The notes under the pieces were generated by a model. It searched no databases, was not told where the DNA came from, and was given only the letters and a program-made list of their open reading frames with translations. 64,000 bases of DNA from Bilabrum cf. latius (lineage: Eukaryota), in contig OZ237736.1 in assembly GCA_965178125.1 (NCBI GenBank), positions 1,302,001 to 1,366,000 of the forward strand, read 5' to 3'. The position numbers and the translations under genes are program-made. How positions within the stretch are numbered: position 1 is the first letter of the stretch; the number at the start of each line of letters is the position of its first letter. This document shows positions 1 through 64,000 of this stretch, in pieces.

Positions 1-2385
1 CAGCCTGGCTTCCTGCAGCTTGCGCAGGGCGTCCTCTGGGACGAGATCGCCGGCCCGTTCGATGGTGGCCGCTGCGTCGTCGAATCTAGTTACCAGGAAC
101 TCCTCGGGAAAAATCTCGTCCAGCACTGTATTCGTAGACCCTGGATCGTCGTCATCCTCAGACTAGCTGTCCTCATCACCGTTGTTTCCGTTCTGCCGCA
201 GAGACACGACTGCCGCGGCAATCATACGCTGTAGGGAAGGCACCTGCGTCGAGCCGTCATACTTAACCCCCAGCGCAATGGCTTCGTCGACACTGCGTTC
301 CACGCCTGCCTGCTTGATAACTCTTGAACCTCGCCTCTTCACCTCTAGCAGGCACGCAAGTTCGGCTGCGAGGAGTGCAACCGCCTGTGGCTTGCTCACG
401 GCGAGAGACACGAGCCGACGGGCCGTCGGGCCGCCGAACTGCATCATGTCTTTGTACGAGTCTGCGGCAATCGACTCGGCCGTGATCTTTGTGGCTGTGG
501 ATCGATCGCTCTGGCTGCTGCCACCGTCGCTTGGGGCCTGAAGGACACCCGCCGACACGATCTCACGGAGGGCGGCATCGCCACTCGGGAGCCCCATCGA
601 GATGAGCGTGTCGAACGCGGCGTGAGCATCCGACAGCGACCGCCGCAATTTGTTTCGCTGTGCTTTGAGGCGCGTACGAGACATCCAGGCCTCATGGGAG
701 CCGGATAGTTTCTCCATGCGCGCCAATGCCCTCGCCCTGATCCGTTCCTTCCGCCTGCCCTCTGATGCATCGGCGTAGAAATGCCCGGTCGTGTCAAACT
801 CAACCTGGGCAGGAAACACGATGGTTCCAACAACTTCCCGCACAAAGTCTTCTTCGAGTTTTTGCATCATGCGGCGTGCCTATCGTCCAGCAGCAGCAAT
901 TGATTCGCTAAAGTCACCTGGTGACAGTAGTCCGGATGCTAGCGCCTCCGCTTGCAAGTCACACTTCCGAATGGCATCAAGGGCTGCACTGCGCTGGTCA
1001 TTCAGCTGTTTTGCCTACTTTGCAGGCAGCGGAGTGAACCGGAACAGGGTTGCTCCTGTGGCGTGAATTATCGGGCTGTCGTGCGAACCCGAGCTGCCCA
1101 AGCCTTGCGCCCGCCAAAACTCGGGACGGAAGTCGACAGGATACCGTTTGTTCTCGATCCTACGAGCTCGGCGAATCTACTCTGCAGACATCTTCGCTGC
1201 CCTTTTACCCCTGCCTGATACTTTATCCTTGCCCTTGTCATCGCCCTCGCTTCCCTACGGCCCAGTGGAGCCCACTCCCGGTTGCTTTTCCCAATCTGCG
1301 CCCCCGAGAGCATACATGGCCCGCGCGAACCCGGCGTAGTACGAGAATTGCACATAGGCGTCTGCAAGCCAGATCTGCCCGGCCTCTAGCCGAGGCACCT
1401 CGTCGCTTGCCACTGAGTCGAAGCTGGACTCGGAGGAGGAGTCGTCCACGGCGGGCCCCTCTCCTCCCAGTGCCTCTTCCCCGCGTGGCGGGTCTGCACT
1501 GGAGTCCAGCATGGAGCTCTTGCCAGTGGCAGATCCCAGTCCTTCATCCTCTCGCCTACTTTGCCTCTCTCGCAAAGCTCTCCCAGCCCCTGATGATGCC
1601 CCTGCGGCATCCACGATATCGACCGAGCTGCGCCGCCCCCGCCGCACCGCCGCGCAGCCAGCAGTTGCAGCAGAGTTCCCAGCGGTCTGTGCTGCGCGGA
1701 ATGGCACCACATCAGCGTTGGAAACTCGACCAAACCGAGTAAAAAATGCCTTCATGATTCGAGCACAGCCCTTGATTTCGTCTTCGCTGAGCACGTCAGG
1801 CGTGCCAGCTTCCAAGCCCGTCGTGCTGGTTGGACGCCAACCGAGCGCTTCAAGAGGAATGCTCCGAAGCACGATGGTATCTGGGCGGGATCCCGAAGAG
1901 CCACCGATAAACGCACGATCCATGAGCTATGTCAGCCTGTCTTTGGCTTTCTTTGCGTACAGCGATTCGAGGTCTCCCGGACGTGCAGCCTTCCTGGCTT
2001 TGCGCGGGTCTACTCCCATCGCTTTCAGCTGAGCCAATAAACCTCCCTGTACGGCTTCCATTTTTGTTTGCAGACCAGGAGAAAATGTTTCGAGCCAATC
2101 CCACTGCCTGGGTGCTTCAACTGCTGCAACGACCGAGCTCGAATCCCTTGTCTCCTTAAAAAACATTTCGAGCTGGTTCACCGCCGCATCGCGCTTGTCT
2201 GGCCTGCTAAAGTCCACAACTACACCATTTTGATACATGGACACCCATGTTGACACAACATCAGCCAGATCTACACCGATTCCGTCCAAGAGCTGCAGCA
2301 CTGATGCCTGCGCATGAGTGCTGTTGATTTTTGCAGCTACGTGGGAGCAGTACAGTCGAAAGCTCGGCCGAAGTTGAAGGGACAT
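1..2385 (-). CDS. Hypothetical protein, 3' end runs off the window start (TAG=Gln)
   Basis: ORF-track pieces 1927-2385, 1255-1923 and 163-870 share one frame and are separated only by TAG (1927, 1255, 1177, 1015, 880, 163). No TAA/TGA down to base 1. An in-frame TAA at 2389 lies just upstream of the ATG at 2385. No recognisable domain. Confidence 0.7.
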
Positions 2386-2671
2386 GAGTTATGTGTCAGC
2401 TCGTGCAGGGCTTGCGATACTGCATTCCATCCAACGGGACAAGGAGCCCCAATCTGATCTGGTCCAACAGACACTTTGGTTGTTCGCACTCCGAGTTGTG
2501 GCCACTGGTGGCACCACCGTGATGATGATGATGATGGCATGTCTGGTGGGAGTGCATGCATTCCACGCTTTGTTACAGAACAACTAGAATGGCCAGGTCA
2601 CTTACGAGGCAGAGGCAACGACAGCCATTTTCAAGATCTGTGCATATCTGAAGCCACCCCACCCCCGAAGC

Positions 2672-4206
2672 TCATTGCTTCCCCGGCCGGTTGCGATACA
2701 AGGCGAAGAGAGCGAGAGCCGCGGCACCAACGATAGCGATTCCAGCCGCAAATGCGATCGACCATCCTTGGTCCTGACCCTTGCCGCCCTCTACTTCTAT
2801 CGCGCCGTCATCTACAGCCACACCCTTGCCTTCTTTCGTCTAGGCGACCATTACATGGGTACCTGCATTATTATGCTGCAACGATTCTGCGACTTTCTCA
2901 GCCTTGCTGTCTGCGATTAAGGACTCTGAGTCCGTTGAGTGCGCACCCTCTGCCACTACCCCTGGGCCTGCGAGAGCCAATCCACCGCTCGCAGCCGAGC
3001 TGCCATTCGCGCCTCCTGCCGCGGCCCCTGCGGCTGACACAGACTTTTCTGCAGACACCGCGGACTTTCCATCCTGGCCCGCCACTGGGCTAGTGCCTTC
3101 CTCGGAGGCATCGCTCTTTGGTGCGGTGCTGCCACTGGCCCCGCCCCACAGCCCCTTCTTCTAGAACGCCTTCCGAAAGCTTCGGTTGGATTTCTTGCGC
3201 CTGAGCTGGATCTTGGATTTGCACTCCGCGGCCAGCCGCGCGGCCTCTGGAATACCGTGTTCCACAACCGCGGGGTGCGTGAGAGCCTCCTGTGCGGCCT
3301 GCAGCTGGCCCTGGTGGTACAGGGCCTGCCCCAGCCTGTACTGGAACTTGGGCATCAGCCGCCGCACGTCCTCCGGTGGGCACCTGCCGGAGTTCAAGCC
3401 GGAAATAGCCTCCTGCACGGCTTCGACGGCGGGCCCGTACTCCTTCCTCGTCATGTGGGCCTGCGAGAGGTTTCCCATGAGGCGGGCGAGCACGGGGGCC
3501 ACCATCTCCGCCTGCTCGTCTGTCCTGGCCTGCCGAGCGGACCACTCGCGAACGTGCGCAACGCTCTGCAAGTAATGCACAACTGCAGCGTCGACATCTC
3601 TGGCCTTGAAGGCTGCATCCCCCCTAAGCTTCGATCGCATAATGATTCTGACGAGCTGCCCGGTGTTGGAGCTGTATGAGCGTCGCAATTCAGTCGCTGC
3701 TACGCTTGCCACGGCACAGCTTCCATCTGCCATGATCCAATCCGTCAAATCGATCTGATACATTTTGGTGGTGCCGACCATGCTGCGCGGGACGATCGAT
3801 TCCTGGGGAAGTCACGCGGCAAGCAGTTTGGCGGAGCAAAGAGTCCCCTGAGCAGTAGCTAGCGTAAGTCGCTAACGAATGCGTAATTTGGCGATACTCA
3901 CTATGATTCATTCACGAGACCGAGGCCGTATGGGGACTTCACGGGCTCATCAAGCGGGTACAGTATCTCTGTCCTCAAACCTGAGTCGATTACAACCTGC
4001 TCCCGACCAACTGTTGCCTGTCCAAAGGGTAATCTAACTTCAAGAATATCTCCACCCTGTCTAGGGCGCAAAAAAGTTGCCCGGTGCTTGGAGGCAACGG
4101 GCCCTGTACCAAGCCGAATGTTCATCTTCACCCCTGTTGACAAGTTCATGACATCAACAGCGGACAGCACCTAGACATTAGAGCTTGGGTCAGGAATATC
4201 AGCCAT
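2672..4206 (-). CDS. TPR protein with possible degenerate FKBP-like N-terminus and C-terminal transmembrane tail anchor; complement(join(2672..3782,3902..4206))
   Basis: ATG at 4206. Intron 3901-3783 (GTGAGT...CGCGCAG) restores the frame. TPR-like helices: RGDAAFKARDVDAAVVHY, LMGNLSQAHMTRKEYGPAV, FQYRLGQALYHQGQLQAA. Reading through TAG at 4171, 3161 and 2840 reveals a terminal hydrophobic helix WSIAFAAGIAIVGAAALALFALYR followed by TGA at 2672. The FKBP similarity is weak. Confidence 0.75.
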
Positions 4207-4262
4207 ACTTGCACAATTTTCCCGCACTATGGACAACTCAAAGGCCAGACCCGGAATGCGAA

Positions 4263-4282
4263 TCGCGAATCGCGATTCGCGA
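4263..4282. promoter_or_regulatory. Perfect 20-bp palindrome TCGCGAATCGCGATTCGCGA (three TCGCGA units), candidate promoter element
   Basis: Seen directly, about 57 bp upstream of the ATG at 4206 in a divergent intergenic region. A regulatory role is inference only. Confidence 0.35.
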
Positions 4283-5209
4283 ACCTTCTGTCGACACCTT
4301 CGTCGGATCCCCGTTGAGCCGGCTCAGCAAAGGGCTGAATGCGTGGGACAATCAAGGTTCTCTTGTTTGCCTGTGGCCCCCAGGGTCAGTGTGCACATTG
4401 CCGTGTTGCAAAGTGGTCCTGTGACCAGGGGGCGTCTTCCCGCTACGTGTTTGTGCATCGAGCAGCACCAGCACCTGCCCAAGAAACTGTGTTGCAGATC
4501 GTCCAGTCACCATCGAAATGGGGGTTGCAGCAATTCTATCTTTATTACTGCACGTCTCGACATGCAGCCAGATGCTTGGTGCCGAGACCTGCAGGTCTGG
4601 GTACAGCGACCACTCCATTGCGACCAAACCCAACAGCGGAACATACCTCATCGCCGCGCCACAGCAAGCAAACAAGAATTCACCTCCATCGCTACATTAT
4701 CGAAGAGTTAGCTTGGATTCGGCCTTATACTGGACCGCTATTGGTCTTGATTAGCTATTACTAACTATCTTTGGCTGTTACGCCCATCTGAACTTCCAAA
4801 TTGGGTATATCTGGAGGTGAGCTCGTGGCTCGTAGTTTGATGGACCTCTTGTCGTACAAACTGCGTAATTTCCATCGCTCCACCCCCCCTTTGCTGCAAA
4901 TTTGGTCTATATTACAAATAGTTGATGATGCAATGGGTAAAAAGGTTCTGGGAAGAGGTCGCTTTGTTGTTCACCTCGCTCGCGATCCCTTCCTCAGCCG
5001 AGATGAGATGCGATCACGCCACCTGGTGCCATCGCGTACATGTCTACTTGAATTTTGAGATTCAGCAGACAAGGTTCGATCGTTTGTCTGATATGTGGCT
5101 TCATCTAGCAACTCCTGCGGTACTGAATACCGGTACTTTGTTTGATCGACTTCAACATTGCGCAGTTCAGCAGTTTGTGACTAGGGGGTTTAAGATTGCG
5201 CAGGAAATT

Positions 5210-8200
5210 ATGTCAGCGCAAGACAATTCTCAAATCGATAATTATGGACCTGGTCTGCTCGGCACGATGCCTACTAGCTCTGAGCAAGCCAGCAAGCAAT
5301 CGGATGCCGGGTCCATCACTGGCAGCGCTGTGCAGCTTTCGAGGTCGGACCCATTGGTATCTGATAGAACTCAGCTGTTCAACAGCAATGGACCGATACG
5401 ATTTGCGCCTGCAACTGCCAATAACTCCACATCCGCCGCCGTTTGGCCTACCGGTGTGCCGCTGACAACTAGCGACCAAAGGCGCTCATCACCGCAGGCA
5501 CAGCAGCCCGCGGCACAGGCACCCCAGCCCCAGCCCGCGGCACAGGCACCCCAGCACCAGCCCGCGGCACAGGCACCCCAGCACCAGCCCGCGGCACAGG
5601 CTCCCCAGCACCAGCCCGCGGCACAGGCACCCCAGCACCAGCCCGCGGCACAGGCACCCCAGCACCAGCCCGCGGCACAGGCACCCCAGCCCCAGCCCGC
5701 GGCACAGGCACCCCAGCACCAGCCCGCGGCACAGGCTCCCCAGCACCAGCCCGCGGCACAGGCACCCCAGCACCAGCCCGCGGCACAGGCTCCCCAGCAC
5801 CAGCCCGCGGCACAGGCACCCCAGCACCAGCCCGCGGCACAGGCACCCCAGCACCAGCCCGCGGCACAAGCACCCCAGTACTAGCTCACCCCGCATAGTC
5901 ACCCATAGATGGCCCCAGCCTTGTACGATCCAGTCACACAGGCCGGTAGTGGAGGCATCATGGCAGCAGATGGGCACGGCAACCCTGCCTCCTCCTCTTC
6001 ATCATCTTCAGCGTCCTCCTCTGCAAACAGCATGGCAGCCAGCGTGGCGCAAGACCCGGAGCTCAAACAACTGGAGGAAGCCACAGGGCTCAAGCATTTT
6101 CGCTGGCCTGCGGTCAACGGCAATGGCAGCGCAAGCGGACACGAGAGCGACCAGTCCAGCGAAATGCGGATCACGCGCATCCCCATCGGCCCCGATCCAG
6201 TGACAGGCGAGATGCGGTTTCGGTACAAGTGCCACTGTGGCAGCACTTTTAAGAGCGTCGGGCAGCTGCGAGCTCATGCCAGATACAAGCACAAGTCGGG
6301 TCGTGCGTGCCAGTGCCCGTGCGTGAGTCCCTTCTGTCCCTGCCTGCTGTGCATTTATGGCTGCTGTTCGTTCCTCTGTTAGCCCCGCATCAAAAATCAC
6401 ATCATGGAGAGAGATCTTATTGCATTCCATTTGCACCGCAGTGTGGGCTACGCCTCGCGCAGCCGGGCAATGCGGTCCGGCACTTGCAGACGCAGCACCC
6501 CGGTGTGCGGCCCTACCGCTGCCGTGCGTGTGGGGCCACTTTCCTGAGCCATTTCAAGATGATGAAGCACCGGAGAGTGGCTCACGGCATCGAGGGCGAC
6601 CGAAGTGGTATCGTCAGCGTGGAGGACATCGATCTCTCTGTGTGCCCTGCTGCCGCTGCTGCTGCCCAGGGGCGGCCGTTCTTGGTGGGGCAGCAGGACG
6701 ACGCCTCCAGGTCCCAGGCAAACCGCCGCAGGGGAGGTGGTGGCAAGCGCCGGTCTCCGGTCCAGACTCCCATGGCAATACCGAGCCCGCTTGCGATGCC
6801 GTGGTCGTTCGAGGCATAGGCGCCAGTCGCTTCGGCTGCTGATACTCAGACTAGCACCTCTCGCCCGCCCTCCGCGAAGCGACCGCAGCAGAGAGGCTCT
6901 GATGCCGCGTTCGATTCCTCTGCCCTGAGAGCGACGTTCTCTCGCGCAACCACTTCCGGTCGCAAACGTACCCGGTCTCGGAAGGCAGCACAGCTGGACA
7001 ATACCTTCATGAACAGCGACCTTGAGCTGGACGAGGAGGCTCCCAGGAGCAAGCGGGCCAGAACCACCGATGGCGGAATGACGGAAGCGCTTGCACAGCT
7101 GGCCGAGACAGCCAAGGAGGCGCAGCAGCAACTCGGCCCTCTACCACGCGGGGTGCGACTGCTGCACTCGGCCAACCTGCGCACGGCCTCCAGCGAAGAA
7201 GTCAGTCTGGCCCACCTGATTTCGATCATCCCACCTGGATACGTGCTTGCCCCTCGTGCTTCCGTGCTGAGGCCAGGAGAGCCCGCCGCAGAGCGAGGCA
7301 TCATTGACCCGGACCAGTTGCGGTACCTGGCGGCCAGCCAGGTCGATGAGTTGTAGCCTCTTCGTGAACTTGCCAGCCTCTCTTAGGCAACGCCCATCGA
7401 CGCAAAGGATGGCTCAACTGCGGACAGCGGTCAAACGGCCTCAGCCCCAGCCGCTGCAGCATCGGAGTCTGTGCCTGCAGCTAGCCGCAGCACAACGCCG
7501 CAGGAGGACGCCGCGGCAGCGACTGAAAATACTAATGAGATTGGTGAGACCGATCCTGCGGACGGGGGAGTGGATGCTGCCGATTAGAGCGGCAAGGCAA
7601 CATCAGATGTGGGAGCACGCTCACACAAGAGGCTTGGTGCTGACCCTCAAGTCATCATGGACCGGCTTGTCTTCACGCTAGGCCCGACTGGCCAGATGGT
7701 GCCCGCAGTGTTGCAAGTAGAAGCTGGTCGCGTTGCAATTGCGATGGAGCACCACTGGCCGAGCGGTGTGCAACCCACGGTTGCGCCAGATCTAGCTAGC
7801 ATCGTCAGAAGACAGGCAGAAGTCAGCAATGGGATCCAGCCGGCCATGGAAAGTCTGCCACGCTCGCGGTCTGGACAAGCTGGACGCAACCGCAATTAGC
7901 ACGCTAAAGCTGCCTCACGACAAGCTCATCCTTACGTGCATAGAGTACCACCCCAAAGCATGGCGATTGGTGCTGCGCACAGCGGGCATCCTTCCCTCTT
8001 CGACCTCGCTAGCGTGACATCGCCGACCTCTGTCTCATCAGATACCCGCCCAAGGAAGTGGCACTGCCCTACGTGCGATCGCGCATTCCGCTCTTCCAGC
8101 AACTTGAAGCGGCACCGCGTGACCGTACACCACTAGCCGCTGACGAGGACGTGCTTCATGTGCTCCGCGAAATTCTGCGACGAGCACGACCTCGGTCCGC

Positions 8201-8676
8201 ACCTGTCATCGAAGCACGGGATTTCCATGGATGCCTATGAAGCCGAGTTCGGGGCACAGGAACGCGCTGGAATCACTACCAAGACATCGCCCGGGGACAG
8301 GGTTCTGGTCGTGTCACATACGAGGACTCTTTCCTCAAGCGCACCTCGGGCTGGTGTGCCCTCGTAGCAGCACAGTCTGCCCCAACCGCCGCAGGGCTGG
8401 TCGCAGTCGAGCGCCTAGACGACGCAGGGAGAGCGCACTGATGCGGCACCTGTGTCCATGCCGCAGGCATCAATGCAGCTGGATAGGGGTACCCCGACCA
8501 GTGTGACCACAAACGCTGCATCTGCATCGTCTGCTCAGCAGCCCAGTGGGGCCGGGCCTGAGCCCCGCACAGGCACCGAACAGCAGTTCGAGCACAGTGG
8601 TGGGGGCGGTCTCCCGCCTTTACCCGCAGGAGAAGCACCCATGGAAGGCGGGGCAGCACCCATGCAAGGGACTTGA
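5210..8676 (+). CDS. C2H2 zinc-finger protein (about 5 fingers) with Gln/Pro-rich repeat; join(5210..6322,6442..8676)
   Basis: Fingers: YKCHCGSTF..LRAHARYKH, CPC|CGLRL..VRHLQTQH, YRCRACGATF..MKHRRVAH, WHCPTCDRAF..LKRHRVTVH, CFMCSAKF..LGPHLSSKH. Intron 6323-6441 (GTGAGT...CCGCAG) joins finger 2. About 10 in-frame TAGs; TGA at 8674. The start could be ATG 4925 instead of 5210. Confidence 0.85.
5501..5887 (+). repeat. Coding 27-bp tandem repeat (about 14 copies) encoding QPAAQAPQH
   Basis: Unit CAGCCCGCGGCACAGGCACCCCAGCAC. The degenerate last copy has TAC TAG CTC where the consensus has CAC CAG CCC. Confidence 0.95.
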
Positions 8677-8798
8677 GCCCGACCGGTGCGACTCCGGCGC
8701 TCAATCCGTGCTTGATCCATTCATTGATCGAGTGACAGATTGGTACATGCATGTGTAACGACATTTGAATTTTCAGTTACTTTTGTTCCTTCCCCTGA

Positions 8799-11700
8799 TC
8801 ACATAAAATGAGCCACACGAACCCGAGGGGCGTCTTGCATCGGGGTGATCCTGATTCGTCTCACGAGCGAGGGAACAAGCTCTCCATCGATCAGAACAGG
8901 GAGACCTGTGGGTCCCGCATTGGACTTCGACTGCCCTTCCGATTCAACGTCAATTCTCACCGCCATGACACAGCTTGCAGACTCGCTTTCCTCCGTCACG
9001 AGGTTGTCGAGGAGCTGGGGCCCCGAAGGCAGTCCGCTCGAGATGCTCCTAGCCGTGGGTCCATCTGAGTCTGATGCCATCATAACCAGCCACGGGGAAT
9101 CCATTTTGGCGATCGGCTCAAATGGAATCTGGATGGCTTCAGGCAAATCGGCTGCCTCTCCTAGTGGTCGCTTTTCGGCACCTGCCCGTTTCTGGGCTGC
9201 GAGCGCTCGCCGTGCAGCCAGTCTGCCAACCCCCGATAGCGCCTTTCTAAGGTCTCTAGCAGAAACGTACCCAGCCCCTGGCTGTGGCAGTCGCTCGCAT
9301 TCGCCCACAAGCTTGGCCGCCAGCTCAACCTAGGCGGCCTGTTGCGGCGAGATAGCCCCAGCTCCAGTCCCAGCTGCTTGATCCCCCTCCATTTCTGACA
9401 GCTCTTGCGCCTAGCGTTCCTTCCTCAAGCGCTGCTCTTGGTGAGCGAGATCATCTGCAGATGGAAGCGCACTGATTCGTAGGGACATCAGCTGGCTCTT
9501 GAGGACCTCCTTCACGTCGCTCGGCTCAAACGACCCAACATCATCCCGAGGCGCTGCCGCGGACAGGCGCAATGGTGGAGTCAGGTGCCGCTTTGTCTTG
9601 CGGTACTCGTCAATGCGCTCCGATGAAACTAGCACGTCGTCTCGGAAGGCCTCTGCAGCTGGGTGCCCCTCGTGTGACTCGGCTCCAACCGCAGCTGCTA
9701 CACCGCTTGCGAGCATTTCAGTTACGCTCGCCGACCTCGACCGGGCAGCTGGAACAGCTGACTCGCTCGAACTAGATTCGAAACGCTTCGCCTGGTCCCA
9801 AGCAGCATTAGCGCGAAACCCAAGCTCAAGTGAAGAGAACATAATCAGCGAAACTGTGCGAGTGCTGCTTTGCGCAGCTGCATCCGATGCAGGGTACATG
9901 GGATGCGACTGTGTGCTGGCATCTCCGACGAGATCCAGCTCCACCGTGAACAGCTTGAGAGCGGTGGATTTATCAGCATTTCGAAGGTAGGAGTGCAAGA
10001 GGGTTCTCATGGACGACAGCGGGGTGTGAAGCCCCAACCTGCCGCCGACGTATCCGCATCGCAGCATGTCCTCCTCCCCGAGGATTCCGCCGCAACCATT
10101 GGGCGACACTGCTGCGCACCGTTGGGCCAGCGATAGCGGCCGGTGTACCCCTTTGTGCTCCTACCCATGGTGATCATCATCATCAGCGCCATCGACGTCA
10201 GGCATGGCCCCAGTGCCCTCCGGGTTCTTTTCAAAAGCGTGCTTGATCACCGCTCGAGACTATCTTCCGTGTGGAGCGGTTGCTTTCGCGCCTCCGTGCC
10301 TTCCAGAAAAGCTCGGCCCGGATATGATCTGCCGGGGCAGCCGTGGTACAGTGCTTGAATCGTGGGCAAACACGCTGTACACCTCACGGCAATACCACGG
10401 GTCTGTGACCGCGAGCCATTGCGCCAGAGTGCACGGAACTTGAATGGCACGGTGGAGGCGCCATTCTCGAGATCCAACGTGGACGGAGTTCTTGCCAAGG
10501 GCGCGGGCAGCCTGCGCTCCGAGTGATCCAGACGATGGACTACTTGCAGAGGATGCGCCTCCAACCAACGACCGTCGCTGTGGGGCGTGCCGTCCCCCCT
10601 TCGGCGTGCTGGCGCCAGATCCAGACGTGGCTATGCCCTTCGGTGACGCGAACGACGGCAAAGGTTCACCGTGGCCCAATGGGTGCACCATGCAGCTTCC
10701 GTGTGTGCCCTGTGGCGAGGGCACGATGAATAAACGCCACTCAACCTGTTCCGTCTTGTGCTTGTGCAGCGAGCACACCTTCGCGATTGCGGAAAGGGCA
10801 GAGTGAACCGCAATGTCGTTGCCAGCGACAACGATGGGCACCGGAACCACTTCAGCGCCTGGGCGGATGATTGCGGACGGCTGGTATGGTCCGCGTACTC
10901 GCGACTGCGGCTTGACAGCATCTGGTCTCGGAGTGGACGCTCCGTCTGGGAGCTGTTGCTGCGCCGGTCCGCCTGGGACTCTGCTGTCTTGGTGCCTGCT
11001 TCCAGACTCAACAGCGAGCTCGCTGCCGCGACCGTGGAGTGTGCCACTAGAATCGTGCCCGCCGTGATGCAGAGCCGTGACCAGATCCATGAGAGAAGAG
11101 ACGGCGTGGTCTATCCGCTTGCTTGCATTTGCCGCACCATCCAGCAGGGCGATGGCCTCAAGGGTGGTGGATTGCCTCCCCGTGGCCTTGCCAGCGGTTG
11201 ACCTCTGGGAGTCTTGGCTGCCCGCTCGTGCTACGCTTGCCGAGGATCCAGCGCGGCTGCTGCGCGGACCTTGGCCAGAGGATAGATCTGCCACGAGCCC
11301 TAGCGGGAGGGGCATGCATCCGAGCCTCAGCGGAGGTGGCTGGACCTGCGGCACGGGCAGGTTGAGGTATCCCTCGGGAGACACTGCGTGATCCATGTCC
11401 ACGTCGTGGCTAGCAGCGGGCGACTCTGCGTTTAGTCCGCGGGGTGCGTACCACTTTGCCTCGCCAAATACCATGCCGCGCACTTCTTCCACGACGTGGT
11501 GATTCCACCGAACGGAAGCTGCGCTGTCGTGCACAGACCACCTTGCCCATTTTGTCCAGAGTTCCACCATACAGTTCTCTAAATCAAGCGCAGTGAACGT
11601 GTGATCGGATCGAACAGCCCTCGACCCCAATTTAATGGGCGATCCATCGCCATCCGAGTCGACCGAGCCTACGTCCTCTGAAGAGGAGCCGCCCCGCAGC

Positions 11701-13784
11701 GGGAGGCCACCAGAGGGACCCGCCGCGTCGCTCTTGTATGCCCCGCCCGACTTGGAGTGGTCTCCATTCAATGAGCTCTCATCCGCATTCGTTTCCTTAA
11801 TCATCTCAGCCAGAAGACAGAGATAATGCCAAGACCGCCAGCGGTGCGCAGAGATTGCAGTATCAATGGGTGACTGGTCCTGGCAACGCCGCCAGACGAG
11901 ACTCTTGCCGTCTTTCGATACGTGGTGAACTGGGAGGGCGCCATTCAGACCAGCGTCTGCAATGGACAACACCTGGGCTAGCCATCGCTGCCAATCAATC
12001 CTAGGCAGTGCCGACACAACAGACGCGAAAGCTCCCGCGTCCACGTCCAGGTCGCATCCGATCGCAGACTCCATGACGTTCAGCCTCACCCCATCCTCCA
12101 GCACAGCCGTCTACAGCCCAGTCGTGCAGCACGCGCTCTGCAAGTGCATTTCCTCGGCCTCAAGCTGCGGGAGCCTGGAACGGAGCTCCCCCACATCGAC
12201 GGCCTCGAGCAGGTCCAGAGCGTTCACGTCGTCGTCATCATCTTCCTCGCAAGCATCGCGGTCCCCCAGGTCTTCTGCTGCCCACGAATGCAACACCCCC
12301 GATGTGAATGGGTCCCAACTGCCGCAAAGAACGGGAACGGTTCGAATGGCTTCAGCAAAGGACCTTGCCTGGCTGTCTACTCGCTTCATCTCGTCAGCTG
12401 TGGCTGCTGCGTGCTCCAGGCGAAGCAGCGGCGGCAGGCTTATTTTCACCTCAATTGAGCACGCCGTCTTTTCCAATGCTTCATCAGATTCAAATGGAAG
12501 CCCACCTTGCTTTGCATTCGGCACAGGGGGCACAGCAGCGAGTCCGCTCGGGCTCGGACTCGCGACGGGTGATGCCACAGCGCTCTACCCTGCTGCAGTC
12601 GGAGGCCCGGCGGCGTGCCCGGTGGTGCGTTCGGCGTAAGAGGTTCCCTCCGGCAGGACTGCCTCTCCACGTCGCAGCAGGAGCGGGAATTCCCTCAAGA
12701 GGTGCCTCCTGCAGCAGAAGCCCGGGCTGGCAACCTCGGCCTCCATGAGGGCTGCGAGCCTGGCGGCGGCGGGTCCCACCGGGGAGGGCCAGCTGCTTGC
12801 GATCGCAATTACGGGCGGGATAGCCTCCAGCGTGAAGGCCGGATCGGGCACCGGGCGGAGGTGGAGCAGCTGTTCCAGCTGGAGGAGCAGAGTCTGTGCG
12901 AGAGAGGCGCTCAGGGTGGGGTGAGACCTCCGCAGCGAAGGCAGCTGCACGAGGAGGTGCGTCACCGTGTCGAACGGGACATCCAGCCTGGCTCCCTCCA
13001 GCACAGAATCCGCAACTGCCGTCCATGCGAAGGGGTACTGGTTGACAGTGTACAATGCCCTCTGCAGGGTGACGGGGCAGGGTGGGGCCACCACCAAAGT
13101 GTCCGCTCTGTGGCAAATGGCCGACGATAACAGCATGGTCCTGCACAGATCATCGCCCGCAACAGCTCTACGATGCAGACACGCGCAAGCAAACGCCTCA
13201 TTCGGCAGCATCACTGCCTTCTTCGTCCGCTCTGCTAACTCCTGTCGCCACTTTTGCAGAGCTTGCCGGATCCGCCCCCTGGGAGGAGCCAACGCTGGCG
13301 TCAGGAACACAGTCGTGACATACAAAATAGTTGATATAATAGATGAGGCCAACAATTGGTCTACGACCGGAAGCCCGCCACCGGACGACCGTGCTTTGTC
13401 TTCCATGATTCGACGAGAGTCGTTCAACAGTGCCAGGAGATCCTCAAGCAGGGCGGCGACCGCCTTCGGCTCGGATGATAGGCAGAGCCATAACTTTACT
13501 GATGAAATCGGGTCGTCCGAGGGAAGAGCTGGTGGCCCGCCAAGTCCAGGAATGACCGTTGCTGCTGCTGAAGTTGGCACCCTTGTCGAAAGATCTATCG
13601 AGGCTCGTACAGACGCAACATCCTTGCGGAGAACTTCGGGAATGTTTGCAACCATATCATAAGAAGCGTCGCCCTCCAATCGATGCATTATTTCCTAGTA
13701 TTGTGTCCTTGCGGCTTGCTGCCGGGATGCTCCGGGTCCCTCAGGCAGAACTTTAGGCAATCTCGGTAAATAAGCTTCATACAT
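8799..13784 (-). CDS. PI3K class IB regulatory subunit p101/p84 (PIK3R5/6)-like protein
   Basis: Five ORF pieces in one frame, joined across 7 TAGs (13695, 12585, 12111, 10260, 10161, 9411, 9330). ATG at 13784, TGA at 8799. Colinear motifs IVVAGND, LFIVP, LAQWLAVTDPWYCREV, LLHSYLRNA..LKLFTVEL, FSSLELG and VLIDGE resemble the p101 C-terminal region as I recall it. Confidence 0.65.
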
Positions 13785-13824
13785 TTGCCATTCTGGCGCA
13801 TATTGCAATGAGGAAGATATTTAA

Positions 13825-16800
13825 ATGAGCCGACGACCTATCTCGCCTCCTTTGCCCCTGCACGTGCTTCCGAAGGTGCCCTTCGATCCTTCCCCTGCAC
13901 TGGATGACAACGGACGGGCACGCGCAGAGGCATTTCAGGGCAGCAAGCACAGCCTAGAACCAACTACTGCGTCTGCAAATACGTTCAGATGCTGGGCACT
14001 GTCGGAGATATTCTCCAAACTCTCTGGTGTTGAGACTCTTGCACCACCAGCAACAGATGTGTCTCGCGATGACGGGAGCAATGACGATACGATAGAGATA
14101 GACTCAGAGTTCGAATGTGGGAACATTGACACAGTGTTAAAAGTGGCATCCTCAGAGAACTCTGCTGCGTGAGTTTTGAGAAGCGTGTGCGTCATGCGCC
14201 TTTGAGCAGCCGCGGAATGTTGCCACCTATTCACTTACATTGGCACTCATGTCGCAGAGAACGGGTGCTTTGTTCGGCAGCAAGAATAGGAACAATCGTG
14301 TAGTAGCGTGTGTGCCGATCTTCAGGCGATACATCGTCTGTTACGGGGTGCGACGGACGTCGCTCTGCAAGTCCGTATGGCGAAAACGCCACACCCCGGG
14401 CTGGGCCGTGCGATGCTAGAACGCATATTGGCATTCCTTGGAGCTGCTCGTGTCATATCGATGGGGACTATGACCTTAGGATGAGGAATGATGTTGGCAC
14501 GGCAGGAAACACGCAGTGGTTTTACTTTCGCGTGCGAGGCGCACGAGCCGGCTCGGCAATTCGATTTAGGGTGTCCAATTTCCTTAAATCCGATTCTTTG
14601 TTCAATTACGGCATGCGCCCGGCTGTTCTATCGCGCCGGCTTGCTCGGGGGGACATGCCAGACGAGCGGGCCGACGCAAAGCTGCGGCGATGCACGTCAC
14701 CTCCTGTCGTGCCGTGTGAGCTCAGAGCTCCGAGTGAAGCCGGTGAAGCAGAGTACGGCAGAAGTGAGGCGAGTTTATACTGCGAAGAGAACCACAGCAA
14801 TGGATCAGGAGCTATGCCAATGGCAGGCGCGTCGGGACATCGCCCCGAATCGAATTCAGTTCGGACTGTAGCGGGGGCTGGGAGCGGACAGCGGGACCAG
14901 CCCGACCCTAGTATTGACGTGTATCCTGGTGGTGAAGGATTCCCGGAGCCGGGGACTGGGTGGCATCGCGCTGGCTTTGATTGCTGCTACTACCCAACTG
15001 GACGGTACCACGGTGAAGGGACTGCGGGTCCGCCGTCGAGGCGAAGACGACTGTATGCGGCGACGTGGACGTACGTGTTCCCGTTCGATGACGACGAGGT
15101 GTTCTTTGCTTACGGCGTGCCGTACACGTACACTCGGCTACAGCATGTGCTGGCAGGGGTGGATGCGCGGCTCGGTCCCAGTCGACAGTGCAGGCTGAAG
15201 CCCCTTTGTTACACGCTTGCCGGCAACCGGTGTGACACGCTCACGATCACCGCACCGACTCGAAATCCTGCCGTGCTGGCCGAACGGCACGGCGCAGTGC
15301 TGAGTGCCCGCGTGCACCCTGGAGAGGCGAACTCGTCTTGGATGATGGAAGGAGTGCTGCGGTTCTTGTCGAGCGAAGCACCAGCAGCGCGGTAGCTACG
15401 GCAGAACGTCGTCTTCAAGATAGTTCCTATGCTCAACGTAGATGGCGTGGTGGTTGGAAACTATCGGTGCTCACTCGCTGGAACAGACCTCAATCGTAGG
15501 TGGAAGAAACCCCCTAATTCCCTCTATCCGACGATCGCTGCGATGAAGCGCCTGCTGTCTCGAACCCGCCGCGAGAGACGGACGGCTGTGTTCTGCGACT
15601 TTCACGGGCATTCTCGCAAGTTTAATGCTTTTACCTACGGGTGCTAGCCACCCATTCCGCCTCTGCCTGCATCGATCTCAAAGGAGTAGCTGGCGCTAGG
15701 GCGGATCGCAGAAGGCATTCCAACGCAGCAGGTGCACGCGCTGCACCTGTTCCTTCGCGCCAGGCAAGCAGCCTTAGAGAGTAGGGTATTCCCACATTTG
15801 GTGTTTAGGCAGACCCCCTGCTTGGAAGACAGGATTGTACAGGACGGTCGCGCGGTTGGCACATCGACTGCTGCGAAGCCATCCGATGGACAAGACCGCG
15901 GTGGCTGGACGATACAGTGCGTGGATGCCCCTCCAGGACTAGAGGCAGAGGGGCATGCTGCTGAGTCAGCTGCAAGTGCAGCTGCGAAGGCACTTAGTGA
16001 GTTGCCTTTTCTGTGGTCAGATAGCTCCGTGCACGGCGATGCAGCCTCTGGTGGAGCCGATGGCAAACTTGCCGAGTTGTAGAGCACTGTGGATCACCAC
16101 GGCTGCTTTTCGTTCAAGCATAGCACTTTTAACATTTCGGCTTCGAAGCGAGGAACAGGACGTGTTGTGACGTATGCAGACATAGGCATCAAGAACTCGC
16201 TCACACTCGAGGCATCCTTCATGGGTTCTGGCCACAACGGGCTCTTGAGATGCAGGTCAAAGCTCAGGAGGTTGCAGCGAAGAATTGATGCTGCCGTGCG
16301 AAGGCACGCCCCTGTGAGCCCGAAGCCCGGTTCTGACGGTGCTGCTGGTTCTTCAAGAGCTACTAGTGCTGGGGTGTGGCCACGAATGAACCTCGACAAA
16401 GCGGTCGGAATTGACGCTGCAGTGGCTGCCATACAAGCCTGGATGGTTGACCCGATGTCGATCGTTCGAGACTTGGACACTTCTGGTTGGGGAGACGCAG
16501 AGTATGCGGAGCTTGGACACTCTCTCCCTCTTGGGAGCGTGTTTCTGTCCGCACCCGACGTCGTGGCTGTGCAGCTCGTGAGCGGTTCCATGGCCCCAAG
16601 GCACTTCACCACGCAGGATCTAATGAGTGTCGGGGTGCGAGTCTGCAAGGCGCTGATCCCGTTCTGCGGCATTGCTGGGAAGCCGGGCGCAAGTATTGAT
16701 GCTTCATAGGGTGTGGCTGCAGATCCAACCGAGCACCATCTTGGGTCTGATGCTTCTTCGAGAGAGCCGGTATCCACCCGTGAGAGCACGCCCGCATCTG

Positions 16801-19040
16801 TGCAATCGGAGACCTTAGTTGGTTTAGCAAGCGGAGGAAGCGCCAGTGGCTCGCACGAGGGGCTCGAATCGGCTCGAACCGAGGACAGCAGTGGCGCCCA
16901 GTCAGACGGTGCCAGCGATTCAAGGCGCGGGTCAGCAGCATCTGCACGGTCTACTGAATCGGGTGCGCTACTTTCGTAGGAACTAGGTGCCGTTGAACCA
17001 TCCCATGCTAGAGGTTCAGATGAAATTGCGGATTCAAGCGGTGACTTCAGCGTTGACCGCAGCTTGCTTGAGGCGATGCTTGGGGGCCTCGACGACGCTG
17101 CAAGCGGGAGCACACAGGTTGGGGGACTGGCAGCTGGACTGGATCTTCTGGGGCGCGTCGAGTCAGACGATGGGAGCGGAAGTGATAGCAACCCGAGTGC
17201 AGACAACTTGGACCCCGCCACGTCTGCCGCGGCGAGGAAGCGGGTTGCAAGACTCCTGGCAAGGTCCGAGGCAAGGCGGTCAAAGTCCAAAAAGAATGGC
17301 ATGCCTCCAAGCAGACCCCGTTCAAAGCAAAAGGCTACAAAGACCAAACAAAGGCGTAAGGTCTTCGGGAAACTGGTAGCATCGAGCTCACAGCGCTCTC
17401 TCGGTCGATCTATCGCGGCCAAGGGGCGTTCCAGGAAGCCCCGCGCGTTGAGTGCTGAAACAGACATTCGGGCTGGCTCGGCAACGAGAGCAACACGAGC
17501 AGCCGTAGCAACCAAGCAGGCTGGAAAAGGGGGCTTGCTCGGGCCAGTGCGTGGGTCTGGAGGAACTGCACGCACTGCTTTCACCAGAGGTAAGCAGCTA
17601 GCCTCTATTGGCACTCCTGGACAGACTCCGAGTGCGGAGCCGCGTGGCCTGCTGGAGCGGCTCCTGCGCGTTCCTGCCCACAAGAAGGCGGCATCAGAAG
17701 CAGCTCGGGCCGATCGGCTCCGCAGGATGCGTCAAACGTCCAAGAAAGTCCTGTCAGTGCTCCCCGTTGTGGGTGCACCGCGGGAGGAGGACGAACCGCC
17801 CCAGGCGGATAGTGCTCCAGAGACGTGTAGCGAGGCAGGAGAGGACGCCGATGATGAGCAGAACGATTGCGCTTCAGATGCGTCAGGATTGTAGCGGAGC
17901 GAACTGGATGCGTTGGCATCGTCGCCTGTGAGTGGGGCGCGGCCAGCTCCGTTCAGCACGCAAGTCCGGACGTTCGAGCAAGGCACAGGCAGAGGTAATG
18001 CAGGCATTGGAGCAAAGGTCCCGCTGTCCCCGATCGCCCGGGTTCAATCAGGCAATATTAGCGCCACCTCGAGGCAGCATGACCACTGCAGTGCTCTGAG
18101 CAAACCTGCGCCATCCCTGTCACATTTCACACTTGGGGAGCGTATGCTGGGCAGCGGTGCGACTGCTGGTTGGCAAGTCGGCACCACGCTGTCTAGGTCA
18201 CCGTCGCCGGCGACGAGGCGAGGTCTAAGTCCTGTTCGAGCTCATGGGGCGGCTAGCCTGCACGCACGACAGCATTCCAAGCAAACGGGGCCAGGTGGTG
18301 GGGCGGGTGGCTCAGTGCGAAGGGCTCCTGACCCAGCAGGACGTGTTGCTTCGTTGCGGCTGAATGACGATTCCAGACTCGACCACCAGCATCAATACCA
18401 TCAAGGTACACTGGTATCGCCCATTGAGTCGCGGTTAGACGCCTCCATGGGTGTAAAGCCGTCACCAATCGCAGTTGGATCTGCTAGCAGGCTGCCCCAC
18501 GGCACTGGCAGTCACTAGCATGAGCAGCAGCAGCCGTAGTTTCAAGCGAAGCGAGCATTCAGAAACGATCGAAAGGCCGGGCCGCTGAGAGCCAGGGGTG
18601 GCGGTCGCAGTCCCATTTCAAGGCATCGCAGAACGTCTCCATCCTCCCCGTTTGGGTGGCAGGGTCAAGGCCAGCTGTTGTCTCAGGCCACCCAAGCCAC
18701 TGGGCGGAAGCACCAGAGCATGAGGCCAGCCTTTTCCCTTGGCAATCGGACCGTCTCGCGATTGCGTGATCCACCGGAAGGCCTCGTCCCCGGAGTGCCG
18801 GGAGCTGTGCCCACGGCCCTCCCAGCAGATGCCTCGATCTAGTCCTAGCGTGGCGGTGGCGGCGAGGTCTTGGGGCCGCCGGTTGTGGGGCATCGCTCTG
18901 GCGGCGCAACAGGAGTACACGGAGGAATGGGTGGGCGAAAACTGGTGGATATTGCTAGTGCGGGATCACTGCCAGTGACTGCTGGTGGGGCTGTGTCGAC
19001 CCGCAATGGAGTCGGTATTGGCGTCCACGCGCAGACTTGA
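13825..19040 (+). CDS. Cytosolic carboxypeptidase (M14D, Nna1/AGBL tubulin deglutamylase family); join(13825..14168,14258..19040)
   Basis: Motifs [75 protein letters not shown]. Intron 14169-14257 (GTGAGT...TCGCAG). About 13 in-frame TAGs, including 15393 inside the catalytic domain. TGA at 19038. Long low-complexity C-terminal tail. Confidence 0.9.
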
Positions 19041-19267
19041 CGGTGTTGAACACCTGCTGCGATGCAGTGGGTATCGAGTGTGGCGAGCCTCAACGTGGTG
19101 CCTTACAGAGCTTTAGGCTGAAGAGTTGTGCTGCGCACGGATTTGAGCTTTCAAGCTCTCCATTGCGGCAGAGACACACCTCGTTCGTTTGAGCGAACCT
19201 TCGATTGCTGTTGGAGGAACCTGCTCTCGGCAGATCCAGATTTCAGGTCCTTTATTTACACTTCTCC

Positions 19268-22200
19268 ATGAATCTTAGAAAGCGGCCGAAAGATAATGTT
19301 AAAGTTTTTGATCCCCCTACGTAGCTGGCTCGGTCTGCTAGGCGAAGTCGACCAACAATCGACAGATTCTGCCTCTATTTGAGCAAGAACTGCAGTTGCA
19401 TTGGTTTCGCAGTAGCTTGCATCGGAGCAGTCTTGGTATTGCTAGCAGTGCTATCAGTACTTGGGGGGCGTACCAGTGATGTGACGCCGCCATCAATGCC
19501 CGAGGTCTTGCAGGTGCGGTCTGCTGCCCTCGAGGCAGCGACGCGCGGTTCCTCTCAAGATCTGGGCACATCAAAGGAGTTTGCTGGCGTGATATTGCGT
19601 AGGTTAGGCACCCATATAGATTCATCATATCGCCTAGAGCAGGAGCAGGAGCAGCTCGCTGCCTGGGCCCGAGGTTCCTAGCCCGGTGACGTTCTAGTAG
19701 TCGCGAACCAGCTGGCCTTTATCGATAGATCTGGAGGTATCGGCTCGGCGCATCGAAACCTGGTATTGATGCTCGCAGCGGCTGGGCTACGAGTGCGAAT
19801 TCTGTACGTCAGGCAGTACAGCAAAGCGATTCCTTCAAGTGAACACTCGGATGCAGAGTTGCTGGACACTTCTGAATGGCTGCTGCGCCAAGGCTTACGA
19901 CTTGAGATACTTCCGACCCTTGGAATAGCTGCAGGTGACTCGCCTGAATTGACGGCTGAGATGGCGTCTTCCCTTTCAGTGTTCTGGTGGATGCAGCGCG
20001 CCGAGCATGGGACCGGTCTGGAACCTGCGGTACTTTGTTAGGACTATCTGGGGGCATGCGCGCTCCCTATCAGTGCACGAAGGGCACAGGCTGCATTCTA
20101 GAATACTATTATTGCAGTGGTTGCCCATGGACCGCTGCTGTGGGCCAAGGCGATGAGCAGTCACAAGCTGCTGCCGCAGGACCTGTTGACCTCTGGCGCC
20201 GAGCAGTACAGCCTTGAGGAAGCCGACATCCGCTTCTGGTCCAGCGAGTGGCTTCATGGGTATGCGCGCAAGAAAATGAAGTTTGAAATAAGCATGAAGG
20301 CGCAGCCCAGTGACGGCAAGGTCGGGGTAAAGGGGCTTGCAACGCAGGTCGAGCACTTGCTCGCGGGCGAGCACGGGCTAGCACCGCCCGAGGGCGCTGC
20401 AGCGGGCAGCTGGCGTCCTTTTCTTACCGTGCCCAATCCGATGCTTCCACCCTCCGCGGAGGACGCAGCGGGTGCGTTCGCTGCGTACGGTTCATCAGAG
20501 GAACAGCTGCTGGCTCCGTCCTCGACACAGCCACCGCTTGCAGCGACGCATGCGAGCGGGCCAAGGGTTGCCAGCATCAAGGCAATCGCGTTTTTCGGCC
20601 GGATCGAAGTGCGAAAGGGAATTGTCGCGCTGTGCGACGCGCTTGACATGGTCGCAGCGGCGGCAGAGGTAGGCCGACTGGCATCGCTGTCGAACCGAAC
20701 AGCTGCCAGTCTGGCCAGCGGCGCGCCAAATGGACCCAGCCGAATGGCGGGGAAGAATATCCTCATCCAGGTATTTGGGAGCCAAACCCCCATCGACGGC
20801 AAGCAGGGCGGCAAGTACGTGGCGAACCGAGCACGGCGCTGGAGCCGAGCCGGCTGGCGGCTGGAGATGCGGCACGATCTCGACACGGAGCAGGCGATGG
20901 CTCGCATGGTCGAAGCGGGCGCCCTGGTCGTGCTGCCCGGCAGGGGGGACAATAGCCCTGCCACCGTGATCGAGTGCATGCTCTCAGGCCTGCCTGTGCT
21001 CACTGTGGAGGACAGCGGAGCGCAGGAACTCGTGCTCGGGGCTGATAGGGCGGCATGCGTGCTGCCGGACCTTGGCAGGCAGCTGATCCGGCACGAGCGC
21101 CCGGTGACGGGATTTTCGGCCGGAGATATCCGGCAGTTGGCATCTGGGATCGCGACCAGGCTGATCCACGGGGCTGCGATCTGCAGGCCGTCCTTGCCGC
21201 CGCTCGCCACGGTGGGAGCCTGGTACAGCATATTCGCTGGGCTGGCCAGAACAGGGGGGGCGTCATCGGCACAAGCGCGCCATGCAGGTGCGGGGCGCAG
21301 CGTGCAGATGAGCTCTGCAGCTGTTATAATCCGCTCGACTGGCTCCGACCTTACGAGATTTACCGCTTCGCTTCGTAGCGCAGCGGTCGCATGTGGCAAG
21401 TCGACACAGTACCTGAGCCAGTGCACGGTTGTGCCCGTGGTGCTGGAAGCATCACCAAATGTTGCGGTTGGTGCGAGCCTTGATTCTGTAGCTGCTTGCG
21501 TGCATTTGGTGCAGGGCTTTCTACAGCATGAGCAACGATCAAGCAGCGTTGAAATCCTAGCTGCGCGTGCAGTTTCAGGGTCCCTCACTGTCAAGCAACA
21601 TCTGCAAGACGTCGGCCTGCATGTCAGGTTTGTGTACCTGCTGGACGAAGACGCCGTTGTCCATCCGTACGGGTTGCATTAGCTTGCAAGGGCCCACGCG
21701 GCCGTAGTATCGGGTGGACGCGACTCGCAGTACGTGGTCCCGTTTGGCACGCGCAGGACAGTGGATGCAACGTGGATGCAGCTCGACGAGCAGGGCATGC
21801 TATTGCATGATGCCATCGATTCATGCCCTGGGCCAGTCCCAGTGCGGTGCCCAGTGGTAAATAGTGACGGGTACGCGAAGCGGTCCAAATTTAAAGGCGG
21901 CGCTTGCGAGGCTCCCAGCGGTGGGTGGATGGCCGTTCTCCAGTGGGGCGCGAGCACGGGCTCTGCAGGGGGCCTGGCAGAAAGGCGGCTGGGAGGCATG
22001 GGACAGCGGAGGCACGGCGGCGATGTAGAGGCTAGCAGACATGCGTGCGGGCTGAATTTAAATGCGGCGGGGCCCAAGTAGCGCTCCGGCCGAGTGTCAG
22101 CTCGTGGTCTGTTCCCTGTGCGGTCTGCTGCGGCGCTTGCAGCCGGTGCCTTTGTCGGTGACCCGGGGGGTTTGTGGGGTATCCGTTCCGGTAAGCTCAG

Positions 22201-22705
22201 GGGTTTGCCTGAGTATCAGGTCCCGGCGGCACCGCTGGGAATCGGGCAGTAGTTTTCCAGGTTTTGCTCGCGTGCCACGCCTGCCTCAACGCACAGGCCA
22301 GAAGGGTGCACGCCAAGCGAGAAGGCGACCAAGCGGGCACTACTGGCTGCTCTCGAGGACTCGCATGGGGGCGGCACAGTCGTCCCCGTGGCCGTTTATG
22401 CTTGGCTCCCGCCCGAGAAGTTAGCTGTTGCTGACTTGGAGCAGTTGGTGGGCTGGACACGGCGGGAGACAGCTGCGCTTGGAAAGTTGGTCCACGCTTC
22501 CGAGGCCGAGACGAAGGGGAAGGGGAAGGGAAAGGATGAGAGTGCCGTTCGTTTGGGGGTGGAAGCTTAGCGGCAACGAGGAAACAGCCTGTACGGTGGC
22601 TGGAATGCCGGCATTGACTGCTCCAGCGGGGCAGGTTTGCTTCGGCCTGGTCGCCAAGCCGACCTGCTGCGTGTGTGCAGAGATGATCTTCCGATGCCTC
22701 AGTGA
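19268..22705 (+). CDS. Type II membrane glycosyltransferase (GT-B/GT4-like domain, possible degenerate GT-A-like second domain)
   Basis: N-terminal TM segment IGFAVACIGAVLVLLAVLSVL. Motifs GGIGSAHRNL..LAAAGLRV, AFFGRIEVRKG, VLPGRGDNSPATVIECMLSGLPVL, and later FVYLLDEDAVV. 8 in-frame TAGs; TGA at 22703. Confidence 0.8.
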
Positions 22706-22863
22706 ATAGATCGGAGAAGGGCAGAATCTCCCAACAGAAACGAGAAGGAAGATATTTCAATCGCCAGTTGGCCTGCCTCCGAGCCAAGAAGTCTCGGCAG
22801 CAAGCATTCAATCAGACGCATTCGTATTCACAACCTAGCTGCGGGCTACAGCCTGAGGCCCGC

Positions 22864-25032
22864 TCACACCAGCAGCTCCATGTGGTGGGTGGTGAGGTAC
22901 CCGTACAGCACCACGACGCAGAACTGCTTGTAGGTGATCTCGCCCTCCACGCCAAGATCCTTGCACACGCTGTCCTTGAGCTCGAACAGGAACTTGCTGG
23001 GGTCCTTGGAGCGCTCCTCGTACATGCCCTTGATCTGGGCCTTGTTCTCGTCGTTCACCTCCTGACCAAAGCAACGCAGCAGCTTCTCCAGGCGCTCCTC
23101 CTTAGCCAAGACGTAGTCGATGGACGACTTGTACACGTGGGTCAGGCACTCGTCCAGCTTGTCGCCCTTGATGGTCTTGGTGCCCTCGGGGTCGTAAGTC
23201 TCGAAGGTCGCGTCGATGCGTGGCTTGAGCTTGTAGGCCTTGAGGTGGGAGGCAGCCTCCTTGGCCATGCCGGGCTTAAGGGAGTTACCGGAGTACTTGC
23301 CGGCCTCCAGGTCAGCGACAAAGTTGTTCACGATCGTCTGGAAGTGGGAATGGGACACGTGGATGGCGCCGGCGATCTCGTGCGCGTCGCACAGGTCGGG
23401 GCGCGCGAGCAAGTGGATGGCCAGGGCAAGGCGCAGGAACTCCGTCCTGGAGATCTTGTGGTCGTGGTTCGCGTCCACGTCATCCACAACGTGCTGCAGC
23501 TGCTTCTCGATGTCCGAGAAGGAGGCAGAGGCGAGCTCCTCGAGGGCGGCCTTGGCGGCGTCTGCAGCCTCCTTGGCGGTGTGCTCCGTGAGATGCCTGA
23601 TCTCGGAGGCATCCTCGAGGATGTCCTTGGACACGGTGCCCACCACGCCGTGCATCAGCTTGGCCACCTCATCGCCGTCCACCTCACCGCTCCCGTCCTC
23701 GTCGAACTTGTCGAACTCGATGGAGACCTTGGACATGAAGGGGATGTTGCGCAGGTACTGGCGAGCGGCAGACACGCGGTGCTTGGGGATGCGCATCGAG
23801 TGCCAGCGGCCAGCGGCCAGGTCATCCACGAGCATGTCAGCCACGGCGTCCTCGTACGTGAAGCCCACGCCGACGGAGTGCCCGAGCTCGGCGAGGTCGG
23901 GGCGGTGGATGGCAAGGGTGACGGCCAGGGCGTACCGCAGGAACTCCACGCGGGTCACGCGCCCCTCGTGCTTCTCCACGTCACGGAGGACCTTGTGCGA
24001 GACCTTCTTGACGTCATCATCGCCCATCTTGGCGATCTTCTCGAACTCGGCGCGGGCCAGCGCGATGGCCTCCTCGTCGTCAGCGGCAGAGAAATCGGGG
24101 TGCGACTTCACGTACAGCCTCAGGATGCGGTCCGAGTTGGCGGCCGTCTCCGCGGCGTCCTTGAGCACAGTTCCCACCATGGCATCGAGCTCCTTGCCGT
24201 CAATGAAGCCGGACTTGTCCTCGTCGAGGGCGTCGAACTGCTTCTCCAGGAAAGACACGATCTCGAGGTGCTCCAGGAACTCCACAGCCGCCGCCTTCTT
24301 TGCGGGGCGCAGGTAGACAGAGCGGAATACTCCCTGCGTCGATGAGTGAAGGGGCAAAGAAATGACAAATTTTAAGACACAATCTGCACAGATTGCGAGC
24401 ACAGCTTGAGGGACAGTACACCAAAGCCACAGCACAGCGTAAGCAACTCAGATCCGTACGAAACCTATTCAACACAGCACCAGTGAAAACCCATTCAGCA
24501 CAATTCTATGACAAAATCAGCTCGTGGGGGGCGAGCATCTCGACTACGCGACCTCAAACTGCGGACGCTCGGGTTACACTAGGTGCAGATCCTGATAGCG
24601 AGTCTGCTGTTGAAGCGGATCCAAGGCCCACCAACACTTCCAGATTCAATCAACATTTTAAAACTATTCACGTGGTACACTTGCCGAAGTATCACTCAGC
24701 TTCGAGTTTTTCAAAGCCACCGTTCTCACGGTCCAATTCCCTCAACCGCGCGGCGATCCAAGCACTTCAGGAGCGCATTCTCCAGCTTAAAGCAGGGCCA
24801 GAACCAAATCAAACTGGCAAATTTTCACAGTTGAATTGTCAAATTCCACATTGCAGGCTAGGAGACATGTACATATCCAGGCAACACATGACTGAGCGGC
24901 CCAATCACTTGCAAATCACTTCAGTACCTGTGGAGCGTCTCTCACCTTAGAAAGGTCCTTAGCAAGGCCCTCGATGATACCCTTGAGTGCATGATGCACG
25001 CGAGCAGAGTCAGCACCAGCAACTGCGGCCAT
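22864..25032 (-). CDS. EF-hand calcium-binding protein built from three ~170-aa repeats; complement(join(22864..24333,24946..25032))
   Basis: EF loops DEDKSGFIDGKE, DEDGSGEVDGDE, DANHDHKISRTE, DPEGTKTIKGDK. Splicing intron 24945-24334 (GTGAGA...ACGCAG, phase 0) makes exon 1 align with the internal repeats (DLSK|GVFRS vs DLAAGRWHS vs DLEAGKYSG). Strong GC3 bias, no TAG, TGA at 22864. Confidence 0.85.
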
Positions 25033-25263
25033 TTTCTCAGTATATAATAGCTGTGTGGTGTGACCGGCGCTTGATCCAGTTCGTCGCAAATGTTTGGTTT
25101 TTGTTCGGCTCCGAGTACAAAGTAGCGAGTTAATTAAGGCGCTTGGGTAGGCCCACCCCTAATCTAGCCTGCTACAAGTAAGCATACAGCCAAGAACCGC
25201 GAGGCTATATACTAACTTCACCGAGAAGTTCTGAGGCTGCCACTTGACACTGTTGATTTCCAT

Positions 25264-28200
25264 TCAGCCCTCGGCCCATCCCCACCCGCTTGCTGGCCTC
25301 CCACTAGCAGTCGTGCGCCCTGCCCTGTGCCCCGCACTCCCATCATCAATGTCCTCATGGTCCCGCCACAGCCCGGAATCGCCGGGGGAATTCCCAGGGC
25401 CGTCTTCTATCAGCCCCGAGAGCCCATCGAGCTACCCGAGGAGAGCGCGAGAGGTCGTGGCTGCTGTGACAACGCGACCGTGGCCTGCAGCATTTCCCAT
25501 GCCACTGCCTTGCCATGCACTAGGCACGTCCAGTCCACTAGAGCTGTGAGGTCCAGCCCAGCCTCGCCCCCTGTCTACACCATGTCCTGTGGACGACATG
25601 CGGCCGAGAGGGCCATGCCCCTCGGCATACTTTCTCTCGGACTCGTCTGCACGACGAGAACTTAGCTGCCCTCCGCCTTTCATCCACGCATAGCCTCTTG
25701 GGGTCTCTTTTGCCCTGTGCCCGTGCCCCGAGGCAGTTTTCGGCCTGTGCCCGTGCCCCGAGGCACTTTTTGGCCTTTCGCTGGCTGTCGTCCTAGTCCC
25801 CAGCGTCCTAGTGCGCGCTAGACCCAGGCGAAGCTGGGCCGTGTCTGGCCTGCGGTCACTCTTGATTCTGTTCCTCGCCGCTTGTGATGCACTCGTCAGC
25901 CCCGAGTCCCTACCACGGTGCGATAGACCGCGCGCTGGTCGGCGAGCTGACATGCCGCCAGACGCCTGAGGGTCGGTCGGCCGGCGGGAGCCGCGAACAG
26001 CGCCGTGGAGAAACAGCTGACTGGCCCGCTGTCTAACTCTTGCTTGCTCGCGCAGCTTTGCTCTGTCGCCATGCGACCATGGGTTGCTGGTGTTGGACGA
26101 GTCCGGCGGGGCTAGAACCGGTGCAGATGCCATTAGTGCTTGGGGTACGGGCAACAACGGCGTTGGAGGATGCTATGCCCCACGAGATTGCAGGAGCGCC
26201 CTGGACAGGGACTGTCCGTGGCGCATCTGATCTACTAGTCTGGTTGACATGCTGCTGGAGTCGCCTTGCAGATCTACTTGGCTTCTTGCCGCCCTCTGAG
26301 CAGGAGCCGTGCCAGGACGCTGCCGCCGCTTCGTCTTGCTGAGACTGCTGGCCGGAATGACCACATCGGCATTGAGCCCCAATCCAGCTCCATCCTCTGC
26401 TGCGATCGCGCGCTTGTAGCTACCCCCGCCACTCGTGGTCTGGGAACCAACCACGTGAAGCCGCTGCGATGCCGCTTGGGCGCGTCCCATAGCGCCGATG
26501 TGGTGGCCAAGGACTTTGAAACGCCCGGCTGTCTGTGGACGTCTCGTAGTTTGCGATGGCTTTCTACTACTACGCTTGCTTTTCTTCGTACGAGCGCTTG
26601 CTGCTCGAATTTTTCTCTGTAATTCGGCAGACCGAGTCGTACGCCTCGTTGCATGCCTACCCTATCCAGAGTCCGATTGCTCCCCAGGCGCTCCTCGCGA
26701 CTGCTGCGTGCCTGTGCCAGATTGAGGGCCCTTGGCAGAACTCATGGGCGAGTCCGGCATGTCAGCAGCCTTCCATGGACCGCTTTCTCCATCTGCTGGG
26801 CTTGCCATGGTGGCTTGCGTGCTCTGGTTGTTTGCACGCGCTGCTGCCATTGCGCCCTTGCTATGTTCTGGATCGGCAACAGCAGTGTTCATCTTACCAG
26901 TAGCACCCAATTCAACCGCCATGCCCAACCCCCTCGGTTGATGGGCATGTGACGCTGAGTCCTTGGAACTTTGCGAAACCATTCCGACTGAGCTGGCGCT
27001 TTGGGGGCGAGACTTCGCGCCGGATGGACGGCCAGCAATACCAGCAGATGCATGTGCCGGCCTAGATTTCAGCTACGAGCTACTTGGAATGCGTGCCAGC
27101 TGACGTCCAGACTTGCTTCGCATAAACTTGGCAGAAGTAGGCCGGACTAGGACTGGCACCTCGACGTCACCGTCCTCAAAGTCGTGCATCTCGACCCGCC
27201 GGGCAACCTGCCTGGCAGCTTCCTTCTCAGCAATGCCCTGTGTATCCATTCGAACCAAGCCAAGAGGGTCGTCTTTGGCATGCACAGGGCTTGCCTTTGG
27301 TTTAGGGGCAGCCATCAACACCCTCGCACCGGGAGACAGGCCGCGGCTCGCCGCTGCAGAGACTGACACTGATGCTTTGGATGCAACCGGAGAATCCAGC
27401 AGCCTACCCAAGCCATACCCCCCGCTGGGTGACGCTGGGGACGAGATTCTGTGTGATGGCGTTGCAAGGCTCCGTTCGATGCTCGCTGACATGGCTCCAG
27501 TTGGCGAAGATGCGATCCCACTGATCTGTAGCTGTACCGACGATCGCTCGAGGGCAGCCATTCGAATGGCAGCCTCGCGCTCAGCTTTCTCCACGACCTG
27601 GCTAATATATAGCTGCTGCTTTCGGGCCTGCTATCTGGTCACCTCTTTCAGCTGCTCCAGCTTCTTGAGGGCCCGCCTGCCTTCGGCGATCGCCTTCGAC
27701 TCTCGGCGGCCAGCCTCCTTTCCCCCAGTGATTTCAGAGAGCCTCGAAAAACTCGTGGTGGGATAGCTCGGTTGCCATGGCACCTCAATTTGCTGGCTTT
27801 CATCAGAAGACGATGAAGCAGAATCGGTGTCCGAATCTGAATCGATCGGGATGGTGCGACGGGGAGGCGGTCGAGCTAGGGACTGGGACAGCGCAAGGCC
27901 GCTCCCACCATCAAATGACCCATGGACACCTTCATTACCAGAAAAATCAGTCCCCATTTCTAATGATTGCCGTAAGCCAGGCAGATGGGATCCCTTTTTC
28001 ATCCTCATGCTGCCCTGCGAGAGGAGAGCCACAGACGAGGACTGTCGCTGGGCATCCAGCTCCATGGCTCCGCCTTGGTCGCTAGATGACTTGCTACGCG
28101 AGCGTGAGCGCTTGCGCTTCTTCTTTTTCTTCTCCCAAACTAGCTTTTTCTTGCCGCTCATGGACCTCTGCTTCCGTTCCTGCTGCGTAGCTCTCCCGAT

Positions 28201-29331
28201 AGACTCAAGCACAACAGATGTGTGCATTGAGCGCTGCAGCCAGTCGTAGAATTCGCGGTGGTCAACAGTGCCGCCTTTGTCTGTATCAGCTTTCTAAAAC
28301 ATGTCCTTGGCGAGAAAATGCAGCTGTGAATCAGACAGGTTGACGGGAAGCACGCCCAGAGCGTGCAGGACGAACACTGCCACGCGAAGGAAGTCGGTCA
28401 TCTCGCCCTCGTCCAGCTCCCCCGACAAATCCACGTCGAACAGCTCAAAGCAGAACTCCAGTTTCCGGCGTAATGGACCATCTGCCGTTAAGCCCAAGGC
28501 GAGAAGCAGGTGGATGAGAAAAATCTAGCCATTGCGCTCCACATCGAGAACTGGGAAGACGCTCAAGGGCAAGTTGAGCACAGCCCCCCCGCCTTCTCCT
28601 TGCTCTACAAACAATTCAAAGAACTATCTGCGACTCACTTGCGCGTACATGACACTTTGCGGCTTATCGATTATCCCCAAGTACTGCTTGGCACCTACTG
28701 CTGCGAGCTTGACATGCTGAATCTTGCATCTTCCTAGTGTCCGGAACACGTCGTCCATGGAACGTAATTCCTCTTTCGACCTATGCAGCCTCTGTTCCAT
28801 CCGACGCCTTGCCTCTCTTGTCTTTCGAAGCACGGGGTCCATGGCTTCTTGTGCTTCTTCGAAACGAGCAAGCTCTGGCAGCAAGACTTCGCGTCCATCT
28901 CTGGGAGGTTTGCTGCTCGCCCTCTAAGGCATGGCAGAAGCCTAGGCAAGCACGTCCTTAAGTTTTGGCTGGGTGACCTTCAATAATGGAGATCTAGTAT
29001 CGGGGCCCTTAGGTTGTGCCGATCCTGAAGCAGATGAGCCTGGTGCGAAATGGCCAGCTGCAGATAGAACACCATCTGTATCGCTAAAGTCAAAGGACTA
29101 TCCCGCCTTTCCGCTCTTATGCTGTATTTTGGATACTTCTACGGAGTGAGACCGTGATCGATTCGCTCGAGGTGCCCTCGCAGCTCCTGATACAGTTGAT
29201 TTGCTACGATTTCGATTCCCAAACTTTCCTCCCCTGTCTCTTGCCGTGTTAACTCGCGGTACGGGGGTGATGGATACTTTTGGATCATCTAGATTCGATT
29301 CAGGTATGCTGAGACCTGGAGTATTTCCCAT
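25264..29331 (-). CDS. N-myristoylated EF-hand protein (recoverin/calcineurin-B-like pair) with long disordered tail
   Basis: Eight ORF pieces in one frame joined across 11 TAGs. Starts MGNTPG. Contains RRKLEFCFELFDVDLSGELDEGEM and DMF[TAG]KADTDKGGTVDHREF. TGA at 25264. Confidence 0.8.
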
Positions 29332-29527
29332 TACGAAATAATTGCAATATGAAATTGCCCCACCGGTGGTCCGTTGGGACCTGTAATTCCGGTTTGTGGA
29401 TTGCAAACGTCGCAGTATTCCGCAGACTTGCTATGCGCAGCTGCACACGAAGCAAACAGACGAAGCATGGTATTTGTAACTACTACGTTGCTGCAGAGTT
29501 GCGTGGCATGCGGCAACGGGATATTGT

Positions 29528-32500
29528 TTACTTCCAGCCGCCGTACTGGGTGGTAGTCGACCAGCTTGCCAAGGCGCTCTAGGCTCTTTCTAGCACCAAC
29601 CTATTCTCTTCTTCTACCGCTGATGATGCGCGTACCTCTTTGCTACCAGGTTTCTTAATGTAAGGCGTCTAGTCGAACAAACGCGTAGATTGCAGCCTTT
29701 TGTTCCGCTCGACAGTCTCTGCAAGGCACCGCCGCAAGTGCTCCGACTCTGCCCTTGCAGCCTGCTCGCTCCCACTCGCGAGCATGGCGAGCACTTCATA
29801 CTCCCTCTCGAACGGCTGCACGCTCACACATGACGCTGGCTCGAATCGCGAAGATGGATCATCCGAGACCTGCATCAATTCGGGTGCCAGCGGATGACTG
29901 TCGTCTTCTCTGGTAGTTTTACCTGGCACAGTCACTTGCTGTGCGACCGCACTGTGACTCCCACGACCACCAAAATAATCTGGACCCCTAGACAGCCCAG
30001 CAAACTTACCCAGCTCGGGTACTTCCGGTGATGACGGCATGATACTGGAATCGCCCGGAGCCTACTGCGACACACTAATGCTACAGCATCCATCCTAGCC
30101 AGTCGTGCCAATATGCCTACTGTCCAACTATACCTTCTCCTACTCAGAACCACGGCAAATTATTGGACCAGCACAACGTCTAAGCTTACCTTGTCGATAT
30201 AACCGAACTTGGTTCTACGAAACAGAACGAAGAGCAGCCAGCTCGGCCTGCAGCTTGCTCTCGCTCGCCTGCCCATCGGCCACAGCCTGCTCATTTGCCG
30301 CCTTGGCCGCTGCCAGCTCGGCCTGCAGCTTGCTCTCGCTCGCCTGCCCATCGGCCACAGCCTGCTCATGCGCCGCCTTGGCCGCTGCCAGCTCGGCCTG
30401 CAGCTTGCTCTCGCTCGCCTGCCCATCGGCCACAGCCTGCTCATGCGCCGCCTTGGCCGCTGCCAGCTCGGCCTGAAGAGACTCGGACTTCGATCGAGCC
30501 GCATCGATCTCGCGACGCAGCTCGTCAGTGCTAGTGCTGCCGTCAGCCACAGCCTGCTCATGTGCCGCCTTGGCCGCTGCCAGCTCGGCCTGAAGAGACT
30601 CGGACTTCGATCGAGCCGCGTCGATCTCGCGACGCAGCTCGTCAGTGCTAGTGCTGCCGTCAGCCACAGCCTGCTCATGTGCCGCCTTGGCCGCTGCCAG
30701 CTCGGCCTGCAGCTTGCTCTCGCTCGCCTGCCCATCGCCCACAGCCTGCTCATGCGCCGCCTTGGCCGCTGCCAGCTCGGCCTGCAGCTTGCTCTCGCTC
30801 GCCTGCCCATCGGCCACAGCCTGCTCATGTGCCGCCTTGGCCGCTGCCAGCTCGGCCTGCAGCTTGCTCTCGCTCGCCTGCCCATCGGCCACAGCCTGCT
30901 CATGTGCCGCCTTGGCCGCTGCCAGCTCAGCCTCGAGAGACTCGGACTTCGATCGAGCCGCATCGATCTTGCGACGCAGCTCGTCAGTGCTAGTGCTGCC
31001 GTCAGCCACAGCCTGCTCATGTGCCGCCTTGGCCGCTGCCAGCTCGGCCTGCAGCTTGCTCTCGCTCGCCTGCCCATCGGCCACAGCCTGCTCATGTGCC
31101 GCCTTGGCCGCTGCCAGCTCGGCCTGCAGCTTGCTCTCGCTCGCCTGCCCATCGGCCACAGCCTGCTCATGTGCCGCCTTGGCCGCTGCCAGCTCGGCCT
31201 GCAGCTTGCTCTCGCTCGCCTGCCCATCGGCCACAGCCTGCTCATGCGCCGCCTTGGCCGCTGCCAGCTCGGCCTGAAGAGACTCGGACTTCGATCGAGC
31301 CGCATCGATCTCGCGACGCAGCTCGTCAGTGCTAGTGCTGCCGTCAGCCACAGCCTGCTCATGTGCCGCCTTGGCCGCTGCCAGCTCGGCCTGCAGCTTG
31401 CTCTCGCTCGCCTGCCCATCGGCCACAGCCTGCTCATGTGCCGCCTTGGCCGCTGCCAGCTCGGCCTGCAGCTTGCTCTCGCTCGCCTGCCCATCGGCCA
31501 CAGCCTGCTCATGCGCCGCCTTGGCCGCTGCCAGCTCGGCCTGAAGAGACTCGGACTTCGATCGAGCCGCATCGATCTCGCGACGCAGCTCGTCAGTGCT
31601 AGTGCTGCCGTCAGCCACAGCCTGCTCATGTGCCGCCTTGGCCGCTGCCAGCTCGGCCTGCAGCTTGCTCTCGCTCGCCTGCCCATCGGCCACAGCCTGC
31701 TCATGCGCCGCCTTGGCCGCTGCCAGCTCGGCCTGCAGCTTGCTCTCGCTCGCCTGCCCATCGGCCACAGCCTGCTCATGTGCCGCCTTGGCCGCTGCCA
31801 GCTCGGCCTGCAGCTTGCTCTCGCTCGCCTGCCCATCGGCCACAGCCTGCTCATGCGCCGCCTTGGCCGCTGCCAGCTCGGCCTGAAGAGACTCGGACTT
31901 CGATCGAGCCGCATCGATCTCGCGACGCAGCTCGTCAGTGCTAGTGCTGCCGTCAGCCACAGCCTGCTCATGTGCCGCCTTGGCCGCTGCCAGCTCGGCC
32001 TGCAGCTTGCTCTCGCTCGCCTGCCCATCGGCCACAGCCTGCTCATGCGCCGCCTTGGCCGCTGCCAGCTCGGCCTGCAGCTTGCTCTCGCTCGCCTGCC
32101 CATCGGCCACAGCCTGCTCATGCGCCGCCTTGGCCGCTGCCAGCTCGGCCTGCAGCTTGCTCTCGCTCGCCTGCCCATCGGCCACAGCCTGCTCATGCGC
32201 CGCCTTGGCCGCTGCCAGCTCGGCCTGCAGCTTGCTCTCGCTCGCCTGCCCATCGGCCACAGCCTACTCATGTGCCGCCTTGGCCGCTGCCAGCTCGGCC
32301 TGCAGCTTGCTCTCGCTCGCCTGCCCATCGGCCACAGCCTGCTCATGTGCCGCCTTGGCCGCTGCCAGCTCGGCCTGCAGCTTGCTCTCGCTCGCCTGCC
32401 CATCGGCCACAGCCTGCTCATGCGCCGCCTTGGTTGCTGCCAGCTCGGCCTGCAGCTTACTCTCGCTCGCCTGCCCATCGGCCACAGCCTGCTCATGCGT

Positions 32501-35500
32501 CGCCTTGGCCGCTGCCAGCTCGGCCTGCAGCTTGCTCTCGCTCGCCTGCCCATCGGCCACAGCCTGCTCATGCGCCGCCTTGGCCGCTGCCAGCTCGGCC
32601 TGCAGCTTGCTCTCGCTCGCCTGCCCATCGGCCACAGCCTGCTCATGTGCCGCCTTGGCCGCTACCAGCTCGGCCTGCAGCTTGCTCTCGCTCGCCTGCC
32701 CATCGGCCACAGCCTGCTCATGCGCCGCCTTGGCCGCTGCCAGCTCGGCCTCAAGAGACTCGGACTTTGATCGAGCCGCATCGATCTCGCGACGCAGCTC
32801 GTCAGTGCTAGTGCTGCCGTCCGCCACAGCCTGCTCATGTGCCGCCTTGGCCGCTGCCAGCTCGGCCTGCAGCTTGCTCTCGCTCGCCTGCCCATCGGCC
32901 ACAGCCTGCTCATGCGCCGCCTTGGCCGCTGCCAGCTCGGCCTGCAGCTTGCTCTCGCTCGCCTGCCCATCGGCCACAGCCTGCTCATGCGCCGCCTTGG
33001 CCGCTGCCAGCTCGGCCTGCAGCTTGCTCTCGCTCGCCTGCCCATCGGCCACAGCCTGCTCATGTGCCGCCTTGGCCGCTGCCAGCTCGGCCTGCAGCTT
33101 GCTCTCGCTCGCCTGCCCATCGGCCACAGCCTGCTCATGTGCCGCCTTGGCCGCTGCCAGCTCGGCCTGCAGCTTGCTCTCGCTCGCCTGCCCATCGGCC
33201 ACAGCCTGCTCATGCGCCGCCTTGGCCGCTGCCAGCTCGGCCTGCAGCTTACTCTCGCTCGCCTGCCCATCGGCCACAGCCTGCTCATGCGCCGCCTTGG
33301 CCGCTGCCAGCTCGGCCTGCAGCTTGCTCTCGCTCGCCTGCCCATCGGCCACAGCCTGCTCATGCGCCGCCTTGGCCGCTGCCAGCTCGGCCTGCAGCTT
33401 GCTCTCGCTCGCCTGCCCATCGGCCACAGCCTGCTCATGTGCCGCCTTGGCCGCTGCCAGCTCGGCCTGCAGCTTGCTCTCGCTCGCCTACCAATCGGCC
33501 ACAGCCTGCTCATGTGCCGCCTTGGCCGCTGCCAGCTCGGCCTCAAGAGACTCGGACTTCGATCGAGCCGCATCGATCTCGCGACGCAGCTCGTCAGTGC
33601 TAGTGCTGCCGTCAGCCACAGCCTGCTCATGTACCGCCTTGGCCGCTGCCAGCTCGGCCTGCAGCTTGCTCTCGCTCGCCTGCCCATCGGCCACAGCCTG
33701 CTCATGTGCCGCCTTGGCCGCTGCCAGCTCGGCCTGCAGCTTGCTCTCGCTCGCCTGCCCATCGGCCACAGCCTGCTCATGCGCCGCCTTGGCCGCTGCC
33801 AGCTCGGCCTGCAGCTTGCTCTCGCTCGCCTGCCCATCGGCCACAGCCTGCTCATGCGCCGCCTTGGCCGCTGCCAGCTCGGCCTGCAGCTTGCTCTCGC
33901 TCGCCTGCCCATCGGCCACAGCCTGCTCATGCGCCGCCTTGGCCGCTGCCAGCTCGGCCTGCAGCTTGCTCTCGCTCGCCTGCCCATCGGCCACAGCCTG
34001 CTCATGTGCCGCCTTGGCCGCTGCCAGCTCGGCCTGCAGCTTGCTCTCGCTCACCTGCCCATCGGCCACAGCCTGCTCATGTGCCGCCTTGGCCGCTGCC
34101 AGCTCGGCCTCAAGAGACTCGGACTTCGATCGAGCCGCATCGATCTCGCGACGCAGCTCGTCAGTGCTAGTGCTGCCGTCAGCCACAGCCTGCTCATGTG
34201 CCACCTTGGCCGCTGCCAGCTCGGCCTGCAGCTTGCTCTCGCTCGCCTGCCCATCGGCCACAGCCTGCTCATGTGCCGCCTTGGCCGCTGCCAGCTCGGC
34301 CTGCAGCTTGCTCTCGCTCGCCTGCCCATCGGCCACAGCCTGCTCATGCGCCGCCTTGGCCGCTGCCAGCTCGGCCTGCAGCTTGCTCTCGCTCGCCTGC
34401 CCATCGCCCACAGCCTGCTCATGCGCCGCCTTGGCCGCTGCCAGCTCGGCCTGCAGCTTGCTCTCGCTCGCCTGCCCATCGGCCACAGCCTGCTCATGCG
34501 CCGCCTTGGCCGCTGCCAGCTCGGCCTGCAGCTTACTCTCGCTCGCCTGCCCATCGGCCACAGCCTGCTCATGCGCCGCCTTGGCCGCTACCAGCTCGGC
34601 CTGCAGCTTACTCTCGCTCGCCTGCCCATCGGCCACAGCCTGCTCATGTACCGCCTTGGCCGCTGCCAGCTCGGCCTCAAGAGACTCGGACTACGATCGA
34701 GCCGCATCGATCTCGCGACGCAGCTCGTCAGTGCTAGTGCTGCCGTCAGCCACAGCCTGCTCATGTGCCACCTTGGCCGCTGCCAGCTCGGCCTGCAGCT
34801 TGCTCTCGCTCGCCTGCCCATCGGCCACAGCCTGCTCATGCGCCGCCTTGGCCGCTGCCAGCTCGGCCTGCAGCTTGCTCTCGCTCGCCTGCCCATCGGC
34901 CACAGCCTGCTCATGCGCCGCCTTGGCCGCTGCCAGCTCGGCCTGCAGCTTGCTCTCGCTCGCCTGCCCATCGCCCACAGCCTGCTCATGCGCCGCCTTG
35001 GCCGCTGCCAGCTCGGCCTGCAGCTTGCTCTCGCTCGCCTGCCCATCGGCCACAGCCTGCTCATGCGCCGCCTTGGCCGCTGCCAGCTCGGCCTGCAGCT
35101 TACTCTCGCTCGCCTGCCCATCGGCCACAGCCTGCTCATGTGCCGCCTTGGCCGCTGCCAGCTCGGCCTGCAGCTTGCTCTCGCTCGCCTGCCCATCGGC
35201 CACAGCCTGCTCATGTGCCGCCTTGGCCGCTGCCAGCTCGGCCTGCAGCTTGCTCTCGCTCGCCTGCCCATCGGCCACAGCCTGCTCATGTGCCGCCTTG
35301 GCCGCTGCCAGCTCGGCCTGCAGCTTGCTCTCGCTCGCCTGCCCATCGGCCACAGCCTGCTCATGCGCCGCCTTGGCCGCTGCCAGCTCGGCCTGCAGCT
35401 TGCTCTCGCTCGCCTGCCCATCGGCCACAGCCTGCTCATGCGCCGCCTTGGCCGCTGCCAGCTCGGCCTGCAGCTTGCTCTCGCTCGCCTGCCCATCGGC

Positions 35501-38500
35501 CACAGCCTGCTCATGTGCCGCCTTGGCCGCTGCCAGCTCGGCCTGCAGCTTGCTCTCGCTCGCCTGCCCATCGGCCACAGCCTGCTCATGTGCCGCCTTG
35601 GCCGCTGCCAGCTCGGCCTGCAGCTTGCTCTCGCTCGCCTGCCCATCGGCCACAGCCTGCTCATGCGCCGCCTTGGCCGCTGCCAGCTCGGCCTGCAGCT
35701 TGCTCTCGCTCGCCTGCCCATCGGCCACAGCCTGCTCATGTGCCGCCTTGGCCGCTGCCAGCTCGGCCTGCAGCTTGCTCTCGCTCGCCTGCCCATCGGC
35801 CACAGCCTGCTCATGCGCCGCCTTGGCCGTTGCCAGCTCGGCCTGCAGCTTGCTCTCGGTCTTCTATTTCTCATCAATACTTTTGTCGCGTGCTGCCGAG
35901 GCTGCATCCAAGGAAAGTTTGGCTGTAGCGAGTTGACCCATCAGTTTCTGAATCTCAGTTGTAAGCTTTGCCTCCTTGCTGTTGCGCTCATGTGCCGCCT
36001 TAGCCTGCATCTCCTCGAACTGTCTACGAGCATATTGCAGGTCGGCGTACGCCGGAGATCGTGTCTTGTCGTCCTCGACGGTTTCCGCAGCAACGATACC
36101 GGAGCAGCCTAGCCTGCCAAATCGCGCGTCAAACCACGCCAATCGAGCCGTAGTACGTTCCAAGTCTACAGTTACACGTTCCAAGTGCTTGCCGAGCATG
36201 GCAGACTACCCTTTGGCTGTCTTCAGCTACTCTGCCAACTTCTTGATGTCTGCTTCCTTGGCTCGCAGCAGCTTCCTCATCTCAGCTGGCGACAGATCTG
36301 CATTGACGCGAGGCTTAGTAACCATCTTCTTGGCTCTCAATGCAAACCGAAGCGTGCTGATGGTCTCGTCCCTGTTCCACGAGGAAGGGGAACAAGCTAC
36401 CAGCAGGCTCGTTCGGCTGTTGCCACCTAGCGACTCTTGCAGGATCCGGGTTAATTTCGAGTCGCGATACGGAACGTGGGTTGAAGAAGACTCCGTCAGC
36501 GCGTAGATACACATGCCTAATGTGGTCAGCGAAAGGTTGATCTTCTTTGCCTCATCAAATCGTATTCCTGATGCCTGGGATTTGCCAACTTTCTCACTGC
36601 CAGCCAGGTCGACAAGCGTTAGCACGGACCGCTTGGTCACAAATGTGTCAAGCCGTTTCTGCCTGACAGTCAGGAAGAGCAGACTGTGGCTTCGGGAGGA
36701 ATGCTGGTTCATCTACGTAGCCGCAGTCGTTCGGTTGGCCTGTCCTTCGTGCAGCCGGTGCACCACCTCCTCTGCACTCACCACGAAGTGGCGCGTGGCT
36801 CCAGAGATCCTTGCGGTTTTGTCCTTAGGATCTTCCCGAATCTCTAAGTCTGCCTTTTGGGGGTTAAACAGATCCTTCACTCGCTCCATATACAGCTCCA
36901 CCATCTCTAGCTGCACCGTGAAATCAATATTTTCCGGTGCCGCTGCGATGTGTTCGAAGATCGCATTGGCTGCACGATACACTAGGCCAGCCTGGCCTGG
37001 GCCTGACTTGCCCTCCATAGAGAATGTTTTTCCGGCTCCAGTCTATCCATACGCCAGGATGGCACCGTTGTATCCGTTCAACACGCCTTCGACAACGGGT
37101 TTACCCACCGTTTCATAGACATCAACCTGCGAGGCCGTTGGCGGGATGACACCATCCAGGTGAACCGGCGGGATCCGGTCTGATGGATCCATAGCCTTGA
37201 TCTCCTCTAGCTATTCTTCAGGAGAGGCAAGGGGGGCAGTAGACGCCTGCCCGCGGGCGGCACTAGCCGCGCCTGATACCACGCTTGCGGCCCCCTCGTG
37301 GTATCGATCGTTTCGCTATCCGTAGACCAGCACAGTCTGTTTGTTATCGTCAAATTCTACGCAATAGCGCCCACCCTCTCTTTCCTCCTTGCTATTCTAA
37401 GGCCTAAATCGGGCAAACACGCGTACTCTATCGCGCCCTTTCTGCTCGCCGGGCGGGGCGAGCTAGTCCTGAAGCGTAGCTACGTCACCGACTACCGTGC
37501 CAGCCTCGGAATCAATGACAGAGGCAGCGTATTCCTTCGCCTTTCGAATCGACTCAACCACGCTACCAGTCCGGCTTGACGCGCCGAGGGGAGTGCGATA
37601 CCCACCCGAATCAGCAGCAGCAGCGGCGACGTAAGGGAGACTGAGCTGACTGCCTGCACCACTTGCCGCGGCCAAAGACCTGCGCGGTTCAGGCGTGAGC
37701 AACGCACTACTGTCTTGCTTAGGATCTAGATTCGCCGCAGTCTCCTCTCGATGTTTGCCCGCCTGCGAGCTAATTGGGTGCGAAAGTGCATCTGCGTCTT
37801 CCTATGCTTGCCGGAGCTAACCCACCAGGGCATCACAAGCCTCTGCTGCTACGTCCGGCGACTGCGGCACGGACTCATGGCGCTGCAAGGACTCTGCACG
37901 CCTGCTTGCAGTTGGAACCTCGCTTAGAGCAGCAGCAGTGAGCCCGACAGGACGGTCTAGGACCCTCTAGTCGCTGGTCTGCGCCTACTAGGAGCCATCG
38001 CTTGGAACTTTTTGCACGTCCATCGGAATTGCAGCATGGACCTATTGGTCTCTCATCGGAAGGGACTCGCGACGGTCCGAGAGGCGCCCGGGTGATCCGC
38101 CAGGGAAGCTTTCTCGTGGTGGGGCTGCCACTGATGCAGACGACATGCCCTTTTGAAGAAAGTGGGACGCAGACATGACCGACCGCGCTGCCATGGAGCC
38201 AGTAGACTGTGCGTCGTCATCGCGATAGAAGTAAGCATCGTCTCGTCGTGCAGCCAGTGCCTCCTCGAGGTCAGCAGCCTGGCGAATCTCCACAACCTGC
38301 TCCTCCTCGTCGCCCGCCCTGCCAGCCCCGTGCTCTACGCGGAACGCGTGTGGTCCGTCCGCCTCTGCTGCGCCATCCTCTTTGGCGAGCGTCTGTGTGC
38401 CACCACCCTGGTGATATTGAGAACCACTACCTACTCCGCCTGGTCGGAGCACTGCGTGGCTCTGACTGCCCCTCATCACCGCGGCACTGCTCTGCCTGCG

Positions 38501-39454
38501 GGCTGACCGCTAGCCTGCCTGCGAGCCAGACGCTCTGGAGCCTGCCAAGGGTCGACTCTGCCCAGGATTTGAGACCCCAGGCCGGCTTGCATCCGCGGCG
38601 GACAGTCTTCTGCTATCAGCGTTGGATGGACGGGTTGGGACCTCGGCAGCTGCGGCTGGTTGCTGACGCCTTAGCTGCGACCCAGATGCACCAGCAAGTC
38701 CACCGGACGAGCGATGGTTCCCGCCACTGGCAGCGCCCGTGTCGGTCTCAGGGACCGTCGAGAGACCCACAGCCGCAGCAGTACCTGTTGATCGTCTAGT
38801 ACTGCCTCGCAGAGAGCCTCGACTAGACTTGAGCTGCCCAGTGGACGCAGCGTGCTTCAAAGCGATCTGGCCGGCTCGGGAGGAAGCACCGGATCCATGC
38901 AGCACCCGACCGCCTACACTTGATTGTTTGGTGCCGGTGCGGTGGGTTCCTCCTTGTTCCGAAAGACGGATTCTCGTCGACACTCCTCTGAGTTGCTGTC
39001 TGGACGCTTCCTGTCCGGAACCGTTCGACTTCAATGATAACTTCGATTTGACCGACGACAAGGAACCTACCCTTCTTGCACCGCTTGGCCTGCGACCGGT
39101 GGCAGACCCGGTGGGTAAGAGACTTGCACTAGACTCGTGCTTACTCAGGATGCCGCTAAGGAGCCGTGCTTGTGCGGCATTGGCGCTACTAGTTTTACCT
39201 GAGGGGCGCCGAGGAGGCACCCCAGAGGACGTCCCTCTCGCCTTGGCGCTCACTGCACTACTAGATGACACTCCAGATTTGGTCCTCGACATTCTCCGGC
39301 TGTCCCCTCCGCGACCAGATAGTGAGACTTTCCCAGTTGCAGTACTGGATCGACTCAGCGTTGAAGAAGCTGTGCCTCCAAGTCGTCTCTTTGCACTCTG
39401 TCCTCCAGCGGAATCAACTCCTTCACTACTATGAGCTTCGGGTGCCCCTTGCAT
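29528..39454 (-). CDS. Giant kinesin (kinesin-1-like motor, ~3300 aa) with long N-terminal extension and repetitive coiled-coil stalk
   Basis: Motor at about 36300-37430: VRVFARFRP[TAG]N, GYNGAILAYG[TAG]TGAGKT, ELYMERVKDL, MNQHSSRSH, LVDLAGSEK, INLSLTTLG, HVPYRDSKLTRILQESLGGNSRT, ETISTLRFA. One frame from ATG 39454 to TAA 29528 with about 26 TAGs. A small intron near 30000-30190 cannot be excluded. Confidence 0.9.
30236..35862 (-). repeat. 5.6-kb coding tandem array of ~60 75-bp units (25 aa) interspersed with 10 117-bp units (39 aa)
   Basis: Units ADGQASESKLQAELAAAKAAHEQAV and ADGSTSTDELRREIDAARSKSESL(Q/E)AELAAAKAAHEQAV. Copies are near-identical. Confidence 0.97.
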
Positions 39455-39589
39455 ATTTCACTTGTGCGGGGAAGATGGTGTGGGCTTAAGACTTTGAAGA
39501 CATTAACTCGGTGGCTAGCGGAACATCCGTCGGTGGATTGGAGCGCGCGGCGCCAGCAACCACGTGAACGGACCTCCACAAAGACAGGC

Positions 39590-41395
39590 ATGGGAAATGT
39601 GTGCGGGCCTTCATTAGATGATCCTTTTGGTGGCAATGCACAGTTGATATGGTTGGCGGCCGACAGGTCAACCCCTGGTCCAATCCGAGCTATCTTGAAG
39701 CGACTTGTGCTCGACAGCCAGTCGGCTGCAAATCTCTTCACTGTATCCGCCACACGATGGCAAGCGTAGAATGCATCGACCCGGTCGTCAGCCGGCGATA
39801 TCTTAAACAGGAATCCAAAGATGAAGGTGCGAGTTGAGACCGTCGAAAGGCTCGAAGGGGAAGCGAATCTTGCCTGCAAAGGCGAGCAGAGCGATCGGGA
39901 AGCTAGCCTGCAGCGATTTACGGCGCAGCTTGCATCGGAGGCTGGTAAAGACCCGCACATATGCGTGGGGCTTCTTGTCGACTTTTTGCATAAGCTGGAC
40001 TAGCCACTTTTGTCTCCGCACGCCGGGGACTTTGGGGCGTTCGTTGCCTCAGTTAAGCGGCCTAGCCTTGCGCAACGGCTCGTGGCAGTTCGAGCTGCGT
40101 TGTCCAGGCTCCCAGCTGGGCATTTGGCTATTGCCAAGTCTGTTTTCTCCACGCTTCGCGACTGCATTGATTCTTCCAGCGGAGGCTCGAAGTCCGCTGG
40201 TCTTGGGGAGCTCGCCCGCAGCGAGGCGGCTCGAGGCGGCGAGGACGATGCTTCGCTGGACGAGGCACAGAGCGCTCGTGCTGATGCGCCGTAGTCAGAA
40301 GTACGGCCATCGCGAGGCGTGCTGTCCAGCCGGGCGATCGCTGGGGTGCTCGCGCCCATCATGCTAGAACGCGTGCTGATCGACGCAGCTGACGTGGACC
40401 ACATCGACACGCGGCCGGACGAGCGGTTCCTGGCATCAGAGGTGGTGCGCCTGCTGATAGAGTACTGCGACGCGGCATTTGGCCGCGCAAATGAGGAGGA
40501 CATGGAGGAGCTGCTCGCCCAGGTGGCTGACCTGCAGGCGGGCATCGAGGCCGAGCGCTTCAAGACCAGGCAGAGGGAGCGCGAGCTGGCCCAGGTGGAG
40601 GAGCGGAGGGTCGTCAGCGCGCGGGTGGCGCTGGACCGGCAGATGATGCGCAGGGTGATTTCTGCGTGGGGTCGCACGGCACAGCGCAGCCGCGGCAGGA
40701 TGGCCCTCCACGATAGGGTGCGGCTCCTGTCTGAGCTGCTGGACCACCAGGCGAGGATTGCGGCCCACAAAGACAGGCTGCTGGAGCGTCTGGCGGCGGA
40801 GACAGGGAACACTGCGATGCTGACCAGGCTTCAGGAGAAAGGGCTGCTGGCCCCTTCGGCAGAGCAGGACCCGTCTACGCCTGGAGGAACACCAAGTGCG
40901 GCTGCATCAGGTGCCGGCGCCAGTGCGGCCGATGCTTCCGCCTCCGTCTCTGCAGCAGCGACGGCCATGCAGGAAAGCAAGCAGGGTGAGCATGGACATG
41001 GGGACTTCCGTGGACCGGCCTACAGAGAGAACGCCCCTGCGCCACTCCACGGCTAGCCATCATCATCATCATCGTCTTCTACCACCCGGGCAGTGCCGTC
41101 TAGCTATGCCGCAGGCCGGTTGAGCATGCCGCCCATGGATTCGCCCGTGCTGCGTCAGCAGGCAGCAAGGTGGCAGCAGCAGCCGCCTCTTCCTGCCAGC
41201 GAGGAGGCTGCGGGCATCGCAGGCAGCTCCAGTGCCGATGCAGGCAAGGGTCGGGCAGCTTCGGTCGAAATCGATGCATCAAGACTGCCTGATGCCCCTT
41301 AGTATAACCACGCCAGCGCAGCGAAATCGTCCGCAGCTGCCCCGCAGCCGCAGCAGAGGGGTCCCCCCAGGAGAGCCCCAGAGGCAGCGACATGA
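39590..41395 (+). CDS. RhoGAP-domain protein, putatively N-myristoylated/palmitoylated, with coiled coil
   Basis: Starts MGNVCG. Motifs ANLFTVSA, DPHICVGLLVDFLHKLD[TAG]PLL, RLVAVRAALSRLP, AIAGVLAPIML, VVRLLIEYCDAAF match the RhoGAP pattern. 5 TAGs; TGA at 41393. Confidence 0.7.
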
Positions 41396-41478
41396 TTGAT
41401 TGTGGCAGCGGCCCCGCAGCCGCAGCAGAGGGGTCCCCCAAGGAGAGCCCCAGAGGCAGCGACATGATTGATTGTGGC
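41339..41478 (+). repeat. 72-bp-period tandem duplication spanning the RhoGAP stop codon
   Basis: 41339-41406 and 41411-41478 are near-identical (GCCCCGCAGCCGCAGCAGAGGGGTCCCCC...GACATGATTGATTGTGGC). Confidence 0.9.
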
Positions 41479-41530
41479 CTACGGATTGTTCATGTTTGAA
41501 TGCTCGAACGATATCATTCGTGCTTTTTGG

Positions 41531-43435
41531 TCAATCGACCCGAGCTGCCTTTGCTTTGGGAGCATCTGAGCCATCGCCCGCGTCCCCCGCTGACCCCGTC
41601 GCTCCCGAGCTACCACTACCTGCACCGCCAGATGCAGCACCAGTACCATCTCTCTGGGCTCGCTTGCCTCCAATCACTGGAGCACCCTCCCTTGCCCTTG
41701 CTTCTGCCGCCCGCACGGCCCCGTTCACGCCCGCAATCACCCCGCCCAGCTTGTTCATCGTTTCCTCGTACTCATCCGAGGGCACCGAGTCGAACACGAT
41801 ACCGCCCCCGGCCTGCAGATGCAGCACGCCGTCGTGCACCCACACGGTGCGGATCGCGATGGCGGTGTCCAAGTCACCGTTGTATCCGAATGAACCCACC
41901 GCTCCGCCGTAAATGTACCGCCGTTCCGGTTCAAGCCCAGCCACGAGCTCGACGGCTCTCACCTTGGGCGCACCCGAAAGGGTGCCTGCAGGGAAGATCG
42001 ACTTAAACGCGTCCAGAGCCGTCTTGCCCTCTGCCAACCTGCCAGAGACCTTGGACACGATGTGCATGACGTGCGAGTACATCTCAACGCCCATGAGGGA
42101 ATCCACCTTGACGGACCCGGGCGCGGCCACTCGCCCGACATCGTTTCGCCCCAGGTCCACCAGCATGATGTGCTCAGCCCTCTCCTTCTCGTCCGAGAGC
42201 AGGTCCTTCTTCAGCGCCTCGTCCTCCGCCGGCCCCTTGCCTCTTTTTCTCGTTCCCGCGATGGGGTGCGTCTGCACCACGCCGGCCTCCACCTTACAGA
42301 GCATCTCCGGCGACGCCCCAGCGATGCTGGTGCCCTCTCCCATGTCTACGTAGAACATGTAGGGGCTCGGGTTCACGATGCGGAGGTGCCTGTACAGGTC
42401 GAACGCGGTGAGACCCTCAGGCAAGGGCCGCGAGAGCCTGTGGGAGGGCACGGCCTGGATGATGTCTCCAGCCACGATGTGCTTCTTGAGCGACCTCACG
42501 TAGCCCTCGTAGCCCGCCCTACCGGCGTTTGACGTGGCCTCCCAGGCCTCCCTCGTCAGCGAGCTGCCGCTGGAGCTGCCAGCAGAGGGGGGGCGCTTTG
42601 GGCTTGCTGGGGCGGCGTCCACGGGGCGACCGCGCTCGATCTTCCGCACGATGTCGGCGATGCGGGCGCGAGCCGCTTCGTAGGCGGCTGCGAGCTGCTC
42701 GCCTACCTTGGTGCCGCCCGCGCCCGAGGCGGCTGCCGCACTGGACGAAGATGAATGACCGCTTGGTGACACACTGGACGCACTGGGCAGCTAGCACTGA
42801 GTGAGCACCTTGAGCGTGTGCCTGGCGTGATCGAACACGACCACGCTGTCGACAAACATGAACGCAGCCTCAGGCATTTTCAGGGGATCGGCCTGCTTTT
42901 CTATGGTTGCAGACGTCCGCGGCTCAAAGTGGCGGATACAATCATACGTAACAAATCCCATGGCGCCGCCAGAGAAGCCGGGAAGGTCAATACGTACTCC
43001 AATGGCCGAAAGATCGAGCTGCTTGTGCTTGCTAAGCTCGGCCTGCAGCACCTCGGTTGGGTCTCCTTCAGCATCAAAGCCCTTGCCCGTGCGGATAACT
43101 TTCCGAGGATTTGTTCCAATGATGGAGTACCGGCCACGTGTTTCTCCGCCCTCGACAGATTCTAGCAGAAACGAGTGGTGCCCTTGTCGCAGCTTTAGGA
43201 AAACACCAACCGGCGTCTCTAGATCGGCTGCAAACTCTCTGCGAGCAAGCATTCATTCCACGTATTGCCACCGCAGAGTACAGAGCAGCAGTTAACGGGA
43301 CACTGGCGACGCAAAAACAACTTCTCACTGGAACACAGGGACCGTGGTGGCTGCCACGTCGCTTGAGGCCGCCTTCGCGATCACGTCTACCGGCGGAACG
43401 ATGGAACCAACTCGAGGGAGTGAAAATCCACTCAT
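41531..43435 (-). CDS. trpE: Anthranilate synthase component I; complement(join(41531..43238,43329..43435))
   Basis: Motifs [100 protein letters not shown]. Intron 43328-43239 (GTGAGA...TCGCAG). One TAG at 42791; TGA at 41531. Confidence 0.95.
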
Positions 43436-43575
43436 ATTTTTTGCACTGGCACAGTCCCACTTGATTTCTGCCGACAATTAGCAGAATTCGTGGTCTATGA
43501 TAAATGGATGACGAGTGGGCTCCGCACAGATGCATCTTTTTCGTTGCTAGCACCGCATAGACAAGTATTTTCTGC

Positions 43576-44742
43576 ATGAAGTGTCAACTCGCAAATAAAA
43601 TAATGTGCTATTCAGGCACTGGATGTGTTGCCCTTTGCATGTGTGCCTTAGGCCTGCTGCTTCTGGAAGGGAGCGTGCAGCTTAGTTGCACTTCAGGGGC
43701 TAGATCCGATACTGTCGTCGTAACCGGAGCCTCCAGCGGAATCGGGGCAGAGTTAGCTCAGCAGTATTGCAGATAGGGCAGCAGCGTGGTTCTGGCAGCG
43801 AGAAGAAAGGAGAAGCTGTAGCGTATAGTTGAGTACTGCAATGACCTCCCAGGCCGAGCGGTCGCTGTCCGGTTCGACGCCGCGGAGAGAAATTCATCTC
43901 GTGGCCTGCTCTAGGCAGCGCTAGAGGCATTTGGTAGGGTCGATACGCTCGTGATCAACCACGCTATGTTCGACGATAGCGCTCTAGCAGAGTACCCTAC
44001 CACTGAAGCAGCTGCCTCGAGGCTTCGGTCCATGCTCGAGGTGAACACGGTCGCCCCGCTGAGCTTGGCCCTGGATTTTTTGCCCCATCTCAAAGGTACC
44101 GCTAGCCGGGCAGCGGGTCGCATCGCCTTCGTCTCGAGTGGCACGGCTAAGGCCGCCGCGCCCTTCCACGCACTGTACGCCTCCACCAAGCTGGCCATGC
44201 ACGGGGTGGCAGACACCCTGAGGGCCGAGCTGATGCTCCAAGACACTGCAAGGGCTATCATTAGCAGCGTTCCGGAGGAGCAATAGGCGGCTGCCCTGCA
44301 GGGCGCGGGGGGCCGGATTCGGATGGCACTGGCAACAGCCCCTTCTTTTTCCGTGCAAGTGCCCGGGGCTCAGCAGGCTGCCGGGGCGCATGGGACTTCC
44401 GCACCCAGCGTGTCACTGCTGGTGCTCGGCATGATTGGCACTCCGGAAGTGATGCAAGAGCCGCAGCTGCGCGCACTGGCCATGCCTGTGCCTGACTGCG
44501 CCTCCTCGATGGTGTGCGCGATCGACGCGAGGGCCAGGGAGGCATTCATACCGGGGTACCTCAGGATCTTCGTGGGTCTCGGCAGGATAGCGCCGCAGCT
44601 GACCGAGGGTATCATGCAGCTCATGTACACGCTGAATGTCGACCGGTACACCCAGTACCTGGTGCAGTCAGCTGCGAGCGAGACAATTGCAGGGACCGCT
44701 ACCAGCAGTGGCCAGGCAGCAAGCCACGGGGATGAGCTTTGA
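43576..44742 (+). CDS. Short-chain dehydrogenase/reductase (11-beta-HSD-like), N-terminal hydrophobic segment
   Basis: VVVTGASSGIG, VVLAARR, DTLVINHA, YASTK (YxxxK). TAGs at 43774, 43819, 43912 and 44284; TGA at 44740. The start may be ATG 43603. Confidence 0.9.
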
Positions 44743-44839
44743 AGACGGTACGGGCTTATCGGGACGGTAGTCGCTGGCCTTAATCTTGATTGAAACGAGC
44801 CAGCAAGCAGACTAAGATTTTTATTAATTCCAATCAGGA

Positions 44840-46129
44840 TCAGAGCGAGACATCGACCGCCTCGCTCTTGCTCTGCCTCCCCTCTCCCGAGCCAGCACCC
44901 CCAGATGCCGCGCCGTTGCTGGCAGAGCTGCACCCGCCCTCGCTGGTGCTGGCTCGCCTCCGCTACTTGGCCGCAGCTCTGCTCTGCAGGCTGCGGACAG
45001 GCGCCCCCGCGGCCTCGGCTGCCAGAAGCGATTCGTAGTCCTCGCGAGGCATTGCATCCAGCCTCGCGACCGCAGCGAGCAGCGCCCGGCTGGTGCCCGC
45101 GGCTGCCTACGTGCCATACCCTGCCGATGTCTCCCCTGCTGCCAGATCGTCTGCCAGTTTGTGAGCAATGGCTGGGTCTAGCTTCGGCGATGCCACGGCC
45201 ATGGCACTCCTGCCTAGCGCGTCCTCTGCCGCGATGGACGCGGTCGACATGGTGGAAAGGAGCGTTTCGGCGCACTTTGAGTGCCCGTGGAGGCAAGCCA
45301 CGTGCAGCGGTGTCCACCCGGCAGCATCCGCCAACTGGGCAGCCTCGGGTCCGTCCTCGTCCTGCAGCAGCTGCTCTAGCACTGCGTGTCTGCCCCCGGC
45401 TGCTGCATGGTGCAGGCACGTGCGTCCCTTCAGGTCCTAGCTGCAAGGGTCTGCTCCAATTTCGAGTAGGTACGTGACGACATCTTGGTGGCCCGCGTGC
45501 GCTGCGACCGCCAGCGGGCTCCAGCCTGTCTTGTCCGGGCAGTCCCAGTCACATGTGTCTCCAAACTTGTCGCTCATCTGCTGTAGGCACTCCAAGTTTC
45601 CACACTGTGAGGCATAGTGCATCGCAGTGTACCCCGCGGCGTCAGAGAATCCCGGGTGGCAGCCCCTTGACAACAGCTCTGTGACTGCTGCGGCCTCTCC
45701 CCTCGCAGCCGCCTGCCGCAGCCGCTCTCCAAACCGCACGTTTGGAGCAACGCACTAACAATACACGGACAAATACTCATCGCATGATATTAATCCATCG
45801 TCGTCCACTCGAGACAGGGCCGGTGATGACTCTACAAACGATGTGAACTACTCTGGGCCCATGCTCAGCCCAAGCGCTGATAGCAGCCCGGGGAGCTCGT
45901 GCCGGTCGATTGCACCGCTGCCATCCTTGTCGCATTGTGTAAACTACTATCTGGCCCTCTCAATAAGGTCCCGTGGGAGTGATGCCAGGACATGCTCGAG
46001 TCCATCGACAGTTCGAGAGGCAGCTTTCGCAGCAAGCTCCCGTCGTTGCTTCAGCTACTACTCCGCCTGTGCCTTCGCCTCAGCTTCTGCTTCGTTGGAT
46101 TTATCATCCTTCTTCTTCTTCTTCGGCAT
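44840..46129 (-). CDS. EF-hand plus ankyrin-repeat protein
   Basis: Starts MPKKKKK. EF-hand F-T-Q-C-DKDGSGAIDRHEL. Ankyrin repeats GYTAMHYA, GWSPLAVAA, S[TAG]DLKGRTCLHHAA, GWTPLHVAC. 9 TAGs; TGA at 44840. Confidence 0.85.
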
Positions 46130-46317
46130 GAGTACTGCTTCCAAACTCGAAATATTGGCTGCAGAAGTCTCCAGTCGAACGGTCACATGATGGTTTTGTG
46201 TGACGATGGATCCTCGGCTTATTATTTTTCCGAGCCAGGCTCTACAATTCGTCGAAATTATCAGCTTGAATCCAGCGACTCGCGTATTCAACTATATAGA
46301 TTCGCGTGGTATTCAAA

Positions 46318-49300
46318 ATGGAGGCTGTGACGCAGCTTGTGTCGCTGCCATTGTGGTTGATTGGCAGCTTTCTGGTAATATCAACGCAGTGGGGCGTGAC
46401 TTTGTACAACTTGGGGCGGATTGCAATAGATATAGTCGCATATTTTACCGTTGGCTGCGTTCGGAAGTACTGCGTTGCGTTTCTTGTTCCACCTTGGCGC
46501 CTGAGCCAACAGCTAAGTCTGCGTGCCACGAGAGAACGCCTTCGTTCTGCCACATCGTACAAGCAATGGCGAAAAGCTGCAAATGAGCTTGATGAAGCCG
46601 AAGGGTGCGCCCGTTGGAGGCGCATCAAAGCGAGCAAGGACTACGACTGGCAACTGGTCATTCAGACTACTCGAAACCTAGCCCAGCTTAGACACCAGAA
46701 TCGGATTGATGAGCTGATGAATGTGCTAGGCGCCGTCATGAACAGAAGATTTGGAGGGATTGATTCGTCGGCGTTGTACAGGCGCGCACATGCTGGTACG
46801 AAGCTTGCGATTGAGCAGTTCTTACGAGAGGTAGAGCGGTGCGTGCTGTTTATCCAGGAGTTCCCAGATTCGGAAGTTGAATGGAAGAAGCGCGGTGCTC
46901 TCTAGAAACGTCTAAATCCCCGAAGCGCTCGTAAGCTGAAGCACTAGCGCGGCTCCAACCATGCTACGGCCGCGGCGGGCCCCCATCTGGCCAGCCGGTG
47001 GCTCTCCCAGTCACAGAAGGCAGCTTGGCTGGAGGCCGCTCGCCTTGCGCTGGGCCGCACTGCATTGTGTCTCAGTGGCGGCGGTGCCTTGGCCATGCTA
47101 CACATGGGCCTCATCCGCGCGCTGTTGCAGCATGGTGCCATGCCTCGAGTAGTGTCGGGGACTTCTGGCGGCAGCATCGTCGCCGCCATGCTGGCATGCA
47201 AAACGGACGCAGAGATGCTCGGCGACGTGATCAGGGACGACATTGCCAGCAGAAAGGGTGTCAGGTGGTTCGAGCCGCTCCCCCACCAGTTGGCCACCTT
47301 TCTGTACAGCATCGTGGCGCAGAAGGACGGCGGTGCCCCCAAGATGGTGGAGACCACCTCCTTCGAACGCACCTGCAAGGCTTACTTTGGCAGCATGACG
47401 TTTGCGGAGGCGTACAGGAAAACCAGGCGTGCGGTGAGCATTACCGTCACGCTTCGGTACTCGCAGGCAAGCACTGCACATCCGATGCTGCTAAACTACC
47501 ACACCACCCCGAGCGTGTTTCTTTGGAGCGCCGTGGCTGCTTCGTGCGCGTTGCCTGGGCTGATGCGCCCGACCCGGCTGATGTCCAAGCATCCCCGCTC
47601 CGGCAAGCCCGTGGAGTACCACCCCGGCGGGGTGGATGCGATGGATGGCTCGATGGTCAGCGACATCCCTGTAGACTAGCTGGCCTCGCTGTTCCACGTC
47701 CGCAAGTTCGTGGTGAGTCAGGTGAACCCCCATGTCGCGGCGTTCCTGCGGGATGAGGGCCGCGTCAGCAACCCAGATAATGCGTGGGGCGGCAGTGCAC
47801 ATGCAGCAGAAGACCCCGAGGAAGACGAGGAGATGCTCGAGGAGATTGAAGCGGAGGCGGAGGACGTGCTCGAGTGCGGGCCGCCGGCACTTAATGCTGG
47901 CATGGGGATCGCGGTTGCAGGGAACAGCAGCCCTCTTTTCGCAGAATAGGACGGTCTACCAGCTGCTACACCGCCTGGAGTGCTTACTGCGCAGGATAGC
48001 GGGGCAGGACGAGCTGCCCAGGGGGAGTCATCTCCTCGCGCCGCGCGGGCCATTGCGCTGGCCGCAGACGCAACTAGTATTCTCAGCTTGTCCCGATGGG
48101 CCGAATTGCTGTTTTGCTGCGACTGCAAAGGAAGGTTAGCTTACTTGCTCGCGCCTGCCTTCCGCTGGGCGATTGTGCCTGCCAGATGGCTGCTCGGCGC
48201 TCATGGCGCTGGTCAGCCGGACGAGTCTCAAGCTGACACGACGCTGACCGGTGTAGCTTCAATGGCTCAAACAATACCTGAGATAGAATCTAAGCAAGAC
48301 CGGGAACCAAAGCAATCGAAACCGAGCTTGCTATCGTGGATTACGTTCGGTTGGTGCGGTGCGTCCAATACTACGAAGAGCAAGGTTCCGTCGGGGTAGC
48401 AACATGGCAAAGATGCACCTCACACACTGCCAGCTCGCTCTGGAAGCGGTACGCTCGGTGGCTACTCCTCGTCTTCCTCGCTGTGCGGCCCAGTTACAAT
48501 CGAGGGCGCATTATCGACGTTCATGTACTTCCTGAACCTCGACGTGCAGAACAGGCTGCGGAGACTCGCGCGACTTCGGCTCATTCCTCGCTTCTTCGGG
48601 CAAGATTTCTCCCGGGTGTTCCTGCAGCATTACCGGGGGCACGTGACCATCGCACCGAGACTCAGTATTCTGGATCAATTCGGCGCGCTGAGCCATCCAA
48701 GCCCGTCAGACATGCGGAGGTACATCAGGCAAGGGGAGCAAGCGACGTGGCCGCGTCTGGCGCATGTACGGACTCTGGTGCGTGTGGAGCAGGCGCTCGC
48801 GGTGGCAGCAAAAACCATCCATGGCCGCATGCGAGAAGCTCGACGGCAGCGTGATCGTGCGGATGCAAGCAGCAAGGCTACGTCTCGCCGACGTGAGGCC
48901 GCTGAGCCAGCAACGAGTGTACGCCCCACCAGTCAGTCGAGAGTGCCAGCAACCGGTCGTACCGGGCGACACATGAAGCTAGGTGGTTGGCGCAGCCTGG
49001 TGCGTCTGCGGGATGGAACCAGTAGCATTCATGGACGCATGCGCAGGCAGCGCGCAGGGCCATGTTATCTGGCAAGCGCTAGTGCTGGGGATGGCATGGA
49101 CCGGATGGGCCGGGAGTCCTCCGGGGCATCCGTAGCAGGAGGAGCGTCGACCGGGCTGGGCTCGGTGCTGTCCTCTGCCTCTCCCCGTGGTATTGCCAGG
49201 GCTGGGGTTGACTCGATTGGACCATCTGCGGGGGTCATGGCCTCACCGGACCGCCTGTATGACCAAGACAACATCGACGGCTCGGTGTTGGGTCTGCATG

Positions 49301-50355
49301 GCCGTGGACGAAGCAGGGCAGGTTCCATCCTGCCTGGCGCTGACGAGCACGGCAGCTTGAGCCTGCGGCCGTGGGATGGAGACCGCGACTTGGAACCTCA
49401 CGAGCTGGATGGTGGTACTGCAGCACATGGTGAAGGTTAGAGCTCCGCTGGTTCGGTAAGCATAGAAGAGCGAAGGGCGGCGAACAGAGGTCTCGTGCTG
49501 CATGGTCGCACGGGATCAATCCAAGGAGGATCGATCGCAGGCACAGAGGCGGGAAGCAGCGGAGATGATAGCGTATCCGATGTCGATAGCGATGCGGATT
49601 CGCTCGACCCGCCATTGCAGCACCAGTTTCCGTGGGGCGGTGCCGAGCCCGGCCTCGCGGATCCTACGGGTGCGTCGGTAGGGTCCATCCGCCGACGAGC
49701 TTGGACTGCTTCGGTGCTGCATGATGTGGGTAAGGCTAGCGCCTCGATAGACGGCATACAAGAGATGGACCGTGGGTCCAGTGGTACCGGTGATGCCAAT
49801 GCCGCCTTCCAGGTTGGGGATGGTGCCGCGACACGAGGAGGCAACAACGGGCCCATCCAACACACGCCTGACCTGCACCCTACTTCGATTTCTCTCGCAC
49901 GGGCTGAAAAGTTGCTAGGCAGCAGCCTTAGGGGCATGCCGTCTCTGCCTGGGCCGGCTATGCAGCTCTTGTCGGATGCGCAAGCGAATGGTGGTGATGT
50001 GGAGAACAGCGAGGTTGGCCTGTCGTTGTCGCCGCGTCGAGACAAGGTGCGTCGTGACGACAACCCAAGGGGCGAGCCAAGCACGCAAGAGCGTGAAGAA
50101 TTTGACGGTAGCTTCAACGCTGGGTGGTCCGCAGCCATTGCAGCCCTGGAGGCAGAACTAGTGGGGACAAGCGGGGGTGCGAGAGAGGATGAAGCTAATG
50201 GAGAGGCGGCCAGAGAGGAGCAGCCTGCAGGCGAGACGGCTTCACCACCAATGGGGGCAGGTATTACGGGTAGCATGGGCAGTGAACGAGCCAGAGACGT
50301 CAGTAAGTAGTTTCTCCACGCGCTGCAGAGGCTAAAGGATCGCGGCACTGGCTGA
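46318..50355 (+). CDS. Patatin-like triacylglycerol lipase (SDP1/Tgl3-5 family)
   Basis: SYKQWRKAANELD, GTKLAIEQF, GRTALCLSGGG, SGTSGGS (GxSxG), SAVAASCALPGL, DGS, DIPVD[TAG]LASLF..FVVSQVNPH. 7 TAGs; TGA at 50353. Confidence 0.9.
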
Positions 50356-50530
50356 AGGATAACCTCACTGCACCAGGATCTGTAGGCAGTGGCGGGAAGA
50401 GCTCGGCTATTTCGGGGATTGGAATTGGTATGACAATTGCAAGCTTATAAAGCTTTTAGTATGATAAACAAACGCAACGTTATAATCTATACGTAGGAGG
50501 ACCCATCCGGAATCCGGACGTAGCCAGCAG

Positions 50531-53500
50531 TTACCTAAACCCAGGGAGGCACCCAACGCGATCCAACGAGCCGCTATTGCTTGCGGTACCTCGCCCCCCG
50601 GCGACCCCGCCATGCCCACCGCCTATCGACCCCACACGAGTATCTGGGGGGACAATTTGGACCTGCGATTCGTGCTGAGATATGTTTGCTGATGCAGCGC
50701 GTACAATCGACTTTGCTGCGAGCACGGGCGAGAAGCCATACCCAGAGAGGCAGTGGTGAAACCAGGGCTTCGCAACCAAGGTCGCATCACCACTGTCAGG
50801 CGATGCTGGAAAACCTCTATCGCTCGGCATTCCCACTTGCGTGTCCCCGCAGCTGCCAGGCCTACGCACGCAGGCCCCTACGACTGACAGCAGGTCAGCA
50901 ACCTAGGTCGAATCAGGGTCCACCAGGGCCACTCCAAGAGATCCTCGAAGCGCAGAAGCAATTTTCTCTAGTTGCTCCAGCTCTGCGGCGGCCCCTCTAG
51001 GAAGGGTGCCACCTTGCACGACGATGCGGCCTGCTAGAGGGCCGGGAAGCTCAACTTGCTCCCAACCATCTGCATCTGACCATGCCGGAAATAGCTTCTT
51101 CGGCGCAGTGGCTGCAGCCATCGAAGGACCGGGTGCTGGTTGGCTAGATCCGGATGCAGACGTGTCAGAGAGCTCGAAGCTACGCTACAAAAACTCCGAG
51201 CTGGCATCACTGCCGGCACCGTGAACTCCCTCTGCAGAACTAGGCTTGGACTGCTTCTGTGTTAGTCCTGATGTTATGCCTAGCACGGCACTGCACATAT
51301 GCATTGCCGCAGCAGAAGATCGCACCATACTTCGGCTAACGGGTGTTGCGCTCCCGTATACACGTGCCGCAAGCTCCATGTAGTCCACGTGCACTCCAGC
51401 TGCTGCTGCGGCGCTCGCGCGCTCCGCAGCCTCGACAAGACGGTATCGGGTAACGTTCATTAAGCCACGTTCCGGTTCATTCTACGGAGATTGCGTTGCC
51501 CCATGTGCAGCTGCTGATGTTCTGCTAGCCTCGCGTGCTCCGGGCATGGGCGGGACCGGTGTGCTCGGCTGGGATGACAGCGACATGCTGCGCCTGCGAT
51601 ACGCGCCTTGAATTCGCAGTCCGACGGCATCCGCAATGTTCGGACCAGCACCGCTGTTGCCCGCAAGAGCTTCACCGCGCAACTCTGCGAGGCCTCGACG
51701 GCTGCCACGCCTGGTCCTTTCGGACTAGGCTTGCGCAACACCGCCTGTTGTGTCGTCTTCCACGTCTTGTGCGGTTGCAAGCACCTTGGCTCCCACAGAA
51801 GACGATCGATACACACCCTTAAGTGAACCTATACCTGTTTCTTTTGGTGTGACTAACTCACCATTGACGTAGCGCCACTCTCGGCGTTGCACCTCTTCGT
51901 GCGCACGTCGCAGCTTGGCAAGCTTTCGGGCAACCCTATCCTGCAATGCCAGTCGCTCTGAAGTGTCCTCGCGGTACCACTTACGAATGAGCTGCTCCCG
52001 ACGGTGCATCCCAGCCAGGCCCTGCCTGACCGCGTCGGAAAACTCTCGCTGTTCCCGTTCCCTCCAAAATTGAAACCAAGATCGCTTCATGCCCTCGATC
52101 GTCTCGGATCGAATGCGCTCCAAAGCCGCAGAATGCTCCCGATCTCGCTATGCTTCGATTCTATCTTGCAGCTCAGACCCTATGTAGGCTCCGCATGCGA
52201 CAGGCCCGCCCCAGCGCACGGCCGACTCCACCCAAGAAACTACCCTTTCGCACGCGAAAAAATCCTGCGAGGCCACCCAACCATCGGACCGACTGCCATC
52301 GATGCCACGGTCCAGCTCCTCATTAAACCCGATTGCCCGGGTAGTACGCCAGGACAAAGGCGTTACTGCTGTAGAAGCTCTCATTGAGGTCTACAGCAAG
52401 TCCGAAACGAGGCTGTTAAGGCCAGAGGTTCCAACATAGTCTAGTGTCTGCGGCATTGTTGATCTTCCCAGGACAACAAATCGGCGACCTCGCAGTGGTC
52501 GCATGGCCGGCGCAGTCGACGACGACGGAAACACAGATGCATCCTGCTGCGACGTGCGCGACCCGGACGCTATCCCAACAACAGCAGGGTCAATGCCATC
52601 TGAATTCAACTACACCTTGCTACGGGTCTCACCTGCAGAAGCGTGAGCAGAAGCCTACTCGGCCGTGCTTGTCGCCGGCGACTGAAAATGAACGGCACCG
52701 TGCTGCCGCGAATCCAGGGTTGCTGAAGGGTTGTTTGGAACGTAAAGCCCCCGTTGCAGCTCCTCCTCGTAAACACTATGACGGTTGAAACCCTGGCGTG
52801 CCATGTTCTCAACAGTCTCCATCAAGCGCCGAAACGATGTCAAAACACGGCTTGAGACACCATCAAAGCTGAACGGATGCCTATGCTGCGAGGCAGCTTC
52901 AGAGCTGCCTGCCCCTGACTGTGGCTGGGATGTTGTTGTGCTGATACTGCTTTGCGATGCAAAGCCACAGCTGGCAAGAAGCGGCACCGCTCGAGCGAGA
53001 AGGCAGCGCATTAGTCGGGTGGCCCCAGCATGAGCTGCAGCATTCGCTGCAGCTGGAAGGGGCATCGAGTCTTCGACCCAGGCTACATGCGGCTGCACCA
53101 TGTCACCACCTCGATCGACTGCTTGCAGGCCCCGAAATTCGGTAAGCTCCCCCCCTCTGCACGGCGCACAGCTCCTCCGAGGCAAAAGGCAATCAGAAGA
53201 TATAGCTGCTGCTTCTGCGAGGCGGACCAGCCTACGAATGCCCAGTTGGGATCCGATCCATAACACTCCAGCAAGATCGACGGTGAACACAGTGCAGTAC
53301 GCTGGCTGGGACACGCTGCCGGATGCACCGTCATCGCTTGTACGATCGTACATGCCAATCCGGTCTTCTGCAGCATCTTTCCCGTCAGACCAAGTAGCAG
53401 CATCAAGGTCGGAGTTACCTCTGTCACGAGAAGCCAGCGTCGCGCTTCTCACCAGGTACGGCGCCGGCAGCAACAGGCCAGTAGCCAGGAACTACAAGAG

Positions 53501-56500
53501 GGTGACTCCAAGCGAAGCCATATCAATCGCAGGACCGGTTAAGTTCGATCTAGGTTTCAAGCCCAGCAGCTCGGCAGGTAGCACCGACACTTGTGCAGCT
53601 TCACGCCCCTCGGAGGACGACCTCGACACTGCCTGGAGTGCTTGCGCGATGGAGGCGATGGCACCACCGCTTGAATGGCTAGTGCTGGCGCCACTTCCGC
53701 GCTCAGAATCCAGAGACGGCCGTTCGTTGGAGATTGTGATGCTCCCATCAAACGATGATTGCGCATTAACGAAGTGAGTCTCGACAGCCCTCTCTATCCG
53801 GGACGCAGACTCGTGTGGGAGCCATCGAAGAACGCAATCCAATGGAAGTAGCACTGCAACACCCAGAATAGGGCGTCGAATCGCATCCTGAGAATAGGCT
53901 GTTGGCAGGGGCACCAAAACCATGCGTGGCTGCTGCAGTGAATGGACAAATTCGCTCACTGGGCCGTCAACAACGATGCCATCGCCGCCAACCGCTGCTC
54001 TGTACTCCCAGACCCGAACGCTGTCGTGCGCCAGCTCCGCAATAGTACGTTGATCTGTCATCACGCTGTCACTTCTATCGATGAATGCAGTCTCATCATC
54101 GGGGCCGCCTGCTGCTTCCGCGCTGCTCGCTCTGCCTTCGTCAACAGCGCCATCCGCACCCCGGTGGCCCCGCATGAATCGAGCCAGGGCGCTGGATGCG
54201 TGCACTCCAAACCACCGCTGGAGCTCGGGTTCAAACATCTCAAGTGGAGTGTGGCGGGGGCCCAAGATCTCAATCTCAAGAGCAAGCGATCGCGCGGCCG
54301 GCCCGAGTTCGCCTCCACGTGATCGAAGCCTGGATAGCGCAACCTGCCTCTCGTCACGCTGCAGCTGAGTGAGAACGCGAGCAGCGCTTGAGCTTATCGT
54401 GTGCTGGTCCAACATGTGCATGTCTGCCCGCGATGACTTGTGCCTGCCTCGACCACCGCTCTTGCGTTGTAGGGGAGCAACTTTGGCGAGACGCGTGCGA
54501 CCAAGTGCAGTCACGACTCCGTCGATTGACACCTTGCGTTTGCACACCGGACACACAGCGCTTCTAGCAATCCACTCCATGACACAAGCGCAGTGAAACA
54601 CGTGTCCGCACTCCAGTGAAGACAATAACTAGTTGCTTTGATGCACATTGGATTGGCACACTGCGCATATTTCTTCTTCATCCTCGGTGCTCTCGGTAGG
54701 GTGGCCGTGGTTGGCTTGGCTCGTTTCTGCTGCTGAAGCGACTACCGGGTCATCCTACTGTCCCGCGTCTGATCTTAGCTACTCCGCATTAGTGGTGGTA
54801 GCTGCAGCCCCCGACCCACTTGCTGGTCCCGACCTTCCGATCCCGGCCGAAGCCTTCAAGGGCTACTCTACTCCAACGCGCCGGTTCGCAACATCCACGC
54901 AACAGATGGGTCGAGTGAGAAGCAGCTGATCAGTCGCGTGCACAGCAAGGGCCATTCGCTTTGCGTCGCTGTCTGCAACAACAGTCCTAGGCTTGGTCTC
55001 CGACTGCCCCGACTGAATTGACGCTGGCCATGCGGCAGCTCGAGCCTCAACTTGAGCTGCAATTGCCTGGGGAGTGCCGGCATCAAAGGCTTCCATAGAG
55101 TGCAGCAAAGCAGCGCTCTGGCTCGGGAGTCTGGGAGGTGCCGGAGCGAGCATGAACAGGCAGAGGCTGGCGAGTCGAGGCAGGGGCACAGCAGCAGAGC
55201 TCCATTCGAGCACTAGCTCGAGCCCACGCTTGGAAACTGGCGGCAACGAGCCTATGTACATGTATTGGACTAGAGCCGCCAGCGCTGCCTGAGTTGCTAC
55301 GAACGCACCTGCTGAATCTATGACACCATCATCGCCAGTGGCGCTGGCCGATGGCAGCTCAAATGCCGGCCATTTTGCATCTGAGCGACTACCTTCCGCC
55401 GTGACCTGCTTGAGACGATGCATAGCGCTCAATCCGAACCGCCTTGCGGCCACAAACGAGTGCACAAGGATGGAAGCAGCAACTCTGGCACTACCTGCTC
55501 CTGATGCAGAGCCAGCTGCTGCATCTGTTGCATCGCTGCAGACGATCCCACGCTCAACATTCACCGCCTGTTCACCTGGGCCAGGCCCGCCCAGGATGGG
55601 CACGTCGCTGGCTAACACACTGCCAGTCGTCAGGACGAGGTACTCTGCACGGGGTAGCTCGACCTCGCTCTTATGCAAGAACACTCGCTCGCCAAAGTCC
55701 TGGATGGCAGTCTCGGCCAGATCCCTGCGCCGCAGAAGGCCGTGCCTCAGGCCATCGACCTCAACAGCGCCCGCCTGTGGCACCGCCGCCGGAGCTGGCG
55801 GTGTGCCGTTGGTGGCAGTGCTAGCTCGCAGCACTTGGTCATGGCTGGGTCTACGAGTCCTTGCCATTTCAACTATGTGGTTCAGCCGAACGCCCCTGGT
55901 CCAGTCCGCCCCGATGCACATCTCTGTCCAGATGGCCTCACCGATGTCCCTCCGCCAGGTCCCCGCCATGGCACGGGCTGCCTGCGGAGCCACGCGAGGA
56001 GCGCCTTTCACTGGCCTGGAGCGCACAGCAAACACTTGCCCGTGAGACTCCAGGGGCGTGCACGCCCGTGAAGCAGACTCGCCACCCGAGTCTCCTCCCT
56101 TCTCGCTCGTTTGCTTGCCCAGTGCCCACCAGTTGTAGGTGCTCGCGCTCGCTTGCCGATCCAACATAATCTCAACGGGATAGTCCTTTGCAATTGCAGT
56201 GACTCCGTCTCCGCAGGTGATAGCCCTGGCGTTTTGGCTGGATACGTACGGAAAAGGCACGCCTTCTCCCCACTGCAGCACCACTGCAGGCTCGAGTGGG
56301 CCGTTCCTGCAAGTGCGCAGCCTGCCCGCCAGCCGCTCTCCAGCAGGTGCGAGGTTGGTGTACCTCTCTCGCCAACGATACAGCGGCTCATCTGCTTGCA
56401 ACCCTAGTTCATCGTCTTCCACACCCGCAGTGTGGGCCTATCGCCCCGGCATCCACTGCGACCTGTGCATATCGTCCGTATGGGAGTGGACCCTGGTGGA

Positions 56501-57661
56501 GGAGTAGTACCTCTGCTGCACCGGGGCGAATGAGCCATCCCTGATGCACGCTCTACCGATGCCGCCAGAGGCGAGCATCACAGCACAGTGCCGCTCACCG
56601 GCAGACACGAACTGCGCGTCAGCGGCGAGGAGGCTAGGCACCGGGAGAGGCTCCGCATGCTGCCAGGCCCCCGTGGTGCCGATCCCCAGCTAGCCATGAT
56701 CATTGCGGCCCCATGTATACACGCAACCGCCCGAACCCAGCAGGATGGCATGGGAAGCCCCGGTCGACACCTGAACGACGCGCTCGTGGTCAATCCCAGT
56801 TAACCGGCGCGGGATCTGGGGCGGGCTGTACCTCGCCAGCCGAGTGCTCGTGTCTCCCCATTGCACCACCTCGCCCTGAGTCGTCACCACCGCGGTCTGT
56901 GATCTCCCCACAGAGACGGTTTCTGCTCGTGGGCTCCACTTCGCACTGGACCTGGAGCTGCTGCTCCCCCGTGCCCTGCCACTGGCAGCGGGGGCCGGTG
57001 CCGCAGCGCGCGCTTCCTTCACTCCGGACCCAGAATGCGTGGCAGCCAAGTCGACGCTGATGGGAAGCTCCGCAGCCTACTTTTCCCCGTGCCCGCTCTT
57101 GCTATCACGGGAGTAGGCAACATCGGCGCTCGCGGGAACAGAGCTGGCCTAGGCCTCGGCCAAATGCTTGGCTGATGCGGTGTCTATCTCGTGTGCTCGC
57201 TGGAACAGCCTGACCGGGGTGGGTACGAGTGCGATCTCGTCCACGCTGTTGACCGTGACACCGAGTTGCCCGTTTCGGTTGGACCCAAACACCATCAGCC
57301 GGCCGTCCCTCAGGACCACGGCCGTGTGCGAGGAGCCCACCGCGAGGCTGCACGCGTGCTGCGTCGCCAGTCCCGGGACCTTGGATGGCAACCCACCTGC
57401 GCTCGTCCCTGACGAGACGGCGCCAAACCTGTCGTCTCCAAATGTGTAGATAGCTCCAGCAGTCGAGATCGCCGCCCCATGATGGTCACCGAGAACAATC
57501 CTAGAGAGAGGCGTGGTAGGGAGCACCTGCTGCGGAGGGCTAAACACAACGGCCGGATCCGATTCATCCCCCACTCCACCCTTGCCGCTACTAAAATCCC
57601 CGACTGCCATGGATGAGCCATCCGTGAGCGATAACCCTAGAGTGTTGAGACCATGTGACAT
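50531..57661 (-). CDS. Large RCC1-repeat / BTB-like / RING-H2 protein (putative E3 ligase, ~2370 aa)
   Basis: Thirteen ORF pieces in one frame joined across about 17 TAGs. RCC1 repeats FGSNRNGQLG and WGRNDHG[TAG]LG, BTB-like AALAALVQYMYIG, RING-H2 CAVC..LECGHVFHCACVMEWI..CPVC. ATG at 57661, TAA at 50531. Confidence 0.8.
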
Positions 57662-58163
57662 CGACTGAATTCGCGTGCTTGCCAGTTGTTCCAGGTCCTC
57701 ACACGTCGTAGTAGCGCTAGACAGGCCACGTCGGGCAAGACGGGGACAAATTATCTTGTTCTCGTGACCATCATAGACTCCGTGCCACAAAAACTGGCCT
57801 ATCGCTAGCTATGACGTCGAAAATTCGCTTCTTGCAAATCCGGAGACCTACACGAAGAGCGCTTGCATGAGAATTGACGACGCAAAATCGTAAAAGGTGC
57901 TGAATAATTCAACAAAAACGAGATTGCGAATGCATAGGCTGACTCCGGCTGCTAGGAACGCCGTATTGCTCATCATGTCCTCGGATCCTGACGTCGCGAA
58001 TCCCGCAGAAGGTTCGATTCGCTGTACTGTTGCGTGTCGAAATACTTTAATCAGAGGAGAGTTTGCAACTCTGCAACGCTCGCTTCTTGCGCCACAATAA
58101 GACTGCTGATTTGCTACTGTTGACGATTACTGCTTGGGCCCTCGTCATTAACATAAGCACACC

Positions 58164-61100
58164 ATGAACACTTGCAGTGAGTGCCATCAAAGTCGCAGCA
58201 AGTGGCACAATTAGACTATGAAGTTGCCCCGTGCTCGCGTCCCGTGCGTTGAAGCGCTGGAGCCGAATAATCAAACAATTCGCGCATGACATGGAAGGTA
58301 AATGATATGGTTCAACTTGATTCGAATCTCTCTTCCATGCAGGCCTGGCGCTGATAGCTACGTGCCTCAGCTCCTTGAGTTGGGCGTACACGCCGGTTGT
58401 GGCCGACCTCACCACCGAGATCGATCTCAGCGAATCCGATGGGGAGGCGCTGCTGTTCGATGGGATTTCTGTCACAAATGTAGACGATGATTCGAACGAT
58501 GTGAATGTTGAAGCTGTGGTGACCATCACGGATCCCGATTGGGGAAATGATGCTCTTGCTTCTGCTAGCGCTACATCAGTAGTCGCTGGGGATGAAGCAA
58601 ATGAGGTCAAGCCTGCTGTAACGTTTTCGGCGATGACACCGTCGGCCATGGCAACTGCTCTCGCGACAGTTAAGATGACGAACAGCCAGGACCGTCCAGC
58701 AGTTCGAGACCGCTCCGTCCAGCTCGTCGTGACAACGACCGACGAATCTGGGGAGTCCGCAACGTCGGTAGTTACCGTCAGCATTGTGCCCGTCAACGAC
58801 GAGCCTACCTTGGACATTGATGGTACGAGCAACGTTTTCACGGAAGGCGGCGACCCGATCAAGATCCTGACCGGAACCACGGCCAGCATTACGGATCCGG
58901 ACGACATCAACATGACAAAGCTCAAGGTCGAGATTGAGAATTTTTGCGATGCAGATACAGACGTGCTTGAGCTCGCAGAAGATTCAGATGTGTACGGCGA
59001 CTTCACCACCACTTGGGTCGCAACAACTGATGGCTGTACGTTCGAAGCGGTGCCGGCTGCAGAGAGCGGGCTAGCTCTCATTGCCGACTGGGAGACTCTG
59101 CTGGGCGACCTCTAGTTCTACTCCCAAAACGAGACCGTTGTCGTGGAAACTGCACGGTGGTTCTCGTTCGCTCTGAGCGATGCATATTCCCAAGGAGACG
59201 GCGACCTCGATTCCGACGACACTGAGACCGCCCCGGTGGAAGCAAGCGCGAATGGGGTCGTCGTTACCTTGACGAACACTAACGATGCACCTGTGATCGT
59301 CATACCCGATGGAGCAGACGACAGGTCGACCACCGAGCTGACCATCGCAGAGAATGCGGCAGACGACGTGAATCTGGCTGCTGGCAGCTCGGGCGACAAG
59401 CTGGAGCTCTTGATCTACGACGTCGACAGCGGCCTCGGGGATTTCACCGTCGAGCTGACCACGGTTGGTGATGAACCAACCGCCGACGTGCTGACCTCTG
59501 CAAGCCTCGATAAGTCTGCAGAGTACGCAGTCTATGATTCCGAGTCTAATCAGCTATCAACGGACCACTGGGGCGCTGACCGCTTCGAGTTCCTGACCAA
59601 GACGACCGCAGCTACCGCTTCGGCCACCGACCGCACGAGGAGCCAGTACTTTGATTTCGAGAACATCGACCCTGCCACGGGCCTGGTGGGCTGGAAAGAC
59701 TCGTACGATGCGGACACCAACACCTTTGCTCTGCGCGTGACTGCGGAAGACGGCGACGGCGCATCGAGCAGCGCGGTCATGTACTTCAAGCTGACCAACG
59801 TGGATGAAGCGCCACAGCCCATTGAGCCTAGCACTGGTAGCACTGTGGATAGGGAAGGCATCGCTACGGAGGTCTACGGAATGGTAAGCCCGCGCAAGGA
59901 GTACAGGCAGGCAGTCGACGATGAATACGTCGTGCAGACCGTGAGCGTGGTGAAGTCGTTCGTTCAAGTCGACGAGGCAACCCATGCCCTGTACGGCGGC
60001 GACTCCACCGACACGCTGGAGGTGACGTACAAGAAGGCCGACATGATCCATGGGCAGCACAACAGGATCAAGTTCAACATGGACAGCGTCAGCGTCGACC
60101 CGGAGGGAGGCACCGTCACCTACGCACTCGAGTGGAAGGGATACCAGGCCACCAAAGCCGAGTCGACCGTCACCGATGTGGGCGAAACAGTCGACGCAAC
60201 TGGTGTGAACGTTGATCTCGACGACAGTAGCGATGATCCCAACTATATATTCGATGAGTTGAGCCCGCTGAAGTGGACCTGTGAGGGCAGCATCTGCGAG
60301 CTCAGCGGCACGCCCAGCTACGACACGCCGTACAAGCTCGATGCCGTGCACGGCAGCCGTACATCTCCCGCTGCCAAGACGCTGCATTTTGAGCTGACCG
60401 CTACCGACGACGATGACACGACAACCGTCATCAAGTTCCAAGTCGACATCGAGATTGCCGGCTGCATGGACGTCCGGGCCTCGTACGTGACGTGCGCCGG
60501 GGGCTCCTTCGAAGACAACGATTGCACCAACTTCCTGACCCAGACCGCCAGTGGAACCAACTTGGCCACTTTTGTGGATGGCGGGTTCGTCGCGACGGAC
60601 GCCTCCAAATACACGGAGGCACTGGCCCCTGCCAACTCTGCTGGCCGCTTCAACGAGGAGGCTACGGTTCCCAAGCCGACCTGCGCCTTTGCTCCCCGCC
60701 GCATGGCGACTGGAGCTGGTACTCAGCAGGTGGGCGGATCTGCAGTGGCCGCATCAAGCAGCGCTGCGGCTACGCTTGTGGACGGCGCTGCCGACGCAGC
60801 TGCCCTCGAAGAAGTGCTCAACTCCCTGCGCGGGACCACCTTCCTTGACGTCGACACGGACCTTCTGGACGGTGCCACGACCTTCTCGCTGGAGCAGATC
60901 GATGCCTCGGACTCGGTCATCATCCCGGAGGGATACGACGGGATCGCCTCGGCAGCCGTGAAGGTCGGGCCCGCGGGGCTCGTGGTCGGCACGAACGACG
61001 ATGGCGTGCCCGGCTTCAAGACCACTGTGTTCCCCGGTGCGTTCGACACCTCGGCGTTCTTCTGCGCGCCGCTGCACGCGACGCTCAAGGACTCCACGAA

Positions 61101-62553
61101 GCCCGAGCTGGGGTACAAGGCCCCGGAGCCGTGCGAGCAGATCGAGGTGGCCGACGGAGGGGCCTGCGTGTGCTTCCACAGCAGCAACTCCATCATCATC
61201 CCTGCCCTGCGCGCCCTGCCGCAGGCCGATTTCCTGCCGAGCCGGTACTACCAGAGCGGTGGGGGGTGCCCCGCCGAGTGCTCCGGCCACGGGTTCTGCC
61301 GAGCTCACGGCAAGTGCGCTTGCTTCGCCGGGTGGGGCGGGTACGACTGCGCCAGCCGTACGTGCCCGTACGCCGATGCCTGGGCCGCGGACGACACCAT
61401 CTCCCGCCGGCCCCTCGAGTGCTCTGGCCGGGGCTCTTGCGACCGCGGCTCGGGCACGTGCGGCTGCTTTGACGGCTTCGAGGGCCCCGCCTGCGAGCGG
61501 CTGTCGTGCCCCAGCGGGTGCAGCGGGCACGGCAAGTGCAGGTACATCAACGAGCTGCCCGACGTCACTGGGTACAGCGAGTGGGACGCGGAGCGCATCC
61601 AGGCCTGCGTGTGCGACGGCGGATACTTTGGCGCCGACTGCAGCCTGCGCACGTGCCCCCGCGGCGACGATCCTCAGACCCTCTGCGACGCCGGCCAGAA
61701 CCACAAGCAGGAGGTCACCGTCACCCTACCGAGGACAACCTCCGGGTCCGTATCTCTCGAGTCCGGCTCGGGAGCTATCGCACTGCGCTTCACAGGGTCG
61801 GACGGCACGGTGTACCGGCTGCCCCGCATCGACGACGTGGTGTCCACCGGGGCGTACTCTGCGTCCGCGGTCAAGTCGAGGATCGAGTCGGCTTTCAAGT
61901 CGCTGCCATCGTTTGCCGTGGACGACGTCACCGTGACCCCGCCCGCGGCGTTCGACCCGGCCACCGACACGGACTTCGAGTTCACGGTGGAGTTCACCGG
62001 GGTCAACACCCCGGGGGACCAGGCCCTCCTGGCGTGCGACGTCGCGTGCCCGCTGCCCGGGTGCAGGCCCAAGCACAACCAGCTGCGGCTCAGCGACCTC
62101 ACCGGCATCACGGCAGTGGAGCCATCGTCGGGCCTCGAGATCACCGCGCCCTCGGGGGCCGCCGGCGTGCAGTTCGCCGTCACCTTCACTGCCAACGCCA
62201 ACCTCGCGTCCGGGTACTCGTTTGAGGTCGTCCGATCGGCGCTCGCGGCGGACGGGACTGCCAGCAGTCCCGCATCTCTCATAACCGCTCCCGTGCCGCT
62301 CAACGGAAAGGAAATCACGGTGGCGAACGGATTCAGGTTCAAGATCGATTCGACTGCCATCGCCGGTGCGGGCACGGAGACGTTGCAGTTCTACCCAGCA
62401 ACATGCTCGGTTGCGGTTACTCAGCGCGCTGGGCAGAGCTTTGAAAGCGCAGAATGCTCCAACAGGGGCCTATGTGATCGCTCCAGCGGCCTTTGCGACT
62501 GCTTCGAGGGGTACGCAGGCTCTGCATGCTCCGACGAGATCGTGTCTGTGTAA
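58164..62553 (+). CDS. Secreted mastigoneme-like (Sig1/Ocm1/Mas family) EGF-repeat protein with long acidic cadherin/Ig-like N-terminal region; join(58164..58176,58343..62553)
   Basis: Signal peptide MNTCSLALIATCLSSLSWA after intron 58177-58342; an alternative first exon exists near 58290. Cadherin-like PVNDEP, TNTNDAP, TNVDEAP. C-terminal pattern CSGHG..RTCP..AW..ECSGRGSCDR..YSEWDA..CPRGDDP...ECSNRGLCDRSSGLC. One TAG at 59113; TAA at 62551. Confidence 0.8.
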
Positions 62554-62743
62554 GGCATCGCGATCCAGGGTCGACCGACAGTCTAGGCTTGCCTGAAAAG
62601 TTGTTTAATATCAACCACTAACAAACTGAATCAGATACTTGTGCTCCACTTATGGTATAACTGCGAATATAACACAACTTGAGTTGCTTTATGTGTGCGA
62701 CTCGGAGTGCCCTCAAATGCCCAGTCACACTCCGTTCCTGGGC

Positions 62744-64000
62744 ATGGATGCGAAGAATGCCTAGCTGGCATCGTCACTTGTAAAGTCTACATACATTGAG
62801 CAGGGAATGGCAAACGTGGTCCGATTGAATCAGAGGCTAAAGGAACTGTTGTCACAATAGCGGCTTCCACCGGAGGGCTGGAGTAGCGATGACGTCGAAA
62901 CTTTGTTGCGGCAATTAGGTACGATGGACTCAAATAGTTTTCAAGGCAGTGTCGGCGCAGGGGAGCGTGAAGGCAGAGTTGCGTGCGAACTTGTCCACCG
63001 TCGACATTTCGGCATGGCTCACGGAATTGGACGTTCTGGTGACATTGCCGCCGTGCAACCAAAGGCGGCAGGGTCTTCCATACTGAATATGCTTGTGCAC
63101 AAGCTTGCGCTGTAGGTAGTTAAGATTGCTGGCGTGACGCGGGCAAAGTCGTGCCTGGTGTTGCCAACTGCAACTGGGATGACCTTAACTCTTTGTCTGC
63201 TGGCGTTGCGAGCCTCTCGGCCCAAGGGCCGGTTCGTAATATGGCCAAGAATTGATCAGAAGGCTTGTTTCAAAAGCATTTGCACGAGTGGAGCCGAGCC
63301 CATCATCATTTAGGCGGCAGCTCGTGGGGTGGGTGGTGCTGGCGCCGCTGCTGCTGGAGCAACGCCGGCGCGGGGCTCTGAAGATGAGCTGCGCACGGAC
63401 CTTGAGGCAATTAAAAGAGCTATCGCCGAGCACGGGGCCGATAACATCCTATGCGTGATGAGCACGAGCAGCTGCTTTGCTCCGCGCAGCCACGATGACC
63501 TGCAGGGCATCGCGCGGATCTGCGCCAAGGCGAGCGTCCCGCACATCATCAACAATGCGTACGGCCTGCAGGCTGGCCGCATTACGCACGTCATCAATGA
63601 AGCCTGCCGAGTCGGTCGAGTGGACGCCTTCGTGAGCTCAACGGACAAAAACCTCATGACCCCGGTGGGGGGGGCCATCGTGAGCAGCCCGAGCAAGGCC
63701 TTCATCGAGAGCGTCTCCACGACGTACCCAGGGCGCGCATCGGCGGCTCCTCTGGTGGACGTATTTGCCACCTTGTTGAACCTCGTGAGTGTCTCCGACG
63801 CTTTTCCGCACCGTGAACACCCTGCAAGCTCTCCCTCCGTCGCCCAGGTGCCTATACCATTACTATTGTTATTTTTCTTTCAATAATTGTGTATCCGCGA
63901 TCACGCGCGCAGGGTGCCAACGGCTACAAGAAGCTGCTGGCCGAACGCAAGGCCGCCTTCAAGCATCTCAGGGAACAGATGGAGGCGTGGGCCAGCAGGC
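62744..64000 (+). CDS. SEPSECS: O-phosphoseryl-tRNA(Sec) selenium transferase, 3' partial; join(62744..63784,63913..>64000)
   Basis: [85 protein letters not shown]. Intron 63785-63912 (GTGAGT...CGCGCAG) gives [13 protein letters not shown]. TAGs at 62762, 62858, 63113, 63311. Confidence 0.95.

Follow-up and report, generated by a model that had tools for sequence, protein, structure and literature searches.

The DNA stretch of 64,000 nucleotides analyzed here (hereafter, the window) is, with a probability that we put at about 0.9, nuclear DNA of a GC-rich eukaryote that reads UAG as glutamine and uses UAA and UGA as its sole terminators. These codon meanings had been proposed on the basis of the letters of the window (the sequence-only reading) and are now supported by conserved protein motifs, internal repeats, an orthologous environmental contig, and transcript contigs.

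Open reading frames and gene content

The window is ~60% GC, gene-dense, and intron-poor. With TAG read as a sense codon, it contains 18 long open reading frames (ORFs), which represent 17 genes and cover 58,759 of the 64,000 bases (91.8%), as expected from the earlier claim that this change yields intact genes tiling the window. Under the standard code, the longest ORFs outside the repeat at 30 to 36 kb are of ~500 to 600 amino acids. The number of stop-to-stop ORFs of at least 3,000 nucleotides is 3 with the standard code, 12 with TAG as sense, and 3 with either TAA or TGA as sense. The proteins obtained by reading TAG as sense are ordinary eukaryotic ones, and their Pfam domains span the in-frame TAGs.

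The 18 ORFs comprise 19,668 codons, including 138 in-frame TAGs, with at least one TAG in 17 of the 18 (the exception is g08); that TAA and TGA are absent from them is a matter of construction, as it follows from the ORF definition. The two remaining frames of these ORFs contain many copies of each triplet: 169 and 186 of TAG, 59 and 90 of TAA, and 266 and 470 of TGA. The true gene ends are TGA in 12 to 13 cases, TAA in 3, and TAG in none, with two genes extending beyond the window. A hand count of about 130 TAGs and of 12 TGA and 3 TAA ends was essentially right, and the earlier figure of 16 TAG-containing genes among 17 holds after ORFs 4925 to 6547 and 6559 to 8676 are merged. Codon-position GC contents (positions 1/2/3) are coding-like on both sides of the in-frame TAGs, 0.64/0.52/0.60 before and 0.65/0.55/0.58 after, and drop to 0.51/0.52/0.49 past the terminal TGA or TAA.

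Unless indicated otherwise, the genes described below end in TGA. On the left side of the window, g01 (1..2385, minus strand), which has no Pfam match, carries 6 TAGs and has its 3' end beyond the window; it is followed by a gene for a TPR protein (g02; 2672..3781, minus strand; 2 TAGs). The two ORFs mentioned above probably form one C2H2 zinc-finger gene (g03+g04; 4925..8676, plus strand) with an intron near 6400 to 6450, a 27-nucleotide coding repeat at 5504 to 5885, and 11 TAGs, one of them possibly intronic. Next come g05 (8799..13784, minus strand; 7 TAGs), which encodes 1,661 amino acids without a Pfam match; a cytosolic carboxypeptidase-like gene with the Peptidase_M14 domain (g06; 14217..19040, plus strand; 13 TAGs); and g07 (19268..22705, plus strand; 8 TAGs), with a weak glycosyltransferase-like match. 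Two successive minus-strand genes encode EF-hand proteins: g08 (22864..24180; GC3 of 0.91) is the sole gene free of TAG and also has no CAA, and g09 (25264..29799) carries 14 TAGs; the true start of the latter is probably further downstream, because there is overlap between its first ATG and the end of g10.

The central gene, g10 (29528..39454, minus strand), encodes a kinesin-1-like motor combined with ~5.6 kb of 25-residue coiled-coil repeats, carries 26 TAGs, and ends in TAA (29528 to 29530). Beyond it lie g11 (39431..41395, plus strand; 5 TAGs), with a weak RhoGAP match; the gene for anthranilate synthase component I (g12; 41531..43435, minus strand; 1 TAG), whose start ATG is in exon 1 at 43435; a short-chain dehydrogenase gene (g13; 43504..44742, plus strand; 5 TAGs); a gene for an EF-hand and ankyrin protein (g14; 44840..46129, minus strand), in which 9 TAGs make up 41% of its Gln codons; and a gene for a DUF3336 and patatin lipase (g15; 46318..50355, plus strand; 7 TAGs). 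The RCC1-repeat and RING-finger protein gene g16 (50531..57976, minus strand; 19 TAGs) ends in TAA (50531 to 50533), as does g17 (58633..62553, plus strand; TAA at 62551 to 62553), which encodes a secreted-type protein with teneurin-like EGF domains and has a single TAG and a GC3 of 0.79. The last gene, g18 (62717..64000, plus strand), encodes SepSecS; its exon 1 (62717 to 63784) contains 4 TAGs, at 62762, 62858, 63113, and 63311, and its exon 2 runs from 63913 past the end of the window. The last ORF is closed by a TAA that is not a true gene end, because it lies inside the GT..AG intron of this gene (63785 to 63912). Altogether, three introns were identified in the window, in g12, g18, and g03+g04.

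Residue encoded by UAG

The TAG at positions 37043..37045 (minus strand) occupies the place of the invariant Gln in the kinesin P-loop YGQTGAGKT (residue 804 of g10), and the one at 56690..56692 (minus strand) that of the Gln in the RCC1 motif GQLG (residue 429 of g16). Three repeat families provide an internal comparison: in g10, the position of the TAG at 32264..32266 (minus strand) is CAG in 65 sister copies, and that of a second TAG (33488 to 33490) is CAG in 55 sister copies; the position of a further repeat TAG is CAG in 13.

An environmental contig, L001, encodes orthologs of g17 (77% identity) and SepSecS (61% identity) with conserved gene order and intron position and has 5 in-frame TAGs of its own. 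In the pairwise alignments of the window with L001, the 9 TAG sites are opposite a Gln codon in 6 cases and opposite Asp, Glu, and Ala in one case each; with Gln accounting for ~5% of residues, a binomial estimate for at least 6 matches of 9 is ~1e-6. With translation table 15, BLAST reads SepSecS without breaks in the window, in L001, and in a further contig, L005, and the genes of L001 and L005 end in TGA. Use of UAG for Gln is a trait common to at least one environmental relative and probably to a second one.

In a Pfam comparison, the same 9 segments were scored with eight readings of TAG, and the scores of 12 non-overlapping families were summed. Gln came out on top (1330.0), followed by Lys (1322.7), Glu (1322.3), Ser (1312.8), X (1303.7), Tyr (1298.9), Leu (1291.4), and Trp (1285.0). 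The margin of Gln over Lys and Glu is only 7 to 8 bits and is due chiefly to the matches of kinesin and RCC1 and to one of EF-hand type.

TAG codons in transcripts

The stretch was found in four DNA-run assemblies of one sample and in three runs (X5 to X7) from two studies other than that of the DNA run. We infer that X5 to X7 are RNA from a splice joint and from uneven depth (the automatic label for X5 is “probably DNA”): all three lack the 90-nucleotide GT..AG intron of g12 (43239 to 43328), which the DNA run retains, and their depth differs from gene to gene. The region from 36500 to 50400 has 40 TAGs. The listed pieces of these contigs, from which rare variants have been dropped, span 30 of them, with no changed letters. 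In g14, the X5 and X6 contigs have the same letters as the window at each of the 9 TAGs, and the listed X7 piece (45170 to 46138) does so at the 7 that it covers. Retention of UAG in mature mRNA, which the sequence-only reading had pointed to as a check on its claim, is borne out to the extent that these spliced contigs are indeed transcripts, and their unchanged TAGs argue against editing, splicing, and assembly error.

UAA and UGA as terminators

UAA is a real stop, not a sense codon. Of the three TAA gene ends seen, the one with ortholog support is that of g17, which falls at the same C-terminal residue as the TGA end of its L001 ortholog. UGA closes 12 to 13 genes, and the composition turns noncoding beyond these ends. 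UGA is presumably used for selenocysteine as well, which would be expected because the window encodes SepSecS, an enzyme of selenocysteine synthesis.

Alternative readings

Could the TAGs be untranslated, i.e., represent assembly errors, pseudogenes, sites of RNA editing to CAG, or missed introns? Code changes are rare a priori, which is all that speaks for this explanation apart from the existence of introns in the window, but no altered letter was reported at any TAG across the DNA run X1 and runs X5 to X7, the sole splice-type joint in the 13.9 kb spans none of them, and TAG is used in the same way in an independent metagenome contig. Moreover, 138 nonsense codons of one triplet only, in 17 otherwise intact ORFs, are unlike pseudogene decay, and we regard this explanation as having next to no chance of being correct. 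A sense codon for a residue other than Gln, most plausibly Glu or Lys, is a highly improbable reading as well. It draws on the Pfam sums, which are just 7.7 (Glu) and 7.3 (Lys) bits under that for Gln, with slightly better scores for Glu in 5 of the 12 families and for Lys in 2, and on a repeat TAG that corresponds to AAG in 9 sister copies; one of the kinesin TAGs falls where RFRPLN normally has its Leu. Alignment columns from distant homologs either carry no information or favor Asp or Glu, and by themselves they do not point to Gln: across 60 homologs of SepSecS, the columns of its four TAGs contain, respectively, mostly Ser, Asn, or Thr; Gly or Arg; Asp (57 of 60); and Glu (57 of 60), and the TAG column of anthranilate synthase is Arg in 59 of 60 homologs. 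Against Glu and Lys stand the TAGs at the invariant Gln of kinesin and RCC1, the TAGs in place of CAG in the repeats with 65, 55, and 13 sister copies, and the CAA or CAG codons opposite 6 of 9 TAG sites in the closest relative, and the sums for Leu, Tyr, Trp, and Ser are 17 to 45 bits under that for Gln.

Two further alternatives concern the terminators. If UAA and UAG both encoded Gln, as in the ciliate-type table 6, TAA might merely be too scarce at 60% GC to appear: A-ending codons are disfavored in this GC-rich genome (204 CAA versus 686 CAG), and the absence of TAA inside the ORFs is in part built into their definition. However, if TAA tracked CAA, ~41 in-frame TAAs would be expected beside the 138 TAGs, whereas none is seen in 19,668 codons of this one window, in ORFs drawn to exclude TAA. 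In addition, TAA closes three genes, and for one of these the L001 ortholog has its TGA stop at exactly the corresponding place; reading TAA as sense makes the ORFs no longer; and the TAAs that precede start codons have no long open frame upstream. We therefore give this possibility very little weight. A dual meaning of UAG, with Gln inside genes and termination near some 3' ends, as in Condylostoma and Blastocrithidia, would fit the location of the last TAG near the annotated stop in several genes, such as g10 (16 codons before it) and g15 (14 codons before it). Nevertheless, all of the complete genes terminate in TGA or TAA, where the coding-type composition stops, none of the homology-supported C termini coincides with a TAG, and in g13, by-eye (unscored) reading shows more of the dehydrogenase after the TAG at residue 261. 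Such context-dependent termination is unlikely, and UAG as a Gln codon, with UAA and UGA as the terminators, remains the preferred reading.

Comparison with known codes

The nuclear code of the fornicate Iotanema spirale is described as having UAG for Gln with UAA and UGA as stops (PMC5304391, PMC11687900), and its eRF1 as having the GTS motif altered by T32G (PMC5304391). According to these accounts, it shares with the window all three codon meanings, the nuclear location, and the uncoupling of UAG from UAA; it belongs, however, to an unrelated lineage, being an anaerobic metamonad. UAG alone is also reported to encode Gln, through independent origins, in Protocruzia tuzeti and two phyllopharyngean lineages of ciliates (PMC11687900). 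As far as that report goes, theirs is the same UAG-only reassignment as in the window. Ciliate macronuclear genomes are usually AT-rich, and phyllopharyngean chromosomes are gene-sized, whereas the window is a continuous stretch of at least 64 kb with 60% GC and 17 genes. In NCBI translation table 15, TAG is Gln and TAA and TGA are stops; this table has the same codon meanings as the window but is a bookkeeping device, silent on lineage, origin, and mechanism.

Codes in which both UAR codons encode Gln (table 6) have been described in many ciliates, some ulvophytes, Hexamita, Streblomastix, and Amoeboaphelidium. Here, too, a stop codon has been captured for Gln, with a suppressor derived from tRNA-Gln as a likely common route, but UAA is also a sense codon, whereas in the window it terminates genes and has no in-frame occurrence. 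Reassignment of UAG without UAA is further reported for the uncultured rhizarian exLh and some phyllopharyngeans (to Leu) and for Scotinosphaera (to Ser) (PMC11687900); the residues differ from that in the window, where Leu and Ser are 38.6 and 17.2 bits, respectively, under Gln in the Pfam sum. The same codon-to-residue change as in the window is described for crAss-like and other gut phages (PMC9523058), but these infect bacteria with RF1 and RF2, whereas the window belongs to a chromosome of a eukaryote, with spliceosomal introns, a kinesin, and RCC1 repeats.

Codon usage and a possible route to the code

The 1,028 Gln codons comprise 686 CAG, 204 CAA, and 138 TAG. The share of TAG decreases with rising GC3, down to 1 of 31 Gln codons in g17 and 0 of 7 in g08. 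UAG is a minor synonymous Gln codon, which, like CAA, is avoided by the most codon-biased genes.

No tRNA genes were found in the window, L001, or L005, and the window does not include an eRF1 gene. UAG would be decoded by a tRNA-Gln with a CUA anticodon, which differs by a single base from that of the CUG isoacceptor, and UAA would be left unread because C34 pairs only with G. The eRF1 may have lost efficient recognition of UAG while keeping that of UAA and UGA. Where UGA ends most genes, there would be few UAG stops to lose, which could have made the capture of UAG easier.

Phylogenetic placement

In the anthranilate synthase tree, the window and one transcript (local support, 0.92) join the stramenopile Cafeteria (0.905), with oomycetes placed elsewhere and Chloroflexi nested within. 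In the patatin lipase tree, the clade of the window is beside Vitrella, Chromera, Cryptosporidium, and Gregarina (supports of 0.79 and 0.49), so that its closest named relatives are, with weak support, myzozoan alveolates. The earlier impression of a stramenopile is in line with the former tree but not with the latter, which leans weakly to alveolates. No named ciliate neighbors the window in either tree, and the best SepSecS matches (49 to 55% identity) are mostly from animals.

A literature search, with most subscription papers outside its reach, found no report of UAG encoding Gln in this lineage, in agreement with the sequence-only reading, which knew of no such case. A code with UAG alone reassigned to Gln is already known elsewhere, in Iotanema and a few ciliates, and seems undescribed in the lineage of the window. 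The code of this organism is a rare kind of code change, in a lineage where it apparently had no earlier description.

Gene content and in-frame TAG codons

The GC content is 60% across the whole window, and under the standard code long open reading frames (ORFs) are few, except for a repeat at 30 to 36 kb. When TAG is treated as an amino acid codon, the window is tiled by 18 long ORFs, which lie on both strands and cover 58,759 of its 64,000 bases. Domain searches identify their products as a kinesin-1-like motor with a long coiled coil, anthranilate synthase component I, a short-chain dehydrogenase, an EF-hand/ankyrin protein, a DUF3336-patatin lipase, an RCC1-repeat/RING protein, a cytosolic-carboxypeptidase-like M14 protein, a teneurin-EGF-type protein, and SepSecS, as well as TPR, zinc-finger, RhoGAP-like, and EF-hand proteins, which is an ordinary eukaryotic set. 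Two plus-strand ORFs, at 4925-6547 and 6559-8676, are probably joined by an intron into one zinc-finger gene, which gives the 17 genes counted in the sequence-only reading; its expectation that standard annotation would fragment most of them also holds, as 16 of the 17 would break. Spacing between genes is very tight around 46143-46258 and 50355-50531. The convergent patatin lipase and RCC1/RING genes have stop codons 175 nt apart, and a single 11.7-kb contig of the sequencing-run assembly X5 spans both.

In-frame TAG, reported as widespread from the sequence alone, occurs 138 times in the 19,668 codons of the 18 ORFs, and a single EF-hand gene (g08) is free of it. The zero count of in-frame TAA and TGA is a consequence of how the ORFs were drawn, and controls were therefore used. 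The count of ORFs of at least 3000 nt rises from 3 under the standard code to 12 when TAG is sense and stays at 3 when either TAA or TGA is sense. In the two off-frames of the same ORFs, the triplet counts are 355 for TAG, 149 for TAA, and 736 for TGA. GC content by codon position within the ORFs is 0.635/0.535/0.644, a pattern that is kept for 30 codons on both sides of in-frame TAG and flattens to about 0.5 past the terminal TGA or TAA. Upstream of the start codons, more TAA and TGA triplets follow within short distances, so that no long frame is concealed there by a TAA. These controls confirm what was seen in the sequence alone.

Identity of the residue at UAG

The assignment of UAG to glutamine, proposed from the sequence alone, is borne out by conserved motifs, summed Pfam scores, repeat copies, and pairing with the environmental contig L001 (described below), all of which agree. 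In the kinesin motif YGQTGAGKT and the RCC1 motif GQLG, the Q is encoded by TAG (codons 37043-37045 and 56690-56692, respectively). In a Codetta-like test, nine identical segments were compared with Pfam with TAG read as Q, E, K, S, Y, L, W, or X; the seven residues whose tRNA anticodons lie one change from CUA are all among these readings. About 22 TAGs fall within the Pfam-matched stretches. Summed over 12 non-overlapping families, the scores were 1330.0 bits for Q, 1322.7 for K, 1322.3 for E, 1312.8 for S, 1303.7 for X, 1298.9 for Y, 1291.4 for L, and 1285.0 for W. The lead of Q over the next readings is thus only 7 to 8 bits, with five of the 12 families slightly favoring E and two favoring K. 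Within repeats, TAG sites of the kinesin coiled coil are matched by CAG in 55 and 65 sister units and that of a zinc-finger protein by CAG in 13 units; at another repeat TAG, 9 sister units have AAG. Alignments with distant homologs of two enzymes gave no Gln signal: among 60 SepSecS homologs (every second of the best 120 listed), the four TAG columns were mixed S/N/T/Q, G/R, D (57 sequences), and E (57 sequences), and for anthranilate synthase, 59 of 60 homologs have R opposite the TAG.

At 5504-5885, a 27-nt repeat in the zinc-finger gene encodes 14 copies of a PAAQAPQHQ unit, the last of which is degenerate and has TAG for CAG. On the minus strand at 30237-35858, the kinesin gene contains about 74 tandem copies of a 75-nt unit, with a period of 267 nt at the higher-order level. 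They encode 25-residue coiled-coil units into which a variant unit is set at intervals, and long ORFs in the five remaining frames here are by-products of the repeat.

UAA, UGA, and codon usage

The sequence-only reading had genes ending in TGA or TAA, which stands after one correction: the TAA at the end of the last ORF lies inside the SepSecS intron. True gene ends are TGA in 12 to 13 cases and TAA in 3 (the kinesin, RCC1/RING, and teneurin-EGF-type genes). The teneurin-EGF-type protein ends in DEIVSV-TAA, and its ortholog on L001 ends in DELVTV-TGA at the same position, an alignment that lends direct comparative support to UAA as a terminator. Judging by the ratio of CAA to CAG (204 versus 686), about 41 in-frame TAAs would be expected beside the 138 TAGs if TAA had the same meaning, and none is seen in the ORFs as drawn. 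The presence of SepSecS (62717-64000) implies a selenocysteine system, in which UGA would have a second reading, as a Sec codon in some genes.

UAG behaves as a non-preferred synonymous codon. It accounts for 138 of the 1028 Gln codons, and its share drops toward the top of the GC3 range: 0/7 in the EF-hand gene g08 (GC3 0.91), 1/31 in the teneurin-EGF-type gene (0.79), and 1/11 in the anthranilate synthase gene (0.72). In the EF-hand/ankyrin gene, the share is 9/22. The EF-hand gene g08 (22864-24180) differs from its neighbors in GC3 (0.91 versus 0.57 to 0.79) and encodes its Gln residues without TAG or CAA; going by this codon usage, it is probably very highly expressed. A comparison of its standard translation with the ESM Atlas returned generic EF-hand clusters only, with no informative taxa. 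A single gene contains up to 26 TAGs, so that efficient decoding is required: by simple arithmetic, decoding at 90% per site would leave about 6% of kinesin chains complete.

Introns, transcripts, and the artifact and editing alternatives

Three spliceosomal-type introns were found in the window: the probable one uniting the two zinc-finger ORFs; a 128-nt intron in SepSecS (63785-63912, plus strand); and a 90-nt intron at the 5' end of the anthranilate synthase gene (43239-43328, minus strand; GTGAGA..TCGCAG, GT..AG). The last of these places the start codon in exon 1, at 43435, and yields a protein of 604 residues.

Assembly error, editing, and splicing were examined as alternatives to translated TAGs. 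The stretch 36400-46300 is complete in four runs of one sample and largely present in three runs from two other studies; runs X8 to X12 contain small parts of it and do not enter the comparison below. Assemblies of one DNA run (X1) and of runs from the two further studies (X5 to X7) were compared with the window over 36500-50400. X1 has even depth and zero splice joints and retains the anthranilate synthase intron. X5 to X7 show several-fold differences in depth among genes, have gaps at the divergent promoter between the EF-hand/ankyrin and patatin lipase genes, where their contigs end at 46138-46142 and resume at 46255-46259, and share a 90-base joint with CT..AC ends (GT..AG on the gene strand) that is absent from X1 and removes the same intron in all three. 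We read X5 to X7 as transcript assemblies on the strength of the splice joint and the uneven depth, an RNA status that is inferred, as no matching run is recorded as RNA and the automatic label is at most a tentative "RNA?", with X5 labeled "probably DNA." Of the 40 TAGs in 36500-50400, 30 lie under the listed contig pieces of X5 to X7, all unaltered, and the other 10 lie outside these pieces and speak neither for nor against; the sole changed letter, at 43872, is outside any TAG. UAG is thus retained in apparent mRNA, a check that the sequence-only reading had proposed, at the resolution of contigs, from which low-frequency edited forms may escape.

In the same region, a 72-nt tandem duplication at 41333-41478 takes in the 3' end of the RhoGAP-like gene together with its stop codon. 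The X1 and X5 contigs break at 41398, and several runs have loose ends just upstream, at 41059-41076, which suggests copy-number variation or a fork in the assembly graph.

Environmental relatives

Exon 1 of SepSecS matched 22 loci in JGI metagenome contigs. The locus L001 (3105 bp, 57% GC) encodes the C-terminal 248 residues of an ortholog of the teneurin-EGF-type protein (77% identity), followed on the same strand by SepSecS (61%) with an intron of about 229 nt (2357-2585) at the same position as in the window; by gene order, strand, and intron position, it is syntenic with the window at 61.8-64 kb. L001 has five in-frame TAGs and no other in-frame stop. Opposite the window TAGs, L001 has CAA, CAA, CAA, and GAC, and opposite the L001 TAGs, the window has Q, Q, E, Q, and A, so that 6 of the 9 TAG sites in the two genes face Gln.

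A second locus, L005 (1743 bases, 60% GC), encodes a SepSecS that is 56% identical, in a 557-codon ORF ending in TGA. It has no intron at the position shared by the window and L001 and is perhaps a transcript, being intronless. Its single in-frame TAG aligns with an Asp of the window and human enzymes, and its source is probably another member of the recoded clade. Other loci with long SepSecS matches have zero in-frame TAG, except for L009, which has all three stop triplets in frame and seems to be interrupted by introns. The reassignment therefore characterizes a small clade rather than a single strain.

Placement of the organism

In a collection of 5.8 billion proteins, no recoded window protein was among the best 120 matches listed for each of three queries, and the best identities were 55 to 59%. 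SepSecS reached 55%, with mostly animal sequences, and anthranilate synthase 58%; the patatin lipase reached 59% over only 40% of the query, and its top-ranked match was 48% identical over 71%. The best named matches and two single-gene trees give conflicting placements with weak support. In a FastTree phylogeny of anthranilate synthase, the window sequence joins an unnamed transcript (0.92) and then Cafeteria roenbergensis (0.905), with oomycetes elsewhere and Chloroflexi nested inside. In the patatin lipase tree, it falls in an unnamed clade with Vitrella, Chromera, Cryptosporidium, and Gregarina as neighbors (supports of 0.79 and 0.49). The source can be said to be a SAR-like protist; the stramenopile affinity proposed earlier fits the first tree, the second leans weakly toward alveolates, and one may reasonably guess at a heterotrophic stramenopile. 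An aphelid identity was set aside: Amoeboaphelidium is reported to read both TAG and TAA (UAR) as Gln, and the neighbors of the anthranilate synthase and patatin lipase are not fungal. The eukaryotic anthranilate synthases nearest to that of the window (Cafeteria, oomycetes, and unnamed transcripts) are about 52 to 53% identical to those of Chloroflexi, as they are among themselves, which, together with the nesting of Chloroflexi, hints at an ancient transfer of this gene.

Comparison with known codes and implications

Nuclear code changes are rare, and the separation of UAG from UAA is rarer still. Two papers (PMC11687900 and PMC5304391) describe reassignment of UAG alone to Gln in Iotanema spirale, Protocruzia tuzeti, and two phyllopharyngean ciliate lineages, and the code of the window is of this same type. 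They also list UAG as Leu in a rhizarian and some ciliates, UAG as Ser in Scotinosphaera, and UAR as Gln in many ciliates, ulvophytes, Hexamita, and Streblomastix; a further split of UAG and UAA, in one oligohymenophorean ciliate, is named in PMC11687900. By analogy with the cases described in PMC5304391, UAG would be decoded by a tRNA-Gln(CUA) that does not read UAA, and eRF1 would recognize UAG poorly. Scans for tRNAs and Rfam families found nothing in the window, L001, or L005, and the window contains no eRF1 gene.

A full-text literature search, with most subscription journals outside its coverage, found no nuclear UAG reassignment for a stramenopile or labyrinthulid, in agreement with the earlier claim of a lineage without a described case; it returned mitochondrial or unrelated papers only, and the one paper naming both cites a mitochondrial study. 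A real nonstandard nuclear code of the rare type in which UAG alone means Gln is well supported by one window and an independent relative, and the lineage is probably undescribed. Our broader reading, to which we give a probability of about 0.4, is that the window organism, L001, and probably L005 belong to an environmental clade of SAR protists with GC-rich genomes and few introns, possibly bicosoecid-related bigyran stramenopiles, in which UAG is Gln and UAA is stop, and that this code arose independently outside ciliates and metamonads as the first altered nuclear code among stramenopiles.

If so, this would be a high-GC case that needs a route other than loss of G-ending codons under AT pressure, and the three stop codons would have three readings: UAA as stop, UGA as stop or Sec, and UAG as Gln. 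A further independent origin would provide a new system for studying how eRF1 distinguishes UAG from UAA, since both DNA and apparent RNA data exist for the lineage, and would allow a test of whether scarce UAG stops in UGA-dominated, GC-rich genomes favor capture. A table-15-type code is needed to translate the assemblies and protein sets from this organism and its relatives, and the reading of UAG as Gln could be used to track the clade in metagenomes.

What the first reader, a model, noticed from the sequence alone, without database searches (positions are those of the whole stretch)
37043..37399. TAG encodes the conserved Gln of the kinesin P-loop (GQTGxGKT) and of RFRPQN
Seen: the minus strand reads GYNGAILAYG-TAG-TGAGKT (37045-37043) and VRVFARFRP-TAG-NSKE (37399-37397). 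Established: the kinesin Walker A consensus is AYGQTGSGKT, and RFRPQN is common in kinesin-1 motors. The rest of the motor is intact. This is the strongest single-site evidence that the amino acid is Gln rather than Leu, Tyr, Glu or pyrrolysine.
Basis: partly seen in the sequence, partly recalled or inferred. Interest (0 to 1): 0.85.

Follow-up and report, generated by a model that had tools for sequence, protein, structure and literature searches.

The report
Eukaryote that reads TAG as glutamine
In this GC-rich eukaryotic genome the stop codon TAG is used as an ordinary glutamine codon, as shown most clearly by a kinesin motor gene, while TAA and TGA still end genes; this rare genetic code is already known from a few other protists.

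Summary
On the minus strand TAG sits at 37045-37043 (AYG-TAG-TGAGKT) and 37399-37397 (RFRP-TAG-NSKE), inside an intact kinesin motor (PF00225, E 1.8e-99).

- **P-loop site:** the column is Gln in 157 of 158 aligned kinesin motor segments.
- **RFRPxN site:** not diagnostic alone (Leu 20, Gln 19 of 59). A 77%-identical metagenome relative, L001, has CAG there and TAG again at the P-loop.
- **Relative L001:** in well-aligned blocks, TAG pairs with Gln codons in 6 of 10 unequal pairs. Gln is favoured over every other residue by more than 10^5.
- **Pfam scoring:** Gln scores best of 20 readings, by only 2.2 bits.
- **Window-wide:** 141 in-frame TAG but no TAA or TGA in 20,254 codons of 18 long frames. 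Genes end in TGA (13) or TAA (4).
- **Transcripts:** a spliced run keeps the TAG at 37397-37399.

Best reading: a nuclear code with UAG = Gln and UAA/UGA = stop, as in Iotanema spirale and some ciliates.

No tRNA gene lies in the window, and no eRF1 was found among the 21 frames scanned. The organism's position is unresolved; it is neither a ciliate nor Amoeboaphelidium. I rate it a new member of a known kind.

The parts
29528..39457 (-). Kinesin gene, stop-to-stop frame of 3309 codons ending in TAA, with 26 in-frame TAG
36326..37411 (-). Kinesin motor domain (PF00225, profile 1-326 of 327)
37043..37045 (-). TAG at the P-loop (AYG-TAG-TGAGKT). The column is Gln in 157 of 158 aligned kinesin segments, and the codon is TAG in relative L001 too
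37397..37399 (-). TAG in RFRP-TAG-N. The column is L 20 / Q 19 / E 7 of 59. L001 has CAG here. The codon is covered without change by spliced-run contig X5 record 9
37316..37318 (-). TAG in a lineage-specific insert (VYG-TAG-RND); also TAG in L001
37211..37213 (-). TAG in the insert (SPEE-TAG-LEE); CAG in L001
36713..36715 (-). TAG before switch I (AAT-TAG-MNQHSSRSH), in a variable column (N 68, R 28, K 18, G 15, L 10, Q 4 ...); AAG in L001
37463..37465 (-). TAG just upstream of the motor (TLQD-TAG-LAPP); CAG in L001
36206..36229 (-). Two TAGs in the neck and stalk (36229-36227 and 36208-36206); both are CAG in L001. The second is also CAG in the roughly 90%-identical relative in runs X6 and X7 (36208 A>G on the + strand)
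30237..35858 (-). About 74 tandem copies of a 75-nt (25-aa) unit in the kinesin stalk. TAG replaces the unit's CAG (Gln) at 32266 and 33490, and AAG (Lys) at 34693
56690..56692 (-). A second diagnostic TAG, in another gene: RCC1 blade motif WGRNDHG-TAG-LGIG. The seven blades of UVR8 align Q, R, Q, N, Q, Q, Q here
43239..43328 (-). 90-nt GT..AG intron of the anthranilate synthase gene. It is absent from run X5, which marks X5 as RNA-derived

Best explanation
The window comes from the nuclear genome of a GC-rich (about 60%), gene-dense, intron-poor eukaryote whose cytoplasmic translation reads UAG as glutamine. UAA and UGA remain terminators.

The two TAGs of the finding are ordinary Gln codons of a functional kinesin-1-like motor. 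One encodes the near-invariant Gln of the Walker A loop GQTxxGK[T/S].

Shown here:
- TAG is in frame throughout intact genes.
- TAG sits at Gln-specific positions.
- TAG alternates with CAG in relatives.
- TAG is present in RNA-derived contigs.

Inferred from what is established for other UAG/UAR-to-Gln lineages, and not testable in this window: a tRNA-Gln with anticodon CUA, derived from tRNA-Gln(CUG), decodes UAG. The release factor eRF1 has lost or weakened recognition of UAG while keeping UAA and UGA.
For: **1. The frame**
- With TAG as sense the window resolves into about 17 long genes with Pfam domains: kinesin, TrpE, SepSecS, patatin/DUF3336, RCC1+RING, SDR, Ank+EF-hand, M14 carboxypeptidase and EGF.
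- There are 141 in-frame TAG against 0 TAA and 0 TGA in 20,254 codons.
- TAG makes up 138 of 1028 Gln-type codons (686 CAG, 204 CAA).

**2. Identity of the residue**
- P-loop column: Q in 157 of 158 segments, and 81 of 82 after thinning.
- RCC1 G-x-LG motif: Q in 5 of 7 UVR8 blades.
- PF00225 score is highest for Q among 20 readings (336.0 bits; next is K at 333.8).

**3. Relatives with the same usage**
- Metagenome locus L001 shares 81% aa identity in the motor core but only 38% third-position identity. It has 9 TAG, 0 TAA and 0 TGA in 894 codons.
- In its well-aligned blocks, TAG pairs with Q 6, K 1, R 1, E 1, H 1, plus 2 TAG/TAG pairs. This is the same spectrum as canonical Q (Q 20, E 4, R 3, H 2, A 2, K 2...).
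- log10 likelihoods: Q -6.67, H -12.2, R -13.3, K -13.5, E -13.6, Y -15.1, L -22.7.
- A closer relative in runs X6 and X7 has CAG at codon 36208-36206.

**4. UAA as a stop**
- 4 of 17 complete frames end in TAA, and none carries TAA inside.
- About 35-46 in-frame TAA would be expected if TAA tracked TAG the way CAA tracks CAG.
- G+C drops after the three TAA terminators that could be tested.

**5. RNA**
- Run X5 lacks the GT..AG intron of TrpE, and its depth differs from gene to gene.
- It shows no differing letter over 36000-55999. Its record 9 covers 37128-37750, which includes TAG 37397-37399.
Against: - **Distant homologues discriminate poorly without the P-loop.** Over 10 alignable TAG columns Q is best by only 1.2 bits over R. 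Without the P-loop column, R is 1.9 bits ahead of Q.
- **Some columns are dominated by other residues:**
  - SepSecS: E in 11 of 12, D in 9 of 12, R in 8 of 12.
  - TrpE: R in 10 of 12.
  - Patatin: R in 14 of 38.
  - As a control, canonical Gln codons of the same proteins are the commonest residue in only 37% of their 41 columns.
- **RhoGAP-like domain.** A TAG lies in KLD-TAG-PLL. From recall, the family motif usually has Glu at that place. That domain hit is below Pfam's cut-off.
- **Rows dropped from the L001 test.** Eight TAG pairs in badly aligned parts were dropped; they read L, L, A, T, G, Y, K, S and none is Q.
- **Mechanism not seen.** No tRNA gene is in the window, there is no Rfam match, and no release-factor family turned up among the 21 frames scanned against Pfam.
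- **P-loop in RNA.** Cover of the P-loop codon by RNA contigs is inferred from bin depth, not listed.
- **Kinesin tail.** It has 7 TAG in 230 codons, so I cannot exclude that UAG also terminates, or that this part is not coding.
Confidence: 0.88

Rival explanations
1. Both UAG and UAA encode Gln (NCBI table 6 type, as reported for Amoeboaphelidium, hexamitin diplomonads and many ciliates). On this view UAA is merely rare because the genome is GC-rich, and UGA is the only stop.
For: - 13 of 17 complete frames end in TGA.
- TAA is the rarest of the three triplets in the window: 432 against 963 TAG and 1598 TGA on both strands.
- Reading TAA as sense lengthens some frames only modestly.
Against: - No TAA lies inside any of the 18 long frames. 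Four frames end at a TAA.
- 35-46 internal TAA would be expected from the A/G ratios of CAA/CAG, GAA/GAG and AAA/AAG.
- Beyond the TAA of the kinesin, RCC1 and EGF genes, G+C falls to 0.38-0.53 at all codon positions. The frames close after 75, 16 and 42 codons.
- L001 has 0 TAA in 894 codons.
Confidence: 0.06
2. UAG is a sense codon for a residue other than Gln: Glu, Lys or Arg as polar look-alikes, or Leu, Tyr or pyrrolysine.
For: - Several TAG columns in SepSecS, TrpE and patatin are dominated by E, D or R.
- Without the P-loop column, R scores slightly above Q.
- The RFRPxN column has L 20 against Q 19.
- UAG = Leu and UAG = Glu codes exist in other eukaryotes (abstracts of PMC5304391 and PMC10553269).
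Against: - The P-loop column has no E, K, R, L or Y in 158 segments.
- The L001 comparison favours Q by 10^5.5 over H, by more than 10^6.6 over R, K and E, by 10^8.4 over Y and by 10^16 over L.
- Pfam scoring ranks Q first.
- TAG alternates with CAG in two relatives and at two Gln positions of the internal repeat.
- No Pyl machinery is known in eukaryotes (recalled, not tested).
Confidence: 0.03
3. UAG has two meanings that depend on context, as in Condylostoma, karyorelicts or Blastocrithidia. It would be Gln inside genes but also a terminator near some 3' ends.
For: The last 230 codons of the kinesin frame, after the repeat array (30217-29528), hold 7 TAG. Five of them fall within 52 codons, about four times the window average. 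G+C at the first codon position is low there (0.45). That part could be a 3' UTR that follows a terminating TAG.
Against: - The same 230 codons contain no TAA or TGA. In non-coding DNA of this composition that has a chance of about 0.002-0.03, taken from the off-frame rates.
- Every complete frame reaches a TGA or TAA.
- No gene needs TAG as its end.
Confidence: 0.08
4. The TAGs are not translated at all. They would be nonsense mutations in pseudogenes, sequencing errors, or codons removed by splicing or RNA editing.
For: None beyond the bare fact that TAG is a stop in the standard code.
Against: - 141 TAG against 0 TAA and 0 TGA in frame.
- Third-position-biased divergence in relatives shows purifying selection on these frames.
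- The DNA runs X1-X4 hold all sampled words of 35900-38300, and X1, the one that was laid, matches 36000-55999 without a change in its long pieces.
- TAG sits at the same P-loop codon in L001.
- RNA-derived contigs keep the TAG at 37397-37399.
Confidence: 0.01

Closest known systems
Iotanema spirale (Metamonada, Fornicata): UAG = Gln, UAA and UGA = stop (Panek et al. 2017, PMC5304391; abstract and sections 7 and 22 read)
   Same: The same codon table: only UAG is reassigned, to Gln, and UAA and UGA terminate. The kind of evidence is also the same, namely in-frame UAG at conserved Gln positions. Even for canonical Gln codons, only about 40% of conserved columns were Gln-dominated there, which matches my control (37%).
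   Different: - Iotanema ends genes mostly with UAA (104 UAA against 15 UGA). This window uses TGA 13 times and TAA 4 times.
- The window's genes do not look fornicate-like on best hits: a TrpE grouping with Cafeteria, and a SepSecS and a kinesin-1 closest to opisthokont and amoebozoan proteins. This was not tested directly against Iotanema data.
Ciliates with UAG-only reassignment to Gln: Hartmannula sinica, Trochilia petrani, Protocruzia tuzeti (McGowan et al. 2024, PMC11687900; abstract and Discussion passages read)
   Same: UAG = Gln while UAA is kept as a stop. The change arose independently several times.
   Different: From recall, ciliate macronuclear genomes are AT-rich and UAA is their preferred stop. 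The window is 60% G+C, and TGA is the commonest stop.
Amoeboaphelidium protococcarum (Aphelida): TAG and TAA reported to encode Gln (Karpov et al. 2013, seen only as cited in PMC5304391, PMC6299283 and PMC11687900)
   Same: A non-ciliate eukaryote with stop-to-Gln reassignment, associated with algal cultures. Runs labelled as algae and protist metagenomes hold a roughly 90%-identical relative of the window.
   Different: - Both UAR codons are reported as Gln there, whereas TAA is a stop here.
- The Amoeboaphelidium genomes have 40.5% and 39.9% G+C (Table 1 of PMC10608142) against about 60% here.
- No close hit carrying that name appeared in the three protein searches.
Rhizarian exLh and some phyllopharyngean ciliates: UAG = Leu with UAA = stop (PMC5304391 and PMC11687900, abstracts)
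   Same: UAG is decoupled from UAA.
   Different: The residue is Leu there. Leu is rejected here by the P-loop column (0 of 158) and by 10^16 in the L001 test.
TAG = Gln recoding in phages (code 15) and in giant-virus MAGs
   Same: The same codon table.
   Different: Those are viral genomes. This window is cellular: it has a spliceosomal intron and long multi-domain eukaryotic genes. No link between them was tested.

Membership tests
Kinesin motor domain (Pfam PF00225) | Full-length match to the family profile above the curated cut-off | tested here: met
   333.3 bits against a cut-off of 29.3, profile 1-326 of 327; 336.0 bits for the cut-out motor
Kinesin motor domain (Pfam PF00225) | Walker A loop GQTxxGK[T/S], switch I SSRSH and switch II DLAGSE (motif names recalled) | tested here: met
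   The sequence reads G-TAG-TGAGKT, SSRSHS and VDLAGSEK. The P-loop column is Q in 157 of 158 segments
Kinesin-1 subfamily | Closest relatives are kinesin-1 heavy chains; N-terminal motor followed by a long coiled-coil stalk | tested here: inconclusive
   The hits with the highest identity (51-53%) that carry names are from fungi, amoebozoans and an ancyromonad. One is named 'kinesin family protein 5'. No subfamily tree was built. The motor is preceded by about 680 residues, which is unusual for kinesin-1
Nuclear code 'UAG = Gln, UAA/UGA = stop' (Iotanema type; mapping of NCBI table 15) | In-frame UAG in many intact genes | tested here: met
   141 TAG in 18 long frames, 16 of which contain at least one; the frame 22864-24447 has none, and 1..2388 runs off the window with 6
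Nuclear code 'UAG = Gln, UAA/UGA = stop' (Iotanema type; mapping of NCBI table 15) | UAG falls at positions that are Gln in homologues | tested here: met
   P-loop 157 of 158; RCC1 motif 5 of 7 blades; L001 partners Q in 6 of 10; Pfam score best for Q. Other distant-homologue columns are uninformative or point to R, E or D
Nuclear code 'UAG = Gln, UAA/UGA = stop' (Iotanema type; mapping of NCBI table 15) | UAA and UGA are not sense codons and do terminate genes | tested here: met
   0 internal TAA or TGA; 13 TGA and 4 TAA ends; G+C falls after the TAA ends. This covers only 64 kb. One TAA, at the SepSecS frame end, may lie in an intron
Nuclear code 'UAG = Gln, UAA/UGA = stop' (Iotanema type; mapping of NCBI table 15) | UAG never serves as a terminator | tested here: inconclusive
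   No frame needs it, but the TAG-dense kinesin tail (7 in 230 codons) is unexplained
Nuclear code 'UAG = Gln, UAA/UGA = stop' (Iotanema type; mapping of NCBI table 15) | A cognate tRNA-Gln(CUA) and an eRF1 altered in stop recognition | not testable with these tools
   No tRNA in the window (ARAGORN); no Rfam match; no whole genome is held; no eRF1 family among the 21 frames scanned against Pfam
Nuclear code 'UAG = Gln, UAA/UGA = stop' (Iotanema type; mapping of NCBI table 15) | UAG codons are present in mature mRNA | tested here: met
   Run X5 lacks the TrpE intron and is identical to the genome wherever it was laid. Its record 9 covers TAG 37397-37399. The P-loop codon is covered only by inference from bin depth
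NCBI table 6 (UAA and UAG = Gln) | UAA used as a sense codon | tested here: not met
   0 in-frame TAA where 35-46 would be expected; 4 frames end at TAA

The most novel reading that the evidence does not exclude
The window, the roughly 90%-identical relative in runs X6 and X7, and the more distant metagenome locus L001 may represent a so far undescribed, GC-rich, non-ciliate eukaryotic clade. That clade would have uncoupled UAG from UAA independently and made UAG a Gln codon.

Its anthranilate synthase groups with that of the bicosoecid Cafeteria. If that reflects its descent, it would be the first stramenopile with a changed nuclear code.

Such a lineage is also the kind of host that earlier notes of this scan postulated for giant viruses that read TAG as Gln while keeping TAA and TGA as stops.
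Probability: 0.35. Interest if true: 0.7.

Novelty: new member of a known kind. Interest (0 to 1): 0.55.

Why it matters
Nuclear codes in which UAG and UAA have different meanings are rare. The papers I read name Iotanema, a rhizarian, Scotinosphaera and a handful of ciliates. These cases matter because they show that the two codons can be told apart by eRF1 and by tRNAs.

A further, GC-rich and apparently culturable lineage would add an independent case. DNA and RNA runs labelled with organism names exist for it. It would allow study of how eRF1 loses UAG but keeps UAA, and of why TGA rather than TAA becomes the main stop.

On the practical side, any annotation of this genome with the standard code will truncate nearly all of its genes: 16 of the 17 complete frames here contain a TAG.

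Tried and rejected
- **Expression:** The look-up of sequencing runs listed no holder on record as RNA. I used run X5 as RNA only because of its spliced contig.
- **Limits of read laying:** it printed only 40 of 2044 difference rows, so a full TAG/CAG tally against the X6/X7 relative could not be made.
- **tRNA and other RNAs:** ARAGORN found 0 genes and Rfam gave 0 matches in the window.
- **Whole genome:** none is held. The scan has no earlier notes on this genome or on look-alike stretches.
- **Distant-homologue columns:** the TrpE, SepSecS and patatin sets did not discriminate Q from R, E or K. I do not use them as support.
- **Taxonomic placement failed.**
  - The TrpE tree puts the window next to an unnamed protein and Cafeteria (FastTree support 89-95).
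  - The patatin tree puts it in a clade of unnamed proteins plus one EukProt entry.
  - The best named kinesin hits are fungi, amoebozoans and an ancyromonad. SepSecS hits are animals.
  - Two paper searches for the accession prefix of that EukProt entry found nothing.
- **Aphelid identity rejected:** on G+C (40% against 60%) and for lack of close named hits.
- **Print search:** ten searches found no paper describing a GC-rich non-ciliate with UAG-only Gln other than Iotanema. Subscription journals are not covered by that library, and supplements were not opened.
- **Calls that gave nothing:** The protein-atlas search does not take proteins read under a changed code. A look-up by DOI of the aphelid genome paper failed.
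Full report
**1. The observation**

Reading 36000-38200 on the minus strand and translating it with TAG as a residue gives ...GYNGAILAYG-TAG-TGAGKT..., with TAG at 37045-37043. It also gives ...VRVFARFRP-TAG-NSKE..., with TAG at 37399-37397.

The frame matches Pfam Kinesin (PF00225) over profile positions 1-326 of 327, with 333.3 bits and E 1.8e-99. It carries SSRSHS and VDLAGSEK as well. The motor contains three further in-frame TAGs, two of them in a lineage-specific insert.

The whole stop-to-stop frame, 29528-39457 (-), has 3309 codons, 26 TAG, and no TAA or TGA, and it ends in TAA. Its stalk is an array of about 74 copies of a 75-nt unit.

**2. The window as a whole**

With the standard code the window has only fragments. 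With TAG as sense it resolves into about 17 long genes on both strands. Pfam finds the following in them:
- anthranilate synthase component I
- SepSecS
- a patatin/DUF3336 lipase
- an RCC1+RING protein
- an SDR
- an ankyrin+EF-hand protein
- a cytosolic carboxypeptidase
- EGF repeats

Stop triplets in the 18 frames:

| Frame | Codons | TAG | TGA | TAA |
|---|---|---|---|---|
| Coding frame | 20,254 | 141 | 0 | 0 |
| Off-frame +1 | 20,236 | 174 | 278 | 67 |
| Off-frame +2 | 20,236 | 188 | 479 | 92 |

The zeros hold by construction, because the frames were cut at TAA and TGA. But frames of 1,100 to 3,300 codons cannot stay free of TAA and TGA by chance at those rates.

Counted from the first ATG, TAG makes up 138 of 1028 Gln-type codons, beside 686 CAG and 204 CAA.

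Thirteen frames end in TGA, four in TAA, and one runs off the window. If TAA were used relative to TAG as CAA is relative to CAG, 35-46 internal TAA would be expected, and there are none.

Beyond the TAA of the kinesin, RCC1 and EGF genes, G+C drops at all three codon positions. The frames close after 75, 16 and 42 codons. TAA therefore behaves as a terminator.

**3. Which amino acid: distant homologues**

I searched 1.84 billion representatives with the motor, with X at each TAG so that the query was not biased. I then aligned the 150 best hits to it; they gave 223 aligned segments.

| TAG column | Residues in aligned segments |
|---|---|
| P-loop | Q 157, S 1, of 158 (81 of 82 after thinning to 70% identity or less) |
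| RFRPxN | L 20, Q 19, E 7, S 3, five others at 2 each, of 59 |
| Before switch I | N 68, R 28, K 18, G 15, L 10, Q 4, and others |

The column before switch I is variable. The other two TAGs lie in inserts.

PF00225 scores the motor under each reading of TAG as follows:

| Reading | Bits |
|---|---|
| Q | 336.0 |
| K | 333.8 |
| E, N | 332.8 |
| R | 331.8 |
| X | 330.9 |
| L | 329.5 |
| Y | 329.2 |
| W | 327.7 |

Q is first, but by only 2.2 bits.

A second diagnostic site lies in another gene. The RCC1 blade motif reads WGRNDHG-TAG-LGIG at 56692-56690. The seven blades of UVR8 align Q, R, Q, N, Q, Q, Q there.

The remaining distant-homologue evidence is weak or contrary, and I report it as such:
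- In SepSecS the TAG columns are dominated by R (8 of 12), D (9 of 12) and E (11 of 12).
- In TrpE the column is R in 10 of 12, and in patatin R in 14 of 38.
- A profile test over 10 TAG columns puts Q first by 1.2 bits over R. Without the P-loop column, R is ahead of Q by 1.9 bits. L and Y are worse by more than 20 bits.
- As a control, canonical Gln codons of the same proteins are the commonest residue in only 37% of their 41 columns. Panek et al. report the same behaviour for Iotanema.

**4. Which amino acid: close relatives**

A scan of metagenome contigs with the motor found locus L001 (2684 nt). Its kinesin matches residues 1-390 at 77% identity. Its frame has 9 TAG, 0 TAA and 0 TGA in 894 codons. 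Third codon positions are only 38% identical to the window, so the two are well separated. L001 has TAG at the same P-loop codon.

Codon by codon, in the well-aligned blocks:

| Window TAG at | L001 codon |
|---|---|
| 37465 | CAG |
| 37399 | CAG |
| 37318 | TAG |
| 37213 | CAG |
| 37045 | TAG |
| 36715 | AAG |
| 36229 | CAG |
| 36208 | CAG |

In the other direction, L001's TAGs face CGG, CAG, GAA and CAC in the window.

The ten unequal pairs are Q 6, K 1, R 1, E 1, H 1. This is the same spectrum as canonical Gln shows between the two sequences. Using each residue's own exchange spectrum in this pair, the log10 likelihoods are Q -6.67, H -12.2, R -13.3, K -13.5, E -13.6, Y -15.1 and L -22.7.

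Eight further pairs, in gappy and poorly aligned parts, were left out. They read L, L, A, T, G, Y, K, S.

Runs X6 and X7 hold a relative about 90% identical over the whole 20 kb that was laid. Of the 40 difference rows printed (out of 2044), one is 36208 A>G on the + strand. That turns TAG into CAG at a first codon position. Most of the other printed differences fall on third positions.

Inside the kinesin's own repeats, TAG replaces the unit's CAG at 32266 and 33490, and AAG at 34693.

**5. Are the codons in the RNA?**

The run table lists no RNA holder. But run X5 behaves as RNA:
- One of its contigs joins 43238 to 43329, skipping 90 nt that begin GT and end AG on the gene's strand. The join restores an N-terminal extension of anthranilate synthase that starts with Met.
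- DNA run X1 is continuous across that place.
- X5's depth differs several-fold between genes, whereas X1's is flat.

X5 shows no differing letter over 36000-55999. Its record 9 covers 37128-37750, hence the TAG at 37397-37399. The P-loop codon lies in a bin whose mean depth (4.41) equals the depth of single X5 contigs. It is therefore probably covered, but no piece covering it was listed.

**6. Mechanism**

Shown: TAG is a sense codon for Gln, and TAA and TGA terminate.

Inferred from other lineages with stop-to-Gln codes: a tRNA-Gln(CUA) and an eRF1 that no longer recognises UAG. Neither could be examined. The window has no tRNA gene and no Rfam match, no eRF1 family turned up among the 21 frames scanned against Pfam, and no genome is held.

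**7. Comparison with what is known**

The mapping is that of Iotanema spirale (PMC5304391). According to PMC11687900 it is also that of the ciliates Hartmannula sinica, Trochilia petrani and Protocruzia tuzeti.

- Iotanema ends genes mostly with UAA (104 against 15 UGA). Here TGA prevails (13 against 4).
- Amoeboaphelidium protococcarum, an algal parasitoid reported to read both TAG and TAA as Gln (as cited in PMC6299283), was considered because relatives of the window occur in runs labelled algae and protist metagenome. Its genomes have 40% G+C against 60% here, and no close hit of that name appeared.

The organism's position stays open. TrpE groups with Cafeteria. Patatin groups with unnamed proteins. 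Kinesin best hits are fungi, amoebozoans and an ancyromonad. SepSecS best hits are animals.

Ten paper searches found no description of such a lineage. The library lacks most subscription journals, so this is weak evidence that it is unpublished.

**8. Verdict**

The P-loop TAG is indeed the best single site. The RFRPxN TAG counts only together with the relative's CAG.

What is really there is a genome-wide code change of a known, rare type (UAG = Gln only), in a eukaryote I could not place. I rate it a new member of a known kind, of moderate interest.

Earlier notes of this scan describe giant viruses with the same code and no known host. I did not test any link.

Noticed in passing
window 29528-30217 (-): The kinesin frame's last 230 codons, after the repeat array, carry 7 TAG. 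Five of them fall within 52 codons, about four times the window's average. There is no TAA or TGA. G+C at the first codon position is low (0.45 in the last 60 codons). It is unclear whether this part is coding, an unrecognised intron, or a UTR behind a terminating TAG.
   Followed up: partly
window 43239-43328 (-): This is a canonical 90-nt GT..AG intron near the 5' end of the anthranilate synthase gene, removed in run X5. The true N-terminus ([10 protein letters not shown]...) lies in an upstream exon at about 43329-43440. The ATG at 43252 is therefore inside the intron.
   Followed up: yes
window 62630-63886 (+): A SepSecS gene (selenocysteine synthesis, PF05889, E 5.7e-97) shows that the organism makes selenoproteins, so some in-frame TGA elsewhere in the genome should encode Sec. 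The frame ends in a stretch that no longer looks like SepSecS (...[16 protein letters not shown]...), which probably marks an intron at about 63785.
   Followed up: no
window 41531-43252 (-): The anthranilate synthase belongs to a group shared by Cafeteria, oomycetes and Chloroflexi-type bacteria. In a FastTree tree of 41 rows it sits next to an unnamed protein and Cafeteria roenbergensis (support 89-95). This gene may have a history of transfer, so it is a weak guide to the organism's kinship.
   Followed up: partly
L003:446-1252 (metagenome locus): This is another environmental kinesin (35% identical). It also has TAG at the P-loop Gln codon, together with 11 TAA and 4 TAG in frame within 300 codons. 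It looks like an organism with the table-6 code (both UAR = Gln), and it served as an unplanned positive control.
   Followed up: no
window 5400-5950 (+): A frame at 4841-6547 contains a long run of 9-residue repeats (PQHQPAAQA). It overlaps the start of the next frame, 6253-8676, which has C2H2 zinc fingers. The two may be one gene split by an intron or a frame change.
   Followed up: no
window 39365-41395 (+), residue 213: A TAG lies in KLD-TAG-PLL of a weak RhoGAP-like domain (23.3 bits, below the cut-off of 24.5). From recall, RhoGAP domains usually have Glu at that place (LPEPL). This is the one motif-level site that speaks for Glu rather than Gln.
   Followed up: no
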